Below, in pieces: positions 1 through 64,000 of a stretch of DNA of 64,000 nucleotides (position 1 is the stretch's first letter; the number at the start of each line of letters is the position of its first letter). The position numbers were made by a program, and so were the translations under genes. Origin of the DNA: an uncultured Candidatus Saccharibacteria bacterium (GTDB taxonomy: Bacteria > Patescibacteriota > Minisyncoccia > Phycocordibacterales > UBA2100); NCBI GenBank assembly GCA_964584225.1, contig CAZOZG010000001.1, forward strand, positions 21,652 through 85,651, in the 5' to 3' direction. The notes below the pieces were generated by a model that searched no databases, had not been told where the DNA came from, and was given only the letters and a program-made list of their open reading frames with translations.

Positions 1-8
1 AAAATCAT

Positions 9-1208
9 ATGGCAGGAGAATTCAACCGAAGTAAGCCGCACGTCAACGTCGGCACCATCGGTCACGTCGACCACGGCAAGACCACGCTCACTGCAGCGAT
101 CTTGAATGTGCTCAACAAGGCCGGCAATGGATACTCGGCGACCGTCAAAGGCGTCGATGATATCGACAAGGCGCCTGAGGAAAAGGCGCGTGGTATTACG
201 ATCTCGCTCTCACACTCTGAGTACGAGACACCGAAGCGTCACTACGCGCACGTCGATGCGCCTGGTCACGCCGACTACATCAAGAACATGATTACAGGTG
301 CTGCGCAGATGGATGGAGCAATCCTTGTCGTTGCAGCAACTGACGGCGTGATGCCGCAGACGCGTGAGCACATTCTTCTCGCACGCCAAGTCGGCGTGCC
401 GAAGATCGTTGTCTTCCTCAACAAAGTAGACATGGTCGACGACAAAGACCTCGTCGATCTCGTCGAAGAGGAAGTCCGCGAGCTTCTCACGAAGCAAGGA
501 TTCGATGGTAAGGCCGCACCGGTCATCCGCGGATCCGGTCTCAAGGCTCTTGAGAATCCGGCACCGGGAAATGAATGGAGCGATAAAGTCATGGAGCTTG
601 TGAAAGCGCTTGATGAGTACATTCCAGAACCTGTCCGCGAACTCGACAAGCCGTTCTTGATGGCAATCGAAGACGTCTTCTCGATCGAGGGTCGTGGCAC
701 AGTGGTCACCGGCCGCATCGACCGCGGTATCATCAAAGTCGGTGAGGAAGTGGAAATCATCGGTATCAAGGATACGGTAAAGACGACCGTCACCGGCGTC
801 GAAATGTTCAACAAATCACTTCAGCAAGGTCAGGCCGGCGACAACGCGGGCGTGCTTTTGCGCGGAACGAAGAAAGAAGACGTGCACCGCGGCCAAGTCT
901 TGGCGAAGCCAGGCGCCACGAAGCCGCACACTGAATTCGAATCAGAAGTCTATATTCTGACGAAGGAAGAGGGTGGCCGTCACACACCGTTCTTCTCGGG
1001 CTACAAGCCGCAGTTCTACGTCCGAACGACAGACGTCACTGGTGAAGTGACGCTCAAGGAAGGCGTGGAAATGGTTATGCCGGGCGACACCGTCACTTTC
1101 AAGGTGAAGCTCGTCGGTCCGATCGCGCTTGAAGACCAGATGCGTTTCGCCATCCGCGAGGGTGGTAAAACAGTGGGCGCAGGCGTGGTAACGAAAATTG
1201 TTGCCTAA
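9..1208 (+). CDS. tuf: translation elongation factor Tu
   Basis: 399-aa ORF with [10 protein letters not shown]-loop and DAPGH switch II; full-length EF-Tu architecture. Confidence 0.97.
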
Positions 1209-1230
1209 CCTCTCGAACAAAAAAGTGCAC

Positions 1231-1262
1231 ACACCGGCCGCCCGAAGGGCGGCCGGTGTCGT
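1231..1262 (+). terminator. GC-rich hairpin after tuf (acaccggccgccc-gaag-ggcggccggtgt)
   Basis: 12-13 bp perfect stem directly after the tuf stop; U-tract weak. Confidence 0.5.
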
Positions 1263-1621
1263 ATACTTTGAGCATGAATTGGAGAGCTTTTGCGATGTCG
1301 TTTGGCGTTTCAATAAGCATTTTCGTTGTGTTGTTTCTGTGGATGCTCTTGGTATTGAATCAGCCGTGCCAACAAGGATCGCCATCAGATTGCGAGGCAG
1401 AAGGAATGGCAGCTGAACTCACTCTTTTTTTTGGTGGAGCCGTTTTGGTGGTCGGAGGTCTCGTCATTTCGCTTGTGAGTGCAGTTCTGTCAGGCGTTGT
1501 AGCAAAACGCAAAGAAAAAGCAACTGGCATTACGATTCTTTTGAGTCATATTGCGGTTTACACCTTCTTTGGAGTCGTTTGTGTAGTTATTGGATTTTAC
1601 CTGCTGCTACGTTTCCTCTAA
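1256..1621 (+). CDS. hypothetical small membrane protein
   Basis: 121-aa ORF with 3 predicted hydrophobic helices; start uncertain. Confidence 0.3.
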   Translation: MSYTLSMNWRAFAMSFGVSISIFVVLFLWMLLVLNQPCQQGSPSDCEAEGMAAELTLFFGGAVLVVGGLVISLVSAVLSGVVAKRKEKATGITILLSHIAVYTFFGVVCVVIGFYLLLRFL

Positions 1622-1796
1622 AGGAAAAAGGTGTCAGGTACCATTTTCTCGGCTCAAGACGATTGGGGAGATGGGGTCTGACCCCTCAGAAATGAATAAG
1701 TTGTGGCGTAATCATTCTCTCTCAACCACGCAACTGTTTGCTCGGCTCAAACGGATTGAGTTGTGTGAATTGGTGCTGTGCTATACTCTCCAAGCT

Positions 1797-2096
1797 ATGG
1801 CAAAGGTAAAGAACGAGACAGGGGAAATACTTGAAATCGTAAATTTCATCAAGGATCATATGGTGACAAACATGGCCACTAAGGACGAACTAGGTGAGTT
1901 TCGCTCGGAGGCGAATGAGCGATTTTTTGAGATTAATGGTCGACTTGTATCGATCGAACAAGATCTTAAGGACATCAAGCGTCGAATCACAACTCTTGAG
2001 GACAAACTCGAAAAGCATCGCGTCGTGACGAAAGACGAGCTCGATGAGGTCTGGAAACATGTCGCGGCAATCGAGAAGCACTTAAAGATGCATTGA
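1797..2096 (+). CDS. hypothetical coiled-coil protein
   Basis: Internal ATG at 1797 preceded by a TATACT -10-like box; Glu/Lys-rich coiled-coil-like composition. Confidence 0.35.
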   Translation: MAKVKNETGEILEIVNFIKDHMVTNMATKDELGEFRSEANERFFEINGRLVSIEQDLKDIKRRITTLEDKLEKHRVVTKDELDEVWKHVAAIEKHLKMH

Positions 2097-2157
2097 CTTC
2101 AGCGCCGGCGTTGTCACAAAGATCGTCACTTAATTTCGGACGAAGGTTCGAAAGCAG

Positions 2158-2184
2158 AAAACCCGCCGCAAGGCGGGTTTTCTC
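2158..2184 (+). terminator. rho-independent terminator (aaaacccgcc-gcaa-ggcgggtttt)
   Basis: Perfect hairpin plus T-tract; near-identical copy at 5442-5468. Confidence 0.6.
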
Positions 2185-2200
2185 ATGCCATACTTTGCAT

Positions 2201-2748
2201 ATGGAAGAGATCAAAAAATCGATCGACCAAAGCCCGTACACAAAAGATTTACCAGAAAAGCGCAGAGAATCGCTCGCAGAGTTAGCGGTTTTCGTTCGCG
2301 AACTTCAAAAGCAATATCATGTGCGCGGACATGGAATCTCGACCGAACAAGAAGCAAAAAGTATTCAAGAGCACGGCCTCCATACCAAATGGTCTGCACT
2401 CCAAGACCTCACTCATGCGCTCGAGAAAGACGAGGCGAGAGTTGCACGTCAAGTGACGTACTGGATTTTGAAGCCCGAGAATACGTTGTCCTTATCGCGG
2501 TGCCTGTGCACGACGACTATATGGCGTCAGATGTTGCCGACGAAGATCGAGATGGATGGGTAAATCGCGAGCGATCAAAGAAATTTGCGCGAGCACATGT
2601 GTTTGAACCTGCCGAGCAGCCGGAAGGGATCCGTGTGCCTGAGGGCACAAACAAACGAATTCCATCCGAGAAGATAATTGGATACTGGGATGACAAAGAG
2701 GGGAAGCTCCACATCAACCCGACCTGGCAAGCAGCCCAAGCTTTGTAA
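2201..2748 (+). pseudogene. hypothetical gene with apparent frameshift, or two overlapping small genes
   Basis: Frame 2 (2201-2563) is protein-like only until about residue 90. Frame 1 is protein-like from about 2470 to 2748. The two frames switch plausibility near 2455-2475. Confidence 0.3.
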
Positions 2749-2813
2749 CCAAAATCGTCGCTTACGTAAAGCGATTTGGTATACTGTCCCGCACTATCAA
2801 ATAAATTTCTCGT

Positions 2814-3515
2814 ATGGCCAAATCAGGACGTCCGTGGACGGTGGGTGCGCACTCTGAGCTGAAGCAGATCGACGACAATCTCTGGACAGTCGAAGACGTG
2901 TTCGCTCAAGGGATACATCGCCGAATGTGCATCATCAAGCGCTCGGATGGCGCTCTTACCTTTTTTCACGCGGTACCTGTCGATGACGCGACGCTCGCGA
3001 AGATTCGCGCGCTCGGGCAACCAAAATACATCGTCGTCGGCCACGAGCAACACACGGTGGATACGCGTGCCTTTCAAGAAAAACTCGGCCTTTCGGCATA
3101 CGGTCCGAAAAAGCTCGCCGAGGCGCTCAGAAAAAGATTCAATCTCACCGGCGCCCTTGAAGATATCCCCGCTGATCCGTCGATAGAGTACATCGAGACG
3201 CCCGGATCAAAGAAGGGCGAGACGACGTTGCTCGTAAAAAGCGGTGGCGGCTCGCGGGTGAGCATTCTCACTTCAGATGTACTCCAGAATAATCCGCAGA
3301 ATCTTCGACTTATGTTCCGCTTGCTCGGTTTTGCTGGCGGGCCAAAAGTCGTCCCGGTCTACCGCATGCTCTTTACCTCCGACAAAAAAGTCCTCAAAGA
3401 CACGCTTGTGAAATGGGCTGCCATGCCGGGCTTGAAGCGCCTCGTACCCTTCCACGGCATTATCGTCGAAGACGGGGTGAGCGAGGCAATCAAGAAAGCC
3501 GCATCAGCACTATGA
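2814..3515 (+). CDS. hypothetical protein (233 aa)
   Basis: Clean ORF with protein-like composition; no signal peptide; family not recognised with confidence. Confidence 0.5.
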   Translation: MAKSGRPWTVGAHSELKQIDDNLWTVEDVFAQGIHRRMCIIKRSDGALTFFHAVPVDDATLAKIRALGQPKYIVVGHEQHTVDTRAFQEKLGLSAYGPKKLAEALRKRFNLTGALEDIPADPSIEYIETPGSKKGETTLLVKSGGGSRVSILTSDVLQNNPQNLRLMFRLLGFAGGPKVVPVYRMLFTSDKKVLKDTLVKWAAMPGLKRLVPFHGIIVEDGVSEAIKKAASAL

Positions 3516-3943
3516 AGTCCGTCAAAACGAAAAACATCAAGCAAGTCGTGCTGTTCAAAGCGTCACCCCGTGAGCTCTATGCGATGCTCATGGATTCCAA
3601 AAGTCACGCGAAATTTACGGGCGAGAGCGCAAAGATGAGCAAAAAGATTGGCGCGAAATTTACCGCCTACGGCGGCTACATCACCGGCAAAAATCTCAAG
3701 CTGAAGCCCAGTCGCTTGATCGTCCAGGAGTGGCACATGAAAGGCTGGCCCACTGGCCACGCATCGAAAGTGATGTTTCTTTTCACAAAGACGAAAGATG
3801 GCACGAAGCTCACCTTTGGTCACACCGGCGTGCCTGCGACTAGCTACAAAGGCATCAACAGTGGGTGGAAGGAATCGTATTGGGACAAAATGAAAGTTGC
3901 GCTTGGCGAAAAGAAGGCGTCGAAGAAAAAGCGAGCCATGTAG
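3512..3943 (+). CDS. SRPBCC/Aha1-like (activator of Hsp90 ATPase homolog) domain protein
   Basis: 143-aa ORF overlapping the upstream stop by ATGA. Sequence pattern (ELYAMLMDSKSHAKFTG...GGYITGKNLKLKPSRLIVQEW) is typical of the AHSA1/SRPBCC family. Confidence 0.5.
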   Translation: MKSVKTKNIKQVVLFKASPRELYAMLMDSKSHAKFTGESAKMSKKIGAKFTAYGGYITGKNLKLKPSRLIVQEWHMKGWPTGHASKVMFLFTKTKDGTKLTFGHTGVPATSYKGINSGWKESYWDKMKVALGEKKASKKKRAM

Positions 3944-3986
3944 CTCCAGTCGTAGCGAGATTTCGCACAAAGATTTGAGCGAAGAC

Positions 3987-4017
3987 AGCCCGCCTGATGG
4001 CGGGTTTTCTGATTTTG
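3987..4017 (+). terminator. rho-independent terminator (agcccgcc-tgat-ggcgggtttt)
   Basis: Hairpin plus T-tract after 3943. Confidence 0.55.
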
Positions 4018-4061
4018 TGGAATAGTTTGGCCACGTCGAAATCCCGCAGAAGGAGACAGAC

Positions 4062-4508
4062 ATGACTCTCGACGAGTTCGTTCAAGAGGCAAAAAGAAGG
4101 AAGATTGGCGACGGCACGGTAGTCATCGATGCTCGCACGTACGCGTTCGACATCCTGCCCGCGAGCTTCCAGCCAGCAATACCGTTCTTCGTCGGGTATC
4201 CGATGGACTACCTCTTCATATCCGATGAGGTGCCGGAGCAGTATCGCATGGCAGCTCTTGCTCATGAGATCCTGTGCGAACGCTTTAGATTGAGTGGCGA
4301 TCACGCGCACTGCGAGCGCGCAGTGGCGGAAGAGATGAAGTACATCCCGGCCGATGCCGACAGGGATTACTACATTTCGCTGCGGCTCAAAATGTTCGAC
4401 TCTCTCATCGAGGTGTACGAGCGGGATGGTCAACATGATTCCGCCCGGCAAATGGTCGCACCACGCGATGCGTTCAAAGCCATGGTCGGAAAGCGATCAA
4501 TCCAATGA
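4062..4508 (+). CDS. hypothetical protein (148 aa)
   Basis: ORF preceded by an aaggaga SD. Confidence 0.45.
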   Translation: MTLDEFVQEAKRRKIGDGTVVIDARTYAFDILPASFQPAIPFFVGYPMDYLFISDEVPEQYRMAALAHEILCERFRLSGDHAHCERAVAEEMKYIPADADRDYYISLRLKMFDSLIEVYERDGQHDSARQMVAPRDAFKAMVGKRSIQ

Positions 4509-4531
4509 AGGCGACATTCGTCGCTTATCCG

Positions 4532-4565
4532 AAAGCCCCGGTCTTCGCCGGGGCTTTGCTTTTCG
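4532..4565 (+). terminator. rho-independent terminator (aaagccccgg-tcttcg-ccggggcttt)
   Basis: 10-bp stem plus T-rich tail. Confidence 0.55.
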
Positions 4566-4626
4566 CTTCCGCGATAGTGTGCTATCAATTCCCGAGCCAT
4601 CAAATAGATAGGAATAGGAGAAGAGG

Positions 4627-5331
4627 ATGCAAAGAGCAACTTCGCTCGGTGACATCACGCGAAGCGTGATGTGCATATCAAACTTCCGCCCCGGAGTGGG
4701 CCTCGATGCCTCAGGGACGGCGTGGTTCCTCAGGCCCACCGTCGTCGTGACTGCCGCGCATACTGCCTCAGGTATGAGCATGTGCCGTGAGTGGCAGCCG
4801 ATTTTGTGCAGGCACGTTGATAAAGGTGGTTCGAAGGAAGTCGCGTCTCTCAACGCCGCGCGGCTCATGAGTGTCGGGAGTCAACGCATTACTCCCGAAA
4901 CGAAGTGGCCTGTGGCTGCGACGATGTACGATGACATCGCACTTCTGGAGCTCCAGGAAGAAGTCCCTCACGCGCACATGCTCGCAGTGGAGCACGAACT
5001 TCCACCTGTGGGTACTCGCGTCGGCTGCGTCGGTTTCCCGCACGGGCAAATGGCTTTGGCGGTTGGCGAAATATTCGAATATGAATCGGGGCAGCCTCTC
5101 GCCATGAGGTTGAATCTCGGGCTCCAGGGGATCGCACCGACCGTGATGCGTTTCGGATCTTCGGGGGCGCCAATAGTGGGCCGGCGGGGTCGCGCCGTCG
5201 CGGTGCTCACGGGCTTGTGCGAGCCAGACGATCCTTTCGAACTTCTCTTCTCGCTCAGACCGAAACCGACGAACTTTGCGATTCACATCTCGCTGATCAC
5301 GCCTCTACTGCAGGAGCTGGGGCTGGGGTGA
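4627..5331 (+). CDS. trypsin-like serine peptidase (S1 family), no signal peptide
   Basis: Putative catalytic triad context: TAAH (His), DIALLEL (Asp) and GSSGAPIV (Ser). An aggagaagagg SD precedes the ATG. Confidence 0.6.
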   Translation: MQRATSLGDITRSVMCISNFRPGVGLDASGTAWFLRPTVVVTAAHTASGMSMCREWQPILCRHVDKGGSKEVASLNAARLMSVGSQRITPETKWPVAATMYDDIALLELQEEVPHAHMLAVEHELPPVGTRVGCVGFPHGQMALAVGEIFEYESGQPLAMRLNLGLQGIAPTVMRFGSSGAPIVGRRGRAVAVLTGLCEPDDPFELLFSLRPKPTNFAIHISLITPLLQELGLG

Positions 5332-5441
5332 GGTGAATCCACGAACATACCAAAAGGCATCGCCCCGCGCGCATGCCTTTTGTTTTTTTTCAATAACGCA
5401 CTAAAATCGTCGCTTAAGCGAAGAGGGAAGCCTCTTTCAAG

Positions 5442-5468
5442 AAAACCCGCCGCAAGGCGGGTTTTCTA
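5442..5468 (+). terminator. rho-independent terminator, repeat of the 2158 hairpin
   Basis: aaaacccgccgcaaggcgggtttt; lies between the two S1 peptidase genes. Confidence 0.55.
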
Positions 5469-5502
5469 CAGGTTGAGTGTCTGCTATAGTTTTCATCCCA
5501 GT

Positions 5503-6642
5503 ATGAATGACATACCAATATCTACTCGGTGGTTAAACGAAGCTGCTGACACCACAAATCAGTCAATTGCTCAAAATGTTTATCTGATCCATTGTCCCAA
5601 AACGCAAAGCAAGGGCACTGGTTTCGTGATCCCGACTGGTCATATTGTAACCAACTGGCACGTTATTAAAGATTGCGGAGCTAATGAGATAAAAGCCATA
5701 TCAACCAACGGTACGCAAATCGACTTTTCGAGCCTCATTGCAGACGAAAACCGAGATCTCGCTGTTCTCAAACCAACCATAGATTTAGGAGGTGGTTTAG
5801 AAATCCATGACGAAACCGAAAAAGTTCAAACAAAAGTATTAACGTGGGGACACCCGCTCGCATATAACGGACCTTCTCCGATTCTTTCCGTAGGCTACAT
5901 CGCTGGTTTTAATGAATACAAGAAAAATGCAACTGCGCCCGTGGTTAAGCGGTACGTCATCAACGGAGCCTTTAATCCTGGAAACTCAGGCGGACCTCTC
6001 CTCGCGGATCGAACAGCTAAAGTTGTTGGTGTGGTAGTTGCAAAACACGCGCCGATTCCGGATTTTCTACAGGCTGCTCTCGATGCCCTCAACAATAACA
6101 AGTCAGGATTCATGTACACAGCTTCGCATAATGGCGTGAGTAAAGGCTCGTTCTCTGAGGCTCAGCTAGTCGGCATGCTGCTGGATCATCAAAGAAAACT
6201 GACTCAGGTGATGATTGGAGAGGCCATATCCAGCTCTGAGCTGATAGCTTTTCTACAAGAAAGCAAAATTTTTCCCGAGAATAATGATATTCGTGGCTTG
6301 TCGGCAATATTTACGCGGTTTCTGAATTCAGTCTCAGACTTGACTGACAAATTTTATGATACTTTCGGGTTGTTTCTTGTTGTCGGGGGAAGTTTGCTGG
6401 CAGCAATGGCTATAGGCGAATTTCCAGGTCACTCAAGAATAGGCACTGATTCTGGCGAATACAGCATCATCGTAATGAAGCATCCAGTTTGGTTAAAATT
6501 GGGACTCATCGCCGTTGTGGTTGGATTTATCGTTCAGCTTTCGGACAACCTGATGACTGTTCATAAATTAGGTGGAAAAAGACTTTACTGGGCTTTAGGT
6601 GCCCTGTTAGTTTATTTGATACTTTTTGTAATGGCGAATTAG
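5503..6642 (+). CDS. trypsin-like serine peptidase (S1 family) with C-terminal transmembrane region; low-GC gene
   Basis: TNWHV (His), DLAVLK (Asp) and GNSGGPLL (Ser) motifs; two C-terminal hydrophobic helices; conspicuously AT-rich compared with neighbours; no SD. Confidence 0.55.
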   Translation: MNDIPISTRWLNEAADTTNQSIAQNVYLIHCPKTQSKGTGFVIPTGHIVTNWHVIKDCGANEIKAISTNGTQIDFSSLIADENRDLAVLKPTIDLGGGLEIHDETEKVQTKVLTWGHPLAYNGPSPILSVGYIAGFNEYKKNATAPVVKRYVINGAFNPGNSGGPLLADRTAKVVGVVVAKHAPIPDFLQAALDALNNNKSGFMYTASHNGVSKGSFSEAQLVGMLLDHQRKLTQVMIGEAISSSELIAFLQESKIFPENNDIRGLSAIFTRFLNSVSDLTDKFYDTFGLFLVVGGSLLAAMAIGEFPGHSRIGTDSGEYSIIVMKHPVWLKLGLIAVVVGFIVQLSDNLMTVHKLGGKRLYWALGALLVYLILFVMAN

Positions 6643-6693
6643 TCTAAATCGGCGATTACGAAAACTGTAAGTTCAATTTGGTATAGTGGCGGG

Positions 6694-7149
6694 ATGAATA
6701 TTCTCAAACAATGGGTGTGGCCGGTGGTGGCGGGGTTTGTGGTGGCGTCGATAATCATGCTGATTTTTGAATGGATCAATCATTATTTGTTTCCGTTGCC
6801 GGGAGGACTGGACCCGATGGATACGGCTGCAGTGCAGGCTTTTACCGCATCCTTGCCGTGGACGGTGTACATTCTCGTATTTGTCGGCTGGGCATTCGGC
6901 GCATTTGAAGGCGGCTGCACGACCGCGTGGCTCGGGAAGGGTAAGCAAATTCAACTGGTATCGGTGCTTGCCGCGATCTTGGTGGCGGCCGGCACATTCG
7001 ACATGACCGTACTCGGATTCCCCATGATTGCAATAGTCCTCGGCATCCTCGTCCTTGCGGCTTTTCCATACCTTGGCCGCCTCGCGATGAATACCTTTAT
7101 GAAAAGAAAAATGGCAGCGATGGCGGCGACCAATACTTCACAAGTATAA
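6694..7149 (+). CDS. hypothetical integral membrane protein
   Basis: 151 aa with 4 hydrophobic helices. Confidence 0.45.
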   Translation: MNILKQWVWPVVAGFVVASIIMLIFEWINHYLFPLPGGLDPMDTAAVQAFTASLPWTVYILVFVGWAFGAFEGGCTTAWLGKGKQIQLVSVLAAILVAAGTFDMTVLGFPMIAIVLGILVLAAFPYLGRLAMNTFMKRKMAAMAATNTSQV

Positions 7150-7154
7150 AAAGG

Positions 7155-7188
7155 AAAGACCGCGGCGAGATTCGCCGCGGTCTTTGTC
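7155..7188. terminator. bidirectional hairpin (gaccgcggcga-gat-tcgccgcggtc)
   Basis: Sits between convergent genes 6694-7149 (+) and 7194-7574 (-). Confidence 0.5.
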
Positions 7189-7193
7189 GGGGA

Positions 7194-7574
7194 TTACGAA
7201 GCCTTGTTCAATTGCACAGCTGCATTGTGCACGAGGCAGATGTTGGGAATGAGACCCGAAAGCAGCATCTCGCGCGGAGACTTATTGCCGAGCTCCGCAA
7301 GCGGTGCTCTGAGCCATTCTGTCAGCGGCTTGCGCTTGTTGAAACGCCGATCAAGCTGTTCCCGGATGTCGATAATGGTGCCGACGAGTTGGATCTCGCT
7401 CATCACGGGGCAATGAAGCAGTTCCGTTTTCACCGCTCCGAGTTCGGACTTTCGCCTGATCCGTTCGAAAAAGACGCGTGCGATCTGGGTCGGCGCGAAG
7501 CCGAGGTGCTTGAGGGATTCGAATGCAGTATCGATACGATTTGCAAACGACACTTTGGGGGTACGTGCTGGCAT
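7194..7574 (-). CDS. Xre-like/DUF2384-like (antitoxin ParS/MbcA-type C-terminal domain) protein, module copy 1
   Basis: C-terminal W...LGNKSPREMLLSG pattern resembles the DUF2384 domain. An aaggagag SD precedes the start. Paralog of 12971-13408. Confidence 0.5.
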   Translation of the reverse strand: MPARTPKVSFANRIDTAFESLKHLGFAPTQIARVFFERIRRKSELGAVKTELLHCPVMSEIQLVGTIIDIREQLDRRFNKRKPLTEWLRAPLAELGNKSPREMLLSGLIPNICLVHNAAVQLNKAS

Positions 7575-7590
7575 GGTGATCTCTCCTTTT

Positions 7591-7615
7591 TGCCGGTCTG
7601 CACCCTAGCACAAAA
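7591..7615 (-). promoter_or_regulatory. conserved upstream motif copy a (tgccggtctgcaccctagcacaaaa)
   Basis: One of four near-identical ~22-nt motifs placed 25-40 nt upstream of each module gene. It contains an extended -10-like TGcTAGGGT on the minus strand. Confidence 0.45.
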
Positions 7616-7707
7616 TCTTTTTTTAAGAAATGAGCCAGCACGCGTACAAAGGAACGGCCGCGCGGTGAAAACCGCGCGGCTCTGATATGTCGATCGCCAA
7701 GTCGTTC

Positions 7708-7797
7708 TTAGCCGATGAGGTCGAAATAGTTGATCACGGTGAGCACGACCACTACAACCGCGACGAGGAACAAAAAGAATTTCACACACCCTGGCAT
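7708..7797 (-). CDS. 29-aa hydrophobic micropeptide (MPGCVKFFLFLVAVVVVVLTVINYFDLIG)
   Basis: Starts 2 nt after the stop of the CPFC membrane-protein gene, with an aaggag SD inside that gene's 3' end. A positional homolog exists in module copy 2. Confidence 0.3.
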   Translation of the reverse strand: MPGCVKFFLFLVAVVVVVLTVINYFDLIG

Positions 7798-7799
7798 GG

Positions 7800-8117
7800 C
7801 TACTTCTTCTCCTTGAAGTTGGGAATCGTCTGGATGGTTACGCCACTTATGATTGCTGCGACACCGACAACCGCAGCCAGAGATACAAGCACGTCGATGA
7901 CAAAAAACACGCGTAAGACCACTGGCCGGTAGATCACGATCAGTGGGAAGGCGACCCAATAGCTCGTACAGAACGGGCAACTGAGGAACGATTTGGGACC
8001 GAATTTTTTGGTGAACCAGTCCCGGAGCGGCTCACCGATATCAGCTTTCGTCAGGGTGACAGAAATCGCTGACACGGCGAAACCAAGGTAGATGATACCG
8101 ATGAACTGATCAATCAT
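7800..8117 (-). CDS. small 3-TM membrane protein with CPFCTSY motif (DUF1360-like), module copy 1
   Basis: About 105 aa; about 50% identical to 12531-12872; conserved SCPFCTS(Y/F) and IYRP motifs. Family assignment is from memory. Confidence 0.5.
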   Translation of the reverse strand: MIDQFIGIIYLGFAVSAISVTLTKADIGEPLRDWFTKKFGPKSFLSCPFCTSYWVAFPLIVIYRPVVLRVFFVIDVLVSLAAVVGVAAIISGVTIQTIPNFKEKK

Positions 8118-8133
8118 GATCGAGACCCTCTCT

Positions 8134-8157
8134 TCCGACCGGCACCCTACCATAAAA
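8134..8157 (-). promoter_or_regulatory. conserved upstream motif copy b (tccgaccggcaccctaccataaaa)
   Basis: Same motif family as 7591, 12889 and 13424. Confidence 0.45.
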
Positions 8158-8199
8158 CGTGTTTTCGAGAAATCGGGAACCATTTGTTACAATCCGCGC

Positions 8200-8631
8200 A
8201 TGGCAGCAGTAAAGACGCATGTGACGAAGACGAGCCTCGCGAAATATATCGCGAGTATTCCAGACGCTGTGCGACGCGCCGAGGCGAAGAAGGTCGCCGC
8301 GCTTCTGCAGGCGATCACCAAAGAAAAGCCGACTGTGTGGAGCAACGGTATGGTCGGGTACGGCATGTACCACTTCAAATCGGAGCACACGTCGCACGAG
8401 GGCGATTGGCCGATGGCCGCCTTTTCCGCGCGCAAAGCCAACATCAGCATCTATCTCATGGGCGGGATGGGCGCTGCGAAAAAGCAGGGCGCACTTTTGA
8501 AAAAGCTCGGGCCGCACACGGCTTCGAGCGGCGGATGCGTCTATATCAAGCGTTTGGATAAAGTTGACATGAGCGTCCTCAAGAAAGTGATCGCAGCGGG
8601 TTACGCCGACATGAAAAAGAAATACGGCTGA
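8200..8631 (+). CDS. DUF1801 (YdhG-like) domain protein
   Basis: 143 aa; WSNGMVGYG...ISIYLMGG pattern typical of DUF1801; TACAAT -10-like box upstream. Confidence 0.5.
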   Translation: MAAVKTHVTKTSLAKYIASIPDAVRRAEAKKVAALLQAITKEKPTVWSNGMVGYGMYHFKSEHTSHEGDWPMAAFSARKANISIYLMGGMGAAKKQGALLKKLGPHTASSGGCVYIKRLDKVDMSVLKKVIAAGYADMKKKYG

Positions 8632-8632
8632 T

Positions 8633-8860
8633 ATGAAAAAACTCCCGGCGTGGACGCACAAGCTCATCATGCCAGCGCTCCTTACGTTTATCATGACCGC
8701 AATCGTCTGCGCGCTCGCGACGATTCGCGCCGCAGGAGCGAACGCGACGATCGGGCTGTGGTTTGGCTCGTGGATGTTTGCGTGGGCCGTCGCGTTTCCG
8801 ACGGTACTCGTCGTCCTTCCGCTTCTCAACACATTCCTCAAGCTCATCATCGAAGACTAG
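8633..8860 (+). CDS. DUF2798-like small membrane protein
   Basis: 75 aa and 2 TM; pattern MKKLP...FIMT.IV...AFPTVL as in DUF2798. Confidence 0.45.
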   Translation: MKKLPAWTHKLIMPALLTFIMTAIVCALATIRAAGANATIGLWFGSWMFAWAVAFPTVLVVLPLLNTFLKLIIED

Positions 8861-8918
8861 CCGTGTCCTCGGGTGAGCTTTCTGTGCTATGCTCTCGGCA
8901 TATTCATAATTTTTTGCT

Positions 8919-9362
8919 ATGGCGAAAAATAAAACATTTCTCATCGGGGTCACGGTAGTCTCGGCAGTTGTCACGTTTCTTTTGAGTCCCGTTATTTGGC
9001 CCAATTATCCGGACATGATGATAGTGCCGGGTGCCGCGCAGCTGCCATATCTCATGGCGGTTGCCGCAATTGAATCAATCGCATTCGGCGTCGGCGTCGC
9101 ATTTCTTCTCTCGCTCTGGGGATCCATGCACGGCCGCGGTACGTGGGATTGGCTTACGTATCTTTCGGTCGTGTGGCTTCTCGTATCGTGGTGGCCGCAT
9201 GACAATCTCCATCGCACGATGATGATGGGAGATTATTGGCAGCTTGTGAGGATCGAGTGGGGTTTTCATGTGACCTTGATCGCGGCTGGCGTCATCGTTG
9301 CGTCGTTCGTCTGGAAGCGATTCGGGATGCAGGGCATGACACAACCCAATACTTCGGTATAG
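8919..9362 (+). CDS. hypothetical integral membrane protein
   Basis: 147 aa, multiple hydrophobic segments. Confidence 0.4.
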   Translation: MAKNKTFLIGVTVVSAVVTFLLSPVIWPNYPDMMIVPGAAQLPYLMAVAAIESIAFGVGVAFLLSLWGSMHGRGTWDWLTYLSVVWLLVSWWPHDNLHRTMMMGDYWQLVRIEWGFHVTLIAAGVIVASFVWKRFGMQGMTQPNTSV

Positions 9363-9372
9363 TGGCGACACT

Positions 9373-9990
9373 ATGCAGATGAACAAAAGCCGCCTGGAAA
9401 ATCTATCGGACGGCGTTTTCGCGATCGTGATGACGCTGCTCATCATCGAGATAAGCGTGCCATCGGTGCACGGGCCACTTGCGGGAGAGCTTTGGAAACT
9501 TGCGCCGCTTTTCCTAAGCTACTTTTTTAGCTTCGCAGTGCTCTCGAGCTTTTGCCTCGCGCACCATGGCTTTTTTCACGTCTTCGTGCGCACGGTCAAT
9601 CGGCCAATGATCCAGCTCAATATCTTGTATCTCTCGTTCATTTCGCTCATACCATTTTCAGCGCATTTGCTCGGCACCAACCTCGGCGATCAAACGGCCG
9701 TGCTGTGGTACGGAGCCAACATTTTTCTTGCCTCGTCCGTGGGGGTCATTATGTTTTGGTATGCGATCCATTCCGATGAGGTGCAGGTGGCTGATGCACC
9801 AAGGAGAACGATGCGACAGGCCCAAATTCGCTATTCTTTGGCGCCGATCCTTGCCCTGTGTGGTATCGTCGCTTCTTTTTATTCAATTCCGCTCGCGATT
9901 GTCCTCTATCTCATTCCCACCGTGATCAACGCGATCCCCGGAAGTCTCAATGTCATCGAGCGGCTTATCGGCATGCGCATTCCCGATTAG
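9373..9990 (+). CDS. TMEM175/DUF1211-like putative K+ channel, copy 1
   Basis: N-terminal RLENLSDGVFAIVMTLLIIEI signature; about 6 TM; paralog at 56871-57512. Confidence 0.6.
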   Translation: MQMNKSRLENLSDGVFAIVMTLLIIEISVPSVHGPLAGELWKLAPLFLSYFFSFAVLSSFCLAHHGFFHVFVRTVNRPMIQLNILYLSFISLIPFSAHLLGTNLGDQTAVLWYGANIFLASSVGVIMFWYAIHSDEVQVADAPRRTMRQAQIRYSLAPILALCGIVASFYSIPLAIVLYLIPTVINAIPGSLNVIERLIGMRIPD

Positions 9991-10001
9991 CCGATGCGGC
10001 G

Positions 10002-10331
10002 CTAGTGCAAGACGAGTGCGTCGATTTTCTTCAGGGTAAGCGTGAGGGGCCGCGTCGCGGCATCTCCGGAGAATTGATCCATCAGCTGATTCCTCATCGG
10101 AGAATCATCTGGTGCGAGTAAATTTCTATCAGTAAATTGTTCTGAATTCCCTCCGGTGATGCTGGAAGTTTGTTCGCTGGTGCTGTCGAATCCATTGATG
10201 AGATCTGCGCGCAGCCCTTCGTGTCGTTTGATGAGCGGGCCCTCTTCTCCGCCGATGGTCGTTTCGAGTCCACTGAGATACTGCTCGAACTGCGGGTCGG
10301 AGGCTTCGAGAGTTCCCATCGATTCAATCAT
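10002..10331 (-). CDS. hypothetical acidic protein
   Basis: Internal start chosen downstream of the minus-strand terminator of 10433-11455. Confidence 0.25.
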   Translation of the reverse strand: MIESMGTLEASDPQFEQYLSGLETTIGGEEGPLIKRHEGLRADLINGFDSTSEQTSSITGGNSEQFTDRNLLAPDDSPMRNQLMDQFSGDAATRPLTLTLKKIDALVLH

Positions 10332-10432
10332 GCAGGAATGATACCAGAGGTGAGCCTGCATCAATAAAAGGAAACCCCGAGCGTGAGCCCGGGGCTTTTT
10401 ATTCGGTCGAGTTCGCGGCTCGATGCCGCTCA

Positions 10433-11455
10433 CTATCCGATTTTCAGGCTCGGAATGAATTTGGTGTTCAACGGTTTCATCCGAGGCTCGGCGGGAAGAA
10501 TTCGCTTCACGCCGAGAGTTTGGCGGCTAAAGAACAGCCAACCGATGTTGAGGACTCGCACGAGTTGCGGGTCGACGTCGGCGCTGACCGTTTCAACGAT
10601 CATGGAGGTGGCCAGTCGCTTACGCTCGGGATCCGACTCGAAGAAGATCACAATGCCCTTGCTGACAATGATCGAGAGTGCGGCCGCAAGGAACCCTGCA
10701 AGAACCGCAATTTGTACAGCACGTACCGGGTCTTCCGCCGACGGCAGATATGTGCGCGTTGCCCATACCGTCACGCCGAGCGCCGTTGTGATGCAGATGC
10801 CGCATTCAGCGTGTTTTGCAATGTTATACAGCATCTTCCGAACCAGTCGAACAAACGACATGGCTGCACCTCCGAGAAACCAGCTCACGACGGTAAAACC
10901 GTAGAAGACTAGTTGTGATACGACGATCACCGCGAAGACTGAGCCGATCCATCCGATCTCGAGCAGTTTGCGAGTGAAAAAATACACCCGCCCACGTTCG
11001 TACTGCGCTCGCTCGGACAGTTTGTTGATCTCAGCAAACGGCTCCTCAGTCCATTCTTGCTTGAGAAGGAACGAATGCGACGTGAGGAAAAGCGCCCAGA
11101 CCGTAATCGGCAGCCAAGGGCTCATGACCGAGTCGATCTTGAAGAGCGCTACGAGCGAAAGGATGAATGCGAAGAACGCAAACACAGTCATCGCTGCCGC
11201 TCGCAACCGTGCGATTTTTTGCTCGATTGTGACTTCCCGCGCACGATACGCGGTCCACGCCGTCGCAATTTCCGCCTTGCTTGTGCAGACGCCGGTGTAG
11301 ATTTGCGGATGGAACCACCCGAGAGTGCCGAAGAGCGCGCATGCGCCGAGGACAATCATCGGATCATGCGTGAAGAAGCTGAAAATCAGAACGGCGATTA
11401 CCGTCCCGGAAAATGCTCCGGCAAAATGTTGCCAGATTGAACCAGAACAAATCAT
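10433..11455 (-). CDS. hypothetical polytopic membrane protein (340 aa)
   Basis: Long ORF with more than 8 hydrophobic helices, followed on the minus strand by a hairpin at about 10370-10400. Confidence 0.5.
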   Translation of the reverse strand: MICSGSIWQHFAGAFSGTVIAVLIFSFFTHDPMIVLGACALFGTLGWFHPQIYTGVCTSKAEIATAWTAYRAREVTIEQKIARLRAAAMTVFAFFAFILSLVALFKIDSVMSPWLPITVWALFLTSHSFLLKQEWTEEPFAEINKLSERAQYERGRVYFFTRKLLEIGWIGSVFAVIVVSQLVFYGFTVVSWFLGGAAMSFVRLVRKMLYNIAKHAECGICITTALGVTVWATRTYLPSAEDPVRAVQIAVLAGFLAAALSIIVSKGIVIFFESDPERKRLATSMIVETVSADVDPQLVRVLNIGWLFFSRQTLGVKRILPAEPRMKPLNTKFIPSLKIG

Positions 11456-11599
11456 GGTTTGTACCCTCTAGTTACCGAGTCCGAAGACCCACTTTCGCAA
11501 GTATATCTATGGGCGTGTATCGCGCTAGCCTATGGCGAATGCATCACTGGAAATGAGTGATTTGATATACTGCGCCGACTAGTAAGTAACAATCTCGAT

Positions 11600-11950
11600 A
11601 TGAAAAAATTTGTTGTGGTGTATCGCGTACCTTTAGAAGTGATGGCGGAGTGGCGCAAGAACACGTCGCAAGAGGAAATGATGAAGCAGGGGAAAGAGCT
11701 CGGTGGTCAGATGGAGGCATGGATGAAAAAGAATGAGAAATCATTTGTCGACAAAGGCAATCCGCTTGGGAAAAACAAGCGCCTGATGAAAGATGGCGTG
11801 CAGGATGTGAGCAACGATCTCAACTACTACCAGGTCGTCGAAGCCAATACTGTCGACGAAGTCATCACGATGTGCAAAGACAACCCGCACATCGCGGTCA
11901 TTCCCGAGGCGTTCCTCGACATCATGGAAGTCCCGCAGATGGGAATGTAA
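11600..11950 (+). CDS. YciI-like / dimeric alpha+beta-barrel family protein, copy 1
   Basis: 116 aa; C-terminal YQVVEANTVDEVITMCKDNPH pattern resembles YciI-like proteins; paralog at 14398-14748. Confidence 0.4.
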   Translation: MKKFVVVYRVPLEVMAEWRKNTSQEEMMKQGKELGGQMEAWMKKNEKSFVDKGNPLGKNKRLMKDGVQDVSNDLNYYQVVEANTVDEVITMCKDNPHIAVIPEAFLDIMEVPQMGM

Positions 11951-12022
11951 ACATCCGAGCCATTATAGGTCAGTTGCGGCTGGAGCGGTTCTGTTGCAGA
12001 ATCGCCGGTAGGAGAATCAATC

Positions 12023-12346
12023 ATGATCACACTTCTCGCCGAGAACGACAGCATCTCGCTGGTCGTCTATCTTCTGTTCTTCGCGTTCCTCGTCTGGTGT
12101 GGCAGACGCCAGCGTTTTTGGCCGGTCGCCGTACTCGGAGTCTGTACAGCAACGCTTGCCTATCTTCTGGCGCTCTATTGCCGGGCTGCGACCGGTCTGA
12201 GCCCTGAACTGCACGTCGCCACCGGTGCGTTCTTCCTTAGTGCCGCGACGGCTGTCATGTGCGCCATCAGCATGCGCACCATGATTCGCCAGCAAAAAAT
12301 GGACGAATACATCCGTTCGATCAAACATCGTAATATCGGCGACTAA
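12023..12346 (+). CDS. hypothetical small membrane protein
   Basis: 107 aa with 3 hydrophobic helices. Confidence 0.35.
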   Translation: MITLLAENDSISLVVYLLFFAFLVWCGRRQRFWPVAVLGVCTATLAYLLALYCRAATGLSPELHVATGAFFLSAATAVMCAISMRTMIRQQKMDEYIRSIKHRNIGD

Positions 12347-12354
12347 CCGCCGCA

Positions 12355-12392
12355 GAAAAAAGTGGCCGCCCTTGTGCGGCCACAACCTTTTA
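12355..12392. terminator. hairpin gtggccgc-ccttgt-gcggccac with flanking A/T runs (bidirectional)
   Basis: Between convergent genes; a second hairpin (agaccgccggtatgaaccagcggtct) follows at 12400-12432. Confidence 0.5.
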
Positions 12393-12444
12393 TAAAAGAG
12401 GAAGACCGCCGGTATGAACCAGCGGTCTTTTGAGTGCGCGATCT

Positions 12445-12525
12445 TCAGCTAAACGCGCCCATCAGGTAGGCGCCGAAGACGACGACACCAGCGATGATAA
12501 GCAGCCAGACGAAAGGACATTTCAT
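12445..12525 (-). CDS. 26-aa hydrophobic micropeptide (MKCPFVWLLIIAGVVVFGAYLMGAFS)
   Basis: ATG lies 5 nt after the TAG of the CPFC membrane-protein gene, with an aaggag SD. Positional homolog of 7708-7797. Confidence 0.35.
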   Translation of the reverse strand: MKCPFVWLLIIAGVVVFGAYLMGAFS

Positions 12526-12530
12526 TGGGG

Positions 12531-12872
12531 CTACTCCTTCTCTTTAAAATCCGCGTTTGGATCTTTGTTGAAGTGTGGAATCGTTTGGATGACGACTCCG
12601 CTCACAACAGACGCTACGCCGACGATCGCGAAGAGCGAAACGAATAGATCGATCGGCGCGAATGTCAGTATCACCACCGGGCGGTAGATGAGTGTCAGCG
12701 CTGCCGACACATAGAAGCTCGTGCAGAATGGGCACGAGAGTGGTCCGAGACCGCCCCACCGGCCAAATACCCAGCCTCGGATTTGCTTTGACACCTGCGC
12801 TCTCGTCAATGCGACGGAGATCGCTGAGGCAGCAAAGCCGAGGTACACAATCAGGATGAAACGATCGAGCAT
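12531..12872 (-). CDS. small 3-TM membrane protein with CPFCTSF motif (DUF1360-like), module copy 2
   Basis: 113 aa; paralog of 7800-8117. Confidence 0.5.
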   Translation of the reverse strand: MLDRFILIVYLGFAASAISVALTRAQVSKQIRGWVFGRWGGLGPLSCPFCTSFYVSAALTLIYRPVVILTFAPIDLFVSLFAIVGVASVVSGVVIQTIPHFNKDPNADFKEKE

Positions 12873-12888
12873 ACGAGACCCCCGTTTT

Positions 12889-12912
12889 TGCCGAAGAGCA
12901 CCCTAGCATGAA
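12889..12912 (-). promoter_or_regulatory. conserved upstream motif copy c (tgccgaagagcaccctagcatgaa)
   Basis: Same motif family. Confidence 0.4.
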
Positions 12913-12970
12913 GCTCCGGTAAAAGGAAAGGCCGCCCCTCGATTTTCTCGGGGCGGCCTTTTGCTGAAGG

Positions 12971-13408
12971 CTAGTTGGGAGCGAATAGTCGCAGCGACAT
13001 CGCCACAAATGTCACGAGCTTGGAATTCGCCTTCTCAAAGTTCAGCTCCTGGAGACGAATCAGCACGGCAGCCACGAGAAAGAGGCGGCCCTCCGTGAGC
13101 ATTGTCTTTGGCGAATTGCCGAGGCCCTTGTCTTTGCGTCGCACCCAACGCTGTACTTCTTTTTCCGATGTGAAGTGTCGCAACGCGAGCCGCCGGATCT
13201 TCACGAGCCACTCGGATCGGTCCAACACATCCATGTTTTGGAATTTCGTATTGGCGAGCCTGCGCCGAAGCGCGCGGATCTGCGCAGGCGTTCCGTTCAC
13301 GAGTCCGTAGACGCGTGCTCTTTCTTCGATCGAGAATCCGAGCTGCTCCAGCGCTTCAAAACCCGCGTGCACCTTCGCGCGGTATTTTTCAGCTTTCATC
13401 CATGCCAT
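12971..13408 (-). CDS. Xre-like/DUF2384-like protein, module copy 2
   Basis: 145 aa; shares the LGNSPKTMLTEG C-terminal pattern with 7194-7574; aaggag SD. Confidence 0.5.
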   Translation of the reverse strand: MAWMKAEKYRAKVHAGFEALEQLGFSIEERARVYGLVNGTPAQIRALRRRLANTKFQNMDVLDRSEWLVKIRRLALRHFTSEKEVQRWVRRKDKGLGNSPKTMLTEGRLFLVAAVLIRLQELNFEKANSKLVTFVAMSLRLFAPN

Positions 13409-13423
13409 CTTTTGTACTCCTTA

Positions 13424-13449
13424 TGCCGACCGGCACCCTAGCACAAAAG
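13424..13449 (-). promoter_or_regulatory. conserved upstream motif copy d (tgccgaccggcaccctagcacaaaag)
   Basis: Immediately upstream of the SD of 12971-13408. Confidence 0.45.
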
Positions 13450-13561
13450 AAAATCTTCGAAAATGGCGCGGTACAGCGCCAACACCAACGAGAAGAGGGA
13501 AATTCATAGCAACGTCTGCTATAGTGGCGCTCGGCAATAGTATTGAAAACGGAGGTTTCTC

Positions 13562-14314
13562 ATGGAGATGCAGACCAGGCGCTTCGCAGCGCCCGTAGTG
13601 CGCAGCTCTGAGAAGCTGCGCATCATGAGTTGGAATGTCTACTATGGCAACGGCGAGAGTCATGCCGCAGAAGTCATTGATGCGCTGCAGTCATTCGACG
13701 GCGACATACTCCTGCTCTATGAGTTGAGTTTGGGGTTGCGCCTTCCGATGCGAATTTCGGAATTGTATCGCTATGGTGTATTTGTCGATATGAACTATCG
13801 ACGATGGCTCTCGCCAGTCCCAGGTGGTGTCGCGCTGTTCTCACGATTTCCGATCGAGCGCTACCGTACTGTGAAAACGGCTAAAAATGGATTCTTGCGC
13901 GTACGGCGGTATTACCTTGAAACGCGCGTGACTCTATCGCCGGATTACACACTGACGATCGGCATGATTCACCACACGTTGCCGTTTGAGCTTGGCTACC
14001 GTAGTGCGTCGGAAACACTGCTGCGAGAAATATCAAAGCATCAAGAGAAATACGTGTTCGCTGCGGACTTAAACGCGATGCCGTCGTTCTGGATCACGAA
14101 GGAGATCGGAAAGCGACTCGTGCATCTGGGTCCGCAGTTAGCAATACCGAGCCATCCGGAGAATCGGTGGTTCGCAGACGTCACCCCACAACGACGTCTC
14201 GATTATGCGTTCGCGACTCCTGATGTCGCGGCCAGACGTACCAGTGCCCGATTTGGCGAGAGTAATCCGTCGGATCACAAGCCGCTGATCATCGATCTGG
14301 ATTTGAAAAAGTAG
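13562..14314 (+). CDS. endonuclease/exonuclease/phosphatase (EEP) family protein
   Basis: N-terminal LRIMSWNVYYG motif, C-terminal SDHKPLIIDL motif and an internal D..N motif, as in the EEP superfamily. Confidence 0.65.
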   Translation: MEMQTRRFAAPVVRSSEKLRIMSWNVYYGNGESHAAEVIDALQSFDGDILLLYELSLGLRLPMRISELYRYGVFVDMNYRRWLSPVPGGVALFSRFPIERYRTVKTAKNGFLRVRRYYLETRVTLSPDYTLTIGMIHHTLPFELGYRSASETLLREISKHQEKYVFAADLNAMPSFWITKEIGKRLVHLGPQLAIPSHPENRWFADVTPQRRLDYAFATPDVAARRTSARFGESNPSDHKPLIIDLDLKK

Positions 14315-14318
14315 ATTA

Positions 14319-14353
14319 GTGCGGCCGCGCAGAGCGCGGCCGCATTCTTTTTG
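14319..14353 (+). terminator. rho-independent terminator (gtgcggccgcgc-agag-cgcggccgca + tttttg)
   Basis: 12-bp stem plus T-tract. Confidence 0.65.
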
Positions 14354-14397
14354 CGGCGTTTTGCTATACTGTGCCTCTATTCGTTAGCATTTATTGT

Positions 14398-14748
14398 ATG
14401 AAGCAATACCTAGCAATGTTTATGGGTTCGACCGCAGCCTTCGATGCGTGGATGAAAATGCCGGAAGCGGATCGAAAAGAAAAAGAAAAAGCGGGCATGC
14501 AAGGCTGGATGAAATGGGCGACTGACAACAAAGCGAGCATCGTCAACATGGGCTCGCCTTTGGGGAAGACGAAACGTGTCGACAAGAGTGGCATTACGGA
14601 TATCAAAAACGAGATGGGCGCTTGGTGCGTCGTGCAGGCGAATTCGTACGACGATGCAGTGAAACTCTTCATAAACCACCCGCACTTCACGCTTTTCCCC
14701 GGTGAGCGCATCGAGGTGATGGAGTGCTTGCCGATTCCGTCGATGTAA
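14398..14748 (+). CDS. YciI-like / dimeric alpha+beta-barrel family protein, copy 2
   Basis: Paralog of 11600-11950 (shared GSPLGKTKRV, VVQANSYDDAV, NHPH); TATACT -10 upstream. Confidence 0.4.
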   Translation: MKQYLAMFMGSTAAFDAWMKMPEADRKEKEKAGMQGWMKWATDNKASIVNMGSPLGKTKRVDKSGITDIKNEMGAWCVVQANSYDDAVKLFINHPHFTLFPGERIEVMECLPIPSM

Positions 14749-14771
14749 GAGCTCGGATTTTGTTTTCTTGC

Positions 14772-14812
14772 AGCCCCGATAGTGCTGTGGCACTATCGGG
14801 GCGATTTGCTCT
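14772..14812 (+). terminator. rho-independent terminator (gccccgatagtgc-tgtg-gcactatcggggc)
   Basis: 13-bp stem plus T-rich tail. Confidence 0.6.
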
Positions 14813-14849
14813 TTGAGGTCAAAGGGCACGAAACAAAGAGGAGTGCCTC

Positions 14850-15383
14850 ATGCGCTCACGAATTTGCACTGTTGCACTGCTGTCTTGTTTGCTCGTGTCA
14901 CCAGCGATGAGCACCCAGCGAATTGCTCCGTGCGAAAAACGCCTGCAAGACTTGAAGGTCTACACGGACAAACAGATCCAAGCGAAGGATGCGTCGGAAG
15001 GCTATGCGACTTTTCGTGAAGCCGTGCAGCTTGGTCGGCGCAACTATCCCATCCCTGATCTTCAGGTCAAAGTTACCGATTGTGCGCCACTCGGCGACGA
15101 TGTGTTGTTGGCTCGCAAGGTTCCACTCTATGACAAACATGCGCCGATTAAATTCACGATCTACGTGTCGCTCGCGTTTTTGAGCAAGGCAGAAAAATCG
15201 GAAATCGTGCACGAGGCGCTCGCGCAAGTGTGCTTCGCTCACGTCCGGAAGGATCAGCGGACGAAACTCACGTCACAAGACGAGCTTGTCGCACTCTTGG
15301 TGCGCTCCCACATCTGCGCGGCGGATCTCGTCGGCGATGAAGTTCGTGCCGAATGGTTTCGTCGATTCCAGAAGATGCAATGA
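14850..15383 (+). CDS. hypothetical secreted protein (signal peptide)
   Basis: 177 aa with an N-terminal hydrophobic signal-like segment. Confidence 0.45.
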   Translation: MRSRICTVALLSCLLVSPAMSTQRIAPCEKRLQDLKVYTDKQIQAKDASEGYATFREAVQLGRRNYPIPDLQVKVTDCAPLGDDVLLARKVPLYDKHAPIKFTIYVSLAFLSKAEKSEIVHEALAQVCFAHVRKDQRTKLTSQDELVALLVRSHICAADLVGDEVRAEWFRRFQKMQ

Positions 15384-15458
15384 CGCTGCATGCGATATTC
15401 GCGCCGAACGTTTCGTCCGGCGCGAATCTTTTAAATCTCGATTTGGTATACTCTCTGC

Positions 15459-15941
15459 ATGAAACACGTCATCAATATTTCAGAATTACAGTTTCAAGCG
15501 AATCCCGCGCCGATGCCGGAGAGCGTCAAAGCGAAGTACGAAGGCGCGACTATCGCGCGATTTTCAGAGGGTATTGGCGCGAAGAAGCTCGGCTACAACA
15601 TCACCGCAGTCCCTGCCGGCAAACGTGCCTTTCCCGCACACAATCATCACAAAAACGAAGAGATGTTTTTCATTCTCGAGGGCGAGGGCGAAGTTCGGAT
15701 CGGCGCCGAGACGTTTCCAATCAAAAAGGGAGATTTTATCGCCTGTCCGCCCGGCGGCCCCGAGCTCGCGCATCAGATTATAAATACGGGAAAAAGCGAG
15801 ATGCGCTATGTTGCAGTGAGTACGAAAGAAGCACCCGAAATAGCGGAATATCCAGACAGCGGAAAATTCGGCGTCATGGATGAAACCATGCGCTTCATCG
15901 GCAAAAAGGATCAGTCCCTCAATTACTGGGATGGCGAGTAA
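15459..15941 (+). CDS. cupin domain protein
   Basis: AHNHHKNEEMFFILEGEG plus GDFIACPPGGPELAH is the two-motif cupin signature. Confidence 0.6.
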   Translation: MKHVINISELQFQANPAPMPESVKAKYEGATIARFSEGIGAKKLGYNITAVPAGKRAFPAHNHHKNEEMFFILEGEGEVRIGAETFPIKKGDFIACPPGGPELAHQIINTGKSEMRYVAVSTKEAPEIAEYPDSGKFGVMDETMRFIGKKDQSLNYWDGE

Positions 15942-16272
15942 ATAGCAGAAATGCGTTCAGGCACAGGAGCACGATGAGTACGACGTGCGAAAGCGCTTCA
16001 GGGCCCGTAAAACTCGCCCAGTTTCTGAGGTCATAGAGGAAATAGAGTCCATAGAAGGCGTTACCGGCTATCGCAAGGTACCGCAGCGGGTTTGGTTTGA
16101 AAAAAGAAGAGGTGCTAAAAAAGAGAAGAATGATAAAGACGAGATACCATGGCGTGGCATAGGTAAATTGAAACGCGGCTTCGTCCATCCAATTGAAGAG
16201 CAGCCACAAAATAAAGAGTGCGTTGCCGGCGCTCGCGAGGAATCGTAGCGAATTGAAGTCGTGCCGACTCAT
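15919..16272 (-). CDS. hypothetical membrane protein
   Basis: 117 aa with 3-4 aromatic-rich hydrophobic helices. Confidence 0.35.
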   Translation of the reverse strand: MSRHDFNSLRFLASAGNALFILWLLFNWMDEAAFQFTYATPWYLVFIILLFFSTSSFFKPNPLRYLAIAGNAFYGLYFLYDLRNWASFTGPEALSHVVLIVLLCLNAFLLFTRHPSN

Positions 16273-16542
16273 GAGTTCATTGTAGCGTTAATCGTAGATT
16301 CAGGAAGCCGCTGGATACTAAAGTGCATGTTTGCGGCTGCACCGGGGTTTATCATGGCACTCCTTTTTCTCCTCGGCGCTATCGTGGTGAGCGATCTTTT
16401 GATGGTGCAGGGGACGCCGCAGATCCCGAATACCGGCCTCGAGGCGAGCACGAGCGCATATACGGGCGCGGAGTGACCTCGAGTAGCCTGGGGAGTTTCC
16501 ATTTGCAATTTGCCCAAGCCTAGTGCATACTCGGCGAGTTCT

Positions 16543-16959
16543 ATGACAGTAGAAGCGACAGTCAAGAAGGCGCGCAAGCCGCGCGCCAAGAAAGCAGTTA
16601 ATAAAACTGCTGACGCTTCCGCTGCTCCCGTGCGCGCCAAAAAAGCAGATACCTCGCATCGCCTCCGGATTCGCGTGCGTGCCTATGAGCACGGCGTCTT
16701 GGATGGCGCGGTGAAGCAGATCATCGACGTCGCAGCGCGACACAATGCAGAAGTCATCGGCCCCGTGCCACTCCCGATCGATATCAAGAAATACACCGTG
16801 AATCGCGCGGCGTTTATCGATAAGGATTCGCGTGAGCAATTTGAAATTCGTATTCACAAGCGCATGATCGACATTCTGAATCCAGCGCCGAAAGTCATCG
16901 AAGCACTCACCAACATCGATCTGCCTTCCGGCGTCTCGATCGACGTGAAGATGATGTAA
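16543..16959 (+). CDS. rpsJ: 30S ribosomal protein S10 with ~35-aa Lys/Ala-rich N-terminal extension
   Basis: Core RLRIRVRAYEH...EIRIHKRMIDI matches S10; TTGCAA-17-CATACT promoter 12 nt upstream of the ATG. Confidence 0.9.
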   Translation: MTVEATVKKARKPRAKKAVNKTADASAAPVRAKKADTSHRLRIRVRAYEHGVLDGAVKQIIDVAARHNAEVIGPVPLPIDIKKYTVNRAAFIDKDSREQFEIRIHKRMIDILNPAPKVIEALTNIDLPSGVSIDVKMM

Positions 16960-16982
16960 GAAAAACACGATACACTGGCCGC

Positions 16983-18572
16983 ATGATGCGGCCAGTGTTT
17001 TTTTCTGTGCTCGGCGGGCTTCTGCTCGGGATAGGGTTTGTCGTCCCAATCGTGTGGACGCTCGTTTTTTTTGGGTTCATCCCTCTTTTGTATGCACTCA
17101 GCGAGGCGCGCTCAGATGCGCACGCCTTTGGACTTGGCTGGTGCAGTGGCTTCGCTCTCTACGGTTGCGCGATTTTTGGAATCTTTTGGTTCACGTTGCC
17201 GCTCGATTGGCTCGGTGTGTTTCCGTTGTGGTTTCAGATCGTGCTCGTCGGGATCAGCTGGTCGCTGACGAGCTCAGGGCTCGCGCTTTCCGTCGGGCTT
17301 TTTGCGGTCGTCGTTCGGCGTCTCAGCAGCGACTCATGGCACGATGTTTTTATCGTTCCCGCAGCGTGGGTACTGTGCGAGTGGCTCGCCATGTGGGAAT
17401 TCAGTATTCAAAACGCAGGCAATGGCTCGATTCTCGGGGCTCATTTTGGGCTCGGACAACTGGGGAATCTGGTCGCGCACGACGACGTACTGCTGCAGCT
17501 TGCGTCGCTTGGTGGCGTCTATATATTGAGCGCGCTCGTTCCGATTGTCGGCGTTTTGCTGTATCGACTGCGGTGCACGCACGGCTCAGAGCGCCGCGCC
17601 ATCGTCAACGTGATCGCGATCGTCGTCGTTGTGTGGGTGATGGGCTACGCGTTTTTGGAGCGCACCCCGAGTGCGCCTGCGGGCGCACTCGGGGTGCGCG
17701 TCGCACTCGTCTCCACCCAGGAGCCGCCGATTTTTCATCCGTCGGCCGATGACGCCAAAAAAAGTTTTGAGACGGTGAAAACGATACTGCCACGTGGAGA
17801 GGGAAGCGACATCGTCGTGCTTCCTGAAAGCACAGAATTTTTGAATTATTATCGCGCCGTTGATGGCCCCCTATTCGCGCAACACGTCGCCGAACTCTTG
17901 GGCACGAGTTCACCCATCCTGATCGATTCAGACACGATACAGGTCGTTGGCGGTTCGCTTGAATCGCAACTCGAACTCTATGATCCCACGACGCGTGAGT
18001 CGATCAAGAGTTATAAATATTTCTTGCTGCCAGATGGTGAGTACGTTCCTTCGATGTACAACGTTCTCATTCCACTCCTCGGTCAAGGTGCGGCTCTGAA
18101 GGCAGTCGCGCAATATCGTACGTTCGAACACGCGCTTGCACCGGCGCCTCTTTTTGTTCGCAATACATCGCTCGGCGTGCTCTTTTGCAATGAGACAATG
18201 AGTCCGACCTTGTATGCCTCGCTCGCTCTACATGGTGCGTCGGTCTTTATCAACGTCGCTGCGCACAGCTGGTTCCATGGGTCACGTGTCGTCGCCGAAC
18301 AAATGCTAGAAGCTGCAAAAATTCGTGCTGTCGAAAGTCGCCGTTGGTACGCGCAAGCGACTGACGTTGCGCCGTCGTTTGTCCTTGATCCGTATGGTCG
18401 CGTGGCGACGTCGTCAGCGTGGGGGAGTGTCGGACTCGTCAACGCCGTGGTGTATCCGCGCACCGACAGCACGCCCTACAGTGCGTTTCCTCTGTGGCCA
18501 TTGATTCTATGCACAGTTCTTATACTCGCGCGGTTTGGACGTGGCAGAAGGCGTGAGAAAATGGACGCATGA
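16983..18572 (+). CDS. lnt: apolipoprotein N-acyltransferase-like (Lnt-like: N-terminal polytopic domain plus C-terminal CN-hydrolase domain)
   Basis: About 8 N-terminal TM helices, then a nitrilase-fold region with VVLPE, a K-containing segment and LGVLFCNE (candidate E-K-C triad). Confidence 0.55.
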   Translation: MMRPVFFSVLGGLLLGIGFVVPIVWTLVFFGFIPLLYALSEARSDAHAFGLGWCSGFALYGCAIFGIFWFTLPLDWLGVFPLWFQIVLVGISWSLTSSGLALSVGLFAVVVRRLSSDSWHDVFIVPAAWVLCEWLAMWEFSIQNAGNGSILGAHFGLGQLGNLVAHDDVLLQLASLGGVYILSALVPIVGVLLYRLRCTHGSERRAIVNVIAIVVVVWVMGYAFLERTPSAPAGALGVRVALVSTQEPPIFHPSADDAKKSFETVKTILPRGEGSDIVVLPESTEFLNYYRAVDGPLFAQHVAELLGTSSPILIDSDTIQVVGGSLESQLELYDPTTRESIKSYKYFLLPDGEYVPSMYNVLIPLLGQGAALKAVAQYRTFEHALAPAPLFVRNTSLGVLFCNETMSPTLYASLALHGASVFINVAAHSWFHGSRVVAEQMLEAAKIRAVESRRWYAQATDVAPSFVLDPYGRVATSSAWGSVGLVNAVVYPRTDSTPYSAFPLWPLILCTVLILARFGRGRRREKMDA

Positions 18573-18814
18573 AAGCGCGAGCGACCCTCCCGGGGTTGAT
18601 TGTCCTGTGCGGATTTCTTCTTTCGTACGCGATTGTCGCCGCTGGCGGCAAAGGTGGGGGAGGTGGCTACGTCCCGCCGCCGCCGCCAGCCGCGTGTTGC
18701 TCCACCTACTACTATTGCAGCGGCAACGACTTAGGTAAGCACCACGCAGATTGCACTGACTCTGTCATTCAGACATGTCCGGACGGCTGCAGAAACAGCG
18801 CGTGTAATCCATAG
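18569..18814 (+). CDS. small secreted Cys-rich protein (signal peptide, poly-Gly/Pro, YYCSGNDL...TC..GC..C module)
   Basis: 81 aa; ATGA overlap with the lnt stop; shares the Cys module with 18819, 41628 and 51355. Confidence 0.45.
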   Translation: MKARATLPGLIVLCGFLLSYAIVAAGGKGGGGGYVPPPPPAACCSTYYYCSGNDLGKHHADCTDSVIQTCPDGCRNSACNP

Positions 18815-18818
18815 TCAT

Positions 18819-20963
18819 ATGCGCCTGCGTTACGCACTCATCGGTTCACTTCTCCTCATGCCGCTCGTGGCATTTGCGGGAGGAAAAGGCGGCTACGCGC
18901 AAGGCTACTACCAGGGCTACTACGCACCGCCGTGTCATGACCCGTACTACTATTGTACTGGCAATGATTTGTACGAAAAATTGACCGACGACACCGACCA
19001 ATTCGTCAAAACGTGCGCCAATGGTTGTAACAGTGCGACAGGTGCGTGTATTGACGAAAACCCACCGCAGCCCGTGACCTACACGCCGCCAAGCTGCACG
19101 ATCACATTCGACAAAAATCCCGTGGCACCCGGAGAAAGTACGACCATGCATTGGAGTTCCAGCAATGCGTATTCGATGTACATCAATACGGTTGGTTATG
19201 TCGACCCGTCCGGCTCGGCAACGGTGAACGTCAATCAGACCACCGACCTTTCGGGCGTTGCGACTGGATACAATGCGCCCGCAGGAGCGCCAGCGCCAAC
19301 AAATCAGACGAGCGCGCCGCCGCCCCCGTCGAACACCGTTACCTTCACGACACCGGGCACGTACGAATACACCTGGACGGCACCGACTGGCGTCACGCAA
19401 GTGCACGCGACAGTCGTCGGCGGCGGCGGCGGCGGCGCGGGCGGCCAGGCGCCCGACGACGATGGAGGCTGCGATTGTATTTTGGGCTCGGGCGGCGGGG
19501 CGGGTGGCGCACAGATTAATGAAACCATCAGCGTGACGCCAGGTCAGACGTATCAAGTTATTGTCGGACGAGGTGGTCTCGGTGGTATTCATCGCTCGGT
19601 GTCGTACTGCCCGAGTACCTTCCCCGGCGCGAACGGTGGTGATTCGTCGTTTGGCACGCTCGTAGCGCATGGAGGACAAGCAGGATCCGGCATTTACACA
19701 GGCGGAGCTGGTGGCACGCCAGGCGGGACTGCGGGCTGCGGCGGCACACTCTACTCTGGCGGCTCGAGCTGCGGCGGCACGAACGCCACTTCTCACGGAG
19801 CTGGCGGCACGGGCGGCGGCTGCTACGTCAACGGAGGTAATGGCGCTGATGGCTACGTTTCAATCTCGTGGGACTCGCCTGCGCCTTCTACCGAAACGCC
19901 ACCACCCAACAGCGTGTCTGTCTCGTGTGCGGCAGTGCTCACAACTGATGCCTCACTCGCGCCGTCGGCCCGCATCAGAGCTGACTCAGTCATTGTTGCG
20001 CTTGGTGATTCGATTGGCGTCCACGCCGATTACACCGTCGGCACAGGTGATACCTTAGGATCATCGCGTATCGATTCGCCAGAAGGTAACGCAGTGACCG
20101 GTAGTTCTGCGCTTGCGCATCGCGACTACAGCTTTGCTCCGGCGGTCACCGGTCTTTACACGTTCTTTGCTCGACTCGCGAGCGCAAAATTCCCGACACT
20201 CAAGACATACGATTCGGTCGGGGTACAAGTCTCAGAGAACACGGCGTGTGGCAGCGGTCAGTATTTCGCGACTGATCAGCCCTACGGTGGAGAATGTATT
20301 TGTAAAATAAATAACGCGTTGCCGATCAATGGGCAGTGCGAGTCGTCGTGCACGCTCGGCCAGCACTCCTCAGGCGGCGTATGCTTGTGCGACAACAATG
20401 ACACTGCCCCCGTTTTTGGTGAGTGTCATATGTGCACGGTGGGTACGCCAGTGTGCGCCGGGCCCGATGTCGATGGTGACAGCATCGGTGACAGCATCGC
20501 GCACATTTCAAATGCGCTCACATGTGCCGTAGATACTAGCAACCTCACTGCCTGCAGCAGCGGCTATCACTGCGTATCGGGTCAATGCACACATATGCCA
20601 CCGACTGCGTACTTCCGCGCGCTTCCTGGTGTTGTCGCGAAAGGTAACGCGTCGTCGCTTGCGTGGTTTGCCGCTGGCGTGCAGCCAAGCTCGTGCTCGG
20701 TCACGGGCCCCAACGGTCAAGCCTTTAGTTCGGTCGCGATTGGATCGGCACAAGCCTCCGGCAGTAGCACCGGCGCATGCTCGAGTGCGAACACAAGTTG
20801 CCCGCTCGGCTCTGTGTGTTTGGGGACGCAGTGCATCAACGCGCAACCGACAGCGGCTATCACGTCGCGCAGCACGTTCAATCTTGCGTGCACCGGGCTC
20901 GATGGCACTCCGCTGCGTCAAAGTGTGACGATTGGTATCGCGCCCACACATAGTGAGCACTAA
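18819..20963 (+). CDS. large secreted glycine-rich cell-surface protein (714 aa)
   Basis: Signal peptide; Cys module; CTITFDKNP Ig-like domain; Gly-rich beta-type domain (TPGTYEYTWTAPTGVTQVHATVVGGGGGG...VSISW); C-terminal Ig-like domain ending PTHSEH. Confidence 0.7.
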   Translation: MRLRYALIGSLLLMPLVAFAGGKGGYAQGYYQGYYAPPCHDPYYYCTGNDLYEKLTDDTDQFVKTCANGCNSATGACIDENPPQPVTYTPPSCTITFDKNPVAPGESTTMHWSSSNAYSMYINTVGYVDPSGSATVNVNQTTDLSGVATGYNAPAGAPAPTNQTSAPPPPSNTVTFTTPGTYEYTWTAPTGVTQVHATVVGGGGGGAGGQAPDDDGGCDCILGSGGGAGGAQINETISVTPGQTYQVIVGRGGLGGIHRSVSYCPSTFPGANGGDSSFGTLVAHGGQAGSGIYTGGAGGTPGGTAGCGGTLYSGGSSCGGTNATSHGAGGTGGGCYVNGGNGADGYVSISWDSPAPSTETPPPNSVSVSCAAVLTTDASLAPSARIRADSVIVALGDSIGVHADYTVGTGDTLGSSRIDSPEGNAVTGSSALAHRDYSFAPAVTGLYTFFARLASAKFPTLKTYDSVGVQVSENTACGSGQYFATDQPYGGECICKINNALPINGQCESSCTLGQHSSGGVCLCDNNDTAPVFGECHMCTVGTPVCAGPDVDGDSIGDSIAHISNALTCAVDTSNLTACSSGYHCVSGQCTHMPPTAYFRALPGVVAKGNASSLAWFAAGVQPSSCSVTGPNGQAFSSVAIGSAQASGSSTGACSSANTSCPLGSVCLGTQCINAQPTAAITSRSTFNLACTGLDGTPLRQSVTIGIAPTHSEH

Positions 20964-21013
20964 ACTGTTAATAGCGAGGGTCGAAGAGAAAATTTGTCGG
21001 TACAATAAGACGC

Positions 21014-21472
21014 ATGTATCACAAGGCGCTCTATGGGGGCCTCGCGATTTGCCTGTTACTCATCGCTATCATCATTTGGTTGTCGTACGCGTCCCAAACG
21101 GCGCCAGGCAGTACCGGTGTCACTTCCCCTCAAACCGCCGCTCACTCTTTGTCGAACAGTCCAGCCCCGAAACCTGGCGGCTTTCAGCTTTTGATTTCAT
21201 ATACCGAGAGCGGCTTCCAGCCCGCGATCGCACACGTGAAGCCAGGTAACACCGTTCGTTTTACAAATAATTCTTCGGGCACGTTGTGGGTCAGTGCATA
21301 CGGCAGAAATGTGTATCCACGCGAATCATCAAGTTGCGGTCAGAGCGCGCTCGATTCCTGCAAAGCGATCGCGCGCGGCGCGTTTTGGGAGTTTACGCTC
21401 AAAAATGCCGGTACCTGGTTGTATCAGAACAAAAATGACACCAGCAAAAACGGAAGCATCGTTGTGAAATGA
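21014..21472 (+). CDS. hypothetical membrane-anchored protein (possible cupredoxin-like beta domain)
   Basis: N-terminal TM; C-terminal PAIAHVKPGNTVRFTNNSSGTLWV beta-rich pattern. Confidence 0.35.
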   Translation: MYHKALYGGLAICLLLIAIIIWLSYASQTAPGSTGVTSPQTAAHSLSNSPAPKPGGFQLLISYTESGFQPAIAHVKPGNTVRFTNNSSGTLWVSAYGRNVYPRESSSCGQSALDSCKAIARGAFWEFTLKNAGTWLYQNKNDTSKNGSIVVK

Positions 21473-21473
21473 T

Positions 21474-24329
21474 ATGAAACACGTCATACACAATCTGTCA
21501 GTCGTCGTCCTTGGTCTCGGTTTCCTCATCGTGCCTTCGCTTCTGTATGCATATGGCGAAGGGAATTACTACAGCGAGGGGTATTACTATAGCCAATCGT
21601 ATTACGAAGGATTTTATTACAGCCAGGGTTCATACTCATCCAACGCGAAAAGTTGTGATCAGACATTTTCAACACCCGGTCCCGGTACATTTACTGTCCC
21701 AGCAGGTGTCACATCGCTTCGAGTAGTCGCAGTCGGCGGTGGCGGTGGCGGTGGCGCGGGTGCCGGCGGTTGGGGAAGTGGCGGTGGCGGTGGTTGCAGC
21801 GGGGCGGTAGTGGGAAACACGCTCACCGTTACACCTGGGCAAGCAATCCCAGTCTATGTTGGTTATGGCGGAGCAGGAGGTAATGGCGCCGGTCAGTGCA
21901 CTATCTCAGGGTTTCCATGGTGCGGTTCGTATAATCCAAGCACAAATGGTTCTACAGGCGGTGATTCTGGGTTTGGCTCAATCGTTGCGCACGGCGGAAG
22001 CTGGGGAAGGACGGGATTTTACAATCTGTTCAATCAATATCCGGGTGGTAGTGGAGGCGGCTCTGGCGGTGGCGGGGGAGGAAACGGCTGGCCAGGGTTT
22101 TATGCACAAGCTGGAAATGGAGGAATGGCGGGCGGACAGACAAATAGCCAAGGTGCCGGTGGATATTGCACGGGAGGTGGTTGGGGCTGGAACGGTACGT
22201 CGCTCATCAAACAGGTCCCGTATGCAGCTGGCCAGGGGGGCACTGTCGGCGGCGGGTACTACGGTGGCGGCGGTGGCGGCGGACTCATTTTGAACGGCAG
22301 CAGCATCAAGGGCGGTGACGGCCAGTCAAGCCCCGGTAACGGCGGCGTCGGCTACGGAGCGGGCGGCGGCGGTTCGAATCTCGACAACACTGGCGTCGGC
22401 GGCAGTGGGGCACAAGGCATAGTCTACGTTGAATGGGATCCATCTTCGTCTGGTTCGTGTTCTGCGCCACCACCACCCCCTCCGCCGACGGCGCAATGCT
22501 CAATCACATTTGATAAAAATCCAATCAATTTCGGCGATGGCACTACTATTCATTGGACGTCGAACGGAGGTGATCTCTACATCAACAACATCGGATACGT
22601 GAATGCAACAGGGACGGCCGTCGTCCAGCCAGCGACGACGACTGATTATTCAGGAGTTGTCTCCTCCAGCACCTCACTGGCATTCGCGCCGTCTCAGCGA
22701 GGAAAAGTCGCCGGCGCCGGGTCGCAATCGTACATAACGCCGGGCACCTATCAGTTCACGATTCCGAATTACACCGGGACGCTCACGGCCACAGTAAACG
22801 GCGCCGGGGGAGCAGGCGGCTGGGGAGGTTGCGGCGTCGATTCCGGTGGATCAAATCAGTGTCTATATGGCGCAGGCCAAGGAGTCGCATCTGGTTCAGG
22901 CGAGTCGTCTTCATTTGGGTCGGCCATGGCGGGTGGCGGCGGAAATGGTGCCGAAGGTGGGAGGGGTATTACTAGCGACCCTTGTAATGGAGGACCCGGC
23001 GCAGATGGCAACCCGGGAACAGGGACTGTCTCTGGCGGAGGCGCTCTCGGCGGCGGAGGGGGCGATGGATACACAGGAGGATGGTGCAACGGAGGAAAAG
23101 GAGGCACGGGAGGATCTGGAGGTAAGACGACTCAAACATTCACTACGTCTACACTTGCACCCGGGTCCACTGTGACAGTCGTCGTTGGTGCAGGTGGCAT
23201 CGGCTGGGTGGGGTATTGCAATCAGACTTGTGCCGGTTCTGGCCAAAACGGCTCCGTCTCAATCTCCTGGACAGACGCATCAAACCCACCTCCACCCACC
23301 TGCTCCAACGGTCTCAATATCAGCCAATATCCCAGTTGCTCTTGCCCGAGCGGGCAGTCCCAAAGTGGTTCGACGTGTGTGGCGCCCGCGGCACCGAAAG
23401 TTGTTGCAACCTGCCCCGTCACCCTCACCGTCAACAAACCCACAACTCCCACTGCACACATCAGTGCCGATTTCACGAAGCTCACCGTGGGTGAAACCAC
23501 CGGGATCCACGCAGACTTCTCAGCGGGCTCGGGAGATGCAATCGCGGAAGACAACATCGATTCGCCGGAGGGGACGGGCCTTGGTGCGACGACCAACCCT
23601 GATTCGCGCAAAGACATCACCTTCACCGCGTCCACGACGGGGACCTACACCTTCTACGCGCGCATGCGCACGGCAAATTTTCCCGAGTGGAAGTCGTACG
23701 ACAGTGTCACGATCACGGTCTCACCGTCGGCTGAATGCAATACGAACAACGACTGCGCGACCGATGAAATTTGTTCGACATCATCGATGTGCGAATTCCT
23801 CGATTGCGGTGTCGATACCAACATGCATGCAGAAAATCACGAGTGTGTCTGTGATGCCAATTACGCACTCGGCAGCGACAATATCTGCCACCTCGAATGC
23901 ATCGATGCATTTATCTGTGCCAACGCCGACGGCACGCCAGACCCGGGTGGCACCTACAGCGCTCACCAGGATACGAGCTGCACGCTCGGCGCACCGCAGT
24001 TATGTCAGTACGGATGTCTCAATGGCATTTGTGAAAGTCCAACACCGGCCTTTACCTTCAGAATTGTCCCAAGCGCAGTCGTCAAAGGAAACACGACGAC
24101 AATCATCTGGAATGCGACGCATGTGAGTTCCTGTACACTCACTGGTGACAACACAGACGCGTGGAGTTGCGACGATACTGCCTCCTGCACGACGCTTCAT
24201 ACCGTCACCACCGCTCCGATCCAGGGCAAGACGACCTACACACTTTCGTGTCTGCCGCTTGCCGGTCAGCCAGCGATTCCTGATCAAAAGAAGGCAGTCA
24301 CTGTCACGCCCACGCATAGCGAACACTAG
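21474..24329 (+). CDS. giant secreted glycine-rich cell-surface protein (951 aa), paralog of 18819-20963
   Basis: Signal peptide plus Tyr-rich low complexity; CSITFDKNP domain; two Gly-rich domains; PPPP linker; shared central domain (IDSPEG...YTFYARM); Cys-rich EGF-like segment; C-terminal domain ending PTHSEH. Confidence 0.7.
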   Translation: MKHVIHNLSVVVLGLGFLIVPSLLYAYGEGNYYSEGYYYSQSYYEGFYYSQGSYSSNAKSCDQTFSTPGPGTFTVPAGVTSLRVVAVGGGGGGGAGAGGWGSGGGGGCSGAVVGNTLTVTPGQAIPVYVGYGGAGGNGAGQCTISGFPWCGSYNPSTNGSTGGDSGFGSIVAHGGSWGRTGFYNLFNQYPGGSGGGSGGGGGGNGWPGFYAQAGNGGMAGGQTNSQGAGGYCTGGGWGWNGTSLIKQVPYAAGQGGTVGGGYYGGGGGGGLILNGSSIKGGDGQSSPGNGGVGYGAGGGGSNLDNTGVGGSGAQGIVYVEWDPSSSGSCSAPPPPPPPTAQCSITFDKNPINFGDGTTIHWTSNGGDLYINNIGYVNATGTAVVQPATTTDYSGVVSSSTSLAFAPSQRGKVAGAGSQSYITPGTYQFTIPNYTGTLTATVNGAGGAGGWGGCGVDSGGSNQCLYGAGQGVASGSGESSSFGSAMAGGGGNGAEGGRGITSDPCNGGPGADGNPGTGTVSGGGALGGGGGDGYTGGWCNGGKGGTGGSGGKTTQTFTTSTLAPGSTVTVVVGAGGIGWVGYCNQTCAGSGQNGSVSISWTDASNPPPPTCSNGLNISQYPSCSCPSGQSQSGSTCVAPAAPKVVATCPVTLTVNKPTTPTAHISADFTKLTVGETTGIHADFSAGSGDAIAEDNIDSPEGTGLGATTNPDSRKDITFTASTTGTYTFYARMRTANFPEWKSYDSVTITVSPSAECNTNNDCATDEICSTSSMCEFLDCGVDTNMHAENHECVCDANYALGSDNICHLECIDAFICANADGTPDPGGTYSAHQDTSCTLGAPQLCQYGCLNGICESPTPAFTFRIVPSAVVKGNTTTIIWNATHVSSCTLTGDNTDAWSCDDTASCTTLHTVTTAPIQGKTTYTLSCLPLAGQPAIPDQKKAVTVTPTHSEH

Positions 24330-24377
24330 CCTGTGCATATCTCACTGTTGCTCCTCGCGCGTTGGTACAATGGTTCC

Positions 24378-24761
24378 ATGATGGTTCACGTGCGTCACAC
24401 GCTCATCGCCGCATTCACTGCGCTCTTCGTTGCGGCGGTCATCGTCCCGGTGCTCGCACACGCACAAGAGACCGATCTAAAGACAGCGATTCGCGCCGCG
24501 ATCAGCGCCGACGCACGATCTGCTCACCTCACCTCCGCGCAGCTTGATGCCTTGGCGACTGCGCTCACGACACAAGCACAGTCCAACGGTGTGACAGCGC
24601 AAGATATCGAGTGGAAGCCGACGAGCGCCCTTTCGCCCGCACCCGTCTCCAATGGCTCAGACATGACTGGTCTATGGATGTTGACGCTTTTCTTTGCATC
24701 CATGCTCGGCCTTGCGACTATCGCAGCGATGATGGAGCAATCAAAAGCACAAATGGCGTAA
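24378..24761 (+). CDS. hypothetical protein with N- and C-terminal hydrophobic segments
   Basis: 128 aa; Ala-rich helical middle. Confidence 0.35.
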   Translation: MMVHVRHTLIAAFTALFVAAVIVPVLAHAQETDLKTAIRAAISADARSAHLTSAQLDALATALTTQAQSNGVTAQDIEWKPTSALSPAPVSNGSDMTGLWMLTLFFASMLGLATIAAMMEQSKAQMA

Positions 24762-24783
24762 GTGTCCTTCGGGGTCGGGACCT

Positions 24784-26052
24784 ATGATAACGAACGAAGC
24801 GCTCGATTTTATACGGCAGCAGCGAGCTCAGGGTATTGCTGACAACGATATTAAGGGTGCGCTCGCGCGAAGTGGGTGGAAACCGGAGGATATAAATGAG
24901 GCGTTTGTCGCGGCGGCGCAGCCTGCGGCTGCGCCGCCGCCCGCATCCCCAATTGCCGGCGGTGAAAAACCACTTTCCGTTGGCTCATTTATCGGCACGT
25001 CGTGGGAGATCTTCAAGAAACGTCCGTGGTTTTTGATCGGTGTGTGGCTTTTGTCGACCATCGGTTTCTTCGCCGTATCCGGCATATCAAGCGGCATCAC
25101 GACATCCATCGGACACGGGGCGCAATTCATCAGCCTCGTCGTCAATTGGATCATCCAGATTCTCTACGGCATGGGATTGATCGCGTTCTTTTTGAAGGCA
25201 CACGACGACATTAATGCTGTTTCGTTTAAAGATCTCTGGCATCCAAGAAAGTTTTGGAGTTATGTCGGCGCCTACGCACTCTACATCATCGCGATTCTCG
25301 TCGGATACATCCTGCTTCTCGTTCCTGGCGTGATTGCGATGATCGCCTTTTTCTTCGCTCCATACTTTGTCATTGATAAAGGCATGGGTCCCATCGAGGC
25401 GATGAAAGCATCAGCTCGCATCACGAAAGGCAATCGTCTCCGCTTGCTTGCGCTTTTTGGCGCGTGCGGATTACTCGCACTCCTGGGCTTCATTGCACTG
25501 ATTGTTGGAATACTGGTCGTCATCCCAGTCGTCTCACTTATCTACGTGAATGCATACCGAAGGCTCTCGGCGGCAGCGGATGCAAAGATGCCACGGCAAA
25601 AGCTCACCGGCGGCGAGCTCACACTCGTTATTCTCGGGTGTCTCATACCGGGCGCCGTTGCCGTCATCGGTCTTTTGGCTTCGGTCGTCCTCGTGAGTCT
25701 GAATTCTGCGCGTGAAAAAGGCCGCGACGCGATACGATTTTCTGACGTGAAACAACTCGAAATAGCGCTTACGCTCTATCAAGATCAAAACAATTCGTAT
25801 CCCGCGACGCTCGAGTTGCTGCAGCCGGATTTCATTGCTGCCGTACCGACTGACCCGCAAACAAATCAATCGTTTGACTATGAACCTGCCGCGGATGGCA
25901 AATCCTACCAATTGTGTACCACCTACGAGACATCGACATCGTACGACAAATGCGTCTCTTCGGATGATGGTGGTGTATCGCCAGGCGCCACAAACACGAC
26001 AGACTCCACCGGCACATCTGCGTCGCCACTCGATACGACCCCGACACTGTAA
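24784..26052 (+). CDS. membrane protein with DUF975/GDPD-membrane-like core and an internal pseudopilin-like (type IV pilin N-terminal-like) segment
   Basis: Polytopic core; then TM LTLVILGCLIPGAVAVIGLLASVVLVSL followed by NSAREKGRDAIRFSDVKQLEIALTLYQDQNNSYP, which closely resembles the post-cleavage helix of pilins/pseudopilins; Ser/Thr-rich tail. Confidence 0.5.
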   Translation: MITNEALDFIRQQRAQGIADNDIKGALARSGWKPEDINEAFVAAAQPAAAPPPASPIAGGEKPLSVGSFIGTSWEIFKKRPWFLIGVWLLSTIGFFAVSGISSGITTSIGHGAQFISLVVNWIIQILYGMGLIAFFLKAHDDINAVSFKDLWHPRKFWSYVGAYALYIIAILVGYILLLVPGVIAMIAFFFAPYFVIDKGMGPIEAMKASARITKGNRLRLLALFGACGLLALLGFIALIVGILVVIPVVSLIYVNAYRRLSAAADAKMPRQKLTGGELTLVILGCLIPGAVAVIGLLASVVLVSLNSAREKGRDAIRFSDVKQLEIALTLYQDQNNSYPATLELLQPDFIAAVPTDPQTNQSFDYEPAADGKSYQLCTTYETSTSYDKCVSSDDGGVSPGATNTTDSTGTSASPLDTTPTL

Positions 26053-26056
26053 TTTG

Positions 26057-26085
26057 CATTTTGTAGTTGCTTCGCGTATAGTGCC
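26057..26085 (+). promoter_or_regulatory. sigma70-like promoter TTGCAT-17-TATAGT upstream of rplC
   Basis: Good -35/-10 match with 17-nt spacer. Confidence 0.45.
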
Positions 26086-26130
26086 TCGCACGCCATGTCC
26101 CCATAGGGACCAATAGCGAGGCAGAGAGCT

Positions 26131-26157
26131 GCCCGCTATCGCGGGCGTTTCGTTTTT
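26131..26157 (+). promoter_or_regulatory. leader hairpin plus U-tract (gcccgc-tatc-gcgggc gtttcgttttt) in the rplC 5' UTR, putative attenuator
   Basis: Terminator-like structure between promoter and ATG; analogous hairpin before rpsS. Confidence 0.35.
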
Positions 26158-26163
26158 AAAGAT

Positions 26164-26760
26164 ATGAAATTCATGCTCGGCACCAAAGGCAAAATGACCC
26201 AGGTCTTCGACGACGCTGGTGCCGTCTGGGCTGCGACGATCGTAAACGCCGGTCCGTTGACCGTCACGCAGGTGAAGACGACGGAGAAAGATGGGTATGC
26301 ATCAGCGCAAGTGGGTTTTGGCATGAAGAAAGAAAAGCGCGTCAACCAAGCGCAAAAGGCAAAGCCGTTTCAATACATGCGCGAATTTACAGATAAAACA
26401 CTGCCGGAAATGGGCGCGAAAATCGACGCGTCGATTTTCGCGCCAGGCGATGTTGTCGCCGTTTCCGCGATCTCAAAAGGCAAAGGCTTCCAGGGCGTCG
26501 TGAAGCGCCACGGTTTTGCAGGCGGTCCTCGCTCGCACGGCCAGAAGAATAAAGAGCGCGCGCCCGGATCAATCGGCGGTGGTGCACGAGCTGGCGCACA
26601 CGTCGCAAAAGGCATGCGCATGGCCGGCCGTATGGGCAGTGATCGCATCACCATCAAAAACCTCAAAGTGCTGCAAGTCGACGCAGCGTCAAACACGATT
26701 GTGATTTCAGGCGCGATTCCCGGTCGTCCGGGCACGCTCGTTGAAATCGTAGGAAAATAA
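26164..26760 (+). CDS. rplC: 50S ribosomal protein L3
   Basis: 198 aa; QVFDDAG...KGKGFQGVVKRHGF motif typical of L3. Confidence 0.95.
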   Translation: MKFMLGTKGKMTQVFDDAGAVWAATIVNAGPLTVTQVKTTEKDGYASAQVGFGMKKEKRVNQAQKAKPFQYMREFTDKTLPEMGAKIDASIFAPGDVVAVSAISKGKGFQGVVKRHGFAGGPRSHGQKNKERAPGSIGGGARAGAHVAKGMRMAGRMGSDRITIKNLKVLQVDAASNTIVISGAIPGRPGTLVEIVGK

Positions 26761-26938
26761 TGAGCGAAGCGAATATATTTTCCACGACCCAGCACCAATT
26801 TTGAAACTCGAGAAAAATATGCAAAACTATCCGACTCAGTTGAATACAGCGAAAGGAGGCACGAACTTCTGGCACTCAAAATTGGTGCTGGGTGCAAGAG
26901 CTTCTAAGCTCGCTGTGCTCGCTAAGAATCTCTAGCAT
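26761..26938 (+). ncRNA. conserved structured intergenic element, copy A (5' GAGCGAAGCGAA; 15-bp inverted repeat cccagcaccaatttt/aaaattggtgctggg; 3' block aagagcttctaagctcgctgtgctcgctaagaatctctagcat)
   Basis: Paralogous to 36489-36646 with compensatory change of the long inverted repeat; ends exactly at the rplD ATG. Confidence 0.4.
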
Positions 26939-27604
26939 ATGGACGCACCTATCTACAACGCACAAGGAAAGAAAGGAGGCTCGGTAAAGCTCCCCGACAA
27001 CGTCTTTGGCATTGCGTGGAATGATTCTTTGATGCACCAAGTTGTCACCTCGATGCAAAGCAACGCACGCGGCCCTGTCGCGCACGCCAAAGGTCGCGGC
27101 GACGTCCGCGGTGGTGGCAAAAAGCCATGGCAGCAGAAGGGCACTGGTCGCGCTCGTCACGGCTCGATCCGCTCGCCCATTTGGAAAGGCGGTGGTGTCA
27201 CACACGGTCCGATCAAAGACAAGAATTATACCCGGGAAATTCCAAAAAAAATGCGCGCAAAGGCACTCTTCATGGCACTCTCGCGTAAACTCGCCGACAA
27301 CGAAATCGTCTTCGTCGACTCGTTCGGTATTACTGCGCCGAAGACGGCAGTTGCAAAGAAAGCACTCGTCGCACTCTCGAAGAGTGGTTTTGAAAAGCTT
27401 TCGAAGAAAAAGAATGCTGCGCTCATTGCGCTTCCCGATCCTTCAGAGGCGGCGATGAAGAGTTTCCGCAACATCGGCAATGTCGACGTCATGAGCGTCA
27501 GAAACCTCAACCCAGTGGCTGTCATGGGCAGCTCCTACCTCGTCGTCGAAAATCCTGAAGCTGCCGTCGCGATTCTCGCCACACGTGCAACAAATAAAAA
27601 ATAA
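26939..27604 (+). CDS. rplD: 50S ribosomal protein L4
   Basis: 221 aa; KKPWQQKGTGRAR motif. Confidence 0.95.
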   Translation: MDAPIYNAQGKKGGSVKLPDNVFGIAWNDSLMHQVVTSMQSNARGPVAHAKGRGDVRGGGKKPWQQKGTGRARHGSIRSPIWKGGGVTHGPIKDKNYTREIPKKMRAKALFMALSRKLADNEIVFVDSFGITAPKTAVAKKALVALSKSGFEKLSKKKNAALIALPDPSEAAMKSFRNIGNVDVMSVRNLNPVAVMGSSYLVVENPEAAVAILATRATNKK

Positions 27605-27606
27605 GT

Positions 27607-27984
27607 ATGGCCTGGTTTAAAAACGACAAAAAAGAAGAAAAGAAAGAGACAGCGACGCCGAAAGCCGCGACGCCTGTATCAGCAGCGACATCATCGACCA
27701 AAGCCGATCTCGCGCACGTCCTGAAGAATCCGCGCATCACCGAAAAGGCGACGATGCATGGGGCACAGGGCGTCTACACCTTCGACATCGCTGAAAACGC
27801 CACAAAGCGCGAAATCTTCGCCGCCGTCAAAAAGTTTTACGCCGTCACGCCGCGCATGGTGCGCGTTGTTCGTGTGCCCGCGAAGATGAAACGCAGCATG
27901 CGCACTGGCAAGGTGGGCATGAAAAGCGGTGGCAAAAAAGCATACGTTTACCTCAAAAAAGGCGAACAGATAACACTCACATAA
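27607..27984 (+). CDS. rplW: 50S ribosomal protein L23 with Lys/Ala-rich N-terminal extension
   Basis: Core VLKNPRITEKA...YTFDIAENATKREI matches L23. Confidence 0.9.
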   Translation: MAWFKNDKKEEKKETATPKAATPVSAATSSTKADLAHVLKNPRITEKATMHGAQGVYTFDIAENATKREIFAAVKKFYAVTPRMVRVVRVPAKMKRSMRTGKVGMKSGGKKAYVYLKKGEQITLT

Positions 27985-27985
27985 T

Positions 27986-28822
27986 ATGAAAACCTATCGA
28001 CCAGTCACCAAATCTGAGCGTCAGCACACCTCGATCGAATACTCGAAGCTCTTGAGCGGTCACAAGCCTCATAAGCCTTTGGTGGGCGGCAAACGCCACA
28101 CCGGCGGCCGCAATGCGCACGGCAGGATCACGATGCGTCACAAAGGTGGCGGTCACAAGAAAAACTACCGATCGGTCGACTTCACGTTCGACAAAAAGAA
28201 CGTTCCCGCGCGCATCGCGACGATCGAATACGACCCGTTCCGCTCGGCGTTCATTGGACTTGCGATTTACGCCGATGGCGAGAAGCGCTATGTCATCGTC
28301 CCGCAGCGCGTAAAGGTCGGCGACACCTTCCTCGTTTCTGAAACCGCGCCGGTGAAGCCTGCGAATCGCCTACCGCTTGGGAAAATTCCGGTGGGTACGT
28401 TTGTCTACAACATCGAGCTGAAGCCGGGCGCTGGCGGCGTCCTCGCGCGCTCGGCGGGCAATTACTGCGAAATCATCGCGCAAGATGCTGGCTACACACA
28501 CCTCAAGATGCCGTCGACCGAAGTCCGCAAAGTGATCGGCACTGCTTGGGCATCCGTCGGCGAAGTTTCAAATCAAGAACACTCGCTCGTCGTCATCGGC
28601 AAAGCGGGCCGAACGCGCTGGATGGACGTGCGCCCGACGGTGCGTGGTACTGCTATGAACCCGGTGGATCACCCGCACGGTGGAGGTGAAGGTAAGCAAG
28701 GCCGCGGCAGCCGTCGCCAAAAGACTATCTGGGGTAAACCAGCCGGCAAAGGTCAAAAGACAAGGCGGCCGAAGAAATACTCCAACGTCTTCATTGTTTC
28801 TCGCAGAAAGGTTGGCAAATAG
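27986..28822 (+). CDS. rplB: 50S ribosomal protein L2
   Basis: 278 aa; GGGHKKNYR and HPHGGGEG motifs. Confidence 0.97.
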   Translation: MKTYRPVTKSERQHTSIEYSKLLSGHKPHKPLVGGKRHTGGRNAHGRITMRHKGGGHKKNYRSVDFTFDKKNVPARIATIEYDPFRSAFIGLAIYADGEKRYVIVPQRVKVGDTFLVSETAPVKPANRLPLGKIPVGTFVYNIELKPGAGGVLARSAGNYCEIIAQDAGYTHLKMPSTEVRKVIGTAWASVGEVSNQEHSLVVIGKAGRTRWMDVRPTVRGTAMNPVDHPHGGGEGKQGRGSRRQKTIWGKPAGKGQKTRRPKKYSNVFIVSRRKVGK

Positions 28823-28854
28823 TCTCTCGATTCGCGCATGATACACTGCGCGAG

Positions 28855-30060
28855 ATGGCGAATTCGTTCGAGGATTTTCAGCTGAAAAGGAAGGAGCGCA
28901 ACGAAGATTTCGACGCCGAACTCGACTCGCTGCAGCAGCGCCTCGGGTACCGCTTTAAAAACAAAGAGCTTTTGATACAGGCGCTCACCGCGAGAGGTTT
29001 CGCCGAGCAGATTGGTGAGCGACACAACACGAGACTCGAAGCGCGCGGCGACGATATTTTGGAGCGGCGAGTCAATGCATGGCTCACACAACACCCGTTT
29101 GGTTCCTATCGAGGGTATATCTATTTAAACGGTTTTCTCAACAGCAACCTGTATCTTTCATCGGCCGGCGTTCGTTTGGGCATTGATCGCGGCGTCCGCG
29201 TGAATGAGGCGCGTGCACAGAGTCAAAGTGTCGAGACGAAAATACGGATGACCGCCGACGCCATGGAAGCGATCATCGCGGCGATCGAAGACGATGGTGG
29301 CAGACCTGCCTCGATCGACTTTATGGAGGCGCACTTGTTGCCCGAATCGGTGTCGGATTCGCCGCTTGGGCGTTTTGTTGGGCTATGCTCCGGTGATCCG
29401 CACGTGATCGAGCAGACATTCAACTCGCTCTTGCGTGGACGAGCAAAACTAGAAATGACTAAACAGGGGAGGGATTTTCATGCAGTCATCAAGGGCGTCG
29501 ACCTGCCCGACGTTCCTTCCAGCCACTCCGACGCTGCACACGCCGCTCATCGAGCAGTCATGACATTTCTCCGGCAAAATCCGTGGGTGCTGTGGGGTTT
29601 CGACGGGCCGGTGAGTCAGCGTGCACCTTCAATGGCATGGGGCGCATACCCGGAGTACGTCGAGCAATCTCTGCCGAAAGAAGTGCGAACGCCCGAATAC
29701 ATCGAAGATCCATACCTTTCGGTCCCTCATCGCGAGGAAGAAGGATGGCCAGATATCGAAATTCCTGCGCTCTTGCCTGAATCAACTCGAGATCGCGGCC
29801 CCTACATCGACAAACTTCGCTGTGTGCTCGAAGGTAAAACTGTCGTCGTGCGTTCGAAAAAAATCGGCAAGGAACAGTTTCCTCGCTACGCATTCTATGT
29901 CGACAAAAATTTTCTCACGACTGTCGAAGGACGTCGCACCTTGAACGACGCCGCGAGTCAGGCCTTACGTGAGCTCGCTGAGATCGAGGCAGAGGGAATA
30001 GAGGATAAAGAAGCAGACGAATTGCCGGTAGAAAATTCACCGGAACCAGAAAGTCAATAA
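28855..30060 (+). CDS. atypical RNase III-like protein (N-terminal ribonuclease III catalytic domain plus ~230-aa C-terminal extension with possible dsRBD-like end)
   Basis: NTRLEARGDD matches the ERLEFLGD signature with E and D retained. MTADAMEAIIAAIEDDGG matches ADALEAL(I)GAIYLDGG. It is 401 aa versus about 230 aa for canonical bacterial RNase III. Confidence 0.55.
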   Translation: MANSFEDFQLKRKERNEDFDAELDSLQQRLGYRFKNKELLIQALTARGFAEQIGERHNTRLEARGDDILERRVNAWLTQHPFGSYRGYIYLNGFLNSNLYLSSAGVRLGIDRGVRVNEARAQSQSVETKIRMTADAMEAIIAAIEDDGGRPASIDFMEAHLLPESVSDSPLGRFVGLCSGDPHVIEQTFNSLLRGRAKLEMTKQGRDFHAVIKGVDLPDVPSSHSDAAHAAHRAVMTFLRQNPWVLWGFDGPVSQRAPSMAWGAYPEYVEQSLPKEVRTPEYIEDPYLSVPHREEEGWPDIEIPALLPESTRDRGPYIDKLRCVLEGKTVVVRSKKIGKEQFPRYAFYVDKNFLTTVEGRRTLNDAASQALRELAEIEAEGIEDKEADELPVENSPEPESQ

Positions 30061-30061
30061 A

Positions 30062-30096
30062 AAGAGAAAGGCCCAGGATTTCCCCGGGCCTTTACG
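30062..30096. terminator. hairpin aaaggccc...gggccttt between convergent genes
   Basis: 8-bp stem with flanking A/T runs on both strands. Confidence 0.4.
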
Positions 30097-30108
30097 GTCG
30101 GAACTGCG

Positions 30109-30360
30109 TTAACGAAAAAGCGACAAGGCTCCCGGGGGCAGCAGGTCGTCGCCAACGCGGATCGGTTTGTCTTCCTGATGTGCCTTCACCAACAGGTGAT
30201 GAATTCGAATCGCATTCCTGTACACCTCAGATTCTGTCGCGGCGTCGGTCCACTGATCGAGATCCTGAGCCATGAGGTCAGTTGCGGGCGAAACGGATAT
30301 CGTTTTCTTGACCTTTTTAGAATTTCTCCCGACCCCAACGGCTTGTCGTTGCTTTGCCAT
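30109..30360 (-). CDS. ribbon-helix-helix (CopG/Arc/MetJ-like) DNA-binding protein
   Basis: 83 aa; KKTISVSPATDLMAQDLDQWTDAATESEVYRNAIRIHHLL fits the beta-strand plus two-helix RHH pattern; aaggag SD 7 nt upstream. Confidence 0.5.
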   Translation of the reverse strand: MAKQRQAVGVGRNSKKVKKTISVSPATDLMAQDLDQWTDAATESEVYRNAIRIHHLLVKAHQEDKPIRVGDDLLPPGALSLFR

Positions 30361-30407
30361 GGTTCAACTCCTTTGCCGAACAGCAGGCTAACATGGGCCT
30401 TAGAAAA

Positions 30408-30436
30408 TTGACAGAGAGAGCCATTTCCTATACATT
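30408..30436 (+). promoter_or_regulatory. sigma70-like promoter TTGACA-17-TACATT upstream of rpsS
   Basis: Restart promoter after the RNase III/RHH insertion. Confidence 0.45.
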
Positions 30437-30443
30437 GTGCCTA

Positions 30444-30461
30444 CCCGCGACGCGGGATTTT
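30444..30461 (+). promoter_or_regulatory. leader hairpin plus U-tract (cccgc-gac-gcggg atttt) in the rpsS 5' UTR
   Basis: Same architecture as the rplC leader hairpin. Confidence 0.3.
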
Positions 30462-30469
30462 AAATTGAT

Positions 30470-30826
30470 ATGAGTCGCAGTTTGAAGAAAGGCCCCTACG
30501 TGGACCAGAAATTGATGAAGAAAGTCGGCGCTCGAAAGTCGGGTGCGGGCTCTATCAAGACGTGGGCGCGCGCGAGCTCGATCGCGCCGGAGTTTGTCGG
30601 CTACACGTTTTCTGTACACAACGGTAAGAGCTTCGAGGAAGTGTTCGTGACCGAAGACATGGTGGGGCATCGCCTCGGTGAATTCGCCCCGACGACCAAA
30701 TTCATCAAGCACGGTGGTCGCATGCAGAAAGAAGCAGAGATGGCAGCGAAGGCCGCTGAGATCGCTTCTGCGCAAGCTGCAAAAGCAACCGCCGAGACGG
30801 CAAAGCCAGGTGCTGGTGCAAAATAA
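30470..30826 (+). CDS. rpsS: 30S ribosomal protein S19 with Ala/Lys-rich C-terminal extension
   Basis: [11 protein letters not shown]...TFSVHNGK core. Confidence 0.95.
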
Positions 30827-30829
30827 TAT

Positions 30830-31201
30830 ATGAAAGCGCTTTTGAAAAACTATCATCAGTCGCCGCGCAAGGTTCGCCTTGTCGCAGATTTGATTCGCGG
30901 CAAGAGCGTGCCCGCCGCGCGCGCTGCTCTTATGTACTTGCCGAAGAAGTCCTCGCCAGCTATTTCCAAATTGCTCGACTCCGCAGTCGCCAACGCGCGC
31001 GCGGCGGGCGCACATCCTGAGAATCTTTTCGTGAAGAAAATCACTGTCGACAAAGGTATGGTCATGCGCCGCTACCGCCCCTTTGCGCGCGGCCGCGCAG
31101 GTTCTGTACGAAAGACCATGAGTATCGTCAATCTTGAGCTCGCGCAAGGGAGCGCGCCCATGAAGGCAAAAAAGGCCAAGAAGCAAGTCGAGGCAAAATA
31201 A
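30830..31201 (+). CDS. rplV: 50S ribosomal protein L22
   Basis: 123 aa; SPRKVRLVADLIRGK motif. Confidence 0.93.
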   Translation: MKALLKNYHQSPRKVRLVADLIRGKSVPAARAALMYLPKKSSPAISKLLDSAVANARAAGAHPENLFVKKITVDKGMVMRRYRPFARGRAGSVRKTMSIVNLELAQGSAPMKAKKAKKQVEAK

Positions 31202-31202
31202 T

Positions 31203-31877
31203 ATGACTCACACAGTACATCCATACGCACACCGTCTCGGCATCATTCGCGACTGGAAGAGTCGTTGGTTTGCCAAGACACCGGCTGAGTACCGCCAGAA
31301 TGTCATGACCGACGCAGCAATTCGCCGCTTCCTCAAGAAGCGCTTGCGCGGCAGCTATGTGACCGCAGTCGAAATCGAGCGCAACGAAAAGAACATCCGC
31401 GTCTTGGTGAAGACATCGCGCCCTGGCCTTATCATCGGTCGTGGTGGCGAGGGAAGCACGAAGCTCACGAAAGAAATTGAGACGATTGCGCGCAAAGTCC
31501 CGGGTGCCACCAAGAAACCCGTGCGCCTCGATATCGAGGAGGTCCGCTCGCCAGAATCACAAGCGCCTGTTGTTGCATACATGATCGCCGAAGGTCTCGA
31601 AAAGCGACAGACCTTCCGTCGTGTTTTGAAGCAGACGGTAGAAAAAGTGATGGCCAATCGCGACGTGCAAGGTGTGCGCATCGCAATCGCCGGTCGCTTG
31701 GGCGGCGCAGAAATGTCACGCACCGAAGAGATCAAGCGTGGCCGCGTACCGCTCCAGACGTTGCGTGCCGATATCGATTTCGCGAAAGAGGAAGCGTATC
31801 TGCCGTACGGCGTGATTGGCGTCAAAGTCTGGATCTACCGCGGAGAAATTTTCGATAAAAACAAGGCACAAAAATAG
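31203..31877 (+). CDS. rpsC: 30S ribosomal protein S3
   Basis: 224 aa; KH domain plus S3 C-terminal domain. Confidence 0.95.
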   Translation: MTHTVHPYAHRLGIIRDWKSRWFAKTPAEYRQNVMTDAAIRRFLKKRLRGSYVTAVEIERNEKNIRVLVKTSRPGLIIGRGGEGSTKLTKEIETIARKVPGATKKPVRLDIEEVRSPESQAPVVAYMIAEGLEKRQTFRRVLKQTVEKVMANRDVQGVRIAIAGRLGGAEMSRTEEIKRGRVPLQTLRADIDFAKEEAYLPYGVIGVKVWIYRGEIFDKNKAQK

Positions 31878-31878
31878 T

Positions 31879-32301
31879 ATGTTGGCTCCCAAAAAAGCAA
31901 AATTCCGAAAGTGGCAGCGTGGTCGCCGGGGCGAACGCCGCATGAACGCGCCAGAGACACGTGGCATTACTGTTGCGTTTGGTTCCTTCGGCCTCAAAGC
32001 GCTGACGCAAGGGCGAGTTCGCTCCAACCAGATCGAAGCGGCGCGTCGCGCGCTCACGCGTGCGGGCGGCAAATCCGCAAAGATCTGGACGCGCGTGTTC
32101 CCCGACCGACCCTTCACACAGAAAGCAGCGGAAGTCGGCATGGGTAGCGGAAAGGGTGACGTCGCTGGCTACGAAATCGACATTCGACCAGGCCGCGTGA
32201 TTTTCGAAATCGACGGCGCGCCAGAAGAGATGGCACGTGAAGCGTTGCGCAAAGCTGGCACCAAGCTTCCCCTCAAAGCGAAAGTCGTCGCTCGACAATG
32301 A
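31879..32301 (+). CDS. rplP: 50S ribosomal protein L16
   Basis: MLAPKKAKFRKWQRGR start. Confidence 0.95.
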   Translation: MLAPKKAKFRKWQRGRRGERRMNAPETRGITVAFGSFGLKALTQGRVRSNQIEAARRALTRAGGKSAKIWTRVFPDRPFTQKAAEVGMGSGKGDVAGYEIDIRPGRVIFEIDGAPEEMAREALRKAGTKLPLKAKVVARQ

Positions 32302-32302
32302 T

Positions 32303-32491
32303 ATGGCAGATTTTAAAGCACAAAGCGTAGAGGAATTGAACCAGCTCGTCTCTGAGAAACGCGAGGCACTTCGCGCGTTTCGCTTCGGTGGAGCCGGCAG
32401 CCGCGTGCGCAACACGCGCGAGGGTCGCAGTATTCGCAAAGAAATCGCACAGATTCTCACCGAGCTTCGGGCTCGTACACTCAAGAAATAG
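32303..32491 (+). CDS. rpmC: 50S ribosomal protein L29
   Basis: 62 aa; ELNQLVSEKREALRAFRF. Confidence 0.85.
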   Translation: MADFKAQSVEELNQLVSEKREALRAFRFGGAGSRVRNTREGRSIRKEIAQILTELRARTLKK

Positions 32492-32492
32492 T

Positions 32493-32735
32493 ATGGAACA
32501 CACCAACCCAGGCGCAAAAGAATTTAATGGCGTCGTCGTCAAAACGGCGATGAAAGACACGGCCACTGTGCTCGTGAATCGCTACGTCATGCACCCGAAA
32601 TACAAAAAATATCAAAAGCGCAGCAAGAAATTCCTCGTGCACGACGTCGGCAACACAGCGAAAGTAGGAGACAAAGTCACGATCCGCGAGACGCGCCCGA
32701 TCTCGAAGCGAAAGCGCTTCATCCTCGTCACATAA
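32493..32735 (+). CDS. rpsQ: 30S ribosomal protein S17
   Basis: 80 aa; GVVVKTAMKDTATVLVNRYVMHPKYKK. Confidence 0.9.
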   Translation: MEHTNPGAKEFNGVVVKTAMKDTATVLVNRYVMHPKYKKYQKRSKKFLVHDVGNTAKVGDKVTIRETRPISKRKRFILVT

Positions 32736-32736
32736 T

Positions 32737-33117
32737 ATGATTCACGATCGAACCATCGTAAAAATTGCAGACAACTCAGGCGGCCTCATCGGTCGTGTGT
32801 TCAAAGTGCTCGGCGGATCGAAAAAGCGCTACGCGCGCATCGGTGAGGAAGTGGTGATTTCGATTCAGACTGTGCAGCCGCGCAAAGCCGTGAAGAAGAA
32901 GGAAGTGCACCGCGCCGTCGTCGTCCGCACCACTGCTCCCGTGCGCCGCAAAGATGGCTCGTACGTTCGTTTTGATGAAAACGCTGTCGTACTCGTCGTC
33001 GGATCGGGCAAAGAGCCGAAGGAGCCGAAGGCAAACCGCGTGTTTGGTCCGATCCCGCGTGAGGTTGTCGAAAAAGGCTACCAGCGCATTGGCTCGCTCG
33101 CGCCAGAAATCGTCTAA
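32737..33117 (+). CDS. rplN: 50S ribosomal protein L14
   Basis: 126 aa; KIADNSGG...KVLGGS. Confidence 0.95.
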   Translation: MIHDRTIVKIADNSGGLIGRVFKVLGGSKKRYARIGEEVVISIQTVQPRKAVKKKEVHRAVVVRTTAPVRRKDGSYVRFDENAVVLVVGSGKEPKEPKANRVFGPIPREVVEKGYQRIGSLAPEIV

Positions 33118-33127
33118 ATCTTTACAT

Positions 33128-33436
33128 ATGAAACTCAAGAAAGGAGACAAAGTAATCGTCATTGCGGGCAAAAATCGTGGTCAAAATGGCACGATTGTGC
33201 GTGTGCTACCGAAGAAAGACTTGGTGATCCTCGAGGGACTCAATCTTGTGAAAAAACACCGCAAGCCGTCGGCACAAAATCGCAAAGGTCAAATCGTCGA
33301 CAAGCCAATGCCGCTTCATGTCTCCAATGTCATGATCGCCGACCCGAAAGATGGCAAACCGACGCGCGTCAAAATCACGCGCGACAAGGATGGCATGCAC
33401 CGCGTCGCAGTCAACAGCGGCGAGCAGCTCAAATAG
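33128..33436 (+). CDS. rplX: 50S ribosomal protein L24
   Basis: MKLKKGDKVIVIAGKNRGQNGTI (KOW motif). Confidence 0.9.
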   Translation: MKLKKGDKVIVIAGKNRGQNGTIVRVLPKKDLVILEGLNLVKKHRKPSAQNRKGQIVDKPMPLHVSNVMIADPKDGKPTRVKITRDKDGMHRVAVNSGEQLK

Positions 33437-33437
33437 T

Positions 33438-33980
33438 ATGGCGACCATAACTCACACACATACGTTTGCGGCCATGAAAGATTCGATGGGCTACACCAAT
33501 GTCATGCAAGCACCGCGCGTCACCAAGATCGTCGTTTCGACAGGCGTCGGTGGCGTGAGGGGAGACAAGAAACGTCTCGAACTCATCGTTGATCGTCTCG
33601 CGCGCATTACGGGTCAAGCGCCGGCGACGCGTGCTGCGAAGAAATCGATCGCAACCTTCAAAGTGCGCCAAGGCGACATCGTCGGCTACCAAGTCACGTT
33701 GCGTGGCGCACGCATGCAAGCATTTTTGGACAAACTCATTCACATTGTGTTCCCACGCACCAAGGACTTCCGAGGCTTGAAGTCTTCTGCGATTGATGAA
33801 ATGGGCAACATGACGATCGGCATCAAAGAACACACCGTCTTTCCCGAGACTTCCGACGAAGATTCGAAAGATATCTTTGGCCTTGCTGTCACCATCACCA
33901 CGACCGCGAAGAACAAAAAAGAGGCAGAAGGGTATCTCCGGCACCTCGGCCTTCCGCTCCAGCCTGCCGACAATAAGTAA
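33438..33980 (+). CDS. rplE: 50S ribosomal protein L5
   Basis: 180 aa; typical L5 core. Confidence 0.95.
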   Translation: MATITHTHTFAAMKDSMGYTNVMQAPRVTKIVVSTGVGGVRGDKKRLELIVDRLARITGQAPATRAAKKSIATFKVRQGDIVGYQVTLRGARMQAFLDKLIHIVFPRTKDFRGLKSSAIDEMGNMTIGIKEHTVFPETSDEDSKDIFGLAVTITTTAKNKKEAEGYLRHLGLPLQPADNK

Positions 33981-34008
33981 AACGGACGCCTACGAGCATC
34001 CGTTTTTC
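33978..34008. terminator. hairpin aaaacgga...tccgttttt after rplE
   Basis: 8-bp stem plus T5. Confidence 0.45.
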
Positions 34009-34208
34009 CAGAACAAGTGATAATACTGCGTCCATTTTCTGAGGAGCTTTGCTTTAGCGCGTCTTTTTGCCTTCCGCTTGCGCTTTCTTAATTTCACCTC
34101 GACGCGGAGCAATCCGGTATAAGCGACGATCAGCTTCTTTGTATAATAGATGTGCGGTGCGCCGCACTCATCCACCCAGCCGACGTATGCGTACAGCTTC
34201 TTTGGCAT
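33990..34208 (-). CDS. hypothetical small basic protein (72 aa)
   Basis: ORF inside the rplE-rpsN insertion; Lys/Arg-rich tail. Confidence 0.3.
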   Translation of the reverse strand: MPKKLYAYVGWVDECGAPHIYYTKKLIVAYTGLLRVEVKLRKRKRKAKRRAKAKLLRKWTQYYHLFWKNGCS

Positions 34209-34328
34209 TGAGATCTCCCGTGGCTGAGCCGATAGTGCACGTAAGTGTTCCCTAGGTCAAATACCTCTCGCTATATAAAAAAGAAACGGGCGCTTTCGGG
34301 CGCCCGTTTTGTTTCGGATCAGCGGCAT

Positions 34329-34751
34329 TCACTGTGCAAGCAATTCAATCGCGTTGTTGAGAGCGATAATTGCTTTGCCCTGGGCGTCATTGAGCTTAGC
34401 CTGGAGCTTTGCCTGTGACGCTTTCGAAGCATTGCGCGCGGCTTGTGCCGCGTTGAGCCGCAATCGTGCTGTTTTCCATGCTGCACGAGCCTCCTCCACG
34501 GCTTTGTGGCAAGGGATTGCTTGCACGGTCGACAGTTCACCGCAACTCTCATTCAGCTGCACGAACGTCGCATCCGTGTACATGAGATACAGTGTTGCCA
34601 GATACACGTTTCCTGCGCCATCCATGAAATGGACGGATCCGTGCATGTACCCTTGGTTGATGACGAGGGTTTGCGCGGAGGAAACAGTTGTCGTAACAAC
34701 CAGCACAATGAATGTGATGATTGCAAAGAGCGGGCGAGTAAGCATGTTCAC
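34329..34751 (-). CDS. hypothetical secreted protein (signal peptide plus Ala/Gln-rich coiled C-terminus)
   Basis: 140 aa; followed on the minus strand by hairpin plus T-tract at about 34275-34310. Confidence 0.45.
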   Translation of the reverse strand: MNMLTRPLFAIITFIVLVVTTTVSSAQTLVINQGYMHGSVHFMDGAGNVYLATLYLMYTDATFVQLNESCGELSTVQAIPCHKAVEEARAAWKTARLRLNAAQAARNASKASQAKLQAKLNDAQGKAIIALNNAIELLAQ

Positions 34752-34999
34752 GTCTCCCTGTTGTTACATCGCGTGCAAGGATTATACCACATATATACTT
34801 ATAGCGCAAGTGCTTTTGTTTGACTTCAGAAGTGCCATCGCGTATAGTGGCAGAGCCTCGTAGGGGGCCTTGTTTTTAGCCAAAAAATGGCTGTTACCCA
34901 AAGTTTCTGAGGGGAACAAGGTCACGGTTGGGAAGCCCATAATCCTTCGCGTAAGCAAAGGATGCAGGCTCTCAAAATCTTCCTATTTGGCGCACTGCA

Positions 35000-35185
35000 A
35001 TGGCAAAAAAGTCTTTGATCGTAAAAGCGAACCGCAAGCCGAAGTTTTCTTCGCGCAAGGTTCGCCGCTGCTACAAGTGCGGCCGCCCGCGCGGTTTTAT
35101 GCGTGATTTCAATCTGTGCCGCGTGTGTTTCCGAGAGGAAGCGCTCGAAGGCAACATTCCCGGCATCAAAAAATCAAGCTGGTAA
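35000..35185 (+). CDS. rpsZ: 30S ribosomal protein S14 type Z (zinc-binding)
   Basis: 61 aa; CYKCGRP...CRVCFRE. Confidence 0.9.
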
Positions 35186-35191
35186 TTTTCT

Positions 35192-35584
35192 ATGACTGAC
35201 GTAATTGGAGATTTGGTAGTGCGTTTGAAAAACGCGAGCGACGTCAAAAAGGCGAGCGTCTCGATTCCATTTTCGAATTACAAAATGGCGATCGCGGAAA
35301 AATTACAGCATGCAGGATTCGTCAAAGGCGTCGAAAAGCGTGGGAAGAAAATTAAAAAGACGCTCGAGGTGATGCTCAAGTACGATGAAGGAGGTAAGCC
35401 GGCGATCAGCGGTACGAAACGTATTTCGAAGCCGGGTCGTCGCATGTATCGCGCTGTTTTGGACATCCACTCGGTCCGCTATGGCCGTGGCGCACTCATT
35501 CTCTCGACACCGAAGGGCATTTTGACCGACAAAGAAGCGCGTAAAGAAAAAGTCGGCGGCGAAGCACTCTTCGAAATTTGGTAA
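35192..35584 (+). CDS. rpsH: 30S ribosomal protein S8
   Basis: 130 aa; MTDVIGDLVVRLKNA start. Confidence 0.93.
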   Translation: MTDVIGDLVVRLKNASDVKKASVSIPFSNYKMAIAEKLQHAGFVKGVEKRGKKIKKTLEVMLKYDEGGKPAISGTKRISKPGRRMYRAVLDIHSVRYGRGALILSTPKGILTDKEARKEKVGGEALFEIW

Positions 35585-35591
35585 ATCATTT

Positions 35592-36140
35592 ATGAGTCGC
35601 ACCGGCAAACTTCCGATCAAAATTCCCGCAGGCACAGATGTGTCTGTCGCAAGCGGCACGATTACGGTCAAGGGCAAAGGCGGCACGCTGAAGCGCACAC
35701 TGCACCCGGCGGTTGCTGTCGCTGTGGCAAATGGTGAAGTCACCGTCACGCCCGCAACTGAATCGCGTATTGCCCGTTCGCTCTGGGGCACCTATGCAGC
35801 ACACGTACGCAACATGGTCGCCGGCGTCAACACACCCTTTTCCAAAAAGCTCCAGATCGAAGGAATCGGTTACCGCGCCGAGCTTTCTGGTAAGCAGCTC
35901 AAATTGAGCTTGGGCTTTTCGCATCCTGTCCTTGTCGCGATTCCTGAAGGCATCACGGTCACTGTCGAGAAGAACATCGTCACCGTGAGTGGCGCCAACA
36001 AAGAAATGGTCGGTGAATTTTCTGCATCTGTCCGTGCACTCAAAAAGCCAGAACCGTACAAGGGGAAGGGTATTCGCTATGAGGGCGAAGTGGTCCGCGA
36101 GAAGGCGGGCAAGAAAGCTGCCGCCGCAGCAACTGCATAA
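35592..36140 (+). CDS. rplF: 50S ribosomal protein L6
   Basis: 182 aa; two L6 repeats. Confidence 0.93.
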   Translation: MSRTGKLPIKIPAGTDVSVASGTITVKGKGGTLKRTLHPAVAVAVANGEVTVTPATESRIARSLWGTYAAHVRNMVAGVNTPFSKKLQIEGIGYRAELSGKQLKLSLGFSHPVLVAIPEGITVTVEKNIVTVSGANKEMVGEFSASVRALKKPEPYKGKGIRYEGEVVREKAGKKAAAAATA

Positions 36141-36143
36141 TCT

Positions 36144-36488
36144 ATGACAATGACGAAATCACAACAGCGAGAACGACGTCATCGCCGGGTGCGTGCAAAA
36201 GTCATTGGTACGGAAAAGCGTCCGCGCCTTTCTGTATTTAAATCCAATACGCGTTTGGTCGCACAGATCATCAATGATGATAAGGGCGTGACGATCGCAG
36301 CCGTTTCTTCGCGTGACGAGCAGGGCAAGACGCCGCGTGAGCGCGCCGAGATGGCAGCAAAGACACTTGCGACGCGCGCAAACGAGAAAGGCGTGAAAGC
36401 GGTAGTCTTCGATCGAGGCGGCTTTCAATACCTCGGGACGATCAAGGCTTTCGCCGATGCTGCGCGCGCCGCAGGATTAGAGTTTTAA
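36144..36488 (+). CDS. rplR: 50S ribosomal protein L18
   Basis: 114 aa; RLSVFKSN...FDRGG. Confidence 0.9.
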
Positions 36489-36646
36489 GGGAGCGAAGCG
36501 AACACTTACCCCGCACTTTCTAACATCACTTTTCTTCAAGAAGCAAATATGAAAACACCAACCGACAACAGTACAAAATGCAACGTACAGAAAGTGCGGG
36601 GTGTAAGAGCTTCTAAGCTCGTTGTTACTCGCTAAGAATCTCTAAC
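36489..36646 (+). ncRNA. conserved structured intergenic element, copy B (5' GAGCGAAGCGAA; 14-bp inverted repeat ccccgcactttct/agaaagtgcgggg; 3' block aagagcttctaagctcgttgttactcgctaagaatctctaacATG)
   Basis: Ends exactly at the rpsE ATG; paralog of 26761-26938. Confidence 0.4.
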
Positions 36647-37270
36647 ATGAACGCTGAACCAAACATGCAAGAGGGAGGAATGACAGAGCCGGCCGTCGAG
36701 GTGCCGGTGCGGGAGGTGAGCATGCCGGAGCCGCAGGCTTCGGAGACGAAACCATTTGAACGACGTGGTGGTTTCCGCGAACGCGGCGGTGATCGCCGTG
36801 GTGGCCGCCCGCCTCGAGGCGGTGGCCGCGAGGGCCAGCGCAGCGAATTTGCGCAAAAATTGATCGGCATCCGCCGCGTGGCGCGTGTCATGGCGGGCGG
36901 CCGTCGTTTCAATTTCTCCGTCGGCATTGTCTTGGGCGACAAAAAGGGCCGTGTCGGTGTGGGCTTGGGCAAGGCGGCAGACACGCAGCTCGCGATTGAA
37001 AAGGCAAGCCGCGCAGCCAAGCGCAACATGCTCAACCTCAATCTCACCAAAAACCGCTCGATTCCACACAACGTCGAGGCGAAATACTGCGCGTCAGTCG
37101 TCGAAATCCGTCCGGCCGCGGGCCGCGGATTGGTTGCTGGCTCTTCGGTCCGAACGGTCTTGGAGCTCGGTGGAGTCTCCGATGTCACTGCAAAATTGCT
37201 CTCCCGCAGCCACAATCCGGTCAACAACGCACGCGCAGCAATCGAAGCCTTGCGCCAAATTTCCAAATAA
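36647..37270 (+). CDS. rpsE: 30S ribosomal protein S5 with Arg/Gly-rich N-terminal extension
   Basis: S5 dsRBD-like and C-terminal domains; rplR is followed directly by rpsE and rplO, with no rpmD. Confidence 0.93.
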   Translation: MNAEPNMQEGGMTEPAVEVPVREVSMPEPQASETKPFERRGGFRERGGDRRGGRPPRGGGREGQRSEFAQKLIGIRRVARVMAGGRRFNFSVGIVLGDKKGRVGVGLGKAADTQLAIEKASRAAKRNMLNLNLTKNRSIPHNVEAKYCASVVEIRPAAGRGLVAGSSVRTVLELGGVSDVTAKLLSRSHNPVNNARAAIEALRQISK

Positions 37271-37273
37271 TCT

Positions 37274-37726
37274 ATGCAGCTTCACTCAATCACACGTCCC
37301 TCGACACTGAAGCGCCCGTACCGCCGAGTCGGTCGCGGTCAATCTTCAACGCGTGGCAAACAATCAGGCCGTGGCGGCAAAGGGCAGACGGCGCGCGCCG
37401 GTCACAAAATTCGTCCGGCACTTCGCGACATCATCAAGAAAATCCCGAAGCGCCGTGGATTTGGTAAAAACCGTGGTCGCACTGTCGTCGGGACGCGTCT
37501 TCCGACGTTTGCAATTCCGCTCGCCCGCCTCGAAGCGGCGTTTGATAGCGGGGCAGAAGTGACGCTCGCGGCACTCCGAGAGCGCGGCATTCTCCACGCT
37601 CGGAAACACATGCCGGTCAAAGTCGTCGGCGGTGGTGAACTCTCGAAAAAACTTTCACTCAAAGGCTTGAGCGTTTCTGCAGGAGTTCGCGCGAGCGTCG
37701 AAAAAGCAGGTGGCAGCATCGCCTAA
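37274..37726 (+). CDS. rplO: 50S ribosomal protein L15
   Basis: 150 aa; Gly/Arg-rich N-terminus. Confidence 0.9.
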   Translation: MQLHSITRPSTLKRPYRRVGRGQSSTRGKQSGRGGKGQTARAGHKIRPALRDIIKKIPKRRGFGKNRGRTVVGTRLPTFAIPLARLEAAFDSGAEVTLAALRERGILHARKHMPVKVVGGGELSKKLSLKGLSVSAGVRASVEKAGGSIA

Positions 37727-37728
37727 AT

Positions 37729-39003
37729 ATGTTTCAAGAATTTCTTCGCAAAGCAAAACTCATCGCGACTGATGAGACATTGCGCTCGCGCGTCTTGTTC
37801 GTCTTGGGAGCACTCATCGTTTTCCGTTTGCTCGCCGCGATTCCGGTTCCCGGTATCAACGCAGCCGCACTCCAAAATTATCTCAACAACAACCAATTCC
37901 TGGGCCTCTTGAATGTTTTTTCTGGCGGCGGTTTTTCCAATCTCTCGATCATGATGATCGGTGTCTCGCCCTTCATCACTGCTTCGATCATCATGCAACT
38001 CGCGACAGTCCTCTTTCCGAAATTGAAGGAAATGTATCAAGAAGAAGGCGACTCGGGCCGGCAGCGCTTTACGCAGTACTCGCGATACCTCACGGTGCCC
38101 TTGGCGTTCGTCCAGGCGTTCGGTTTTCTCATTTTGCTTGCGCAAAACGGCGTCCTTCCAGCGCTTGATCTCATGCACATGGTGACCAACGTCGTCGTCA
38201 TCGCAGCAGGATCGATTCTTCTTATGTGGATCGGCGAGTTGATCACGGAATTTGGCGTCGGCAACGGCGTCTCGCTCCTCATCTTCGCTGGTATCGTCGC
38301 GCGCATTCCGAGTAATATTTCGCAACTTGCATTTAGTTTTGACGTCTCGCAGTTGCCGGCCTACGTCGGCTTCCTCGCGGCTGCAATTGTGATCGTCGCT
38401 GGCGTTGTCTTTATCACAGAAGCTGAGCGGCCGATTCCAGTTACCTATGCGCGCCGCGTGCGTGGCATGAAAGTCTTGGGTGGCGTCTCGACGTACTTGC
38501 CGCTTCGCGTGAATCAGGCGGGCGTGATTCCGATTGTCTTTGCACTCTCGATTCTCCTTTTCCCGCAGATGATCGCGTCGTTTCTCGCGCGCAGTTCGGT
38601 GAGCATCGTCGCGACGATCGCGAGCGCAGTCGTCTCAGGCTTGGCGAATCAGTGGATTTACGGAGGTCTGTACTTTGCATTTGTTGTTATCTTCACGTAC
38701 TTCTACACGGCGATTACATTCGAGCCGCACCAGATTGCAAAAAACCTCCATAAAAACGGGGCATTCATCCCCGGCGTTCGTCCGGGCCAAACGACCTCGG
38801 AGTACCTTGGCAACATCATCACGCGCATTACGCTCGTCGGTGCTCTCTTCCTTGGTTTGCTCGCGATCTTGCCCCTCATACTGCGTGGCATCACCGGAAT
38901 TACCGCGCTCACGATTGGTGGCACGGCGCTCCTGATCGTCGTTTCGGTCGTATTGGATGTGGTTAAAAAGATTGACGCGCAAACTTCCATCCGCGAGTAC
39001 TAG
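37729..39003 (+). CDS. secY: preprotein translocase subunit SecY
   Basis: 424 aa, 10 TM; LFVLGALIVFRLLA..IPVPGI N-terminus. Confidence 0.95.
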   Translation: MFQEFLRKAKLIATDETLRSRVLFVLGALIVFRLLAAIPVPGINAAALQNYLNNNQFLGLLNVFSGGGFSNLSIMMIGVSPFITASIIMQLATVLFPKLKEMYQEEGDSGRQRFTQYSRYLTVPLAFVQAFGFLILLAQNGVLPALDLMHMVTNVVVIAAGSILLMWIGELITEFGVGNGVSLLIFAGIVARIPSNISQLAFSFDVSQLPAYVGFLAAAIVIVAGVVFITEAERPIPVTYARRVRGMKVLGGVSTYLPLRVNQAGVIPIVFALSILLFPQMIASFLARSSVSIVATIASAVVSGLANQWIYGGLYFAFVVIFTYFYTAITFEPHQIAKNLHKNGAFIPGVRPGQTTSEYLGNIITRITLVGALFLGLLAILPLILRGITGITALTIGGTALLIVVSVVLDVVKKIDAQTSIREY

Positions 39004-39018
39004 TGCTACAATTTGCGG

Positions 39019-39561
39019 ATGCCCCCGGGGTCTCCATCTCCTTCAACGGGTATCAAGTGGCATGAAGTCACCTGGTATTCCAAGCTCGGCGCAATAATTC
39101 TTTTTTTGGGCATAGTTCCGGTGGTTTGTTTTTATATCGGAACACAATATGAGTTAGCTCAACAATCTTTTACGGCACCCATTTCGATGTCGGTTTCACC
39201 AGCTAATAATCAACAAGAAAATGTTAGATCTCAAAACAGAAATGCATCAATCGCAACAACCACGCCGGCGGGTATTCCTGTCACCATAGAAATCTCACCC
39301 TGCGCACAGAATGATGATCAGTATTGTTTCGGATCTGGTACTGCAAATTCCGCAACGAAAGGCAATATCACTGTGTTCGATACGGTATCGACGGATTGTT
39401 CCATAAATTATGGGGTAATAGCTGACCGCCAGGGAACAAAATATTTCTACAATGTGGATGTGGATTCAGGAAATAACTGCTCTTCACTACAGCCTGACGA
39501 CAGATACCTAGCGCATGCTCAATTTCGTGACGAAATTCTCAATGGTGCTCTGGGAATGTAG
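39019..39561 (+). CDS. hypothetical membrane-anchored protein, low-GC gene inserted after secY
   Basis: N-terminal TM; Cys-containing extracytoplasmic region; markedly AT-rich versus flanks. Confidence 0.4.
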   Translation: MPPGSPSPSTGIKWHEVTWYSKLGAIILFLGIVPVVCFYIGTQYELAQQSFTAPISMSVSPANNQQENVRSQNRNASIATTTPAGIPVTIEISPCAQNDDQYCFGSGTANSATKGNITVFDTVSTDCSINYGVIADRQGTKYFYNVDVDSGNNCSSLQPDDRYLAHAQFRDEILNGALGM

Positions 39562-39636
39562 GGTAAGTCTTCGTCTATTAATTTTTAATTCTCTAACGTC
39601 GTGCACCGTGATCTGATGTGGTAGGATGTCGCGAAT

Positions 39637-40212
39637 ATGAAGCAGGTCGTCGTGATCGCGGGCCCGTCGGGGAGCGGGAAGGATGTCATCATCCGCGAGC
39701 TTGAAAAGCGCTACAAAAATGTCACGCGCATGGTTACAGCGACGACCCGACCACCGCGCCCCGGTGAGCAGGATGGGATCGACTACCATTTCATGTCGAA
39801 CGACGATTTCAAACAGGAAATCAAAGCCGGAAATATTCTCGAACACTACTATCGCGAAGAGACTGAGACGTACTACGGCACGTACAAGCCCGACGTCGAC
39901 ACCCGAATCGCGACCGGGAAGATTGTCTTTTGTCAGCTCCAGATCGTAGGCGCAAAATATTTTAAAGAGCATTACCATGCGACAACGATTTTTATCGAAC
40001 CGCCGTCCTTGAAGGTGCTCGATGAGCGTATCGCGGCACGTTCGGTGATGAGTGCAATTGAACTCAAAGAGCGCGAAAAAATCACGAAAGAAGAAATCGA
40101 GCAGGATGCAAAATGGTACGACTATCGAGTCGTCAACGAAGAAGGCAAGCTCGAAAAAGCGGTCGACGAAGTGGTGGCAATTCTCCAAAAAGAGGGCTAT
40201 ACTCTTGCGTAA
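39637..40212 (+). CDS. gmk: guanylate kinase
   Basis: GPSGSGK P-loop and TTRPPRPGEQDGIDYHF motif. Confidence 0.8.
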   Translation: MKQVVVIAGPSGSGKDVIIRELEKRYKNVTRMVTATTRPPRPGEQDGIDYHFMSNDDFKQEIKAGNILEHYYREETETYYGTYKPDVDTRIATGKIVFCQLQIVGAKYFKEHYHATTIFIEPPSLKVLDERIAARSVMSAIELKEREKITKEEIEQDAKWYDYRVVNEEGKLEKAVDEVVAILQKEGYTLA

Positions 40213-40809
40213 ATGAAAGATCCACTCACGATTGCGTTCTTCGGTATTTCTGGAAGCGGCAAAGGGACACAAGCCGCACTTCTCATAGATTACTTGAAAG
40301 AAAAGGATCCCGGCCGCGTCTCCGCGCGCGCAGAGATGGGAAATTTCTTGCGTGCCTTTGCCGAGGAGCCGACGTTGCTCGGGAAAAAAGTGAAAGAGAT
40401 CCTGATGTCCGGCGGCCTCGTGCCGTCTTTTATGGCGATTTACATGCTGGTACGGTATTTCGATACACACATTCAAGGTGATGAGCATTTTATTTTCGAC
40501 GGCACCTGCCGCCGGCCGGAGCAGTCGATCGCTGTCGACGAGCTCGCGCGTTTCTACGGACGCAAAGATCTGCATGTTGTTGTCTTGAACCTCTCACGAG
40601 AAGAAGCGCATAAGCGCCTTCTCGCGCGCGGTCGCCCGGACGATGCAACAGAAGAAGCATTAAATAGTCGTTTCCAGTGGTACACCGATCACGTTATTCC
40701 CTCGATCAATAAATTGGTTGAGCTGGGGTGGACCAAGCACGAAGTCGACGGTGCCGCCGATATCGCGACGGTTCATAAGCAACTGCTCGGAGAACTGAAA
40801 CTCGCATGA
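40213..40809 (+). CDS. adk: adenylate kinase
   Basis: GISGSGKGTQA P-loop; FDG; ARGRPDD LID-like segment; in the canonical position between secY and map. Confidence 0.75.
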   Translation: MKDPLTIAFFGISGSGKGTQAALLIDYLKEKDPGRVSARAEMGNFLRAFAEEPTLLGKKVKEILMSGGLVPSFMAIYMLVRYFDTHIQGDEHFIFDGTCRRPEQSIAVDELARFYGRKDLHVVVLNLSREEAHKRLLARGRPDDATEEALNSRFQWYTDHVIPSINKLVELGWTKHEVDGAADIATVHKQLLGELKLA

Positions 40810-41576
40810 TTGCGAAAAAGAAAGAAGAACTCGAAATCCTGCGCGAAGGCGGCAGGAGGCTTGCGCGTCACGTTCGTCATCTAAGTGAAATGGTACAACC
40901 GGGCGTCGCTGCAGCCGATCTCGAAAAAGCAGCGCGTGAGTGGGTTGCCGCTGAAGGCGATGAGCTCGCGTTCTTTGGGTACCGAGGCAAGAAAGACGAA
41001 CACGGCTTTCCGTCTGGGCTGTGCGTATCAGTCAACGACGTGATCGTGCACTCGCCGGCCGGGCAGAACAACGCCGTCTTTCAAGAGGGCGACGTCGTCT
41101 GCGTCGATTTCGGAATCAAACATCGCGGTCTCTACACTGATCATGCGGCGACCGTCATCGCAGGAAAAGCAAAAAGCGTAGACGACGAGAAACTTGTCAG
41201 AGGGACGTATGAGGCGCTCACCGCCGGGATTACAGAGGCCGTCGTCGGCAATACGACGGGCGACATCGGCTACGCAGTGCAAGAAATCGCCGAAAAATAC
41301 GCCTTTGGCTATCCGAAGAATCTCTCGGGGCATGGAGTTGGCAAACACGTCCACGAAGAACCACACGTCCCGAATTACGGCGAGCCCGGTAGAGGTGAGA
41401 AATTAGTGGAAGGACTCGTCATCGCAATTGAGCCAATGATGACGCTCGGCTCCGGAGAGCTCTACATCGACAAGGACGGGCACTCGTATCGCACCAAAGA
41501 CAAATCTCGCTCCGCACACGCGGAACACACGGTGCTCATCACAAAAAAAGGTCCGGAAATTTTGACGAAAGAGTAG
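40806..41576 (+). CDS. map: methionine aminopeptidase type I
   Basis: 256 aa; metal-binding D/D/H/E/E pattern. Confidence 0.9.
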   Translation: MIAKKKEELEILREGGRRLARHVRHLSEMVQPGVAAADLEKAAREWVAAEGDELAFFGYRGKKDEHGFPSGLCVSVNDVIVHSPAGQNNAVFQEGDVVCVDFGIKHRGLYTDHAATVIAGKAKSVDDEKLVRGTYEALTAGITEAVVGNTTGDIGYAVQEIAEKYAFGYPKNLSGHGVGKHVHEEPHVPNYGEPGRGEKLVEGLVIAIEPMMTLGSGELYIDKDGHSYRTKDKSRSAHAEHTVLITKKGPEILTKE

Positions 41577-41627
41577 CCTGTTGACAGCGAGCTCGGCCGA
41601 TGCCGATGCTGCGGGTATACTTCCGGT

Positions 41628-42995
41628 ATGACACTCGTGCGCGTGCGGGTCGGTTATCTCGTGGCAGTGATGGTAGCGCTTTGTGCACTCCCGACTCTCG
41701 TTGTGCACGCACAGGCTGCCGGATGTCACATCGCATCGCAAGCTGAAGTTGATGCAGGTGCGGTAGCAGGGCGCGAGGTGTGCGCAGCGGACGTCGCCGC
41801 GGGCATTACCGTTCAAGCAGGTGAGGCAAAAGAATACCTGCGCTCAATCTTTACGTCAGGCGGACAGCAATGTACGGCACAGCAGGATAAGATCGGTCAG
41901 CTCAATAACACGTTTGCAACGTGCGCGGCCCAGATGCTGAAGGCATATCAGGAGCGTTACGGCAAAGTCACCATCAATCGCGCATACAACGCAATGTCAT
42001 GCGAGGCGGCGTTGTGCGTGAATAATCCTGGCTGCGGTGGTTTCAACAACAACCCAGCCCCCAACAGTAGCCATGTGCAAGGAGTTGCCATGGACGTACA
42101 GACGCAAAATCAACAGCAGCTCATCGGCTTTGCGCGCGCCAATCCGCAATTTGGTGTGTGTTTTCCGATTTCGTGGGATACGGTGCACCTCGTCGGCGCG
42201 GGCTACAGCAACAACGGTGAGAGTCGCAGTTGCGCGTCGCAGGGAATCACGCAGCCGTGCGATGGTCTTCAAGCGGGGCAGGTGAACGCGCCCAACATGT
42301 CGGGCTTACCGCCCGCATCTCAATACGGAATGTCGCCGAACACACCTGCGCCAGCAGGATATACGACGCCACCAGCGTCTCCCGCGTCAGTTGCGCCAAT
42401 CGGTTCGCCACCACCCCTCGGGAACAACACGACCGCGTATGCCGTCGGCACCTGCTCACCGCAGTTTTATTGTTACAACAACAGCCTCACGTACCGCGCG
42501 AGCACGTGCGTCGACCAAACCTACCAGACATGCGCGTATGGATGTTCCGGCAATCAGTGTGCTCCCGCAGGTAGTCCCAGTAGTTCCACAAGCACTGTAG
42601 CGAACACGTCGCCCGTCAATACTGGAATCTCACTCGATAGTCTTTTCAACTTCGCCTCTAGCACGCCATCGCAAACGTCGTCGCAAACGGTCTCAACGTC
42701 GACGCCTGTCTTTAATTCCAATATGGCGGATGTGGTCGCGCTCAAGGTAGCCAATCCTTTCGCATCTCTCGGTCAGCAAGTCGCGACGGCCGCGCCACAG
42801 ACCGCATACACTTCAGGCGAGACATTCACCTCATCAGATCTGAGTTACTCTCCAGGCGGATCCTTTTCTTCTGTCGTGCAAAACAATAGCCTCCAATTTA
42901 CGCTCGGAGTTCTCAAAGACGCGTTGGTTGGATTGCTTGGTCTTTTGAAACCATTCGGCGGCGTCAACCCGCACGCGACGGGCACGCTGTACTAA
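41628..42995 (+). CDS. secreted LAS/M15-like peptidase-domain protein with Ser/Thr-rich linker, Cys-rich module and conserved C-terminus
   Basis: Signal peptide; SSHVQGVAMDV and WDTVH motifs; CSPQFYCYNNSL...TCAYGCSGNQC module; C-terminal LLGLLKPFGG; paralog at 51355-52704. Confidence 0.5.
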   Translation: MTLVRVRVGYLVAVMVALCALPTLVVHAQAAGCHIASQAEVDAGAVAGREVCAADVAAGITVQAGEAKEYLRSIFTSGGQQCTAQQDKIGQLNNTFATCAAQMLKAYQERYGKVTINRAYNAMSCEAALCVNNPGCGGFNNNPAPNSSHVQGVAMDVQTQNQQQLIGFARANPQFGVCFPISWDTVHLVGAGYSNNGESRSCASQGITQPCDGLQAGQVNAPNMSGLPPASQYGMSPNTPAPAGYTTPPASPASVAPIGSPPPLGNNTTAYAVGTCSPQFYCYNNSLTYRASTCVDQTYQTCAYGCSGNQCAPAGSPSSSTSTVANTSPVNTGISLDSLFNFASSTPSQTSSQTVSTSTPVFNSNMADVVALKVANPFASLGQQVATAAPQTAYTSGETFTSSDLSYSPGGSFSSVVQNNSLQFTLGVLKDALVGLLGLLKPFGGVNPHATGTLY

Positions 42996-43023
42996 AAGAA
43001 TGCTAGAGTAGACGCAATTCGCC

Positions 43024-44358
43024 ATGGAAGACAAGATCGACGTACTCTTGATCGGCAACGGTGGCAGGGAAGCAGCAATCGCCTGGAAACTGAAACAATC
43101 CCCGCGGCTCGGGAAGTTTTACATCGCTCCCGGCAATCCGGGGACGGCGCTCTACGGTGAAAACGTAAATATCCCGGCGACAGATGTTCCCGGGCTTACC
43201 AAATTCGCTTCAGAAAATAAAATCGGATTGACGATCGTCGGGCCCGAGGACGCACTTGCCGCCGGTATCTCTGATTTTTTCAAATCGTGTGGTCTGCGCG
43301 TGTGGGGACCGGTCAAGGACGCCGCGCAAATCGAAAGCTCAAAAGCATTTGCCAAGCAGCTCATGAAGCAGATGGAGATTCCCACTGCCGCGTACCAGGT
43401 ATTCACCAAGTACGAGGACGCGATGAAATATTTGAAGACGCAAAAAGCACCGATCGTCGTGAAAGCGAGTGGATTATCGCTGGGGAAGGGCGTCTACGTC
43501 TGCCAAAGCATCGAAGAAGCGGAGCAGGCAGTGCACGACATCATGATCATGCGCGTGCACAAGGATGCCGGTAGCACGGTCGTCATCGAAGAATATCTGG
43601 AAGGACAAGAAATTTCCATTCACGCGATCGCTGACACGAAAACCTTCTACACATTCCCACCGTCACAGGATCATAAGCGCATCGGCGAGAGTGACACCAA
43701 TAAAAACACGGGCGGCATGGGTACGATCGCGCCGGTGCCGTGGGTAACCGAACAGCAAATGTATGAAATCGAAGAGAAAATCGTCCGCCCCGCACTCAAA
43801 ATGCTCGGCGCGCGCAGCATTCCCTACGTCGGCGTACTCTATCCGGGTATCATGATGACCGACAAAGGACCAAAAGTGCTCGAGTACAACTGCCGCATGG
43901 GGGATCCGGAGACGCAGGTCTACATGCGACTTCTCAAAAACGACCTGCTGGAATTCCTCCATGCATGCGTGTTCGTCAATCTCGATCAAATGAAACCTGA
44001 GTGGGAGCCGGGCTTTGCCTGTAATATCGTAATCGCCTCCGGAGGTTACCCGGATGAATACCAGACAGGCTTTCCGATCACCGGCATTGATGAAGCAGAG
44101 AAAGTGCCCGGCGTCGTCGTCTTTCAGGCTGGGACAAAAATGGAAAATGGCCAGCTCGTCACTGCAGGCGGGCGCGTCTTGAGTGTCTCAGCGGTCGGTG
44201 CGACCTTACAAGAGGCACTCGATCGAGCCTACCAAGGTTGTGAAAAGATCAAGTTCGAGGGCGCTTATTTCCGCCGCGACATTGGCGCCAAAGCACTTGG
44301 CAACGAGGTGTTGCAAACACAGAAACAGAGTTCAACGCCAAATAATGTCGGTTGGTAG
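43024..44358 (+). CDS. purD: phosphoribosylamine--glycine ligase
   Basis: 444 aa; ATP-grasp; VLLIGNGGREAAIAWKL start. Confidence 0.93.
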   Translation: MEDKIDVLLIGNGGREAAIAWKLKQSPRLGKFYIAPGNPGTALYGENVNIPATDVPGLTKFASENKIGLTIVGPEDALAAGISDFFKSCGLRVWGPVKDAAQIESSKAFAKQLMKQMEIPTAAYQVFTKYEDAMKYLKTQKAPIVVKASGLSLGKGVYVCQSIEEAEQAVHDIMIMRVHKDAGSTVVIEEYLEGQEISIHAIADTKTFYTFPPSQDHKRIGESDTNKNTGGMGTIAPVPWVTEQQMYEIEEKIVRPALKMLGARSIPYVGVLYPGIMMTDKGPKVLEYNCRMGDPETQVYMRLLKNDLLEFLHACVFVNLDQMKPEWEPGFACNIVIASGGYPDEYQTGFPITGIDEAEKVPGVVVFQAGTKMENGQLVTAGGRVLSVSAVGATLQEALDRAYQGCEKIKFEGAYFRRDIGAKALGNEVLQTQKQSSTPNNVGW

Positions 44359-44360
44359 CC

Positions 44361-44933
44361 ATGAGTTACTGGCCAGTGATCCTCGGATCGTTCGTCAATC
44401 TTCTCGGAACCTCATATTACATTCGTAATACGATTCGCGGAGTCACCAAGCCTAATCGCGTGACGTGGTTGATGTGGTCGATCGCACCTGTGATTGGCAC
44501 CGCGGCAGCGCTTGCCAGTGGTGTTACGTGGGCAACGTTGCCAGTGTTTATGGCAGGTCTCATGCCGTTTCTCGTATTCATAGCATCGTTTATCAATCCG
44601 AATTCATATTGGAAACTTGGCACATTCGATTATGGATGCGGCATACTGTCTGCTTTCGCGCTCATATTGTGGTATCTCACGAGCGAACCTGCCGTCGCTA
44701 TCGTCTTTTCAATCGCGAGTGACTGTGCAGCCGGAATTCCGACTCTGATAAAATGCTGGAAACAGCCAGAGACTGAGACTGCTTCTGGTTTTACTGCAAG
44801 CGGCATCAACAACCTCATGAGTTTCTTTGTCATCACGAATTGGAATTTCGCAAACATCGCGTTCCCGTTGTATCTCGTTATTTTCAACACGATACTCGCG
44901 TTTCCGGTGGTGCGCAAGAAGGGTTCGCTCTAG
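44361..44933 (+). CDS. hypothetical integral membrane protein
   Basis: About 190 aa, 6 TM. Confidence 0.45.
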   Translation: MSYWPVILGSFVNLLGTSYYIRNTIRGVTKPNRVTWLMWSIAPVIGTAAALASGVTWATLPVFMAGLMPFLVFIASFINPNSYWKLGTFDYGCGILSAFALILWYLTSEPAVAIVFSIASDCAAGIPTLIKCWKQPETETASGFTASGINNLMSFFVITNWNFANIAFPLYLVIFNTILAFPVVRKKGSL

Positions 44934-44948
44934 TGATATACTTTTTCT

Positions 44949-47768
44949 ATGCCTCCATCGACGATGGAGAAGCCGCGCGTTGTGGCTTCGGAGAAATTTA
45001 AATCCCCTCAAGAGGAATTGGCGTATTTGCGTGAGCAAGTGCGGCAGAAGGAGCAGGAACTTGAAGCTGCGCCGAATCGTTTTGAGAGTGATCGGATCGC
45101 CAAGCGCGAAATCGTAAGCTACGGTAATGCGCCGGCGGCGCAGATTTTACACGAAGATGTTGTCATGCCTGAGCACGATATCTTGCGCAACGTCTTGAAA
45201 CTTGAGCCGGAAGCGCACGACGCGCAACTCGACGAACTCTTGAAGATCGTCGTTGATCGCGGGATCAAAAACGCGTTGTCGGTTGCGGCGCGCCTTAAAA
45301 ACCCACACATCGAAGACGATTTACATCGCGCGCTCGTGCGCTACGTCGCAGAGGGTCTGCCGATGCACGGCGCGCCGCCGGAAAAGATCCGTCGTGCGCT
45401 GGATCTGATTCTCTTCACGATCGAACCGCAGGCGCACGGCGACAGAGAGAAGCAAGACAACAGCCAGCATCGTCTCGAACAAGTGCTCGCGCCATCGGAG
45501 CAACTCTATGCGGGTCTCACCTCGCTTATCGCTCCGCACGAAGGTTTTTCACTTGAGATTGCAGTTCCCGATGGTACAGAAGAAGCACTGCTCTACCTCG
45601 CTGTCCCGCGCTCCAAAAAGCATCTCGCCGAACGACTCATTTCATCGGTGTTCCCGAATGCACACATTGCCGAAAATCGTGGCGACTACAATGTTTTCAA
45701 TTTTGAAGGTGAGAACGCGGCTGCGTACGCGAAGCTCGCGAATCACCCTGCGTACCCCCTAAAGACACCGGACATGTTCGAACACGATCCGATGAATGTG
45801 CTTCTGGCGGCGTTTGCAAAAATCGCGAAACACGGCGAAGGCGCAGCGATGCAAGTCATCGTGTCTTCTGACGGCGACCGCTACAATGAGCACTATAAGA
45901 AAATGCTCCGCCGACTCGGAGAGGGCAAACATCTCCACCGCGTCCTCAATGTTCCCGAGTCGACGATTGGCGAGGTTCTCTACGACGTGAGTCACACGAT
46001 GTTCCAGGGCCAGCAGGAACTTCAAGATCAAAAAGACAAAGAGATGCGACGGCAGCCCGACAAGGTTGCGCAAGAAGAGATCGAGCGCAAAGTCAAAAGC
46101 AGAATTTGCCCGGCCCTTATCCGGCTTGTCGCCTCAGCGCCTGAAAAGCACCGCGCAGAAGAAATCATCGACAATCTGATCGCGCCGTTCTCGCAGTACG
46201 ACGACCCGCGTGGGAATCGCCTTGAGTTTAAAAAAGTCTCGAGTTGGCACAAAAACACTTTTTTGCGTGATTTCACCTATCGCACCTATGATCCAGCCTA
46301 CGCGATGCCGCTTTCACTTGCGGAGATCACCTCCATTTTCCATTTCACCGCCGAGCGTGTGCACACTTCGCCCGAGCTGAAGCGTTCCTTCGCCAAACAA
46401 GCGCCCTCACCAGTCGAAATGCCCGCCGACGGGATCGTGGTCGGTATCAACCGCTACGGTGCCGATGAGCGACCGGTTCATTTTGGCGCCGCCGATCGTC
46501 TCAGGCACTGCTACGTCATCGGGCAAACGGGTACGGGAAAGACAGGCTTTCTGAAAAACATGATTATTCAGGACATTCAAAATGGGGAAGGCGTTGCCTT
46601 TATCGATCCGCATGGCAACGACATCGAAGACGTACTCGCAGCGATTCCGCCGGAGCGCGCAAAAGATGTTATTTATTTCGATCCAGCTCACACAGAGCAA
46701 CCGATGGGACTCAACATGCTCGAGTACGATCGAAACCGTCCCGAGATGAAGACGTTCGTCGTCGACGAAGTCTACGGTATTTTCCGCAAGCTCTATGCTG
46801 ATGTGCCGGAAGCGTTTGGGCCGATGTTTGAGCAATATTATCGCAATGCCGTGCAACTCGTGGTCGAGGATCCTGATTCTGGCAGCACGTTCGTGGAGAT
46901 TCCGCGCGTCTTCGCTGATACCGCGTTTCGTAATCTGAAGCTCGCACACTGTCAAAATCCCATCATCGTGCAGTTTTGGAAGAAAATTGCAGAGCAAGCG
47001 CAAGGCGACCCGTCGCTTGAGAACGTTGCGCCCTATATCACGTCGAAATTTGACGTCTTTCTCACGAACGACATCATGCGCCCCATCGTGAGTCAGGAAA
47101 AATCCGCCTTTGATTTCCGCCAGATTATGGACGGCAAGAAAATCTTTCTCGCGAATCTCTCGAAAGGGCGTCTCGGCGATCGCAATACCGCGCTTTTGGG
47201 GCTCGTGCTCGTGTCGAAATTCCTGCAAGCAGCGTTTTCGCGAGTCGATTCACATGGCGACTTGCCAGTCTTTTACCTCTATATAGACGAATTTCAAAAT
47301 TTCGCGACGCCATCGATTGGGACGATTCTCTCTGAAGCACGTAAATATAAGCTCTCGCTTGTCGTCGCACACCAATTCATCGCACAGCTCGACGAAAAAA
47401 TCCGCGATGCAGTGATCGGTAACGTTGGCACGAAGGCGGCGTTTCGTGTCGGAACCACAGATGCGGAATTCTTAGCAAAACAGTTCGAACCGGTTTTTAG
47501 TCAAGAAGATCTGGAGAATTTGCCGAATCGAAATGCGGTTCTTTCGCTTTTGATCAACGGAACACCAGCGCGACCGTTTTCAATCCACACAGAGGATCTT
47601 CCCAAATTTGATTACGCACGCGTTGCGGCGCTTAAAGATCTTTCGTATCGCACCTACGGTAGACCGCGCGAAGAGGTTGAGGCCGAAATGCGCGCTAAAT
47701 TTGACGCCGCGTACGGAAAAAAACCCGCCCCTCGCATCGAGCCATCTCCTGCGCCAGACGTCCAGTAG
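44949..47768 (+). CDS. TraD/VirD4/HerA-FtsK-like P-loop ATPase with ~450-aa unknown N-terminal region
   Basis: GQTGTGKT Walker A, YLYIDEFQNF Walker B and VVAHQ motif in the C-terminal half; the N-terminal half has no recognisable motifs. Confidence 0.6.
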   Translation: MPPSTMEKPRVVASEKFKSPQEELAYLREQVRQKEQELEAAPNRFESDRIAKREIVSYGNAPAAQILHEDVVMPEHDILRNVLKLEPEAHDAQLDELLKIVVDRGIKNALSVAARLKNPHIEDDLHRALVRYVAEGLPMHGAPPEKIRRALDLILFTIEPQAHGDREKQDNSQHRLEQVLAPSEQLYAGLTSLIAPHEGFSLEIAVPDGTEEALLYLAVPRSKKHLAERLISSVFPNAHIAENRGDYNVFNFEGENAAAYAKLANHPAYPLKTPDMFEHDPMNVLLAAFAKIAKHGEGAAMQVIVSSDGDRYNEHYKKMLRRLGEGKHLHRVLNVPESTIGEVLYDVSHTMFQGQQELQDQKDKEMRRQPDKVAQEEIERKVKSRICPALIRLVASAPEKHRAEEIIDNLIAPFSQYDDPRGNRLEFKKVSSWHKNTFLRDFTYRTYDPAYAMPLSLAEITSIFHFTAERVHTSPELKRSFAKQAPSPVEMPADGIVVGINRYGADERPVHFGAADRLRHCYVIGQTGTGKTGFLKNMIIQDIQNGEGVAFIDPHGNDIEDVLAAIPPERAKDVIYFDPAHTEQPMGLNMLEYDRNRPEMKTFVVDEVYGIFRKLYADVPEAFGPMFEQYYRNAVQLVVEDPDSGSTFVEIPRVFADTAFRNLKLAHCQNPIIVQFWKKIAEQAQGDPSLENVAPYITSKFDVFLTNDIMRPIVSQEKSAFDFRQIMDGKKIFLANLSKGRLGDRNTALLGLVLVSKFLQAAFSRVDSHGDLPVFYLYIDEFQNFATPSIGTILSEARKYKLSLVVAHQFIAQLDEKIRDAVIGNVGTKAAFRVGTTDAEFLAKQFEPVFSQEDLENLPNRNAVLSLLINGTPARPFSIHTEDLPKFDYARVAALKDLSYRTYGRPREEVEAEMRAKFDAAYGKKPAPRIEPSPAPDVQ

Positions 47769-47790
47769 GCGCTTGTGCTATAGTGGTGGC

Positions 47791-48159
47791 ATGAAAAAGT
47801 TCGCTTCGCTTATTGCGACTGTGGCACTCTTCTGTGCTCCTGCTATCGCGCTTGCCGATTCGCTCATTCCAATGGGCCCGACGCCTGAACAACTTCTCTC
47901 GCGACAAGCATTTATGAATGCAGTGGTGCAAGGGACATCAGTCGCTTGCGTCGTGCAAACGAGCGCGACACAAGTGCGCCTCAATCAGTCGTACCGAGTG
48001 TGGTGGGGATCCTTTGGCAGTAACGGCGTCGGCTGGGCGCCAGTCGGCTCGTACACGATCATGCCGAGCAAAGAGGGAATTTATGAATTCAAACTGACGT
48101 TCCACGCGGCTGATGGCACGAGCGCGACCTGCAAGACCGATGTCGCGGTCACGGCGTAA
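47791..48159 (+). CDS. hypothetical small secreted protein
   Basis: 122 aa; signal peptide MKKFASLIATVALFCAPAIALA. Confidence 0.45.
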   Translation: MKKFASLIATVALFCAPAIALADSLIPMGPTPEQLLSRQAFMNAVVQGTSVACVVQTSATQVRLNQSYRVWWGSFGSNGVGWAPVGSYTIMPSKEGIYEFKLTFHAADGTSATCKTDVAVTA

Positions 48160-48180
48160 ATTCATGCTACAGTAGCGCCT

Positions 48181-48786
48181 ATGCAGCACCCGAAAGACGA
48201 ACGAACTTTTGTCATTATCAAACCAGATGGCGTGCAGCGTGGCCTGGTAGGCGAGATCATCAAACGATACGAAGATGTCGGTCTCAAATTAATCGCTGCA
48301 AAGATGTTGGTGCCGACGCCTGAACAAGTAGAACAGCACTACACACTCGACCCGAATTGGCGCAAAGTGACAGGCGAGAAAACCATCAAAGGATACCAAG
48401 ATAAAGGTCTGACGCCGCCGTCGATGGATCCCTTGGAGATCACGGCGAAGATTCTCGCGAATCTTAAAAAGTATTTGGCAGCGGGGCCGGTACTCGCAAT
48501 GGTCTGGGAAGGGGCACACGCGGTGAAAATCGTGCGCAAGCTCACGGGAGGCACAGAGCCGTTGACGTCAGACGTTGGCTCCATTCGCGGTGACTACGTC
48601 TTGGATTCCTATCAGATTTCCGACCCTGATAACCGCGCTGTCCGCAACCTTGTGCATGCCTCCGGCTCTGTCGATGAGGCAAATGCCGAGATTTCACACT
48701 GGTTCAAACCTGAAGAAATCACGGACTACCGAATGATTCACGAAGAGATACTCTACGACGTAAATCTCGATGGCATTCTCGAGTAA
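48181..48786 (+). CDS. ndk: nucleoside diphosphate kinase (with ~50-aa insertion)
   Basis: ERTFVIIKPDGVQRGLVGEII and NLVHASGS (active-site His) motifs. Confidence 0.85.
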   Translation: MQHPKDERTFVIIKPDGVQRGLVGEIIKRYEDVGLKLIAAKMLVPTPEQVEQHYTLDPNWRKVTGEKTIKGYQDKGLTPPSMDPLEITAKILANLKKYLAAGPVLAMVWEGAHAVKIVRKLTGGTEPLTSDVGSIRGDYVLDSYQISDPDNRAVRNLVHASGSVDEANAEISHWFKPEEITDYRMIHEEILYDVNLDGILE

Positions 48787-49018
48787 CGTCGGCGGTTGTT
48801 TGTAGAAATCGTCGATTTGATATACTAGCGGAAGCGGCTGGTACTTAAACCTGCTTGGTTCAAGTAAGGGAAGATCAATTTTGCGGCGCGCCAATGAGAA
48901 CCTCAATGGATTTCAGCGGCACAGCCACTTAGATCACCCACCTGGTCTATAAGCCCAGGCTTGCCGTACCCGCCGCCCCGATAGACCCTGCCCTCGGCAG
49001 GGTTTCTCGGCAAAAGAT

Positions 49019-49387
49019 ATGTACGGACGTCGCTTCCTTTTCAATTCATTTTTCGTACTCGTCGTTTTGACGCTTTTGAATTTAGTGGGCATCATCTTTT
49101 CTCTCTACTGGCGCTTGTGGTGGTACGATATCCCCGCGCATGTCTTAGGCGGCGTGTCTGTCGCGCTCGCGGCGGCGTGGCTGCAGGCGATCCGCGGCGA
49201 GCGACCGACGTTTCTTTTTTGTATTTCGGCCGTCTTTGCCGTCGGCGTCGCGTGGGAAATTTTTGAAGCAGTCTCTGGTCTCACGCAATTTCCTCAGGAC
49301 ACGGTCGACACCATCAAAGATCTCTGTGACGACGTCATTGGTGGTCTCATCACACTTCTCCTCATCTACCGGCGGCCCGTACAGTGA
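49019..49387 (+). CDS. hypothetical small membrane protein
   Basis: 122 aa, 4 TM. Confidence 0.4.
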   Translation: MYGRRFLFNSFFVLVVLTLLNLVGIIFSLYWRLWWYDIPAHVLGGVSVALAAAWLQAIRGERPTFLFCISAVFAVGVAWEIFEAVSGLTQFPQDTVDTIKDLCDDVIGGLITLLLIYRRPVQ

Positions 49388-49399
49388 TATACTGCTCGC

Positions 49400-50086
49400 A
49401 TGGCGAATCGGAAAGTCTTGAATCCCAATCACACCGCAGTTCCGCGCAATTTTTGTCGGCTCCCCGATGGCTACGGTGTCGTAAAAATCGGCGTCTCCGG
49501 CGCTGCGGAGACTGGCTACTGCGGCTTGGATGCGTATGAAAAGGCGAAAGAAATAGGGCGGGAAATCGCACGGCAGGGCGGTGTCATTACGACAGGCGCG
49601 ACGACTGGATTCCCCATGTATGCAGCGATGGGTGCCAAAGATGAATGCGGCTTTTCAATTGGTTTTTCTCCTGCGGCAAACGAACGTGAGCATGTCGAGG
49701 TCTACAAACTGCCTCTGGAATACATGGATGTCGTCGTCTACACCGGCTTTGGCTATTCAGGGCGCGACTTATTGCTCACACGTTCGTCGGATGCTGTCGT
49801 GATCGGCTGCGGGCGCGTCGGGACCATCAACGAATTTGCCGTCGCCTTTGAGGATCGGCGGCCGATCGGGGTCTTAGAGGGGAGCTGGGAGACAGACGAA
49901 ATTTTGCGTCATGTGATCGAGGCGGCGCATCGTCCGAATCCAAAAATTATTTTTGATTCTGATCCCAAAGCGCTCGTCACCAAGCTCATCGAGATGGTGC
50001 AGAAAGATAAAGAGGCGACCAATCTGGTCTACAATAATCCCGAAAAGTGGGATCCGACAGCGCGTGGCGCCGAATATATTCTCTAG
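49400..50086 (+). CDS. LOG/TIGR00725-like (SLOG) Rossmann-fold protein
   Basis: VKIGVSGAAETG...GGVITTGATTGFPM pattern typical of the TIGR00725/LOG superfamily. Confidence 0.5.
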   Translation: MANRKVLNPNHTAVPRNFCRLPDGYGVVKIGVSGAAETGYCGLDAYEKAKEIGREIARQGGVITTGATTGFPMYAAMGAKDECGFSIGFSPAANEREHVEVYKLPLEYMDVVVYTGFGYSGRDLLLTRSSDAVVIGCGRVGTINEFAVAFEDRRPIGVLEGSWETDEILRHVIEAAHRPNPKIIFDSDPKALVTKLIEMVQKDKEATNLVYNNPEKWDPTARGAEYIL

Positions 50087-50430
50087 CGCTTCACGTGCTC
50101 CAAAACGCGCGCGAAAATTTCTGGGTGGTCTTTGGCGAGTGCGCCGAGGGACTTACGATCGAGGCCGATGCTGCTTTTCTTCAGCGAGTCGATGAGTTTT
50201 GAATATGAAAGACCGAGCGGTCGGGCGGCGGCGTTGATGCGAAGCGTCCAGAGGTAACGGAATTCTCGCTTTTTTGCGCGGCGGTGCTTGAAGGCGTAGA
50301 TGCCTGCATGGCGGATCGCCTCACGTGCAACGCGCTCCTTGCTCTTTCGGTCAAAACGATAGCCCTTGGTCTGTGCCAAAAGGTAGCGGCGGCGTTTATT
50401 CTTCGTTGTTCCTCGTTTAACGCGTGCCAT
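50083..50430 (-). CDS. rplT: 50S ribosomal protein L20
   Basis: MARVKRGTTKNKRRR start. Confidence 0.93.
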   Translation of the reverse strand: MARVKRGTTKNKRRRYLLAQTKGYRFDRKSKERVAREAIRHAGIYAFKHRRAKKREFRYLWTLRINAAARPLGLSYSKLIDSLKKSSIGLDRKSLGALAKDHPEIFARVLEHVKR

Positions 50431-50433
50431 ATC

Positions 50434-50634
50434 TTATTGGATTGACTGGCCCGGGAAGAAGCGGCCTTTGTCGGAATTGCGCAGTGCCGCGTGGAACGAG
50501 ACGGCGCGGCGACGGCGCATGCGGCCAGCGCTCGACTCTTTTGCGTTGAAATGGTTGTGACCGGGCACGCGCGCGACGATCTTGCCGCGTTTGGTGACGC
50601 GAAGGCGCTTCATGTATGACTTATTTGATTTCAT
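50434..50634 (-). CDS. rpmI: 50S ribosomal protein L35
   Basis: 66 aa; MKSNKSYMKRLRVTKRGK. Confidence 0.9.
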   Translation of the reverse strand: MKSNKSYMKRLRVTKRGKIVARVPGHNHFNAKESSAGRMRRRRAVSFHAALRNSDKGRFFPGQSIQ

Positions 50635-50697
50635 ATTGAAACCGCGCCAAAGCGCGGTAGGGGCAGTATGCCTTACGGGAGCCGAAAACGCAAGAAT

Positions 50698-51324
50698 TCA
50701 GGCAGCTGGCGCTTCAGACGAGGGCTGCTTGGCAGGCGCCGCTTTTGGCGCGGTCGGTTTGAGGCCTTTTGAGGAATCGCGCTCGAGTGCTACCGAAAGG
50801 CCTTTCGGGCTCTTCTGAATATCTTCCGCAATTTTGAAATTCTCCGGAATCAATGCCAGGAATCGCTCAAGTCGCTCCTTCAAGAAGTTGAATTCCATCG
50901 CCTTGTAGCGACCCCACAAGAAGAGATCGATTTTGACGCGGTGGCCCTCCCGAAGCCATTCTGCTGCCTTCGACGCCTTGATGTGCATGTCGCGCTCTGA
51001 GGTTCCGATCTTCACTTGCGTCACTTTGGTCTCAGTGATATGCGATTTCGCTTTCACTTCTTTTTCCTTTTTTTTCTGCTCGTACTTAAATTTGCCGTAG
51101 TCAGTGATTTTGGCGACGGGCGGCTGCGCGTTGGGAGATATTTCGATCAAATCCAATCCCAACTCGCGCGCCTTGTCGATTGCTTCGGCGATCGCCATAA
51201 CACCGAGGTTGCCTCCCTCGGGCCCAATTACCCGCACCTGCGGCGCGCGGATGCTTTCGTTCATGCGGACGCGCTCCTTGTCCTGTTGAGTCGTGTATTT
51301 AGTGAAACCCATTTGTCCGAGCAC
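50698..51324 (-). CDS. infC: translation initiation factor IF-3 (start codon uncertain; C-terminal Ala/Pro/Lys-rich tail)
   Basis: IRAPQVRVIGPEG...DLIEISPNAQPPVAKI core; canonical infC-rpmI-rplT order. Confidence 0.85.
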   Translation of the reverse strand: MLGQMGFTKYTTQQDKERVRMNESIRAPQVRVIGPEGGNLGVMAIAEAIDKARELGLDLIEISPNAQPPVAKITDYGKFKYEQKKKEKEVKAKSHITETKVTQVKIGTSERDMHIKASKAAEWLREGHRVKIDLFLWGRYKAMEFNFLKERLERFLALIPENFKIAEDIQKSPKGLSVALERDSSKGLKPTAPKAAPAKQPSSEAPAA

Positions 51325-51354
51325 TATAGCACAACGGTCGTTTTACGACCAAGC

Positions 51355-52704
51355 TTACAGGCCCGCGCGCGTGCCGCCGAATGGTTTCAAGGCCGCGAGA
51401 ATTCCCAAGAGCGTTGTCTTCAATGTCTGGAGCATTGCTTGAAAACCGGTTGTCTGAGAACCGATAAGCGCACCGCCATTGTAATTACTGTTTGCAAGAT
51501 CTGGCGAAACAAACGTCGGGCCGCCGCTTGGCGCAAGCGCATACGTATTGCTCGCAAGGCCAGCGTTCGGCGTTGGCTGCGAAGGGAACACTGGTACGAG
51601 AGAGACGGAATTATTCGAAATACCGTTCACGTCGAGAGATGCGTTCGCGCCGGAGCCGGTGCTCGTGGAAGATCCGTAGAGGTACTGATTGAGCAAATCG
51701 TAGATCGATGTAGAGCCTGAGTTCCCTGCCCTGCTTCCAGTCGTGCTCGCGCTTTCTGCGTTGCACATACCCGAAGCGCACCCGCTCGGACACGCCTGGT
51801 ACTGCTGTTGGGTGCAACTCGATGTCTGATAAAAAACAGCGTTGCCGGAGCAATAAAATTGTGGCGAGCACAACCCGACGGTCGAAGTTGCGCTTGTCGA
51901 CGTACCAACAGGCAACACGGTCACAGGCGTGAACGGCAGTGATGCGGGATTAAAAAGGTTGCGAAATGCGTTTGAAAGTGGGGCGGTCGGCGTGGTTTGC
52001 ATCGGAGTGTTCGACGGCCCAGGTCCGAGTTCATACTCGGCGTTGCTGTTGCGGTTGACTCCCTGGTACGCAGGACCCGATGTGTAGCTGCCATCCAACG
52101 TCCCGTATCCCCCCGTGCTCCCGTTACAAGATTGTGCACACTGACTTGTCGGTGGGCGTGCGCCGCCATCCTGCACGTGCGCTGGGTCCCACGCTCCTAT
52201 AACTGCGAGACCAAATTGCGAGACGTTGGCACGAATCCAAGTAACCGTTTGCGCGCCAGTGTTGTTGAAGTCCGCTGCGAGGCCGTACTGATGATATGAG
52301 CCGCAGGGACCAACTCTCGTCGATCCGGCGGGTAAATTCGCCTGAGCAACTGGCGATCGATAACCGTCATTAATGACCGGCTTCGGAAGACCTGCGGGCA
52401 CTGCCTGAATCATATTCTTTAGTTTTTCGGCAAACGCAGCGTTGAAGCAAGAAACGTTCACGTTTCTTGTCACGTATTGCCGGAGAAATTCCTTCGCGTC
52501 GCTTGCCTGCAAGCCGGTCTCTGCGTTTGAAGGGTCATAGCATTCGCCGAGAGAGAGCATGCCGAGTTTGTAGATTGCATCGTTGGCCATCACAGCGCGG
52601 GTTCCCGGTAAGATCGAACAGTCAGTCGTTGCGAAGGCTATCGGTGCCGGACTAGAGAGGAGGGCCAACAAACCAAAAAAAGCGACCAGCCGGCGTATTG
52701 CCAT
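51355..52704 (-). CDS. secreted LAS/M15-like peptidase-domain protein, paralog of 41628-42995
   Basis: GYRSPVAQ, SYHQYGLAADF and WDPAH motifs; CSPQFYCSGNAVFYQTSSC...CPSGCASGMC module; C-terminal LLGILAALKPFGG. Confidence 0.55.
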   Translation of the reverse strand: MAIRRLVAFFGLLALLSSPAPIAFATTDCSILPGTRAVMANDAIYKLGMLSLGECYDPSNAETGLQASDAKEFLRQYVTRNVNVSCFNAAFAEKLKNMIQAVPAGLPKPVINDGYRSPVAQANLPAGSTRVGPCGSYHQYGLAADFNNTGAQTVTWIRANVSQFGLAVIGAWDPAHVQDGGARPPTSQCAQSCNGSTGGYGTLDGSYTSGPAYQGVNRNSNAEYELGPGPSNTPMQTTPTAPLSNAFRNLFNPASLPFTPVTVLPVGTSTSATSTVGLCSPQFYCSGNAVFYQTSSCTQQQYQACPSGCASGMCNAESASTTGSRAGNSGSTSIYDLLNQYLYGSSTSTGSGANASLDVNGISNNSVSLVPVFPSQPTPNAGLASNTYALAPSGGPTFVSPDLANSNYNGGALIGSQTTGFQAMLQTLKTTLLGILAALKPFGGTRAGL

Positions 52705-52795
52705 GTAAAAAGTATACAGCGTCGCCGACTTTGTGGGCCTTCCCGTGTGGGACAGCGCTTCATGTTCTTTGCACAGTTCGCTCTGCTAGAGTAGG

Positions 52796-53236
52796 ATGCT
52801 CGCCATGGATGTCACACAACTCACGTCGGTCGACGAAAGCGAGGCGCAGGAGCTCAACGCGCTTCTGACACAACTTTCATCAAAAGGCGAGGCAAAAAAT
52901 CGCTCGCGCGACGCATTGCACGAGGTTGCGACGACGCCGACGACGGAAGTCTGGGTTGCCAAAGACGGCGGCAAGATCGTCGGGATGGCATGTCTCGTGC
53001 TCGTCGTCTTGCCGGAAGGGACAAATGCGCGTGTCGAAGACGTCGTCGTCGATGGCTCGCAGCGCGGCAAAGGCCTCGGGCAAATTCTTTCGGAAAAAAT
53101 CATCGAGCGCGCGCGAGCGCGCGGCGCATCGACTTTGTATTTATCGAGTAAGCCGGCACGCGAGGCTGCGAATTCTCTGTATCAAAAACTGGGTTTTGAG
53201 CAGTACGAGACGAATACGTACAAGCTTCAGCTATAA
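52796..53236 (+). CDS. GNAT family N-acetyltransferase
   Basis: VVDGSQRGKGLGQ acetyl-CoA-binding motif. Confidence 0.7.
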   Translation: MLAMDVTQLTSVDESEAQELNALLTQLSSKGEAKNRSRDALHEVATTPTTEVWVAKDGGKIVGMACLVLVVLPEGTNARVEDVVVDGSQRGKGLGQILSEKIIERARARGASTLYLSSKPAREAANSLYQKLGFEQYETNTYKLQL

Positions 53237-53244
53237 AAAGAGTG

Positions 53245-53272
53245 GGCGGCGTCGGCCAAAGGCCGACGCCGC
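53245..53272. terminator. bidirectional hairpin ggcggcgtcggcc-aaa-ggccgacgccgc
   Basis: 13-bp stem between convergent genes. Confidence 0.55.
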
Positions 53273-53278
53273 ATGTTC

Positions 53279-53578
53279 TTATCGCAAATCGACTGCAATC
53301 GGCTTGGGAAAGTCGACGAGCTCGACTTCGGCATACGAGACGGTGTTGCGACTCGTGTTGAGCCACGGTGCGTCCCTGAGTTTAATTCGGGCATCAAGGA
53401 ACGCATCGTTGAGGGCGCAGGTCAGTTCGAGAATTGACTGGTTGATCGATTGCATTTGTCCGACCGCCCAGCGCAAGAAATCCTCGACATTCTCGACCGT
53501 CAATCCTGTCTTCTTCAGCTCTCGCAATTTCAAAGTCGCTACTGCTTTGAAGGCGACAGTATCGCTACTCATGGTCAT
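53279..53578 (-). CDS. hypothetical protein (99 aa)
   Basis: ORF with protein-like composition between terminators. Confidence 0.3.
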   Translation of the reverse strand: MTMSSDTVAFKAVATLKLRELKKTGLTVENVEDFLRWAVGQMQSINQSILELTCALNDAFLDARIKLRDAPWLNTSRNTVSYAEVELVDFPKPIAVDLR

Positions 53579-53645
53579 GGATACCCCCTATTCGTGCTGA
53601 TTGATCTGCAAGCTGCGTTAACTATGCCTGCCCGCAGGAGGTGAG

Positions 53646-54287
53646 TCAACGTGACGAAAAAAGCGACGGCAGCATCGCGGCACGCGCGCGGAAGTTGCGC
53701 ACGCAGTCGTACAATGCACCGAGCGAAATGAGCGATTGCAATATACCGAGCGACGCATACGCCCACGGAGCGTCAAAGAGATGCGGCGAGCTGTAGACTG
53801 CGGCAAAGGAGGTCACGTTGAAAACAAACGCAATCGGAACGAGGTATTTCATCTCCATCACGTGTCGCGATTCGATCTCGCCAATATAGTCGGCAGGGAA
53901 ATGCATTCGCATCGAGCGGATAATTCGCAAGTCAACGACGTAAATCACAAAGACAAACGCTGAAAAGACACACCAGGTGAGAAACCACAGCACAAGATTC
54001 TGCATCATGCCGTATGCGATCACTTGAATAAACGCCGCGACGAAGTAGGTGAGCATGTGTTCCATCCGAAGTGGCCAACGGATAAAAGAAACTGCATGCA
54101 AAATCGCTTGCGACCAAAAGACGAGAAGAATAATCAGTCCGGCCAAGATGTAAGGAAGGTGCGGCCACATACCTGGCGTGTGCAGAATATCGAGCGTATT
54201 TTCGGCCAAGAAAGTAAGCGCCACCGCCTCGATGATGCTGATCAAAACAAGTTCGATGTTGAGTGCTATCTCATCGAGCTTGGTCAT
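53646..54287 (-). CDS. hypothetical polytopic membrane protein
   Basis: About 213 aa, 6 TM. Confidence 0.45.
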   Translation of the reverse strand: MTKLDEIALNIELVLISIIEAVALTFLAENTLDILHTPGMWPHLPYILAGLIILLVFWSQAILHAVSFIRWPLRMEHMLTYFVAAFIQVIAYGMMQNLVLWFLTWCVFSAFVFVIYVVDLRIIRSMRMHFPADYIGEIESRHVMEMKYLVPIAFVFNVTSFAAVYSSPHLFDAPWAYASLGILQSLISLGALYDCVRNFRARAAMLPSLFSSR

Positions 54288-54350
54288 GCCGGCATTGTAC
54301 ACGCAGGTACAAAAAGAGAAACCGCCGCGGCCTACTGGCCGCGGCGGGAA

Positions 54351-54878
54351 CTATTCAATAACTTGTGCAACCTCCCAATTAGGATCGGGGTCCACGAGCG
54401 GTTCTCGCTCGTGCGCGTAGACGACGACATCAGTACCGCGTACTTCCAGTTTCGTGACACGTGCCCGCGGGTCTAGTGCCGAGTTGTCGAATGTTCGCAC
54501 GAACTCGATAAACTCGGCTGCGAGTTCCCGAAACAGTGCATCACCTCGAGCACCCGGCGGGATCGTGATTACAAAGAAGAGATCGTCTTTAACCTCCTCT
54601 GGAAACTCTCCGTCTTTTATAAACTCAAACGAAACCTCACCGTCCCAGATTTTTTCAGCTTTACAGGCTTCGATGAGAGCACGGTCTACAAGAGCACGGT
54701 CTGCGTAGGTTCCGACTGTTTGGACAAGTTTGACACCGTACGCGTCGCGCAGTCTTTCAATTTCCTCCTCTCTTGCGAAGAGAAGTTGAATTTTGACAAG
54801 CCAGGGACATTCCGGATGCGTTCTGATGGCTTTTAGAATTCGACGCACAAGCGGCATCGAGGGTTTAAAGTCAAACAT
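54351..54878 (-). CDS. hypothetical protein (about 175 aa)
   Basis: Clean ORF followed on the minus strand by a GC hairpin plus T-tract (54308-54345). Confidence 0.4.
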   Translation of the reverse strand: MFDFKPSMPLVRRILKAIRTHPECPWLVKIQLLFAREEEIERLRDAYGVKLVQTVGTYADRALVDRALIEACKAEKIWDGEVSFEFIKDGEFPEEVKDDLFFVITIPPGARGDALFRELAAEFIEFVRTFDNSALDPRARVTKLEVRGTDVVVYAHEREPLVDPDPNWEVAQVIE

Positions 54879-54961
54879 CTTTAGTCTCCACGTTTCTAGC
54901 GGCACAGTACTCTATGTGTTTCCCGAAAGCAAAACCACCGCGACTGTCCACAGGGCAGTGC

Positions 54962-54991
54962 TTGACAGGTGGACCATGGTTCACCTATACT
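54962..54991 (+). promoter_or_regulatory. lexA promoter TTGACA-18-TATACT with embedded palindrome GTGGACCATGGTTCAC (Cheo-box-like GGAC-N4-GTTC)
   Basis: Near-consensus sigma70 hexamers; palindromic operator in the spacer; ATG 4 nt after the -10. Confidence 0.5.
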
Positions 54992-54994
54992 GAG

Positions 54995-55567
54995 ATGGCC
55001 ATGTATGAGGAGTATAAAAAGAAATTTCTGGCGTTTTATGAAAAGAGTGGGCGTATGCCCGGCTACGCGGAGACGATGGCATTCACGGGTTTTAGATCCA
55101 AGAACGCTGTGTTCAAACTTATCAGTCGACTTGTGGAGGAAGGAGTTCTCCGAAAAGACGCCCGAGGACGACTTTCCCCCGGTGCATTCGGACAGGGCAT
55201 TCGACTGCTTGGTTTGGTCGAGGCAGGATTTCCGTCGGCGGCCGAAGAAGAGCTTTTGGACACGATCGATTTTGATGAGTACCTGACGCCGAATAAAGAG
55301 TCGAGCTACATTTTGAAAGTAAAGGGTGATTCGATGATTGAGGCTGGTATCCAGCCGGGAGACATGGTGATTGTCGAGCGCAAAGCCAATTACAAGCCCG
55401 GGCAGATCGTCATCGCACAGGTAGACAGCGAGTACACGATGAAGTATTTGCGCAAAAAAGGCGATCGCTACTACCTCGAGCCGGCCAATGCGAAGTACAA
55501 GCCGATTTATCCGAAGGAAGCATTCAGCGTCGAGGCAGTCGTCACGGCGGTAGTTAGAAAGTACTAA
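54995..55567 (+). CDS. lexA: LexA repressor (S24 peptidase)
   Basis: N-terminal wHTH; C-terminal KVKGDSMIEAGI (Ser) and K-containing catalytic region. Confidence 0.85.
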   Translation: MAMYEEYKKKFLAFYEKSGRMPGYAETMAFTGFRSKNAVFKLISRLVEEGVLRKDARGRLSPGAFGQGIRLLGLVEAGFPSAAEEELLDTIDFDEYLTPNKESSYILKVKGDSMIEAGIQPGDMVIVERKANYKPGQIVIAQVDSEYTMKYLRKKGDRYYLEPANAKYKPIYPKEAFSVEAVVTAVVRKY

Positions 55568-55569
55568 CT

Positions 55570-56874
55570 ATGTGGGGATCTCCTCGAAATTTTCCAAGAG
55601 CGATTTTGCACGTCGACGGTGACTCTTTCTTCGCAGCAGTCGAAGTTGCGAAGAACCCATCGTTACGTGGCAAGCCCGTGATTACCGGCAAAGAGCGCGG
55701 CATCGTTTCCGCATGCACGTACGAAGCAAAAGCCCGCGGTGTGAAGCGCGGCGTGAAGTTGTCCGAAGCGCTGAAGGCCTGTCCCGACGCGATTGTGTTG
55801 CCCTCTGATTACGAAACGTACTCGCTCTTCTCGGAGCGCATGTACGAAATCGTGCGGCGCTACACCCCCGACGTAGAAGAGTATTCGATTGATGAATGTT
55901 TCGCGGATCTTACCGGTATGCGCCGCGTCAATCACATGGGCTACAGGGATATGGCACTCGAAATTCGGCAGAAGTTGAAGATCGAGCTGGGGATGACATT
56001 TTCCGTCGGTCTTTCGGCGACAAAAGTCTTGGCAAAAGTCGCGTCGAAGTGGGATAAACCCGACGGCTTCACCGTGATTCCAGTCGATGAGGCGCCAAAA
56101 TTTCTTGCGAAAATTCCCGCATTCAAAGTCTGGGGAATCGGCCACAACACTGCCGCCTATCTCGAAAAATTCGGCATCCGCACAGCGCTCGACCTCGCGC
56201 GGCGCGATGATGCGTGGGTACGCGCGAATCTCTCGAAGCCATTTTATGAACTGTGGCACGAGTTGAACGGTCGGGTTGTCTTCCAACTCGCAACTGAAAA
56301 GAGGGAGACCTATCAATCCATTAGCAAGACGAAGACGTTTACGCCGCCGTCGCGTGATCAGCATTTCATCTTTTCGCAGCTATCAAAAAATATCGAAAAT
56401 GCGTGCATCAAGGCGCGTCGCTGGAATCTTGCGACCAAAGAGATTTTCTTTTTCCTCAAGACGCAAGATTTCAAATATCATGGGTTTGAGATCAAGTTGC
56501 CGCATCTCACCTCAATCCCGCAGGATATTGTGCGCGAAGTGAAGCGTTTTTACTCGCAGGTGTATCACAAGGGCACGCTGTATCGAGCAACTGGCATCAC
56601 GCTTTTGAAATTGCGAGATGCCGACGAAGCACAGCTCGATCTTTTTGGTGCCGTACAAAAATCGGAGGGAATGAAGCTTGTGTTCAAAAGTGTAGACGAA
56701 ATTTCCGAACGCTACGGCAAGCACGCCGTGTTCTTGGGTTCGAGTTTTGAAGCGATGAAATTCGGCGCGCACCTTGGCTCACGAGGCGACACGCCCGCGC
56801 GCACCAAAGAGCTTTTCAAAGGGGAGACGTCTCGCCGACGGCTCGCGATTCCATCGCTCGGAGAGATTGATTGA
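55570..56874 (+). CDS. dinB: Y-family DNA polymerase (DinB/UmuC-like)
   Basis: ILHVDGDSFFAAVE and SIDECFADLTG catalytic motifs; translationally coupled to lexA. Confidence 0.85.
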   Translation: MWGSPRNFPRAILHVDGDSFFAAVEVAKNPSLRGKPVITGKERGIVSACTYEAKARGVKRGVKLSEALKACPDAIVLPSDYETYSLFSERMYEIVRRYTPDVEEYSIDECFADLTGMRRVNHMGYRDMALEIRQKLKIELGMTFSVGLSATKVLAKVASKWDKPDGFTVIPVDEAPKFLAKIPAFKVWGIGHNTAAYLEKFGIRTALDLARRDDAWVRANLSKPFYELWHELNGRVVFQLATEKRETYQSISKTKTFTPPSRDQHFIFSQLSKNIENACIKARRWNLATKEIFFFLKTQDFKYHGFEIKLPHLTSIPQDIVREVKRFYSQVYHKGTLYRATGITLLKLRDADEAQLDLFGAVQKSEGMKLVFKSVDEISERYGKHAVFLGSSFEAMKFGAHLGSRGDTPARTKELFKGETSRRRLAIPSLGEID

Positions 56875-57512
56875 GCGTGTACAATGAGCTCATGAATAAG
56901 AACCGACTCGAAGCCCTGTCGGACGGTGTGTTCTCCATTGTGATGACGCTTCTCATTTTCAACATCGCAGTTCCGACGATTCAGGGCACACCGACGGACG
57001 CAGCAGTTCTCCAGGATCTGCTGAAGCTTTGGCCCCTCTTGGCGAGCTACTTCACCAGTTTCGCCGTACTCGCGATGTTCTGGATCTCGCACAACTTTTT
57101 CTATCATTCATTCACGCTTGAGGTGAATCGAAAGCTGGTACTCCTCAACATGCTCTACCTATCGCTTCTCGCGTTGATTCCGTTTTCGACACGGCTTCTT
57201 GGTCAGTACGAAGATGTGCGCATCGCAGTTTTGGTGTACGGGCTGAATGTGTTTCTCATCGGTATTGTCGCGACATTCGTGTTGCATTATGCAATCTATT
57301 CGCATGAGATCGACATAAGCCACATCGAGCCGCGTCTGCTGCGGCAAGCTCGCGTGCGCTCGCTGATTACGCCGACTTTTGCCGCGATCGGCATCATCGC
57401 GGCATACTTTTCGACGCCGCTCGCACTTTTGTGTTTTGCATTCCCGGTCGTTTTCAATCTCGTGCCCGGCATGCTCAATTTCGCCGAGCAAATCTTTGGG
57501 TTTACGCTCTAA
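56871..57512 (+). CDS. TMEM175/DUF1211-like putative K+ channel, copy 2
   Basis: RLEALSDGVFSIVMTLLIFNI signature; paralog of 9373-9990. Confidence 0.6.
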   Translation: MSVYNELMNKNRLEALSDGVFSIVMTLLIFNIAVPTIQGTPTDAAVLQDLLKLWPLLASYFTSFAVLAMFWISHNFFYHSFTLEVNRKLVLLNMLYLSLLALIPFSTRLLGQYEDVRIAVLVYGLNVFLIGIVATFVLHYAIYSHEIDISHIEPRLLRQARVRSLITPTFAAIGIIAAYFSTPLALLCFAFPVVFNLVPGMLNFAEQIFGFTL

Positions 57513-57517
57513 AAAAG

Positions 57518-57552
57518 AAACCGCCGCGGCTTGCGGGCCGCGGCGGGTTTGC
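57518..57552. terminator. hairpin aaaccgccgcggc-ttgc-gggccgcggcgggttt (bidirectional)
   Basis: GC-rich stem with A- and T-runs on either side. Confidence 0.55.
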
Positions 57553-57563
57553 TGTAAGAGCAA

Positions 57564-57836
57564 CTACGTCACGAGTTTGACGGCAACGAATGACGGCCAT
57601 CGTTTGTTCCACGGTCCGTAGTGTAGATTAATTGCGTCGTCGAAATCTTTGCCGATCGTGTGGAAGAGCGTACGTGCGTTGACACACACAGTCTTACCAG
57701 GATGATCATGTGTCAGTCGCTTCTGATGCGCATTGAGCCACACATCGGCATTAGCGAATACCATGGTCTTCGTGATAGACCACGGACGTATCGCGTCCAT
57801 TTCTTCCTCAGTGAGGCCTTTCAGTTCAAAGATCAT
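57564..57836 (-). CDS. hypothetical protein (90 aa)
   Basis: ggagaaccc SD before the ATG at 57836. Confidence 0.35.
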   Translation of the reverse strand: MIFELKGLTEEEMDAIRPWSITKTMVFANADVWLNAHQKRLTHDHPGKTVCVNARTLFHTIGKDFDDAINLHYGPWNKRWPSFVAVKLVT

Positions 57837-57971
57837 GGGTTCTCCTTTTTCCGGACAGTGAGCGAGTCTGAACAAATTCAGAGTCGGTCGCTATCTAAAG
57901 TTAGCGTGCTGGTGGCGCCGCAGAGTACTGCGGCATCCTACAAAAATATAGTCGCTTCGCTTCTTATTTTT

Positions 57972-58365
57972 GTGGAGATGGAGGGAATTGCACCCTCGTC
58001 CAGAGAAGGGAAGATGTATGCTTCTACACAGCGTAGATCATCTTGAAGTTTTAAATCACGTACCTAAAAGATGAACGAAACGGTACGCGATCGAGCTCGT
58101 TGTCTCGGAAATCTGCTGAGCAGACAGAATTCCATGCTTGAGATTTGTTACGCCCGGCGGAAATTAATCAAGCATCATCTCCGTGGACGGCGCTTAGGCT
58201 ACGAGAGCGTAAGCGGGCTGCAGGTCCGCCAATTGAATTGGCGAGAGTACTGCACGTGCTACTTTGTTCGCACTTAGTTTTGAGGCAGTTTCGAAAGATG
58301 CCCCAACTTTGTTGTGCACATACAAAATCCTATTTCCCTGTCGAAACTGATCATCCCCCACCTCC
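57972..58365 (-). ncRNA. ssrA: tmRNA (SsrA), about 392 nt, standard (non-permuted)
   Basis: 5' GGAGGUGGGGGAUGAUCAGUUUCGACAGGG matches the GGGGnnG...GAUUCGACGGG tmRNA consensus. The 3' end is a T-arm-like GAGGGUGCAAUUCCCUC followed by CAUCUCC-A, which pairs perfectly with the 5' GGAGGUG. An internal frame SPIQLADLQPAYALVA-UAA is a plausible tag peptide. It lies immediately downstream of smpB. Confidence 0.7.
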
Positions 58366-58465
58366 ACAAAAATAACGAGCCGCAGGCGAGTATATTTTTG
58401 TAGGATGCCGAGCGTATGCGAGGCACCGGCATTTCGTTTTGGAAGTGGCGAATGACCACAACAGG

Positions 58466-58930
58466 TCAATCTTTCAAAGTGCGTTCGATGCGGCGTTTCT
58501 CTTCACGCGCTCGGATAGTATGACGTTTATCTTCCTTTTTCTTTCCGCGCGCAATGGCGATCGAGAGTTTCAGTTTTCGACCTTTATTGTAGACCTTAAT
58601 CGGCACGATTGTCAAGCCCTTTTGGCCTTCAGCTGAAGCCACATGTGCGATTTCTTTCTCTGTGAGAAGAAGCCGACGCGTTCGTTCTGCGTCGTAACTC
58701 TTTGGGGTGTTATTCGTTTGCCATGGTGGAATCGATGCGCCGACGAGGTACACCTCGCCACCGCGTGCGACGACGTGCGCACCTTTGAGGGAGCCGTGTC
58801 CGGCTCGAAGCGACTTCACTTCAAGTCCAAGCAATTCCAGACCCGCCTCCATCGTTTCAATGATCGAGTAGTCGAAGCTGACGCGGCTATTTTCCACCAG
58901 CGACATGTCGCTCACTATACCCCGCACCAC
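58466..58930 (-). CDS. smpB: SsrA-binding protein SmpB
   Basis: 154 aa; FDYSIIETMEAGLELLGLEVKSLR...RTRRLLL core. Confidence 0.9.
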   Translation of the reverse strand: MVRGIVSDMSLVENSRVSFDYSIIETMEAGLELLGLEVKSLRAGHGSLKGAHVVARGGEVYLVGASIPPWQTNNTPKSYDAERTRRLLLTEKEIAHVASAEGQKGLTIVPIKVYNKGRKLKLSIAIARGKKKEDKRHTIRAREEKRRIERTLKD

Positions 58931-59073
58931 TTTTTACAGAAAGAGGGTTTGAACGTGCAACGGTCGTACGGATACTGTTTGTTGTATAGATTGATGAGTT
59001 GGACGTGAAGAATGTGCCGCAGCAACGGCGTTTTTTCTTTTATAATCAGGCGTTTTATGTATAATGCCTTCTC

Positions 59074-60990
59074 ATGAGTGACGGAAATCAGAAACAACGA
59101 CGCGCACCAAAATCCCCGCGCGGACCGTCCACAGGTCCATCGTTGTGGATGCAGCTTGCAATTGCGTTTGCAGTCTTTTTGCTTCTTTCTGCCGCGTATT
59201 CGCTTCTTAGAGATTACGTCGTGAACCAACAAGAATCCGTTCCACTTTCGCAAATTGCCACCGACATCGTGGGCGCCAAGATCACGTCGATCACGATTGA
59301 AGGTGATTCGATCACTGCGACCTACACCGATAAGACAGAAAAGACTTCTCGCAAGGAAACTGAGAGCTCACTCACCGACACGCTCAAAAATTACGGTCTC
59401 ACGCCTGAGCAAATCGACGGCGTAAAAATCGAAGTCAAAGACGAAAGTGGCGTCCGGTTTTGGTTTCTCACGCTCGCTCCGCTGATTCTTCCGATCATCA
59501 TGATTTTTGCGCTGATCTGGTATCTCTCGCGCCAAATGCGAGGTGCGGGCATGCAAGCGTTTACTTTCGGTCGTTCGATGGCGCGCCTCACAAATCCGGA
59601 AGATACGGTGCAACGAGTCACTTTTGCCGACGTTGCCGGTGCCAAGGAAGCGAAAGCCGAGCTTTTGGAAATCGTCGACTTTCTTAAAAATCCGAAAAAA
59701 TTTATCCAAATCGGCGCGCGTATTCCAAAAGGCGTGCTTTTGATGGGAGCGCCAGGGACGGGGAAGACTTTGCTTGCGCGCGCGGTCGCCGGTGAAGCCG
59801 GCGTGCCGTTCTTCTCAATCTCGGGCTCTGAATTTGTCGAAATGTTTGTCGGTGTCGGTGCTTCGCGTGTGCGCGACCTCTTTCAGACAGCGAAAAAAGC
59901 ATCGCCCGCGATTGTCTTCCTTGATGAAATCGATGCCGTCGGACGCGTCCGCGGCACGGGCGTTGGTGGTGGCAATGACGAACGCGAACAAACACTGAAC
60001 CAGATTCTTGTCGAAATGGACGGCTTCGAGCCGAATGAAAAAGTCATTGTGATGGCAGCAACCAATCGCCCGGACGTGCTTGATCCCGCGCTCGTGCGTC
60101 CCGGCCGTTTCGATCGCCGTGTCGTCATTGATTTGCCGGATCGAAAAGATCGCGAAGATATTTTGAATGTGCACGCACGTACGAAACCGCTCGGGCCGGA
60201 TGTGAAGCTCTCAGTGATTGCCGAGCGCACGCCTGGTTTCTCTGGTGCGGACCTCGCGAATCTCATGAACGAAGGCGCGATTCTTGCTGCGCGCGAAGAT
60301 CGCAAAGAGGTGACGCAATTCGATCTCATCCGCTCGATCGAGAAAGTGATGCTCGGGCCCGAACGTCGCTCGCATGTTTTGAACGAAAAAGAAAAGAAGA
60401 TCACGGCGTATCACGAAGCCGGGCACGCGCTCGTCGCTTCTGTCTTACCGCACGCCGATCCGGTGCATAAAATTTCTATCATTTCGCGTGGCCGTGCGGC
60501 AGGATACACGCTGAAACTCCCATTTGAAGATCGACGCATGCAGTCGCGACTCGAATTCCTCGACGATATCGCCGTATCACTCGGCGGCTACCTTGCTGAA
60601 AAAATGATATTCGACGACGTCACGACGGGTGCTTCCAACGATCTCCAGGTACTCTCAGCGCTCGCGCGCGACATGGTCACGCGCTACGGCATGAGCGAAA
60701 AAATGGGACCAGTTGCATTCGACGCAGCACAGGGGCGCACAATGTTTGGTTCAGGACTCGAAGGTGGCGAACAATCAGAGCAGGTCGCCGCGCAAATCGA
60801 CGAAGAGGTGAAACACATCGTCGACGGCGCACACAAGCGCGCGGACGCAGTATTGAAAAAACATCGCAAAGCACTCGACGCCATCGCCGAGCGCCTCATC
60901 GAAGTTGAAACCATCGAGCGCGAAGAGTTTGAGCAAATACTCTTGGGCAACGGCATCGTCCCGAAGAAAAAAGAAGAGCGCGACGCCTAA
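59074..60990 (+). CDS. ftsH: ATP-dependent zinc metalloprotease FtsH
   Basis: 2 TM; AAA+ GAPGTGKT and DEID motifs; SRH; HEAGHAL zinc motif. Confidence 0.95.
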
Positions 60991-60993
60991 TCG

Positions 60994-62064
60994 TCAGTTC
61001 GCGATTTTCCAGTGAATTGTTTCGTTACCGAGGCCGTGCTTTACGTGGCCAATCGGCCAGAGGTTGACTCCTTCATCGGTCACCACTGGTTCCGTGATTT
61101 GCCAATCTTTTTTCTCCAAGGTAATCGTCTCCGGACTTGGTTCGATGCCAAAGAATGTGGGTCCATTGAGCGAAAGGAATCCTTCCAGCTTATCGAGCGC
61201 GCCAAGTTCGTCGAAAACTTGTGTGTACATCTCAATCGCCGCAGGGGAGCAAAAAACGCCAAAAACGACGCACGAGGAAAATTTCTTGGCTTCTGGATGC
61301 GGCGCGCTGTCGGTGCCGGCGGAAATAAACGGCAGGCCTTTTCGGGCAATGTCGCGGACGCGCTCACGATCCTCGCGCGTTTTTATGAGTGGCTTCATGT
61401 GAAGGAGCGTGCGGTAGCCGCCCGAAAAGGCCTGCCGGCGATCGTACATAAGATGCGTCGGCGTGATGGTCGCAACCAATTGCCCGGCTTTTCCGTTCTT
61501 TTCCATAAAGTCGACTGCCTTCGCGGTCGACATATGTTCGAGCGACACCTTGAGCTTTGGATACGAGTCCAAGAGGCGCGGTAAGACGTCTTCGATAAAC
61601 ATGCGCTCACCTTCGTACGGATCTTCTTCTTCGTCGTGATCGTTGAGATGCACCTCGCCGTGCAAAAGAAGCGGCATGCCGAGCTCCTCCATCTTTTTCA
61701 GTACCTCATTCGCCTCGAGAATGCTGCGATAGCCCCACTGGGAATTTGTCGTTGCTCCGTACGGATACGATTTCACTGCATGCACGCCATTGCCGAATGC
61801 TTTTTCAAGTTCGTCAGGCTTCAGATTCTTCGTGAGATAAAAAGTCATCAGTGGTTCAAACGCACTTCCAGTCGGCAGTGCGGCACAAATTTCTTTCTTG
61901 TATTCCATCGCTTGTGTGAGCGTCTCAATCGGCGGCTCGGTGTTGGGCATCACAATCGCGGCGTGAAATTTTGCTGCCGTGATCGGCGTCACCGCTCGCA
62001 GTACCGATCCGCGGCGCAGGTGCACGTGCGAGTCGAATGGTTTCTTGATCGTTATGGTTTGCAT
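60994..62064 (-). CDS. pyrC: dihydroorotase (E. coli PyrC-like type II)
   Basis: DSHVHLR, VMPNTEPP, LLHGEV and GTDSAPH motifs. Confidence 0.85.
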   Translation of the reverse strand: MQTITIKKPFDSHVHLRRGSVLRAVTPITAAKFHAAIVMPNTEPPIETLTQAMEYKKEICAALPTGSAFEPLMTFYLTKNLKPDELEKAFGNGVHAVKSYPYGATTNSQWGYRSILEANEVLKKMEELGMPLLLHGEVHLNDHDEEEDPYEGERMFIEDVLPRLLDSYPKLKVSLEHMSTAKAVDFMEKNGKAGQLVATITPTHLMYDRRQAFSGGYRTLLHMKPLIKTREDRERVRDIARKGLPFISAGTDSAPHPEAKKFSSCVVFGVFCSPAAIEMYTQVFDELGALDKLEGFLSLNGPTFFGIEPSPETITLEKKDWQITEPVVTDEGVNLWPIGHVKHGLGNETIHWKIAN

Positions 62065-62124
62065 ATGCGACGCGTTTAGAATAGCATCTCTCTCGGCCAA
62101 CTTCACTCTATAGAGGAGGAGTAT

Positions 62125-62544
62125 ATGCTGGTATCGTTGCGCACACTCTTCTTCTACCTCCTGAGTAAGAAGATCGTGCGATTCGGCGGGGTCGGATGCT
62201 TGAGCACGTCCCTCTACTACGGGCTCTTCATACTTTTCGAGGGAGAGCTTGGTATCAGGTACGAAATCGCATCGGCGCTGGGCTTTCTACCGGCGTTTGT
62301 TGTGAATTTCGTGCTGCACAAATCGTGGACGTTTAGCAATCATTCGTACGATCTTCGCACGCTCGCAAAACAGCTGCCGAATTTCTCCCTGAACAAACTG
62401 CTGTTTTTCGCAGCGAATCTCGGGATGCTCCATGTATGTGTCGAGTGGATTGGGTTAGCGCCCTGGCTCGCACAGATCATCGCCATCGCCGTCTTAGGCG
62501 GCCTCAGCTACGTGAGTCTTCTGTACTGGGTATTTGCTCGTTAA
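62125..62544 (+). CDS. GtrA-like polysaccharide-synthesis membrane protein
   Basis: 139 aa, 4 TM; RFGGVGCLSTSLYYGLF typical of the GtrA family. Confidence 0.6.
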   Translation: MLVSLRTLFFYLLSKKIVRFGGVGCLSTSLYYGLFILFEGELGIRYEIASALGFLPAFVVNFVLHKSWTFSNHSYDLRTLAKQLPNFSLNKLLFFAANLGMLHVCVEWIGLAPWLAQIIAIAVLGGLSYVSLLYWVFAR

Positions 62545-62580
62545 CCTCCGGTCGCGTATCGCGTCCGGAGGTTTCTTGTT
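62543..62580 (+). terminator. rho-independent terminator (aacctccgg...ccggaggtttcttgtt)
   Basis: 9-bp outer stem with inner cgcg-tat-cgcg hairpin, then T-tract. Confidence 0.55.
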
Positions 62581-62605
62581 GTGAAGAAAGCGCTATACTG
62601 CGCCG

Positions 62606-63739
62606 ATGAAGAAAAACGATGTGTCGAAGAAGGCGCTCGCGTTGCACAAAAAGCTTGGTGGCAAAATCAGAATTGAACCAGCGACTCCGGTGCGTAATCG
62701 CACAGATCTCTCGCTCGTGTACACACCTGGCGTCGCTGCAGTTTCTTCATACGTTGCAAAAAATCCTAGAGCTGCGCGCGACTACACGATCAAGGGTCGT
62801 GCGGTCGCCGTGATTTCTGATGGCTCTGCGGTTCTCGGGCTTGGAAATATTGGTGCGCTCGGGGCGTTGCCTGTGATGGAAGGCAAGTGCATGATTTTCA
62901 AATCGTTTGCTGGTGTCGAAGCAATTCCTCTCGTCTTGGACACACAGGATCCGGACGAAATTGTCGAGACGGTGATTCGCGTCGCACCCGCATTCGGGGG
63001 GATTAATCTCGAAGACATCGCCGCGCCAAAATGTTTTGATATTGAAAAAAGAATCGTCGATGCACTCACTATTCCAGTGATGCACGATGATCAGCACGGC
63101 ACGGCGATCGTGGTCGTCGCAGCGCTACTGAATGCGCTCAAAGTGGTGGGTAAAAAAATGACGAATGTGCGCATCGTGGTACTGGGCGCGGGAGCCGCGG
63201 GAGCGGCGACCGCGCATCTTTTGCATGCAGCGGGAGCAAAAAATATCATCGTGCTCGATAGCAAGGGCGTCGTCGATTCGAAGCGGCCGGAGTCGCACAA
63301 GAAAGAGTTGGCGAAGCACAACAAACACCAGATCCGCGGTGGTCTCCGCGATGCACTCAAAGGCGCCGATATTTTGCTCGGCGTTTCCGGTCCCAATCTT
63401 GTCACGGCTGCCGATGTTAAGCTCATGGCAAAAAAGGCGATTGTGCTTGCTATGGCGAATCCGGTCCCTGAAATCATGCCGGATGAGGCGAAGAAGGGTG
63501 GCGCTGCGATCGTCGGAACTGGCCGCTCTGACTTTCCAAACCAAATCAATAACTCGCTCGCATTTCCGGGTGTGTTCCGCGGCGCGTTGGACAATCGAGT
63601 ACGGAAAATTACCACACAAATGAAATTGAACGCTGCAAAAGCAATTGCGGCGCTCGTGCAAAAGCCGTCGACCAACAAAATCGTTCCTGACATGTTCGAC
63701 AAACGCGTTGCGCCAGCTGTCGCCAAAGTGATTCGTTAG
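62606..63739 (+). CDS. NAD(P)-dependent malic enzyme (short form)
   Basis: 377 aa; LSLVYTPGVA, GINLEDI and VVLGAGAAG Rossmann motifs. Confidence 0.85.
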   Translation: MKKNDVSKKALALHKKLGGKIRIEPATPVRNRTDLSLVYTPGVAAVSSYVAKNPRAARDYTIKGRAVAVISDGSAVLGLGNIGALGALPVMEGKCMIFKSFAGVEAIPLVLDTQDPDEIVETVIRVAPAFGGINLEDIAAPKCFDIEKRIVDALTIPVMHDDQHGTAIVVVAALLNALKVVGKKMTNVRIVVLGAGAAGAATAHLLHAAGAKNIIVLDSKGVVDSKRPESHKKELAKHNKHQIRGGLRDALKGADILLGVSGPNLVTAADVKLMAKKAIVLAMANPVPEIMPDEAKKGGAAIVGTGRSDFPNQINNSLAFPGVFRGALDNRVRKITTQMKLNAAKAIAALVQKPSTNKIVPDMFDKRVAPAVAKVIR

Positions 63740-63757
63740 GCCTATAATCGCCACATT

Positions 63758-63830
63758 GCGCCCGTAGCTCAACGGTTAGAGCACAGAGCTTATACCTCTG
63801 GGGTTCCTGGTTCGAATCCAGGCGGGCGTA
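63758..63830 (+). tRNA. tRNA with anticodon UAU (reads AUA; tRNA-Ile by anticodon)
   Basis: Manual cloverleaf: acceptor GCGCCCG/CGGGCGU (G1-U72 wobble); D arm GCTC-AACGGTTA-GAGC; anticodon arm CAGAG-CTTATAC-CTCTG; variable loop GGGTT; T arm CCTGG-TTCGAAT-CCAGG; discriminator A; CCA not encoded. TATAAT at 63744-63749. Confidence 0.8.
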
Positions 63831-63872
63831 CATGAAACAAAATAGTGCCTACGCACTGTTTTGTTTCATGTA
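63831..63872 (+). terminator. long hairpin catgaaacaaaatagtgc-ctac-gcactgttttgtttcatg after the tRNA
   Basis: About 18-bp nearly perfect stem directly after the tRNA 3' end. Confidence 0.55.
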
Positions 63873-64000
63873 CGAGGCGGAGCGATGCGAGCCGCAGCGG
63901 CGGCGAACCGCGAGCCGGGGTCGCGGAATTTTTTCCGCTACGGCGGACGAAATATCCGTGACTAGAGACGTGATACGATGCGTCGATGGAAATTACGACG

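Follow-up and report, generated by a model that had tools for sequence, protein, structure and literature searches.

Separation of tuf, rpsJ and rplC by a variable cargo interval and a resident envelope operon

In most bacteria tuf, rpsJ and rplC are contiguous. In the 64,000-nucleotide stretch of DNA analysed here (the window), tuf ends at 1208, rpsJ starts at 16543 and rplC starts at 26164, as an initial annotation had placed them, leaving 15,334 bp between tuf and rpsJ (gap 1) and 9,204 bp between rpsJ and rplC (gap 2). We consider it probable that this layout reflects an old split of the array, combined with gene flux through gap 1 and a resident operon in gap 2. The window comes from a small genome of the Candidatus Kaiserbacteria type (Paceibacteria, CPR), in whose lineage the str/S10 array would have been broken long ago into independent units, namely tuf, rpsJ alone, and rplC onward. 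Non-ribosomal genes occupy the spaces between these units in every relative examined.

The three units and their predicted signals

The core genes and their putative expression signals are as follows.

9..1208, +, tuf (EF-Tu), the left conserved anchor (Pfam GTP_EFTU, D2 and D3)
1231..1259, +, terminator-like hairpin 3' of tuf, 13-bp stem
16503..16531, +, predicted rpsJ promoter, TTGCAA-17-CATACT, 11 nt 5' of the ATG
16543..16959, +, rpsJ (S10), monocistronic (Pfam Ribosomal_S10)
16972..16998, +, predicted terminator hairpin 3' of rpsJ, 12-bp stem and U7
26054..26082, +, predicted rplC promoter, TTGCAT-17-TATAGT, the motif also found in relatives
26092..26157, +, conserved structured rplC leader (alignment of 25 sequences, covariation in P1 and P2)
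26164..26760, +, rplC (L3), heading the remaining S10-type cluster and followed by L4, L23 and L2 (Pfam)
28855..30060, +, RNase III-like gene, 401 aa, in the rplB/rpsS interval (Pfam Ribonucleas_3_3)

We compared the window with 80 GTDB genomes and 80 metagenome loci, anchored on S10 and all from the Kaiserbacteria-like/Paceibacteria clade. The nearest relatives in the collections have amino-acid identities of 88% (S10) and 82% (L3), and all window proteins tested except tuf are singletons at 90% clustering. Wherever rplC was in view among these 160 loci, rpsJ and rplC were never adjacent. Within the GTDB set, the 20 loci in which the distance is resolved give 551-8245 bp, another 33 lack rplC within 10 kb of rpsJ, and a closed genome (CP066682.1) has the two genes 16 kb apart on the same strand. 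For tuf and rpsJ, 48 loci have a gap of 37-9831 bp and 10 more a gap of over 10 kb, and the order tuf, rpsJ, rplC on one strand is kept wherever a pair is seen. The proposal that two accessory insertions had entered this genome is thus contradicted by the rpsJ|rplC break, which is present in every related locus where it is visible (n=160).

Each unit carries its own predicted signals, conserved in the clade: terminators for tuf and rpsJ, a promoter for rpsJ, and a promoter and 66-nt leader for rplC. The called rpsJ start is 16543, the mechanical ORF beginning at 16510, and the product has a Lys/Ala-rich N-terminal extension of ~40 aa. Since the predicted rpsJ promoter lies only 11 nt from the ATG, the leader would be ~5 nt or less and would lack a Shine-Dalgarno sequence. 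A generic promoter scan gave no enrichment over shuffles; the pattern TTGCGT-17-(G)TGCATACT-CTGCGGGTTCT-ATG is kept in most of 74 distinct rpsJ upstream sequences regardless of the DNA beyond, with the 11-nt spacer constant. The initial annotation was therefore right that rpsJ has a promoter of its own, but not that this was newly acquired here, as it is conserved across the clade. The loop of the predicted rpsJ terminator contains the ATG of the Lnt-like gene that follows.

A promoter, a hairpin and a U-run are likewise predicted before rplC, in line with the promoter and leader hairpin of the initial annotation. Within the leader, P1 spans 26097-26110 and P2 pairs 26113-26117 with 26135-26139, overlapping the 5' arm of a terminator stem (26131-26136 paired with 26141-26146) that is retained in the alignment and followed by a U-run at 26148-26157. 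Cells of P1 and P2 are 89% paired, against 21-43% in slid controls, and double-sided changes number 26 compared to 6.2 in shuffled alignments. A covariance model gave 30 matches in 1.88 Mb, all directly 5' of rplC and one for each locus containing the rplC upstream region, non-seed loci included. Rfam gave no match to the leader at gathering score, the best matches on 25950-26300 (E-values 2.2 and 6.5) being to unrelated sRNAs. By its covariation the leader is thus a structured element directly 5' of a ribosomal-protein operon. Its layout makes an attenuation-type design plausible: the leader would act as an attenuator through which L4 or L3 controls expression from rplC onward, rpsJ being uncoupled.

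A canonical S10 operon, with rpsJ first and both contiguous and co-transcribed with rplC-rplD-rplW-rplB, is not found in the window because of the 9.2 kb spacer, the predicted terminator at 16972-16998 and the separate predicted rplC promoter and leader. The RNase III-like gene, whose TIGR02191 match is sub-threshold, makes a third break in the cluster (rplB-rpsS); it is not conserved in the relatives, which have 30-2876 bp between L2 and S19.

Contents of the two intervals

The genes listed for both gaps by the initial annotation were recovered by Pfam, those of gap 1 on both strands. The features of gap 1 are:

1209..16502, both strands, gap 1, hypervariable cargo interval (Pfam, nucleotide coverage by relatives, tetranucleotide z, Jaccard)
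2156..2183, palindromic terminator repeat AGAAAACCCGCCGCAAGGCGGGTTTTCT, with copies at 3983-4010 and 5440-5467
3512-3943, AHSA1/SRPBCC protein (Pfam)
4627-5331, Trypsin_2 (S1) protease 1 (Pfam)
5380-6642, Trypsin_2 (S1) protease 2 (Pfam)
7194..8183, -, module A, Xre-like gene and DUF1360 'CPFC' gene (Pfam)
9373-9990, TMEM175 (Pfam)
11600..11950, +, F7-family protein of ~115 aa without a Pfam match, paralogue of 14371-14748
12531..13408, -, module B, Xre-like gene (12971-13408) and DUF1360 'CPFC' gene (12531-12872) (Pfam)
13562-14314, EEP nuclease (Pfam)
14371..14748, +, F7-family protein, the sole gap-1 gene with nucleotide-level conservation in relatives
15459-15941, cupin (Pfam)
Within gap 1, DUF1801 gene (Pfam)

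Membrane proteins and unknowns make up the rest. Module A combines a 'CPFC' membrane protein of the DUF1360 family (7800-8183) with an Xre_MbcA_ParS_C-like gene (7194-7574) and a small ORF, and module B is its permuted paralogue. The same 28-nt motif precedes each module A gene (7588-7615 and 8130-8157) and recurs in module B (12886-12913 and 13421-13448). We rejected an assignment to the Xre/MbcA/ParS-type toxin-antitoxin modules: the Xre-like Pfam scores (20.8 and 19.2 bits) fall below the gathering cut-off of 24.5, and the accompanying gene encodes a DUF1360 membrane protein rather than a RES/ParT toxin. The abundance of terminators noted earlier is borne out by 41 terminator-like hairpins in gap 1 compared to 19.0 +/- 4.5 in shuffled sequence, and the palindromic motif AGAAAACCCGCCGCAAGGCGGGTTTTCT also occurs 3' of tuf in two relatives (L163 and L164). 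The nearest homologues of TMEM175 (66-67%) are from Azambacteria and Paceibacterota, in unrelated gene context. By tblastn, the F7 family is found in the tuf-rpsJ interval of ~38 of the 160 relatives.

Gap 2 is a single co-directional array, made up of an Lnt-like gene, a Cys-rich peptide, two Gly_rich_2 giants and three smaller genes:

16983..18572, +, Lnt-like N-acyltransferase, opening the gap-2 operon (Pfam LNT_N, CN_hydrolase)
18569..18814, +, secreted Cys-rich peptide, 81 aa, AGGKGGGGG motif (64% identity in L165)
18819..20963, +, glycine-rich secreted giant 1 (GlyR1, F1 family; Pfam Gly_rich_2)
21014..21472, +, F21-family small secreted protein (homologues in related loci)
21474..24329, +, glycine-rich secreted giant 2 (GlyR2, F1 family; Pfam Gly_rich_2)
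24333..24761, +, F8-family small membrane protein, the most constant occupant of the rpsJ-rplC slot
24784..26052, +, DUF975-like membrane protein (sub-threshold match), window-specific

The first of these is Lnt-like by sequence, with Pfam matches to LNT_N (E = 1.1e-11) and CN_hydrolase (E = 1.5e-9) and a Glu-Lys-Cys triad (PES, K..LPDGEYVP, FCNE) that aligns with that of Lnt 5n6m (PET, K..VPFGEYVP, ICYE). Giant 1 has an AGGKGG motif at its N-terminus and ends in PTHSEH. One relative, L165, has the order rpsJ, Lnt (53%, directly 3' of rpsJ), small peptide (64%), GlyR1 (61% across 544 aa), a GlyR2-like C-terminus, F8, leader and rplC. This common order overturns the reading of gap 2 as accessory cargo. 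In L166, F21, Lnt and a giant lie 5' of tuf, with a minimal rpsJ-F8-rplC arrangement. F21, F1 and F8 recur in the rpsJ-rplC slot of many relatives: F21 homologues were found in 24 related loci, 3' of rpsJ or 5' of tuf, and F8 stands directly 5' of rplC in 28 related loci, being the sole gene of the minimal gaps (0.55-0.9 kb). Many relatives also have a semi-conserved YcaO/nitroreductase/PQQ/TPR block in gap 2, and no homologue of the DUF975-like gene was found in the 160 related loci. Gap 2 is thus a resident, lineage-inherited, co-directional envelope/surface operon, which evolves fast, grows via duplication and occupies the fusA|tuf slot in some relatives.

Gene turnover and the origin of the intervals

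Nucleotide similarity between the window and its relatives is confined to 1-1214, 14502-14745, 16518-16965 and from 26092 onward, so that coverage of gap 1 by the 160 relatives is ~zero save for the second of these segments. Over tuf (1-1214) it covers ~75 relatives and then drops to zero. In two relatives with ~93% amino-acid identity in tuf it ends 1-5 nt past the stop, with their own terminator present, and relatives at this identity have Fic or SocA_Panacea genes at the post-tuf position. In pairs with 88-93% rpsJ nucleotide identity, similarity ends no more than a few nt from the rpsJ stop. The relatives' gap 1 holds 186 ORFs in 146 families (mean Jaccard 0.011; a common family in 10% of locus pairs) and gap 2 holds 510 ORFs in 278 families (mean Jaccard 0.166; 62% of locus pairs), singleton counts being inflated by picking the longest ORF, with some antisense artefacts. 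Gap 1 is thus a high-turnover cargo bay, its 15.3 kb almost wholly unique here and F7 alone recurrent.

The turnover expected of a hotspot is therefore strong in gap 1 and partial in gap 2. The initial annotation had called the whole region an integration hotspot, a description that fits tuf-rpsJ (37 bp to >10 kb, content hardly shared) but not the resident operon of gap 2. Content shared by close relatives was to mark the region as ancestral rather than inserted; such sharing is found in part for gap 2 (L165 and the recurrent F21, F1 and F8) and hardly for gap 1.

Integration in the mobile-element sense is not borne out either. Among the sizeable ORFs of 1209-26163 no integrase or transposase was matched by Pfam, a PADLOC scan returned protease-domain similarity only, no tRNA or tmRNA occurs before position 57972, and no direct (att-like) repeats were found bracketing gap 1 or gap 2. 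Integrases are also absent from the 25 commonest Pfam families listed for the relatives' gaps. Cumulative GC skew is monotonic, and the tetranucleotide z of gap 1 is at most 0.44, a native composition; gap 2 reaches ~3, which we attribute to its Gly-codon repeats. An integrative genomic island or mobile element was rejected on these grounds, with neither recombinase, att repeats, tRNA target nor compositional shift.

Could two discrete, fairly recent mobile or accessory insertions into a contiguous tuf-rpsJ-rplC array of this genome nonetheless account for the layout? The near uniqueness of gap 1, its toxin-antitoxin-like Xre modules and a tuf-rpsJ gap of only ~0.4 kb in L165 would fit. We regard this as very unlikely, since the rpsJ|rplC break is clade-wide, the rpsJ promoter and rplC leader are conserved in relatives and the marks of mobility are missing from DNA of native composition; for gap 2 the synteny with L165 contradicts it. 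A chimeric contig, joining ribosomal genes to unrelated DNA during assembly or binning, is extremely improbable: although the source is a metagenome-assembled contig and some reference loci contain N runs, the cupin-rpsJ-Lnt junction is no assembly artefact because an independent Logan assembly (L001) matches it at 100% identity. Moreover, the architecture recurs in 160 independent assemblies, a closed chromosome included, and gap 1 is uniform in its tetranucleotide composition.

A purely ancestral origin, in which both spacers were large in the ancestor and were eroded by lineage-specific loss and rapid divergence while no further genes were acquired, appears rather unlikely. It is consistent with the recurrence of F7 in gap 1 and of F21, F1, F8 and the YcaO/nitroreductase/PQQ/TPR block in gap 2, with native composition and with the tuf-S10 pairwise-identity correlation. 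In this low-power test rho was 0.28, against 0.25 (L3-L4) and 0.29 (L4-L2) for adjacent controls, with no excess tuf/S10 discordance at the slots. However, 146 families in 186 gap-1 ORFs would require an implausibly large spacer in the ancestor, unrelated DNA begins right after the stop in pairs with closely similar rpsJ, the nearest TMEM175 homologue belongs to another lineage and an unrelated locus, and the Lnt-giant module sits in different slots in different genomes. Under the preferred explanation of an old split, gene flux in gap 1 and a resident gap-2 operon, cargo would enter and leave via recombination independent of mobile elements, candidate routes being double homologous recombination within the highly conserved genes on either side or illegitimate joining at terminator/promoter boundaries. 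The turnover in gap 1 may reflect gain or differential loss.

Comparison with known systems

In cyanobacteria, plastids and archaea, rpsJ lies in the str cluster after tuf, detached from rplC and co-transcribed with tuf. The window resembles these in that rpsJ is not co-transcribed with rplC, but here rpsJ is also separated from tuf (to >10 kb), with its own predicted promoter and almost no leader. As in a classical genomic island, a large accessory block with toxin-antitoxin-like modules lies between core genes; unlike one, it has no integrase, tRNA/tmRNA target, att repeats or compositional shift.

Oliveira, Touchon, Cury and Rocha (2017, PMC5635113) described hotspots of horizontal gene transfer that have conserved core genes on both sides and no mobile elements. 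The window is similar in that the same core genes bound the interval, diversity and turnover of families are very high, integrases and transposases are absent, and the cargo includes toxin-antitoxin-like genes. It differs in that those hotspots are within-species, whereas the present one spans a class-level clade and sits within a ribosomal-protein array, and in that the excess flank recombination of their model was not detected here by the low-power correlation test.

The E. coli S10 leader, which responds to L4, has five hairpins, lies 5' of rpsJ and is confined to Gammaproteobacteria (PMC3616713). The rplC leader shares with it a structured 5' region and intrinsic terminator before L3, L4, L23, L2 onward, but excludes rpsJ, is ~66 nt long and made up of P1, P2 and the terminator stem, and has no sequence or Rfam similarity to it. 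A survey of ribosomal leaders (Eckert and Weinberg 2020, PMC7247131) lists none from CPR or Parcubacteria. It does describe an L4 ribosomal-leader candidate 5' of rplC-rplD-rplW-rplB in Archaeoglobi; this one is archaeal and its motif is unrelated, yet there too a candidate ribosomal-protein leader stands immediately 5' of rplC.

Separation of tuf, rpsJ and rplC across the clade

Pfam reproduced the positions that the initial annotation had assigned to tuf, rpsJ and rplC, and the genes it had listed between tuf and rpsJ are present as described.

Core genes of the window
9-1208: tuf (EF-Tu)
16543-16959: rpsJ (S10)
26164-26760: rplC (L3), followed by L4, L23 and L2

The spacers measure 15,334 bp (tuf-rpsJ, gap 1) and 9,204 bp (rpsJ-rplC, gap 2). 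The mechanically called rpsJ ORF begins with TTG at 16510; the alignment of relatives begins at the ATG at 16543. Since the junction from the cupin gene through rpsJ to the Lnt-like acyltransferase gene is matched at 100% identity in an independent Logan assembly (L001), it is not chimeric.

Relatives were fetched using S10 as anchor, giving 80 species-representative genomes and 80 metagenome contigs, all of Kaiserbacteria/Paceibacteria type (S10 identity 69–94%). Wider lists of relatives consisted of Kaiserbacteria-like matches throughout, and the comparison spans the Kaiserbacteria-like clade. No relative of the same species or genus was found (best metagenome S10 match 88%, closest L3 82%, at the amino acid level), and the window proteins tested, tuf excepted, were singletons at 90% clustering. 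Among the 160 related loci, there was no case of rpsJ lying beside rplC where rplC was in view. The rpsJ-rplC gap is 551–8245 bp in 20 resolved loci of the GTDB set, 33 more having no rplC inside the 10 kb retrieved, and the closed 859-kb chromosome CP066682.1 places rpsJ (193304-193717) 16 kb from rplC (from 209771) on the same strand. The tuf-rpsJ spacing is 37–9831 bp in 48 loci and exceeds 10 kb in 10 others; the rplB-rpsS (L2-S19) junction spans 30–2876 bp. At one further locus (P0058) a giant protein is again encoded 5' of rplC. A broken-up array characterizes the clade as a whole and is no event of the window genome. The initial annotation had read both spacers as accessory insertions making up an integration hotspot: its observation of the spacers and their gene content stands, its interpretation does so only in part, and break-up of the array by insertion in the window genome itself is contradicted by relatives in which it is already broken up. 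Literature searches returned no account of this tuf/rpsJ/rplC split.

When window positions 1-33000 were compared with all related loci by BLASTN, the similarity blocks coincided exactly with the core units: tuf (1-1214), rpsJ with its −10 region (16518-16965), and rplC with about 70 nt 5' of it (26092-26748), then L4 onward. Inside the gaps similarity was limited to 14502-14745. The boundaries are sharp among relatives, too. Pairs with 88–93% rpsJ nucleotide identity lose similarity within a few bases past the rpsJ stop, and one pair (L142 and L156) is collinear over 10 kb upstream, including tuf and rpsJ, and unrelated downstream. In two contigs with tuf about 93% identical to the window's at the protein level, similarity ends 1–5 nt past the stop, and the sequence 3' of tuf encodes Fic or a SocA_Panacea pair instead.

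Several other features of the cluster were recorded. A 401-aa RNase III-like gene (28855-30060; Ribonucleas_3_3, sub-threshold TIGR02191) between rplB and rpsS is a third interruption, not conserved in relatives. In one relative (L069:2040-3900) rpsS-rplV-rpsC comes immediately 3' of rpsJ, and the block rplC-rplD-rplW-rplB is missing there. In the spc-type part, ORFs at 34309-34863 (184 aa, rplE/rpsH) and 39013-39561 (182 aa, secY/gmk) had no Pfam match, and 3' of the ribosomal cluster a 939-aa protein (44949-47768) carries weak TraG-D_C and TrwB (type IV coupling protein) signatures. ARAGORN called a tRNA-Ile with anticodon UAU at 63758-63831 (69.8 bits to the Rfam tRNA family); in most bacteria AUA is instead read by a CAU tRNA modified with lysidine.

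Contents and turnover of the two gaps

Features of gap 1
Pfam-assigned genes: AHSA1/SRPBCC protein, two Trypsin_2 proteases, DUF1801, TMEM175, EEP-family protein, cupin
7194-8183, minus strand: Xre-like/DUF1360 module with a small ORF
11600-11950: F7 family protein
12531-13408, minus strand: Xre-like/DUF1360 module with a small ORF, a permuted paralogue of the other
14371-14748: F7 family protein

In both modules the Xre_MbcA_ParS_C-like match is under the Pfam cut-off, the DUF1360 membrane protein bears a 'CPFC' motif, and every gene is preceded by a 28-nt motif, TTTTGTGCTAGGGTGC..CGGCA, that probably serves them in common as operator or promoter. Hairpins of terminator type number 41 in 1-17000, an enrichment over the 19.0 ± 4.5 of shuffles. 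A palindromic terminator, AAAACCCGCC-NNNN-GGCGGGTTTT, occurs in gap 1 at 2156-2183, 3983-4010 and 5440-5467 and directly 3' of tuf in two relatives (L163:4393-4421 and L164); it seems to be a bidirectional terminator typical of the lineage. Only 3 of the 25 gap-1 families have a match in any relative (F7, the EEP gene and family F47), and NCBIfam has no name for the conserved families F7, F8 and F21 or for the other unknowns. The best TMEM175 homologues (66–67%) lie in unrelated context in Azambacteria and Paceibacterota genomes, indicating that cargo comes from the gene pool of the CPR and has been relocated. We rejected gap 1 as a defence island, PADLOC reporting only trypsin-domain similarity to RT-Protease_XI and there being no reverse transcriptase.

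Gap 2 is one tightly packed array in which all genes are co-directional.

Genes of gap 2, in order
Lnt-like acyltransferase
81-aa Cys-rich secreted peptide
714-aa Gly_rich_2 protein (GlyR1)
152-aa secreted protein (family F21)
951-aa Gly_rich_2 protein (GlyR2)
142-aa membrane protein (family F8)
DUF975-like membrane protein

Here 4 of 6 families have a match in a relative: F1 (the glycine-rich secreted giants), F2, F8 and F21. We set F2 aside as evidence, as single-linkage clustering had lumped the Lnt-like gene with unrelated proteins. F8 lies just 5' of rplC in 28 loci and is the only gene of minimal gaps. The closest Lnt-like homologue (53%) stands directly 3' of rpsJ in L165, where homologues of the small peptide (64%), of GlyR1 (61% over 544 aa), of the GlyR2 C-terminus and of F8 come next, then the leader and rplC; the tuf-rpsJ spacing in this contig is only about 0.4 kb. 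In L166 (Lnt 44%) an F21-Lnt-giant module lies 5' of tuf, and rpsJ-F8-rplC is minimal. In many relatives the fusA/tuf slot holds F1, F21 and PKD proteins. These comparisons show gap 2 to be an inherited, fast-evolving envelope operon able to sit in different slots of the array.

Aligned to 5n6m, the Lnt-like enzyme has an intact E-K-C triad. In each of the three contexts inspected (window 16983-20963, L165:1624-5886, L166:1201-5387) its gene adjoins genes of secreted proteins, without a lipobox cysteine, whose signal peptide ends A-G-G-K-G-G(G). The motif occurs in no other secreted protein among ~1400 ORFs of 80 reference loci, the remaining regex matches being ribosomal protein L6, and enzyme and AGGKGG proteins may form an enzyme-substrate pair. 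The glycine-rich and secreted giants have a C-terminal domain in common, with the extreme C-terminus [VI]-N-[IV]-x-P-x-[FWYH]-x-E-x (IAPTHSEH at 20940-20963 and VTPTHSEH at 24306-24329 in the window). This motif is present in 35 of 54 family members versus 3 of roughly 1390 other ORFs, with F1 members carrying it in 35 related loci, and may serve in sorting or anchoring. Separately, about 20 relatives encode, between rpsJ and rplC, a YcaO cyclodehydratase, a SagB-like nitroreductase, a beta-propeller protein of PQQ type and TPR proteins (e.g. L061:17138-18634, L007:9275-10003, L005:3565-5223, L162:2344-4053). This block, absent from the window's gap 2, looks like a RiPP-type cluster beside ribosomal genes.

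Gap ORFs of the 80 reference loci, called with a crude longest-ORF caller, were clustered. Gap 1 yielded 186 ORFs in 146 families (108 singletons), with a between-locus mean Jaccard index of 0.011 and any common family in 10% of locus pairs; gap 2 yielded 510 ORFs in 278 families, with 0.166 and 62%, respectively. Of the two intervals, it is gap 1 that truly varies.

We considered how such turnover might arise. An origin as a mobile element was rejected: no tRNA lies ahead of position 57972, no repeats flank either gap, Pfam found no recombinase or transposase among the window's gap ORFs, and composition is native, tetranucleotide z being at most 0.44 in gap 1 and about 3 in gap 2 at Gly-codon repeats. 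A Pfam survey of the relatives' gap proteins, made on 150 representatives, gave 134 families, including TPR, ABC_tran, Fic, AbiEii-like AAA_21, YafQ toxin, methyltransferases, GNAT, MbnB/TglH, BKACE and ATP-sulfurylase; as it names only the 25 commonest, rare recombinases may occur in relatives' gaps. For hotspots devoid of mobile elements, turnover through double recombination in the core genes on either side has been proposed (PMC5635113). The tuf-rpsJ slot fits the description of such hotspots, and we infer that its cargo could turn over in the same way. Once N-masked bases were cleaned out, the correlation of pairwise identities, a comparison of low power, was no lower for tuf and S10 (rho 0.28) than for the adjacent-gene controls L3-L4 (0.25) and L4-L2 (0.29). 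A first tuf/S10 rho of about 0.04 and a discordance between L023 and L142 were artefacts of N-masked bases, these two loci being the same genome.

Predicted control signals of the rpsJ and rplC units

Most of 74 distinct rpsJ upstream sequences read TTGCGT, 17 nt, (G)TGCATACT, a constant CTGCGGGTTCT and ATG; in the window the predicted promoter is TTGCAA-17-CATACT (16503-16531). Promoter and constant 11-nt spacer to the ATG are both kept across the clade (window 16503-16545). At this distance of the −10 element from the start codon the leader would be at most about 5 nt, and we infer a nearly leaderless rpsJ mRNA with no Shine-Dalgarno sequence. A strong hairpin with a U-run (16972-16998) is the predicted terminator 3' of rpsJ. 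A generic sigma-70 scan showed no enrichment over shuffles, so the promoter calls rest on conservation. At its N-terminus S10 carries about 40 extra residues rich in Lys and Ala, an extension that relatives conserve; a larger uS10 has been noted for CPR bacteria (PMC9297842). In about 12 relatives (e.g. L002:10415-10480, L004, L006, L009, L091, L123, L127, L152) a ~17-bp hairpin with a covarying stem and a constant UCCAA loop has the TGA stop of rpsJ as its first paired triplet, and a second covarying hairpin (CC(A) loop) lies 3' of it; the window is without this element.

The rplC unit has a predicted promoter and a structured leader.

Control elements of rplC
26054-26082: predicted promoter, TTGCAT-17-TATAGT
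26092-26157: 66-nt leader directly 5' of rplC, ending in a predicted intrinsic terminator

The leader comprises a hairpin, P1 (GUCCC/GGGAC), a helix, P2 (AAUAGC with GCUAU), and a GC-rich stem with a U-run whose 5' arm overlaps the 3' strand of P2. RNAalifold finds both helices. Across 25 sequences, P1 and P2 cells are 89% paired, versus 21–43% with the partner slid by 1–3 columns, with 26 double-sided changes versus 6.2 ± 3.1 in shuffles; for the terminator stem, pairing is 82%. With a covariance model built on these sequences, 30 matches were obtained in 1.88 Mb, each on the coding strand directly 5' of rplC, 5 of them in loci outside the model alignment, the closed genome included. Besides the window, 29 related loci have the leader (e.g. 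L162:9932-9995). That P2 and the terminator stem overlap suggests that it acts by attenuation. Rfam holds nothing similar, and the leader is absent from a 2020 survey of ribosomal leaders and from the literature searched, making it a new, previously undescribed candidate ribosomal-protein attenuator.

Implications and relation to known systems

The str/S10 array is best described as dismantled clade-wide into units with separate predicted control, with the tuf/rpsJ slot as a flux hotspot free of mobile elements and the rpsJ/rplC slot as the site of a resident surface-protein operon that is mobile between slots. A broader reading, which we offer tentatively and consider unlikely to hold as a whole, joins these: control of the Kaiserbacteria S10 cluster would have been rewired and the spaces between units given over to exchangeable host-interaction surface-protein cassettes. 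S10 (also NusE) would be made from a monocistronic, almost leaderless mRNA, and a new attenuator RNA 5' of rplC would sense a ribosomal protein. The freed spaces would be cassettes bounded by terminators and promoters, swapped via the highly conserved flanking genes and carrying surface proteins for host interaction, such as the Lnt-like acyltransferase beside secreted AGGKGG proteins with the conserved C-terminal domain ending P-x-[FWYH]-x-E.

Sixteen syntenic ribosomal proteins, S10 and L3 among them, are the standard marker set for uncultured bacteria, and their location on one contig is usually assumed. The distances seen in this large CPR lineage, 0.5–16 kb between S10 and L3 and up to more than 10 kb between S10 and tuf, affect assumptions about marker scaffolds and the curation of MAGs. 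The layout also indicates that the S10 operon tolerates dismantling at its start, provided that every piece gains its own control. Lying between two highly conserved genes, the tuf-rpsJ slot is an easy PCR-type target for sampling Kaiserbacteria accessory genes, and their fast-evolving surface proteins can be reached in the same way through the rpsJ-rplC slot.

The rplC leader is a new ribosomal-protein leader RNA candidate open to testing. The only published leader candidate 5' of rplC is archaeal (PMC7247131). The L4-responsive leader of E. coli, confined to Gammaproteobacteria, lies upstream of rpsJ (PMC3616713). Hotspots flanked by core genes and leaders of ribosomal-protein genes are both kinds already known, and the version found in this clade is a variant of them.

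Follow-up and report, generated by a model that had tools for sequence, protein, structure and literature searches.

A DUF1360-family membrane protein with a coupled micropeptide recurs beside an HTH and DUF2384 protein in CPR-type bacteria

Two copies of a three-gene neighbourhood, in which a DUF1360-family membrane protein (M) is followed by a translationally coupled micropeptide (m) and adjoined by an HTH and DUF2384 protein (X), occur in a 64-kb stretch of DNA (the window) from an uncultured Candidatus Saccharibacteria bacterium (contig CAZOZG010000001.1, GCA_964584225.1). The favoured reading, with a probability of roughly 0.45, is that M and m make up one small membrane complex that shares its regulation with X and is probably controlled by it, X being an orphan antitoxin-like protein domesticated as a repressor. 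It builds on gene content, homologies, the coupling of m to M, the boundaries of the transcription units, their common promoter and the recurrent adjacency of X and M-m, all of which the analysis shows. The combination is undescribed, as had been predicted.

Two diverged copies with permuted gene order

The six genes of the two copies are as follows.

M1, 7800..8117, minus strand: DUF1360-family membrane protein of 105 aa; three hydrophobic segments; motif SCPFCTSYW
m1, 7708..7797, minus strand: 29-aa hydrophobic micropeptide (MPGCVKFF...), starting 2 nt past the M1 stop
X1, 7194..7574, minus strand: 126-aa HTH and DUF2384 (NatR/MbcA/ParS-like) protein
X2, 12971..13408, minus strand: 145-aa HTH and DUF2384 (NatR/MbcA/ParS-like) protein with an additional C-terminal helix
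M2, 12531..12872, minus strand: DUF1360-family membrane protein of 113 aa; motif SCPFCTSFY
m2, 12445..12525, minus strand: 26-aa micropeptide (MKCPFVWLLIIAGVVVFGAYLMGAFS), starting 5 nt past the M2 stop

All six ORFs were found, and the original prediction of two minus-strand copies with permuted order stands: the order is M-m-X in copy 1 and X-M-m in copy 2. The window contains two copies and no more (tblastn, whole window). The M1 ORF extends open to 8183, but the start at 8117 is favoured by homologues and by the promoter. Identity had been put at ~40–50% for both protein pairs; it is 55% for M1 and M2 (E = 2e-32) and 27% for X1 and X2 (E = 2e-8). M1 is closer to the M proteins of other genomes (62–68%) than to M2. 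The copies are anciently diverged, and the neighbourhood is restricted to a single clade of Paceibacteria-type CPR bacteria.

A DUF1360 membrane protein and its coupled micropeptide

The predicted DUF1360 assignment of M is upheld by the Pfam score of M1 and by a common motif. M1 scores 29.5 bits against DUF1360 (PF07098), above the gathering score of 21, and M2, which is 55% identical to it, falls just under this cut-off at 19.8 bits; three relatives of M (P0002–P0004) carry a precomputed PF07098 assignment. The motif, CPFCT[SG]FW, opens the second hydrophobic segment of M and is also present in distant DUF1360 proteins (loci L007–L010), and its CPFC is invariant in five aligned sequences of the M subfamily. 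This subfamily is compact (104–113 aa) and so far known from only a handful of CPR-type metagenome contigs. AlphaFold models M poorly (pLDDT 51), and the literature records no function for any DUF1360 member. Small mercury or metal transporters of the MerT/MerF/MerE type were considered for M and m because of the Cys motifs; there was no Pfam or NCBIfam match at E ≤ 1.

At each of the six M loci (the two in the window, L001, L002, L005 and L011), M is directly followed by an ORF of 24–29 codons whose start lies -4 to +5 nt from the M stop. The AAGGAG Shine-Dalgarno (SD) sequence of m is embedded in the conserved FKEK codons of M at these loci; for m1 it lies inside the FKEK codons of M1, and for m2 inside the final codons of M2. 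The micropeptide is translationally coupled to M and, as predicted, is encoded by a real gene. The peptides are strongly hydrophobic (GRAVY 1.7–2.3), each with a Cys in its first seven residues that is followed by Pro in five of six. There is no significant sequence similarity between m1 and m2, which have in common only the N-terminal Cys(-Pro) and a hydrophobic helix. L001 and L002 are 90%-identical duplicates whose m genes differ by an in-frame 9-nt indel with the stop codon unchanged. The m genes were missed in the gene calls that accompany the related contigs.

An antitoxin-like protein lacking a RES toxin

Against PF09722 (Xre_MbcA_ParS_C, DUF2384) the single sequences of X1 and X2 score 20.8 and 19.2 bits, both below the cut-off of 24.5. 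The assignment of DUF2384 to X, part of the original prediction, was confirmed by the family profile and the predicted fold. A full HMMER search returned 46 relatives, most of about 125 aa, and 24 of the 43 aligned members match PF09722 at E ≤ 0.01 (best E = 6e-10). Searched against the PDB, the family profile finds Pseudomonas putida Xre (6gw6_B, 3.7e-6), NatR (8qnl_A, 1.8e-4) and 8gug_B (7e-4), and it aligns to NatR at full length (profile positions 12–126). The AlphaFold model of X2 (pLDDT 78) gives as its top eight Foldseek matches in the PDB structures of NatR, VPA0769, MbcA and P. putida Xre, the first seven with probability 0.99–1.00, TM 0.49–0.75 and 108–120 aligned columns. By profile and modelled fold, X is a true relative of the NatR/MbcA/ParS antitoxins with HTH and DUF2384. 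The family consists of divergent paralogues on CPR-type metagenome contigs, the window and L018 each carrying at least two.

The C-terminal domain of antitoxins of RES systems binds the toxin (PMC7758455), and known members of X's wider family repress their own promoter via an inverted repeat (PMC12204516). The predicted lack of a RES partner was corroborated by a scan of the neighbours of both copies: no RES gene is present among the ~20 proteins scanned, and none is annotated in L011 or in L014–L027.

Separate transcription units with a common promoter

The gaps between X and M-m, of 98 and 133 nt, each hold a strong intrinsic terminator and a separate promoter element. The elements are listed below.

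8133..8152, minus strand: M1-m1 promoter element TGGTAGGGTGCCGGTCGGAA, extended -10-like TGnTAGGGT, 26 nt upstream of the M1 ATG
7591..7610, minus strand: X1 promoter element TGCTAGGGTGCAGACCGGCA, 27 nt upstream of the X1 ATG, then an AAAGGAG SD
13424..13443, minus strand: X2 promoter element TGCTAGGGTGCCGGTCGGCA, 26 nt upstream of the X2 ATG, then an AAGGAG SD
12889..12908, minus strand: M2-m2 promoter element TGCTAGGGTGCTCTTCGGCA, 27 nt upstream of the M2 ATG
7657..7680, minus strand: intrinsic terminator past m1, 10-bp GC stem and U-rich tail
7155..7185, minus strand: intrinsic terminator past X1, 14-bp stem, -25.7 kcal/mol
12927..12961, minus strand: intrinsic terminator between X2 and M2, 12-bp stem, -27.2 kcal/mol, U-tract
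12402..12429, minus strand: intrinsic terminator past m2, 12-bp stem, -21.2 kcal/mol

X and M-m are separate transcription units, a promoter and a strong terminator of its own framing each of them, and the toxin-antitoxin-like system that had been proposed is poorly supported in view of this arrangement. The sequence TAGGGTGC has exactly four sites in the 64 kb (0.64 expected), all of them 26–27 nt upstream of the ATG of X1, M1, M2 or X2, and the shared 20-mer matches these four sites only (0 expected in the window). All four units carry TGnTAGGGT followed by a GC-rich stretch that ends in CGG(C/A)A, and an SD-bearing leader. This leader would be about 20 nt long if transcription starts ~7 nt past the hexamer; most genes of the genome appear leaderless. 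Both types of unit have the same unusual promoter and leader and are therefore taken to be co-regulated.

X genes in other genomes are preceded by a related TTGACC-17-TAGTGT and GTTGCCCGCGGAAG element, which is seen upstream of X genes only. In L001, L002 and L005 a related promoter element still precedes M, with no X adjoining, and in L011 the 47 nt that precede M are 96% identical to those preceding X. However, several observations count against the favoured reading. TGnTATAGT followed by a GC-rich stretch is a generic promoter that precedes many genes here, and similar leadered promoters are found at two unrelated genes (13562 and 30360), which leaves the TAGGGT variant and the fixed leader as the module-specific features. 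Local duplication or gene conversion could also explain the similarity of neighbouring promoters. Of the four sites, X2 alone has a perfect inverted repeat as its putative operator; the other three are imperfect.

Adjacency in other loci

The available sample is small and entirely metagenomic, comprising six M loci and eleven X loci. X adjoins M-m in three of the five informative M loci, and the three X proteins belong to three different subfamilies; the gene order in L011 is reversed as in copy 1. In L001 and L002, M-m occurs in a 69aa-M-m cassette with no X within 1–3 kb. Conversely, M is missing from beside eight of the eleven X-family genes whose context is available, the relatives of X in related CPR genomes being mostly solitary, and X must for that reason serve different or further functions. 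Neither m nor X accompanies the distant DUF1360 genes. The neighbours of M-m include housekeeping genes, namely EF-Tu in the window and L011 and IF3/L35 in L001. The link between X and M-m is not due to chance. Of the family linkage first proposed, a non-random adjacency (three of five M loci) is retained, but a general linkage is not (8/11 X without M, 2/5 M-m without X).

Proposed function and alternatives

M and m form a bicistronic operon, with m as a presumed stoichiometric subunit of M. The cysteines of the invariant CPFC in M and of the N-terminal Cys(-Pro) in m may meet at the cytoplasmic face of the membrane and could form a thiol or metal site there. X, from its own monocistronic gene and belonging to a clade-specific, mostly solitary family without a RES toxin, is most likely a domesticated orphan antitoxin that would act as an autoregulating DNA-binding repressor, and it probably also controls the M-m operon by acting on its promoter.

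Adjacency might instead reflect recombination at similar terminator-promoter segments, by which the M-m cassette repeatedly arrives beside X genes or disappears from there, X being an unrelated solitary regulator and M-m having borrowed an X-type promoter. This is doubtful, but it has specific points in its favour. The M-m cassette of L011 lies between direct repeats of 47 nt (the promoter, 96%) and of 22 nt (the terminator, 91%), and the window has the same, more degraded layout (72% and 83%); the X of L018, 54% identical to that of L011, lies a few kb from an EF-Tu gene without M-m, and members of the family are generally solitary. However, M-m would still be under an X-type promoter, so co-regulation remains. 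The two window copies, deeply diverged and rearranged in order, have also both retained the adjacency, and M in L001, L002 and L005 retains the related promoter element with no X beside it. Alternatively, both units of the window could belong to a regulon under another factor, such as an alternative sigma factor or an activator recognizing the weak TAGGGT -10, with X co-expressed and serving a separate function. TAGGGT is a poor sigma-70 -10 without a recognizable -35, it stands at identical spacing in all four units, and three of the four sites have only an imperfect form of the inverted repeat that an Xre operator should show. Such a regulon nevertheless seems unlikely: X-family genes elsewhere have the canonical TTGACC-17-TAGTGT, for which no alternative sigma factor is needed, relatives of X are known autorepressors (PMC12204516), and no candidate regulator was identified.

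A non-canonical toxin-antitoxin-like module, in which M and/or m damages the membrane and X neutralizes it through DUF2384 in place of RES binding, would account for X being a genuine homologue of RES-system antitoxins with their toxin-binding C-terminal domain (PMC7758455), for the antitoxin-then-partner order of copy 2 and for X adjoining M-m at three loci. It appears decidedly improbable given the separate transcription of X and M-m, with a terminator and a second promoter between them in both copies, the reversed order in copy 1 and L011, the eight of eleven X genes without M, the X-less cassettes of L001 and L002, and the housekeeping surroundings of M-m (EF-Tu; IF3/L35). PADLOC anti-phage models gave no match for X1, X2, M1, M2 or three neighbours. 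The DUF2384 domain, soluble and cytoplasmic, is known to plug an NAD-binding pocket, and M has no pocket of this kind. Short hydrophobic peptides are a common kind of toxin, which speaks for this module.

The favoured co-regulated complex can be extended to a broader, improbable proposal: that RES-toxin-less antitoxins have been re-used in CPR bacteria as small repressors or sensors, and that DUF1360 and a Cys-Pro micropeptide form a previously unrecognized two-subunit complex with a cysteine (thiol or metal) centre at the cytoplasmic face, controlled by X transcriptionally or by direct binding. A two-subunit complex under X, if true, would give DUF1360 its first functional context and DUF2384 a new class of non-RES partner. 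The obligatory coupled micropeptide and the candidate regulator would be the first experimental handles on DUF1360, and the missed m genes illustrate how small subunits are overlooked in CPR genomes. CPR bacteria have very few classical transcription factors, and the X family suggests that RES-type antitoxins can persist as stand-alone regulators once the toxin is lost. No major paradigm is changed, the functional link of X with M and m being a putative one.

Comparison with known systems

X resembles the antitoxins of RES-Xre systems (PDB 6GW6, 9R35, 8QNL, 6FKG and 8GUG) in its length of ~125 aa, its two-part architecture and its fold. Unlike them, it is monocistronic and terminator-bounded, with no RES toxin or other partner gene in the same operon, and belongs to a clade-specific family of which most members are solitary. 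A type II toxin-antitoxin operon has closely spaced or overlapping genes under a single autoregulated promoter, whereas X and M-m are transcribed separately and lie 98 and 133 nt apart. M shares the hallmark CPFCT[SG]FW motif with DUF1360 proteins (PF07098) of Actinobacteria, Bacillus and mycobacteriophages (phrog_781), but the coupled micropeptide that always follows M is missing from the distant genes.

KdpF and CydX are small hydrophobic subunits whose genes share an operon with that of the membrane partner. By analogy, m is a single-helix peptide (25–37 aa) on the same mRNA as, and directly beside, its presumed membrane partner; however, it has no sequence relationship to KdpF or CydX, carries a conserved N-terminal Cys-Pro, and its interaction with M is a putative one. 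The type I toxins Hok, TisB and Fst are likewise very short, strongly hydrophobic single helices. Unlike these, m has no obvious antisense RNA locus, and it is coupled to a conserved upstream gene in a position conserved across genomes.

Gene sets and their surroundings

The ORF list and inspection of the sequence bear out two minus-strand gene sets with permuted order, M-m-X in copy 1 and X-M-m in copy 2, where M is a DUF1360-family membrane protein, m a hydrophobic micropeptide encoded just after it, and X an HTH+DUF2384 protein of the NatR/MbcA/ParS antitoxin type.

Genes of the two copies (ORF list and sequence inspection)
8117..7800, minus: M1, 105 aa
7797..7708, minus: m1, 29 aa
7574..7194, minus: X1, 126 aa
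13408..12971, minus: X2, 145 aa
12872..12531, minus: M2, 113 aa
12525..12445, minus: m2, 26 aa

The protein pairs had been put at 40-50% identity; the measured values are 55% for M1 and M2 and only 27% for X1 and X2. Between the two micropeptides, nothing is shared beyond a hydrophobic helix and a Cys(-Pro) near the N-terminus. No third copy of the module was found in the window by tblastn. A weak X2-like match at 61429-61644 was rejected; it lies inside a 370-aa minus-strand ORF (60994-62106) that, judged by eye, we take to resemble dihydroorotase.

EF-Tu, FtsH, tmRNA and tRNA-Ile(TAT) are all encoded in the window. The FtsH is 81% and 78% identical to those of two Patescibacteria MAGs and ~63-70% identical to FtsH of Taylor-, Kaiser-, Nomura- and Paceibacteria MAGs, identities that indicate a Paceibacteria-type CPR bacterium as the host. 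The tmRNA (57970-58358, minus) carries the tag peptide ANKVARAVLSPIQLADLQPAYALVA. The tRNA-Ile (63758-63831, plus) has the anticodon TAT, an uncommon bacterial means of reading AUA.

Small membrane proteins and unknown proteins predominate among the neighbors around and between the copies, which include a membrane-tailed trypsin-like protease, DUF1801 and DUF2798 proteins, an EEP-family enzyme and a TMEM175-type channel. No RES protein is found among them, in agreement with the original prediction. A second paralogous pair brackets copy 2 (11600-11950 and 14398-14748, both plus). Its proteins are ~116 aa long, 29% identical, without a Pfam match and of unknown function, and a member of the same family (L014:14-484, minus) divergently adjoins the X gene of the metagenome contig L014.

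The membrane protein and its micropeptide

The expected DUF1360 assignment is upheld by Pfam, with M1 above the threshold (29.5 bits against 21) and M2 just short of it. A word-indexed homologue search of 5.8 billion clusters returned only three close M relatives beyond the window. Scans with an M alignment found none in GTDB (one genome per species) or in viral contigs, and one further close relative plus four distant ones in metagenomes. The motif CPFCT[SG]FW is common to M and the distant relatives (L007-L010), and because these also carry it, it marks DUF1360 in general. Hydropathy gives three hydrophobic segments; the N-terminus is acidic and a K/R-rich loop lies ahead of CPFC, so that by the positive-inside rule CPFC would be placed at the cytoplasmic face of the membrane. 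The AlphaFold model of M (pLDDT 51) is too poor to use, and the literature mentioning DUF1360 gives no function for any such protein.

An ORF of 24-29 codons starts -4 to +5 nt from the M stop codon in all six loci of the M subfamily (the two in the window, L001, L002, L005 and L011), with AAGGAG contained within the conserved C-terminal FKEK codons of M. Each of the six peptides has a Cys among its first seven residues, with Pro after it in five of them, and continues into a highly hydrophobic segment. L001 and L002 are 1.45-kb duplicates with 90% nucleotide identity and differing flanks, from one MAG (GCA_021733385.1).

Duplicated segment (69-aa ORF, M, m, spacer, 130-aa ORF)
L001:744-2183
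L002:2540-3971

Since this segment occurs twice in the MAG, a second genome also has two M-m cassettes, where a 69-aa gene takes the place of X; that gene has no homologue in the window and no Pfam match. Between L001 and L002 the peptide gene differs by numerous substitutions and by a 9-nt indel that stays in frame, with frame and stop codon unchanged. The position conserved in six loci, together with this retention of frame and stop, shows that m is a real gene, as had been proposed, and that it is translationally coupled to M. It was left uncalled in every related contig, and is absent after the distant DUF1360 genes (L007-L010). A cysteine or metal site in M-m would be speculation, drawn solely from the invariant CPFC, the peptide Cys and the predicted topology.

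Protein X

Taken singly, X1 and X2 match Xre_MbcA_ParS_C and NCBIfam Xre_ParS_antitoxin only below threshold. A word-indexed search found no homologues of X2, and the family emerged only from a full HMMER search, where an X1+X2 profile retrieved 46 relatives at E<=1e-3, the majority ~125 aa long and matching end to end. In an alignment of 43 members (the short hits of this search plus the homologous proteins P0007 and P0008), 24 hit PF09722, the best at E=6e-10, and a single one hits the Xre-like HTH family. Against the PDB, the 43-sequence profile matches P. putida Xre (6GW6_B, 3.7e-6), NatR (8QNL_A, 1.8e-4, over the full length) and VPA0769 (8GUG_B, 7e-4). The top eight PDB matches of the AlphaFold model of X2 (pLDDT 78) are NatR, VPA0769, MbcA and P. 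putida Xre, the first seven at probability 0.99-1.00 and TM 0.49-0.75. On the strength of the family matches, the profile and the model, X is a genuine HTH+DUF2384 protein, and the assignment suggested earlier is confirmed for the family where X1 and X2 singly fall below threshold. A shallow 4-sequence profile had matched only designed helical-repeat proteins in the PDB; these were set aside as spurious, their similarity being put down to the LGxSxEE helix motif.

Promoters and leaders

The element TG(C/G)TAGGGTGC-N6-CGG(C/A)A lies upstream of each of the four units, a unit being X alone or M-m. TAGGGTGC occurs exactly four times in 64 kb (0.64 expected), always on the minus strand and 26-27 nt ahead of the four start codons, and the 20-mer with up to three mismatches recovers only the same four window sites (0 expected). 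TAGGGTG is also found upstream of M in L005, and L001/L002 have a related TAAAG(T/A)G..CGGCA/TGGCA. When every upstream region of the window is inspected, the majority of genes prove to carry a -10 with a TGn extension (TATAGT, TATACT or TACAAT) and a GC-rich stretch no more than 6-12 nt ahead of the ATG, and no Shine-Dalgarno sequence, for which reason transcription in this CPR genome appears largely leaderless.

Examples of the TGn-extended -10 arrangement (window)
6680-6693
9355-9372
47775-47790
62590-62605

Accordingly the shared 20-mer as a whole is not taken for a specific operator, part of it (TGnTA..T and the GC-rich stretch after it) being the generic promoter of this genome. The features specific to the module are the TAGGGT hexamer and a fixed leader bearing a Shine-Dalgarno sequence; few genes of the window besides the X and M-m units have both leader and Shine-Dalgarno. 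Loosely similar leadered promoters precede two other window genes, at 13562 and 30360. The former encodes an endonuclease/exonuclease/phosphatase (EEP) family protein (13562-14314), divergent from X2, with TATAGTGGCGCTCGGCA and then GGAGG in 13504-13561 (plus). Because this gene is leadered as well, the X2/EEP intergenic region contains a pair of similarly designed promoters, back to back. The latter is an 83-aa ORF (30109-30360, minus) with no family match, its own terminator and the promoter TAGCCTGCTGTTCGGCAAAGGAG at ~30374-30390.

X genes of other genomes have in common TTGACC-17 nt-TAGTGT, after which come GTTGCCCGCGGAAG and a hairpin conserved in the leader. Among loci encoding M or X, this element is found upstream of X genes only.

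X promoter/leader element
L014:434-500
L015:412-478
L016:187-253
L018:3434-3500
L018:4504-4570
L022:3124-3190
L025:1063-1129

These X proteins, from different genomes and including paralogues, are only 11-54% identical, yet the promoter and leader are strongly conserved. The hairpin has 8 bp (GCGATGCG...CGCATCGC), and some of its changes are compensatory or give GU pairs; promoter and leader together may represent an operator or an RNA element. X1 and X2 in the window lack the hairpin.

Linkage of X and M-m

With the help of exact-sequence look-ups of seven X-family proteins, genomic context was obtained for eleven X-family genes. Three adjoin M-m, namely X1, X2 and the gene in L011, which has the order M-m-X, lies a few kb from an EF-Tu gene and resembles copy 1.

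X genes not adjacent to M-m
L014: X
L015: X, closest relative of X2 (47%)
L016: X, then a GcrA-like gene
L017: X, then a TM2-domain membrane protein
L018:3501-3869 and 4571-4954: two X paralogues
L022: X, between FtsH and RecG
L025: X

The ORF after the L015 X gene is presumably DinJ/RelB-like, judged by eye. The L018 paralogues belong to different X subfamilies and lie ~700 nt apart, with an opposite-strand 152-aa gene between them; the pair is a few kb from an EF-Tu gene. No RES gene is present in the contexts of the eleven genes, and no X lies within 1-3 kb of the L001/L002 cassettes.

Adjacency outside the window is therefore found at L011, but not for the eight other X genes or for the L001/L002 cassettes, and the linkage is partial. 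It is also not random, since the three M-adjacent X genes represent three different subfamilies, each with nearest relatives that are not adjacent to M-m. M1 is closer to the M proteins of other genomes (62-68% identity) than to M2 (55%), so that over a long span, and through a rearrangement, the adjacency has been kept or has arisen more than once.

The original prediction suggested a signaling or toxin-antitoxin-like module. A strong hairpin and U-rich tract ends all four units (-21 to -27 kcal/mol on folding, z-scores between -2.8 and -7), and because each has its own terminator, X and M-m do not form one operon. These separate units, and a linkage that is only partial across loci, both speak against X and M-m as antitoxin and toxin, which leaves that reading unlikely. 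A serious rival is purely historical, with the cassette inserted or lost through repeated terminator-promoter segments. In L011, M-m is bracketed by promoter repeats upstream of M and of X (57-103 and 544-590; 47 nt, 96% identical, the best direct repeat of that locus) and by terminator repeats (517-538 and 1002-1023; 22 nt, 91% identical), which suggests that recombination between repeats could bring gain or loss of this cassette; their counterparts in the window show 72% and 83% identity. Also in favor of this history, an L018 X that is 54% identical to the L011 X lies near EF-Tu as well, without M-m.

The best-supported reading is a joint one, in which M-m would form one small membrane complex, X would be a toxin-less, domesticated antitoxin-type regulator, and the two would be under joint control by way of a shared type of promoter, with X itself as the likeliest regulator.

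Both protein families, DUF1360 and DUF2384-type, are already known. In known systems the DUF2384 part blocks the RES toxin (PMC7758455), and the HTH represses the operon via an inverted repeat in the promoter (PMC12204516). Undescribed in the searchable literature are the micropeptide as an obligatory partner of this subfamily of DUF1360, the X family of CPR-type metagenome contigs, whose genes are largely solitary and have no toxin, and the shared-promoter neighborhood of X and M-m.

What the first reader, a model, noticed from the sequence alone, without database searches (positions are those of the whole stretch)
12445..12525. Conserved 26-29 aa hydrophobic micropeptides translationally coupled to the CPFC membrane-protein genes
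MKCPFVWLLIIAGVVVFGAYLMGAFS (12445-12525, minus strand) starts 5 nt after the upstream TAG, with an AAGGAG SD inside the upstream gene's last codons. The positional homolog MPGCVKFFLFLVAVVVVVLTVINYFDLIG (7708-7797, minus strand) starts 2 nt after the TAG with the same embedded SD. Both have a Cys at position 3-4 followed by a single TM helix. Conserved position, SD and character across two diverged copies argue that these tiny ORFs are real genes, comparable to type I toxins or membrane-protein accessory subunits.
Basis: seen in the sequence. Interest (0 to 1): 0.6.

Follow-up and report, generated by a model that had tools for sequence, protein, structure and literature searches.

The report
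Conserved cysteine micropeptide beside DUF1360-like gene
Two tiny genes (26 and 29 codons) in this Kaiserbacteria-like genome belong to a conserved, almost never annotated family of one-helix membrane peptides that always sits directly after a small CxxC membrane-protein gene and is most likely that protein's extra subunit.

Summary
Each ORF starts 5 or 2 nt after the stop of a DUF1360-like three-helix membrane-protein gene. An AAGGAG sits in that gene's last codons, and an intrinsic terminator follows each small ORF.

Ten further distinct loci encode a relative at least 44% identical to the partner protein. Every one has a 22-34 codon ORF at the same place, with a Shine-Dalgarno sequence, one invariant Cys (usually C-P-x-[IVL]-W) and one hydrophobic helix. 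Two lineages with more distant relatives (about 40% or less) lack it.

The peptide sequence drifts, but the second codon position is the most conserved. One locus carries two tandem copies. One homolog appears to have the peptide fused as a fourth helix.

No Pfam or NCBIfam family matches, and only one of ten peptides exists as a called protein.

Best reading: a stoichiometrically co-translated single-helix subunit of the DUF1360-like protein. Its Cys probably lies at the cytoplasmic membrane face next to the partner's CPFC motif. That site is inferred, and translation is not shown directly. The type I toxin reading is not favoured. This is a new family of a known kind.

The parts
12531..12872 (-). 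DUF1360-like three-helix membrane protein, copy A (113 aa, SCPFCTS motif at residues 46-52)
   Evidence: ORF. Pfam DUF1360 19.8 bits, just under the cut-off of 21. 22 of 23 subfamily members hit DUF1360. AF2 model has helices 2-24, 27-39, 48-66 and 72-97, pLDDT 69.
12445..12525 (-). Micropeptide A, 26 aa: MKCPFVWLLIIAGVVVFGAYLMGAFS (C-P-x-V-W motif plus one TM helix)
   Evidence: Positional homologs in 10 further loci. No known family. Not present as a called protein.
12534..12539 (-). AAGGAG Shine-Dalgarno for micropeptide A, embedded in codons K-E of the upstream gene, 8 nt before the ATG
   Evidence: Read directly from the sequence. The same arrangement is seen in all related loci.
12402..12429 (-). 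Intrinsic terminator 16 nt after the micropeptide A stop (12-pair stem, then CCTCTTTTAT). A second hairpin at 12362-12383 is bidirectional.
12885..12915 (-). Shared promoter/operator-like motif (TGCTAGGGTGC...CGGCAAAAA) upstream of copy A
   Evidence: TAGGGTGC occurs only 4 times in the window, all upstream of these four genes. Alignment.
7800..8117 (-). DUF1360-like membrane protein, copy B (105 aa from the ATG at 8117; upstream in-frame starts extend the ORF to 8183)
   Evidence: 55% identical to copy A. Pfam DUF1360 29.5 bits, above the cut-off. Start chosen from the alignment with homologs.
7708..7797 (-). Micropeptide B, 29 aa: MPGCVKFFLFLVAVVVVVLTVINYFDLIG
   Evidence: The only one of the ten peptides looked up that is present as a called protein in public collections (P0170).
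7809..7814 (-). AAGGAG Shine-Dalgarno for micropeptide B, in codons K-E of the upstream gene, 11 nt before the ATG
   Evidence: Read directly from the sequence.
7657..7680 (-). Intrinsic terminator 28 nt after the micropeptide B stop
8130..8160 (-). Shared promoter/operator-like motif (TGGTAGGGTGCCGGTCGG) upstream of copy B
12971..13408 (-). Xre/ParS-antitoxin-like 145-aa gene next to copy A. It has its own copy of the shared motif (13433-13440) and its own terminator. It may regulate the module, but its membership of the module is inferred.
   Evidence: Pfam Xre_MbcA_ParS_C 19.2 bits, below the cut-off. NCBIfam Xre_ParS_antitoxin 21.6 bits against 90. Motif.
7194..7574 (-). Xre/ParS-antitoxin-like 126-aa gene downstream of copy B, with the shared motif at 7600-7607. 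The same gene order is seen in L006.
   Evidence: L006 synteny.

Best explanation
Each small ORF is a real gene. It is co-transcribed with the preceding DUF1360-like gene as a ~0.5-kb bicistronic unit (promoter motif, membrane protein, micropeptide, terminator). A ribosome binding site built into the partner's last codons couples their translation, so the two products are made together.

The product is a 22-34 residue single-pass membrane peptide. It most likely docks onto the three-helix DUF1360-like protein as a fourth helix, that is, as a dedicated subunit.

By the positive-inside rule the partner is N-out/C-in. Its invariant CxxC then lies at the cytoplasmic start of helix 2. The peptide's single invariant Cys, usually followed by Pro and preceded by K/R, also sits at the cytoplasmic start of its helix. 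The proposal is therefore that the three thiols form one shared site for metal or redox chemistry at the inner membrane face.

What is shown: conservation, gene arrangement and coding signature. What is inferred: translation, physical association, topology and the shared Cys site.
For: 1. The ORF is present in every one of the 12 distinct loci (two in the window, ten elsewhere) that carry a subfamily protein at least 44% identical to the copy A protein. Start offsets run from -19 to +6 relative to the partner's stop, including GTGA, ATGA and TAATG overlaps. An SD lies 5-13 nt upstream in each locus. An 11th related locus has no DNA available, but JGI called a 27-aa gene 2 nt after the homolog's stop.
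2. The Cys is invariant in 14 of 14 peptides. Pro follows in 10 of 14, and Trp is at +4 in 8 of 14.
3. The coding signature is present. Differences by codon position are 797/552/817, so position 2 is the most conserved. T at position 2 is 0.55 in frame against 0.17 and 0.22 out of frame.
4. Terminators follow the peptide ORFs in the window, and terminator-like hairpins can be read after those in the related loci. None lies between the two genes.
5. The peptide is absent downstream of more distant DUF1360 proteins at about 40% identity or less (L020/L021; L007-L010). It therefore co-distributes with one narrow clade, which has only 4 clusters at 50% identity among 1.84 billion representatives.
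6. L019 has two tandem copies.
7. P0025 (144 aa) carries ...KKMCPIVAGLAVFILIAIIFGLSVR fused in frame after the DUF1360-like domain. It is the only one of 168 homologs with an extra TM helix after the domain.
8. Charge counts are loop 1 4.75 K+R, C-tail 2.5, N-terminus 0.3. These give the N-out/C-in topology. The peptides carry K/R before the Cys in 9 of 14.
Against: - There are no expression, ribosome-profiling or proteomic data.
- Peptide sequences are so divergent that pN (0.51) is not far below pS (0.65), which is saturated.
- The +2 frame is also open in 10 of 13 ORFs, so openness alone is weak evidence.
- The AAGGAG may be conserved because it encodes the partner's FKEK tail.
- A profile of the 13 peptides scores the P0025 tail at only 3.4 bits, no better than unrelated TM helices. 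P0025 is also a singleton on a 755-nt contig. The fusion is therefore only suggestive.
- AF2 places the fourth helix of P0025 with low confidence, pLDDT 54-65.
- An artificial partner-peptide fusion could not be modelled.
- The function of DUF1360 itself is unknown.
Confidence: 0.6

Rival explanations
1. The micropeptide is a type I-like membrane toxin, or otherwise a self-acting toxic or pore-forming peptide. Its expression is kept low by its position behind another gene, and it may be counteracted by the neighbouring Xre/ParS-like protein.
For: Its size, extreme hydrophobicity and single helix resemble Ibs/TisB/Fst-type toxins, whose features are summarised in PMC12648545. An antitoxin-like gene lies next to the operon in 3 loci and shares its promoter motif. 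Other toxin-antitoxin genes (ParE/RelB) lie nearby in one related contig.
Against: - It has no transcription unit of its own. It always follows the same partner within -19 to +6 nt and sits before the terminator.
- No sigma-70-like promoter was found on the opposite strand that could make an antisense RNA.
- The Xre-like hits are far below the family cut-offs. That gene is missing from most related loci.
- An invariant Cys-Pro motif and strict co-distribution with one protein subfamily fit a specific partner better than generic membrane damage.
Confidence: 0.12
2. The peptide is a real, translated small membrane protein, but it acts on something other than the DUF1360-like protein, for example a regulator of another membrane complex. 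It is merely co-expressed with that gene.
For: Many characterised small membrane proteins act on targets not encoded next to them (review PMC12648545). Nothing here shows physical contact. The P0025 tail homology is not statistically supported.
Against: The adjacency survives across about 45-60% partner divergence, in different genomic neighbourhoods and in both paralogous copies in one genome. The peptide is absent wherever the close subfamily is absent. Start/stop overlaps imply matched synthesis.
Confidence: 0.15
3. The ORFs are not translated. The stretch between the partner's stop and the terminator is conserved as RNA (3' UTR), or the ORFs are relics of a lost fourth helix.
For: There is no expression evidence. 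Annotation pipelines skipped 9 of 10. The +2 frame is also often open.
Against: - Nucleotide sequence is poorly conserved, while start codon, SD spacing, length, Cys codon and hydrophobic second-position T are kept.
- Length differences between the ORFs are whole codons, for example L001 against L002.
- The ORF is duplicated in tandem with its own SD in L019.
- Shuffles give at most 0.16% chance per locus.
Confidence: 0.06

Closest known systems
CydX/CydS-type small subunits of cytochrome bd oxidase (also KdpF of KdpFABC, and PetG/L/M/N-type small subunits)
   Same: A protein of 50 aa or fewer with a single TM helix. It is encoded directly after the genes of its membrane partner in the same operon, has a very plastic sequence with only a short conserved N-terminal motif, and is frequently missed by annotation (PMC4325964 and PMC6005532). 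Proposed mode of action: an integral extra helix of the complex.
   Different: There is no sequence relationship; Pfam and NCBIfam found nothing. The partner is a tiny 3-TM protein of unknown function rather than a large enzyme. The conserved motif is Cys-Pro-x-[IVL]-Trp, not the CydX motif. Association is not demonstrated.
AcrZ / MgtS / MgrB-type small membrane regulators
   Same: Single-pass small proteins that bind a larger membrane protein. MgrB function depends on conserved cysteines (PMC12648545).
   Different: Those are usually separately transcribed, stress-induced regulators acting in trans. Here the gene is obligately coupled to its presumed partner. The Cys is predicted on the cytoplasmic side, not the periplasmic side.
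Type I toxins (Ibs, TisB, Fst, Hok families)
   Same: Length and hydrophobicity. Hok toxins also depend on translational coupling to an upstream ORF (Mok; my own knowledge). HokB's cysteines matter for its function (PMC12648545).
   Different: No antisense RNA gene or own promoter was detected. The peptide always follows a conserved bona fide membrane-protein gene. It has no charged C-terminal tail.
DUF1360 (PF07098) membrane proteins - the partner's family
   Same: About 100-140 aa, three helices, and an invariant CxxC at the start of helix 2. 22 of 23 subfamily members hit the Pfam model. The subfamily profile reaches 1215 proteins.
   Different: The window proteins form a narrow, divergent clade: a 50-bit gap separates it from the rest of the family, and copy A falls just under the Pfam cut-off. 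This clade alone carries the micropeptide gene. No function or structure is known for any DUF1360 protein in the sources searched.

Membership tests
Small single-TM accessory subunit encoded with its membrane partner (functional class: CydX, KdpF etc.) | 50 aa or fewer with one predicted transmembrane helix | tested here: met
   22-34 aa. The best 15-residue Kyte-Doolittle window is 2.7 for copy A and 3.5 for copy B, and the related peptides passed a 2.0 threshold. Alignment.
Small single-TM accessory subunit encoded with its membrane partner (functional class: CydX, KdpF etc.) | Same transcription unit as the partner, conserved across species | tested here: met
   12 of 12 distinct subfamily loci. 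There is no terminator between the genes; a terminator follows the peptide ORF in the window, and a terminator-like hairpin can be read in the related loci.
Small single-TM accessory subunit encoded with its membrane partner (functional class: CydX, KdpF etc.) | Physical association with the partner, and an effect on its stability or activity | not testable with these tools
   The only indirect hints are the fused homolog P0025 (not statistically supported) and the low-confidence AF2 placement.
Known micropeptide families in Pfam-A / NCBIfam (CydX, KdpF, EYxxD, etc.) | Profile match at or above the curated cut-off | tested here: not met
   The best hits are 9-14 bits against cut-offs of 20-32.
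Type I toxin-antitoxin toxin | Small hydrophobic membrane peptide | tested here: met
Type I toxin-antitoxin toxin | Own promoter and 5' UTR, with an overlapping or adjacent antisense RNA antitoxin | tested here: not met
   The ORF starts within -19 to +6 nt of the partner's stop in all loci. There is no promoter-like site on either strand around 12380-12560 or 7650-7830. The scan covers the sigma-70 consensus only, so a cryptic promoter is not excluded.
Type I toxin-antitoxin toxin | Toxicity on overexpression | not testable with these tools
   This needs an experiment.
Bacterial lipoprotein (lipobox Cys) | Cys at the end of a signal peptide, after its hydrophobic core (L-[AS]-[GA]-C) | tested here: not met
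   The Cys lies at residues 3-11, before the only hydrophobic segment, and there is no lipobox context.
DUF1360 (PF07098), for the partner protein | Pfam score at or above the gathering cut-off of 21 bits | tested here: inconclusive
   Copy B scores 29.5 bits (met). Copy A scores 19.8 bits (just under). 22 of 23 relatives match at E<=0.01.
DUF1360 (PF07098), for the partner protein | About 100-140 aa, three TM helices, invariant CxxC at the start of helix 2 | tested here: met
RES-Xre / ParS-type antitoxin, for the neighbouring 126- and 145-aa genes | Profile score above the cut-off, and an adjacent RES/ParT-type toxin gene | tested here: not met
   Pfam 19-21 bits against 24.5. NCBIfam 18-22 bits against 90. 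There is no toxin-family gene beside them, and PADLOC found nothing.

The most novel reading that the evidence does not exclude
The DUF1360 fold is a thiol-based membrane device, for example a metal-binding or redox site at the cytoplasmic membrane face. In this Kaiserbacteria-centred clade its active centre is split between two polypeptides: the CxxC of the 3-TM protein and the invariant Cys of the micropeptide. The peptide would then be a catalytic or ligand-donating subunit rather than a passive helix. In the window the module would also be under a dedicated Xre-like regulator that recognises the shared TAGGGTGC-CGGTCGGC operator.
Probability: 0.2. Interest if true: 0.6.

Novelty: new member of a known kind. 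Interest (0 to 1): 0.4.

Why it matters
Candidate-phyla-radiation bacteria have tiny genomes full of unknown small membrane proteins. This genome nevertheless keeps two copies of the two-gene module.

The result gives DUF1360 its first conserved genetic partner, and DUF1360 is a widespread family with no known function. It also gives a concrete, testable idea: three cysteines meeting at the inner membrane face.

It is a clean example of how annotation pipelines miss conserved micropeptide genes. Nine of the ten peptides looked up were not called. It also shows how a neighbourhood comparison can recover them.

The practical consequence is modest. It is a new small-protein family and an annotation fix, not a new principle.

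Tried and rejected
- Scan of GTDB species-representative genomes with the subfamily patterns: no relatives. The clade is rare even though the window is Kaiserbacteria-like.
- Viral contig scan: nothing.
- Pfam, NCBIfam, PHROGs and PADLOC on the peptides and their partners: only DUF1360 and an unknown-function phrog_781.
- PDB by sequence profile and by fold: no relative. The AFDB library was unavailable.
- AF2 of the natural fusion P0025: the fourth helix is low-confidence and no coordinates were available.
- HMM of the peptides against all homologs, to test the P0025 tail: 3.4 bits, not discriminating.
- dN/dS: saturated and uninformative.
- Frame openness: the +2 frame is also often open, so it was dropped as an argument.
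- Lipoprotein signal reading: rejected, because the Cys precedes the hydrophobic segment.
- Read-through or C-terminal extension of the partner: rejected, because the peptide is out of frame with the partner and has its own start codon and SD.
- Antisense shadow ORFs on the + strand (12430-12687 and 7687-7932): rejected as mirror images of the coding strand.
- Rfam on the conserved non-coding stretch of L001/L002: no family.

Full report
**1. What is in the sequence**

On the minus strand, a 113-aa ORF (12531-12872) ends ...FKEKE-TAG. Five nucleotides later, ATG opens a 26-codon ORF (12445-12525) encoding MKCPFVWLLIIAGVVVFGAYLMGAFS. AAGGAG occupies 12539-12534, inside the last codons of the upstream gene and 8 nt before the ATG.

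A paralogous gene (7800-8117; longer if upstream starts are used) ends ...FKEKK-TAG. It is followed after CC by a 29-codon ORF (7708-7797) encoding MPGCVKFFLFLVAVVVVVLTVINYFDLIG. The same embedded AAGGAG lies at 7814-7809.

The two upstream proteins are 55% identical. They share an SCPFCTS motif and hit Pfam DUF1360 weakly, at 19.8 and 29.5 bits against a cut-off of 21.

Terminator-like hairpins follow both small ORFs, and none lies between the genes.

**2. Is it more than chance?**

Within the window, a scan of both strands looked for 20-40 aa ATG/GTG ORFs with an early Cys and a strongly hydrophobic 15-mer. It returned exactly these two ORFs, and both have an SD.

In shuffles of the downstream regions, an ORF of at least 20 aa at this position is not rare (4-30%). 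One that is also hydrophobic with an early Cys arises in at most 0.16% of shuffles. These criteria were chosen after seeing the data.

**3.

A single-sequence search found only 4 proteins. A profile search found 23. One metagenome scan added L006.

Every locus whose protein is at least 44% identical to copy A has a small ORF at the same place:

| Locus | Peptide | Note |
|---|---|---|
| L001 | MLKILTCPVIWVLALLICGIIALYSNG | |
| L002 | MLKCPFVWMVAFFLFALIAAFANT | |
| L003 | MWGCPGIWLLGIVLLVIGGGALVSCMGG | |
| L006 | MRVCPALAIAVLLLFLVIGAMLAFG | GTG start, GTGA overlap |
| L011 (=L012) | MPACSVIALGIVGLIVLAAVFM | |
| L013 | MGCPLLWILGIAVVIGAGLLFML | |
| L014 | MGMFFCPAIWLIVVLAIGALFLFKVF | |
| L015 | MPKWVPRCPIFWMLVVIIVVSIGVWRCSSG | |
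| L016-18 | MNNRPRRKSPCGVAILVVALIIGLVIASLVLGSG | TTG start at -19, with AAGGAG 7 nt upstream |
| L019 (first) | MNKCFVGLVLIAVMALCLVALTVLSK | ATGA overlap |
| L019 (second) | MLKKVFSCPVIWLLVMAAVAMAWIAIMR | GTG start with its own GGAGGAAGGAG |

- For one more homolog (P0009) the DNA could not be fetched. JGI had nevertheless called a 27-aa gene 2 nt after its stop.
- Loci with more distant DUF1360 proteins have no such ORF: L020/L021 at 40% identity, and L007-L010 at 30-43% over part of the protein.
- In each related locus a terminator-like hairpin can be read after the small ORF in the printed sequence.

**4. Coding signature**

- The only invariant residue is the Cys (14 of 14). Pro follows in 10 of 14, and Trp is at +4 in 8 of 14.
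- Summed over all pairs, differences at codon positions 1, 2 and 3 are 797, 552 and 817.
- T at position 2 is 0.55 in frame, against 0.17 and 0.22 out of frame. This is the signature of selection for a hydrophobic helix while the residues themselves drift.
- pS and pN are saturated (0.65 and 0.51), so they say little.
- The +2 frame is also open in 10 of 13 ORFs, so openness alone is not evidence.
- L001 and L002 lie in near-identical flanking sequence in the same assembly. Their ORFs differ by a whole number of codons.

**5. Is it a known family?**

Nothing matches in Pfam or NCBIfam; the best hits are 9-14 bits. Only the copy B peptide exists as a called protein among about 15 billion sequences, and nine others do not. 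'DUF1360' occurs in two papers of the library, both only in passing. No solved structure is related by sequence or by fold.

**6. The partner and its clade**

A full HMMER scan of 1.84 billion representatives found 1215 DUF1360-type proteins. Only 4 clusters scored above 150 bits, and the next hit was at 103 bits. The micropeptide-bearing clade is therefore narrow.

SecY in the window is up to 84% identical to that of Candidatus Kaiserbacteria MAGs. The host is thus a CPR/Patescibacteria bacterium. Even so, no species-representative genome carries the clade.

**7. Evidence on mechanism**

- **Topology.** Across 16 subfamily members the K+R counts are: N-terminus 0.3, loop 1 4.75, loop 2 1.2, C-tail 2.5. 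This gives an N-out/C-in topology, with the invariant CxxC at the cytoplasmic start of helix 2. Helix boundaries come from AF2 at pLDDT 69. The peptides carry K/R before the Cys in 9 of 14 and almost no charge after the helix, which suggests N-in.
- **Possible natural fusion.** Among the 168 homologs collected, only P0025 (144 aa) has an extra TM helix after the domain. Its tail reads ...ENERPKK-MCPIVAGLAVFILIAIIFGLSVR. That is a Met-Cys-Pro start, a helix, and the right topology after a cytoplasmic Lys-rich linker. It looks like a fusion of the two genes.
- **Limits of that evidence.** The fusion is only suggestive. A profile of the peptides scores the tail at 3.4 bits, no better than other TM helices. 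P0025 is a singleton on a 755-nt contig. AF2 gives its fourth helix pLDDT 54-65.
- **Inference.** The peptide is a co-translated fourth helix of the DUF1360-like protein, and its Cys lies in the same membrane plane as the CxxC.

**8. Rivals**

- **Type I-like toxin.** This is favoured only by size and hydrophobicity and by antitoxin-like neighbours. Against it: the peptide has no transcription unit of its own, no antisense promoter-like site was found, and it is strictly coupled to one partner family.
- **Non-coding 3' UTR or relic.** This is contradicted by sections 3 and 4 above.
- **A trans-acting small protein that is merely co-expressed.** This cannot be excluded without interaction data.

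**9. Module context (noticed in passing)**

TAGGGTGC occurs exactly four times in 64 kb. All four sites are on the minus strand, 20-45 nt upstream of the two DUF1360-like genes and the two Xre/ParS-like genes. They sit within a shared ~30-nt motif, TTTTrTGsTAGGGTGCmGGTCGGCAAAAAGG.

L006 shows the same gene order (partner, peptide, terminator, Xre-like gene). It has a different 18-mer repeated before both genes. This suggests a dedicated regulator-operator pair, though the Xre-like hits are all below the family cut-offs.

**10. Verdict**

The best model is a dedicated single-helix subunit with a functionally important Cys. This is a new family of a known kind and is of moderate interest.

Noticed in passing
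window 7600-7607, 8142-8149, 12898-12905, 13433-13440 (all minus strand): TAGGGTGC occurs exactly 4 times in the window (0.64 expected). Each site is 20-45 nt upstream of one of the two DUF1360-like genes or one of the two Xre/ParS-like genes. All sit within a shared ~30-nt motif containing an extended -10-like TGsTAGGGT and a small palindrome GCCGGTCGGC. This is probably a common promoter/operator.
   Followed up: partly
L006 1-18 and 487-504: A related metagenome locus has its own identical 18-mer, TCCTGTATTGTCGCGCTC, before both its DUF1360-like gene and its Xre-like gene. The sequence differs from the window's motif, as expected for a co-evolving regulator-operator pair.
   Followed up: no
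L019 753-833 and 849-935: This locus (GCA_030432135.1) carries two tandem micropeptide genes after the DUF1360-like gene. Each has its own start and SD, and a single terminator follows.
   Followed up: partly
P0025 (ENA, 755-nt contig): A 144-aa homolog in which a micropeptide-like MCP... helix is fused in frame after the DUF1360-like domain through a Lys/Pro-rich linker. It is a singleton, and the homology of the tail is not statistically supported.
   Followed up: partly
window 37729-39003 and the whole window: SecY is up to 84% identical to that of Candidatus Kaiserbacteria MAGs, so the window comes from a CPR/Patescibacteria genome. A tmRNA lies at 57970-58358(-) and a tRNA-Ile(TAT) at 63758-63831.
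   Followed up: yes
window 4627-5331(+) and 5380-6642(+): Two adjacent trypsin-like protease genes match the protease part of the PADLOC 'RT-Protease_XI' defence models (E 7e-20 and 4e-7). The second has a C-terminal membrane region.
   Followed up: no
window 11600-11950(+) and 14371-14748(+); L015 3051-3365: A 116-aa protein with no Pfam family lies near copy A. A 125-aa ORF at 14371-14748 looks related by eye (not compared with a tool). The 116-aa protein is 33% identical (E 6e-19) to the gene directly downstream of the operon in L015, so it may be a recurrent neighbour.
   Followed up: partly
L001 ~1470-1800 and L002 ~3270-3590: A ~330-nt non-coding stretch downstream of the operon is highly conserved between two contigs of the same assembly. 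In L001 a further ORF and the infC-rpmI genes lie downstream of it. No Rfam family matches.
   Followed up: partly
window 18819-20963(+), 21474-24329(+), 44949-47768(+): Two large Gly_rich_2-domain proteins and a 939-aa protein with a TraG-D_C domain lie elsewhere in the window.
   Followed up: no
window 12430-12687(+) and 7687-7932(+): 81-85 aa ORFs lie antisense to the micropeptide and the 3' end of the DUF1360-like genes in both copies. They are judged to be shadow ORFs of the coding strand.
   Followed up: no
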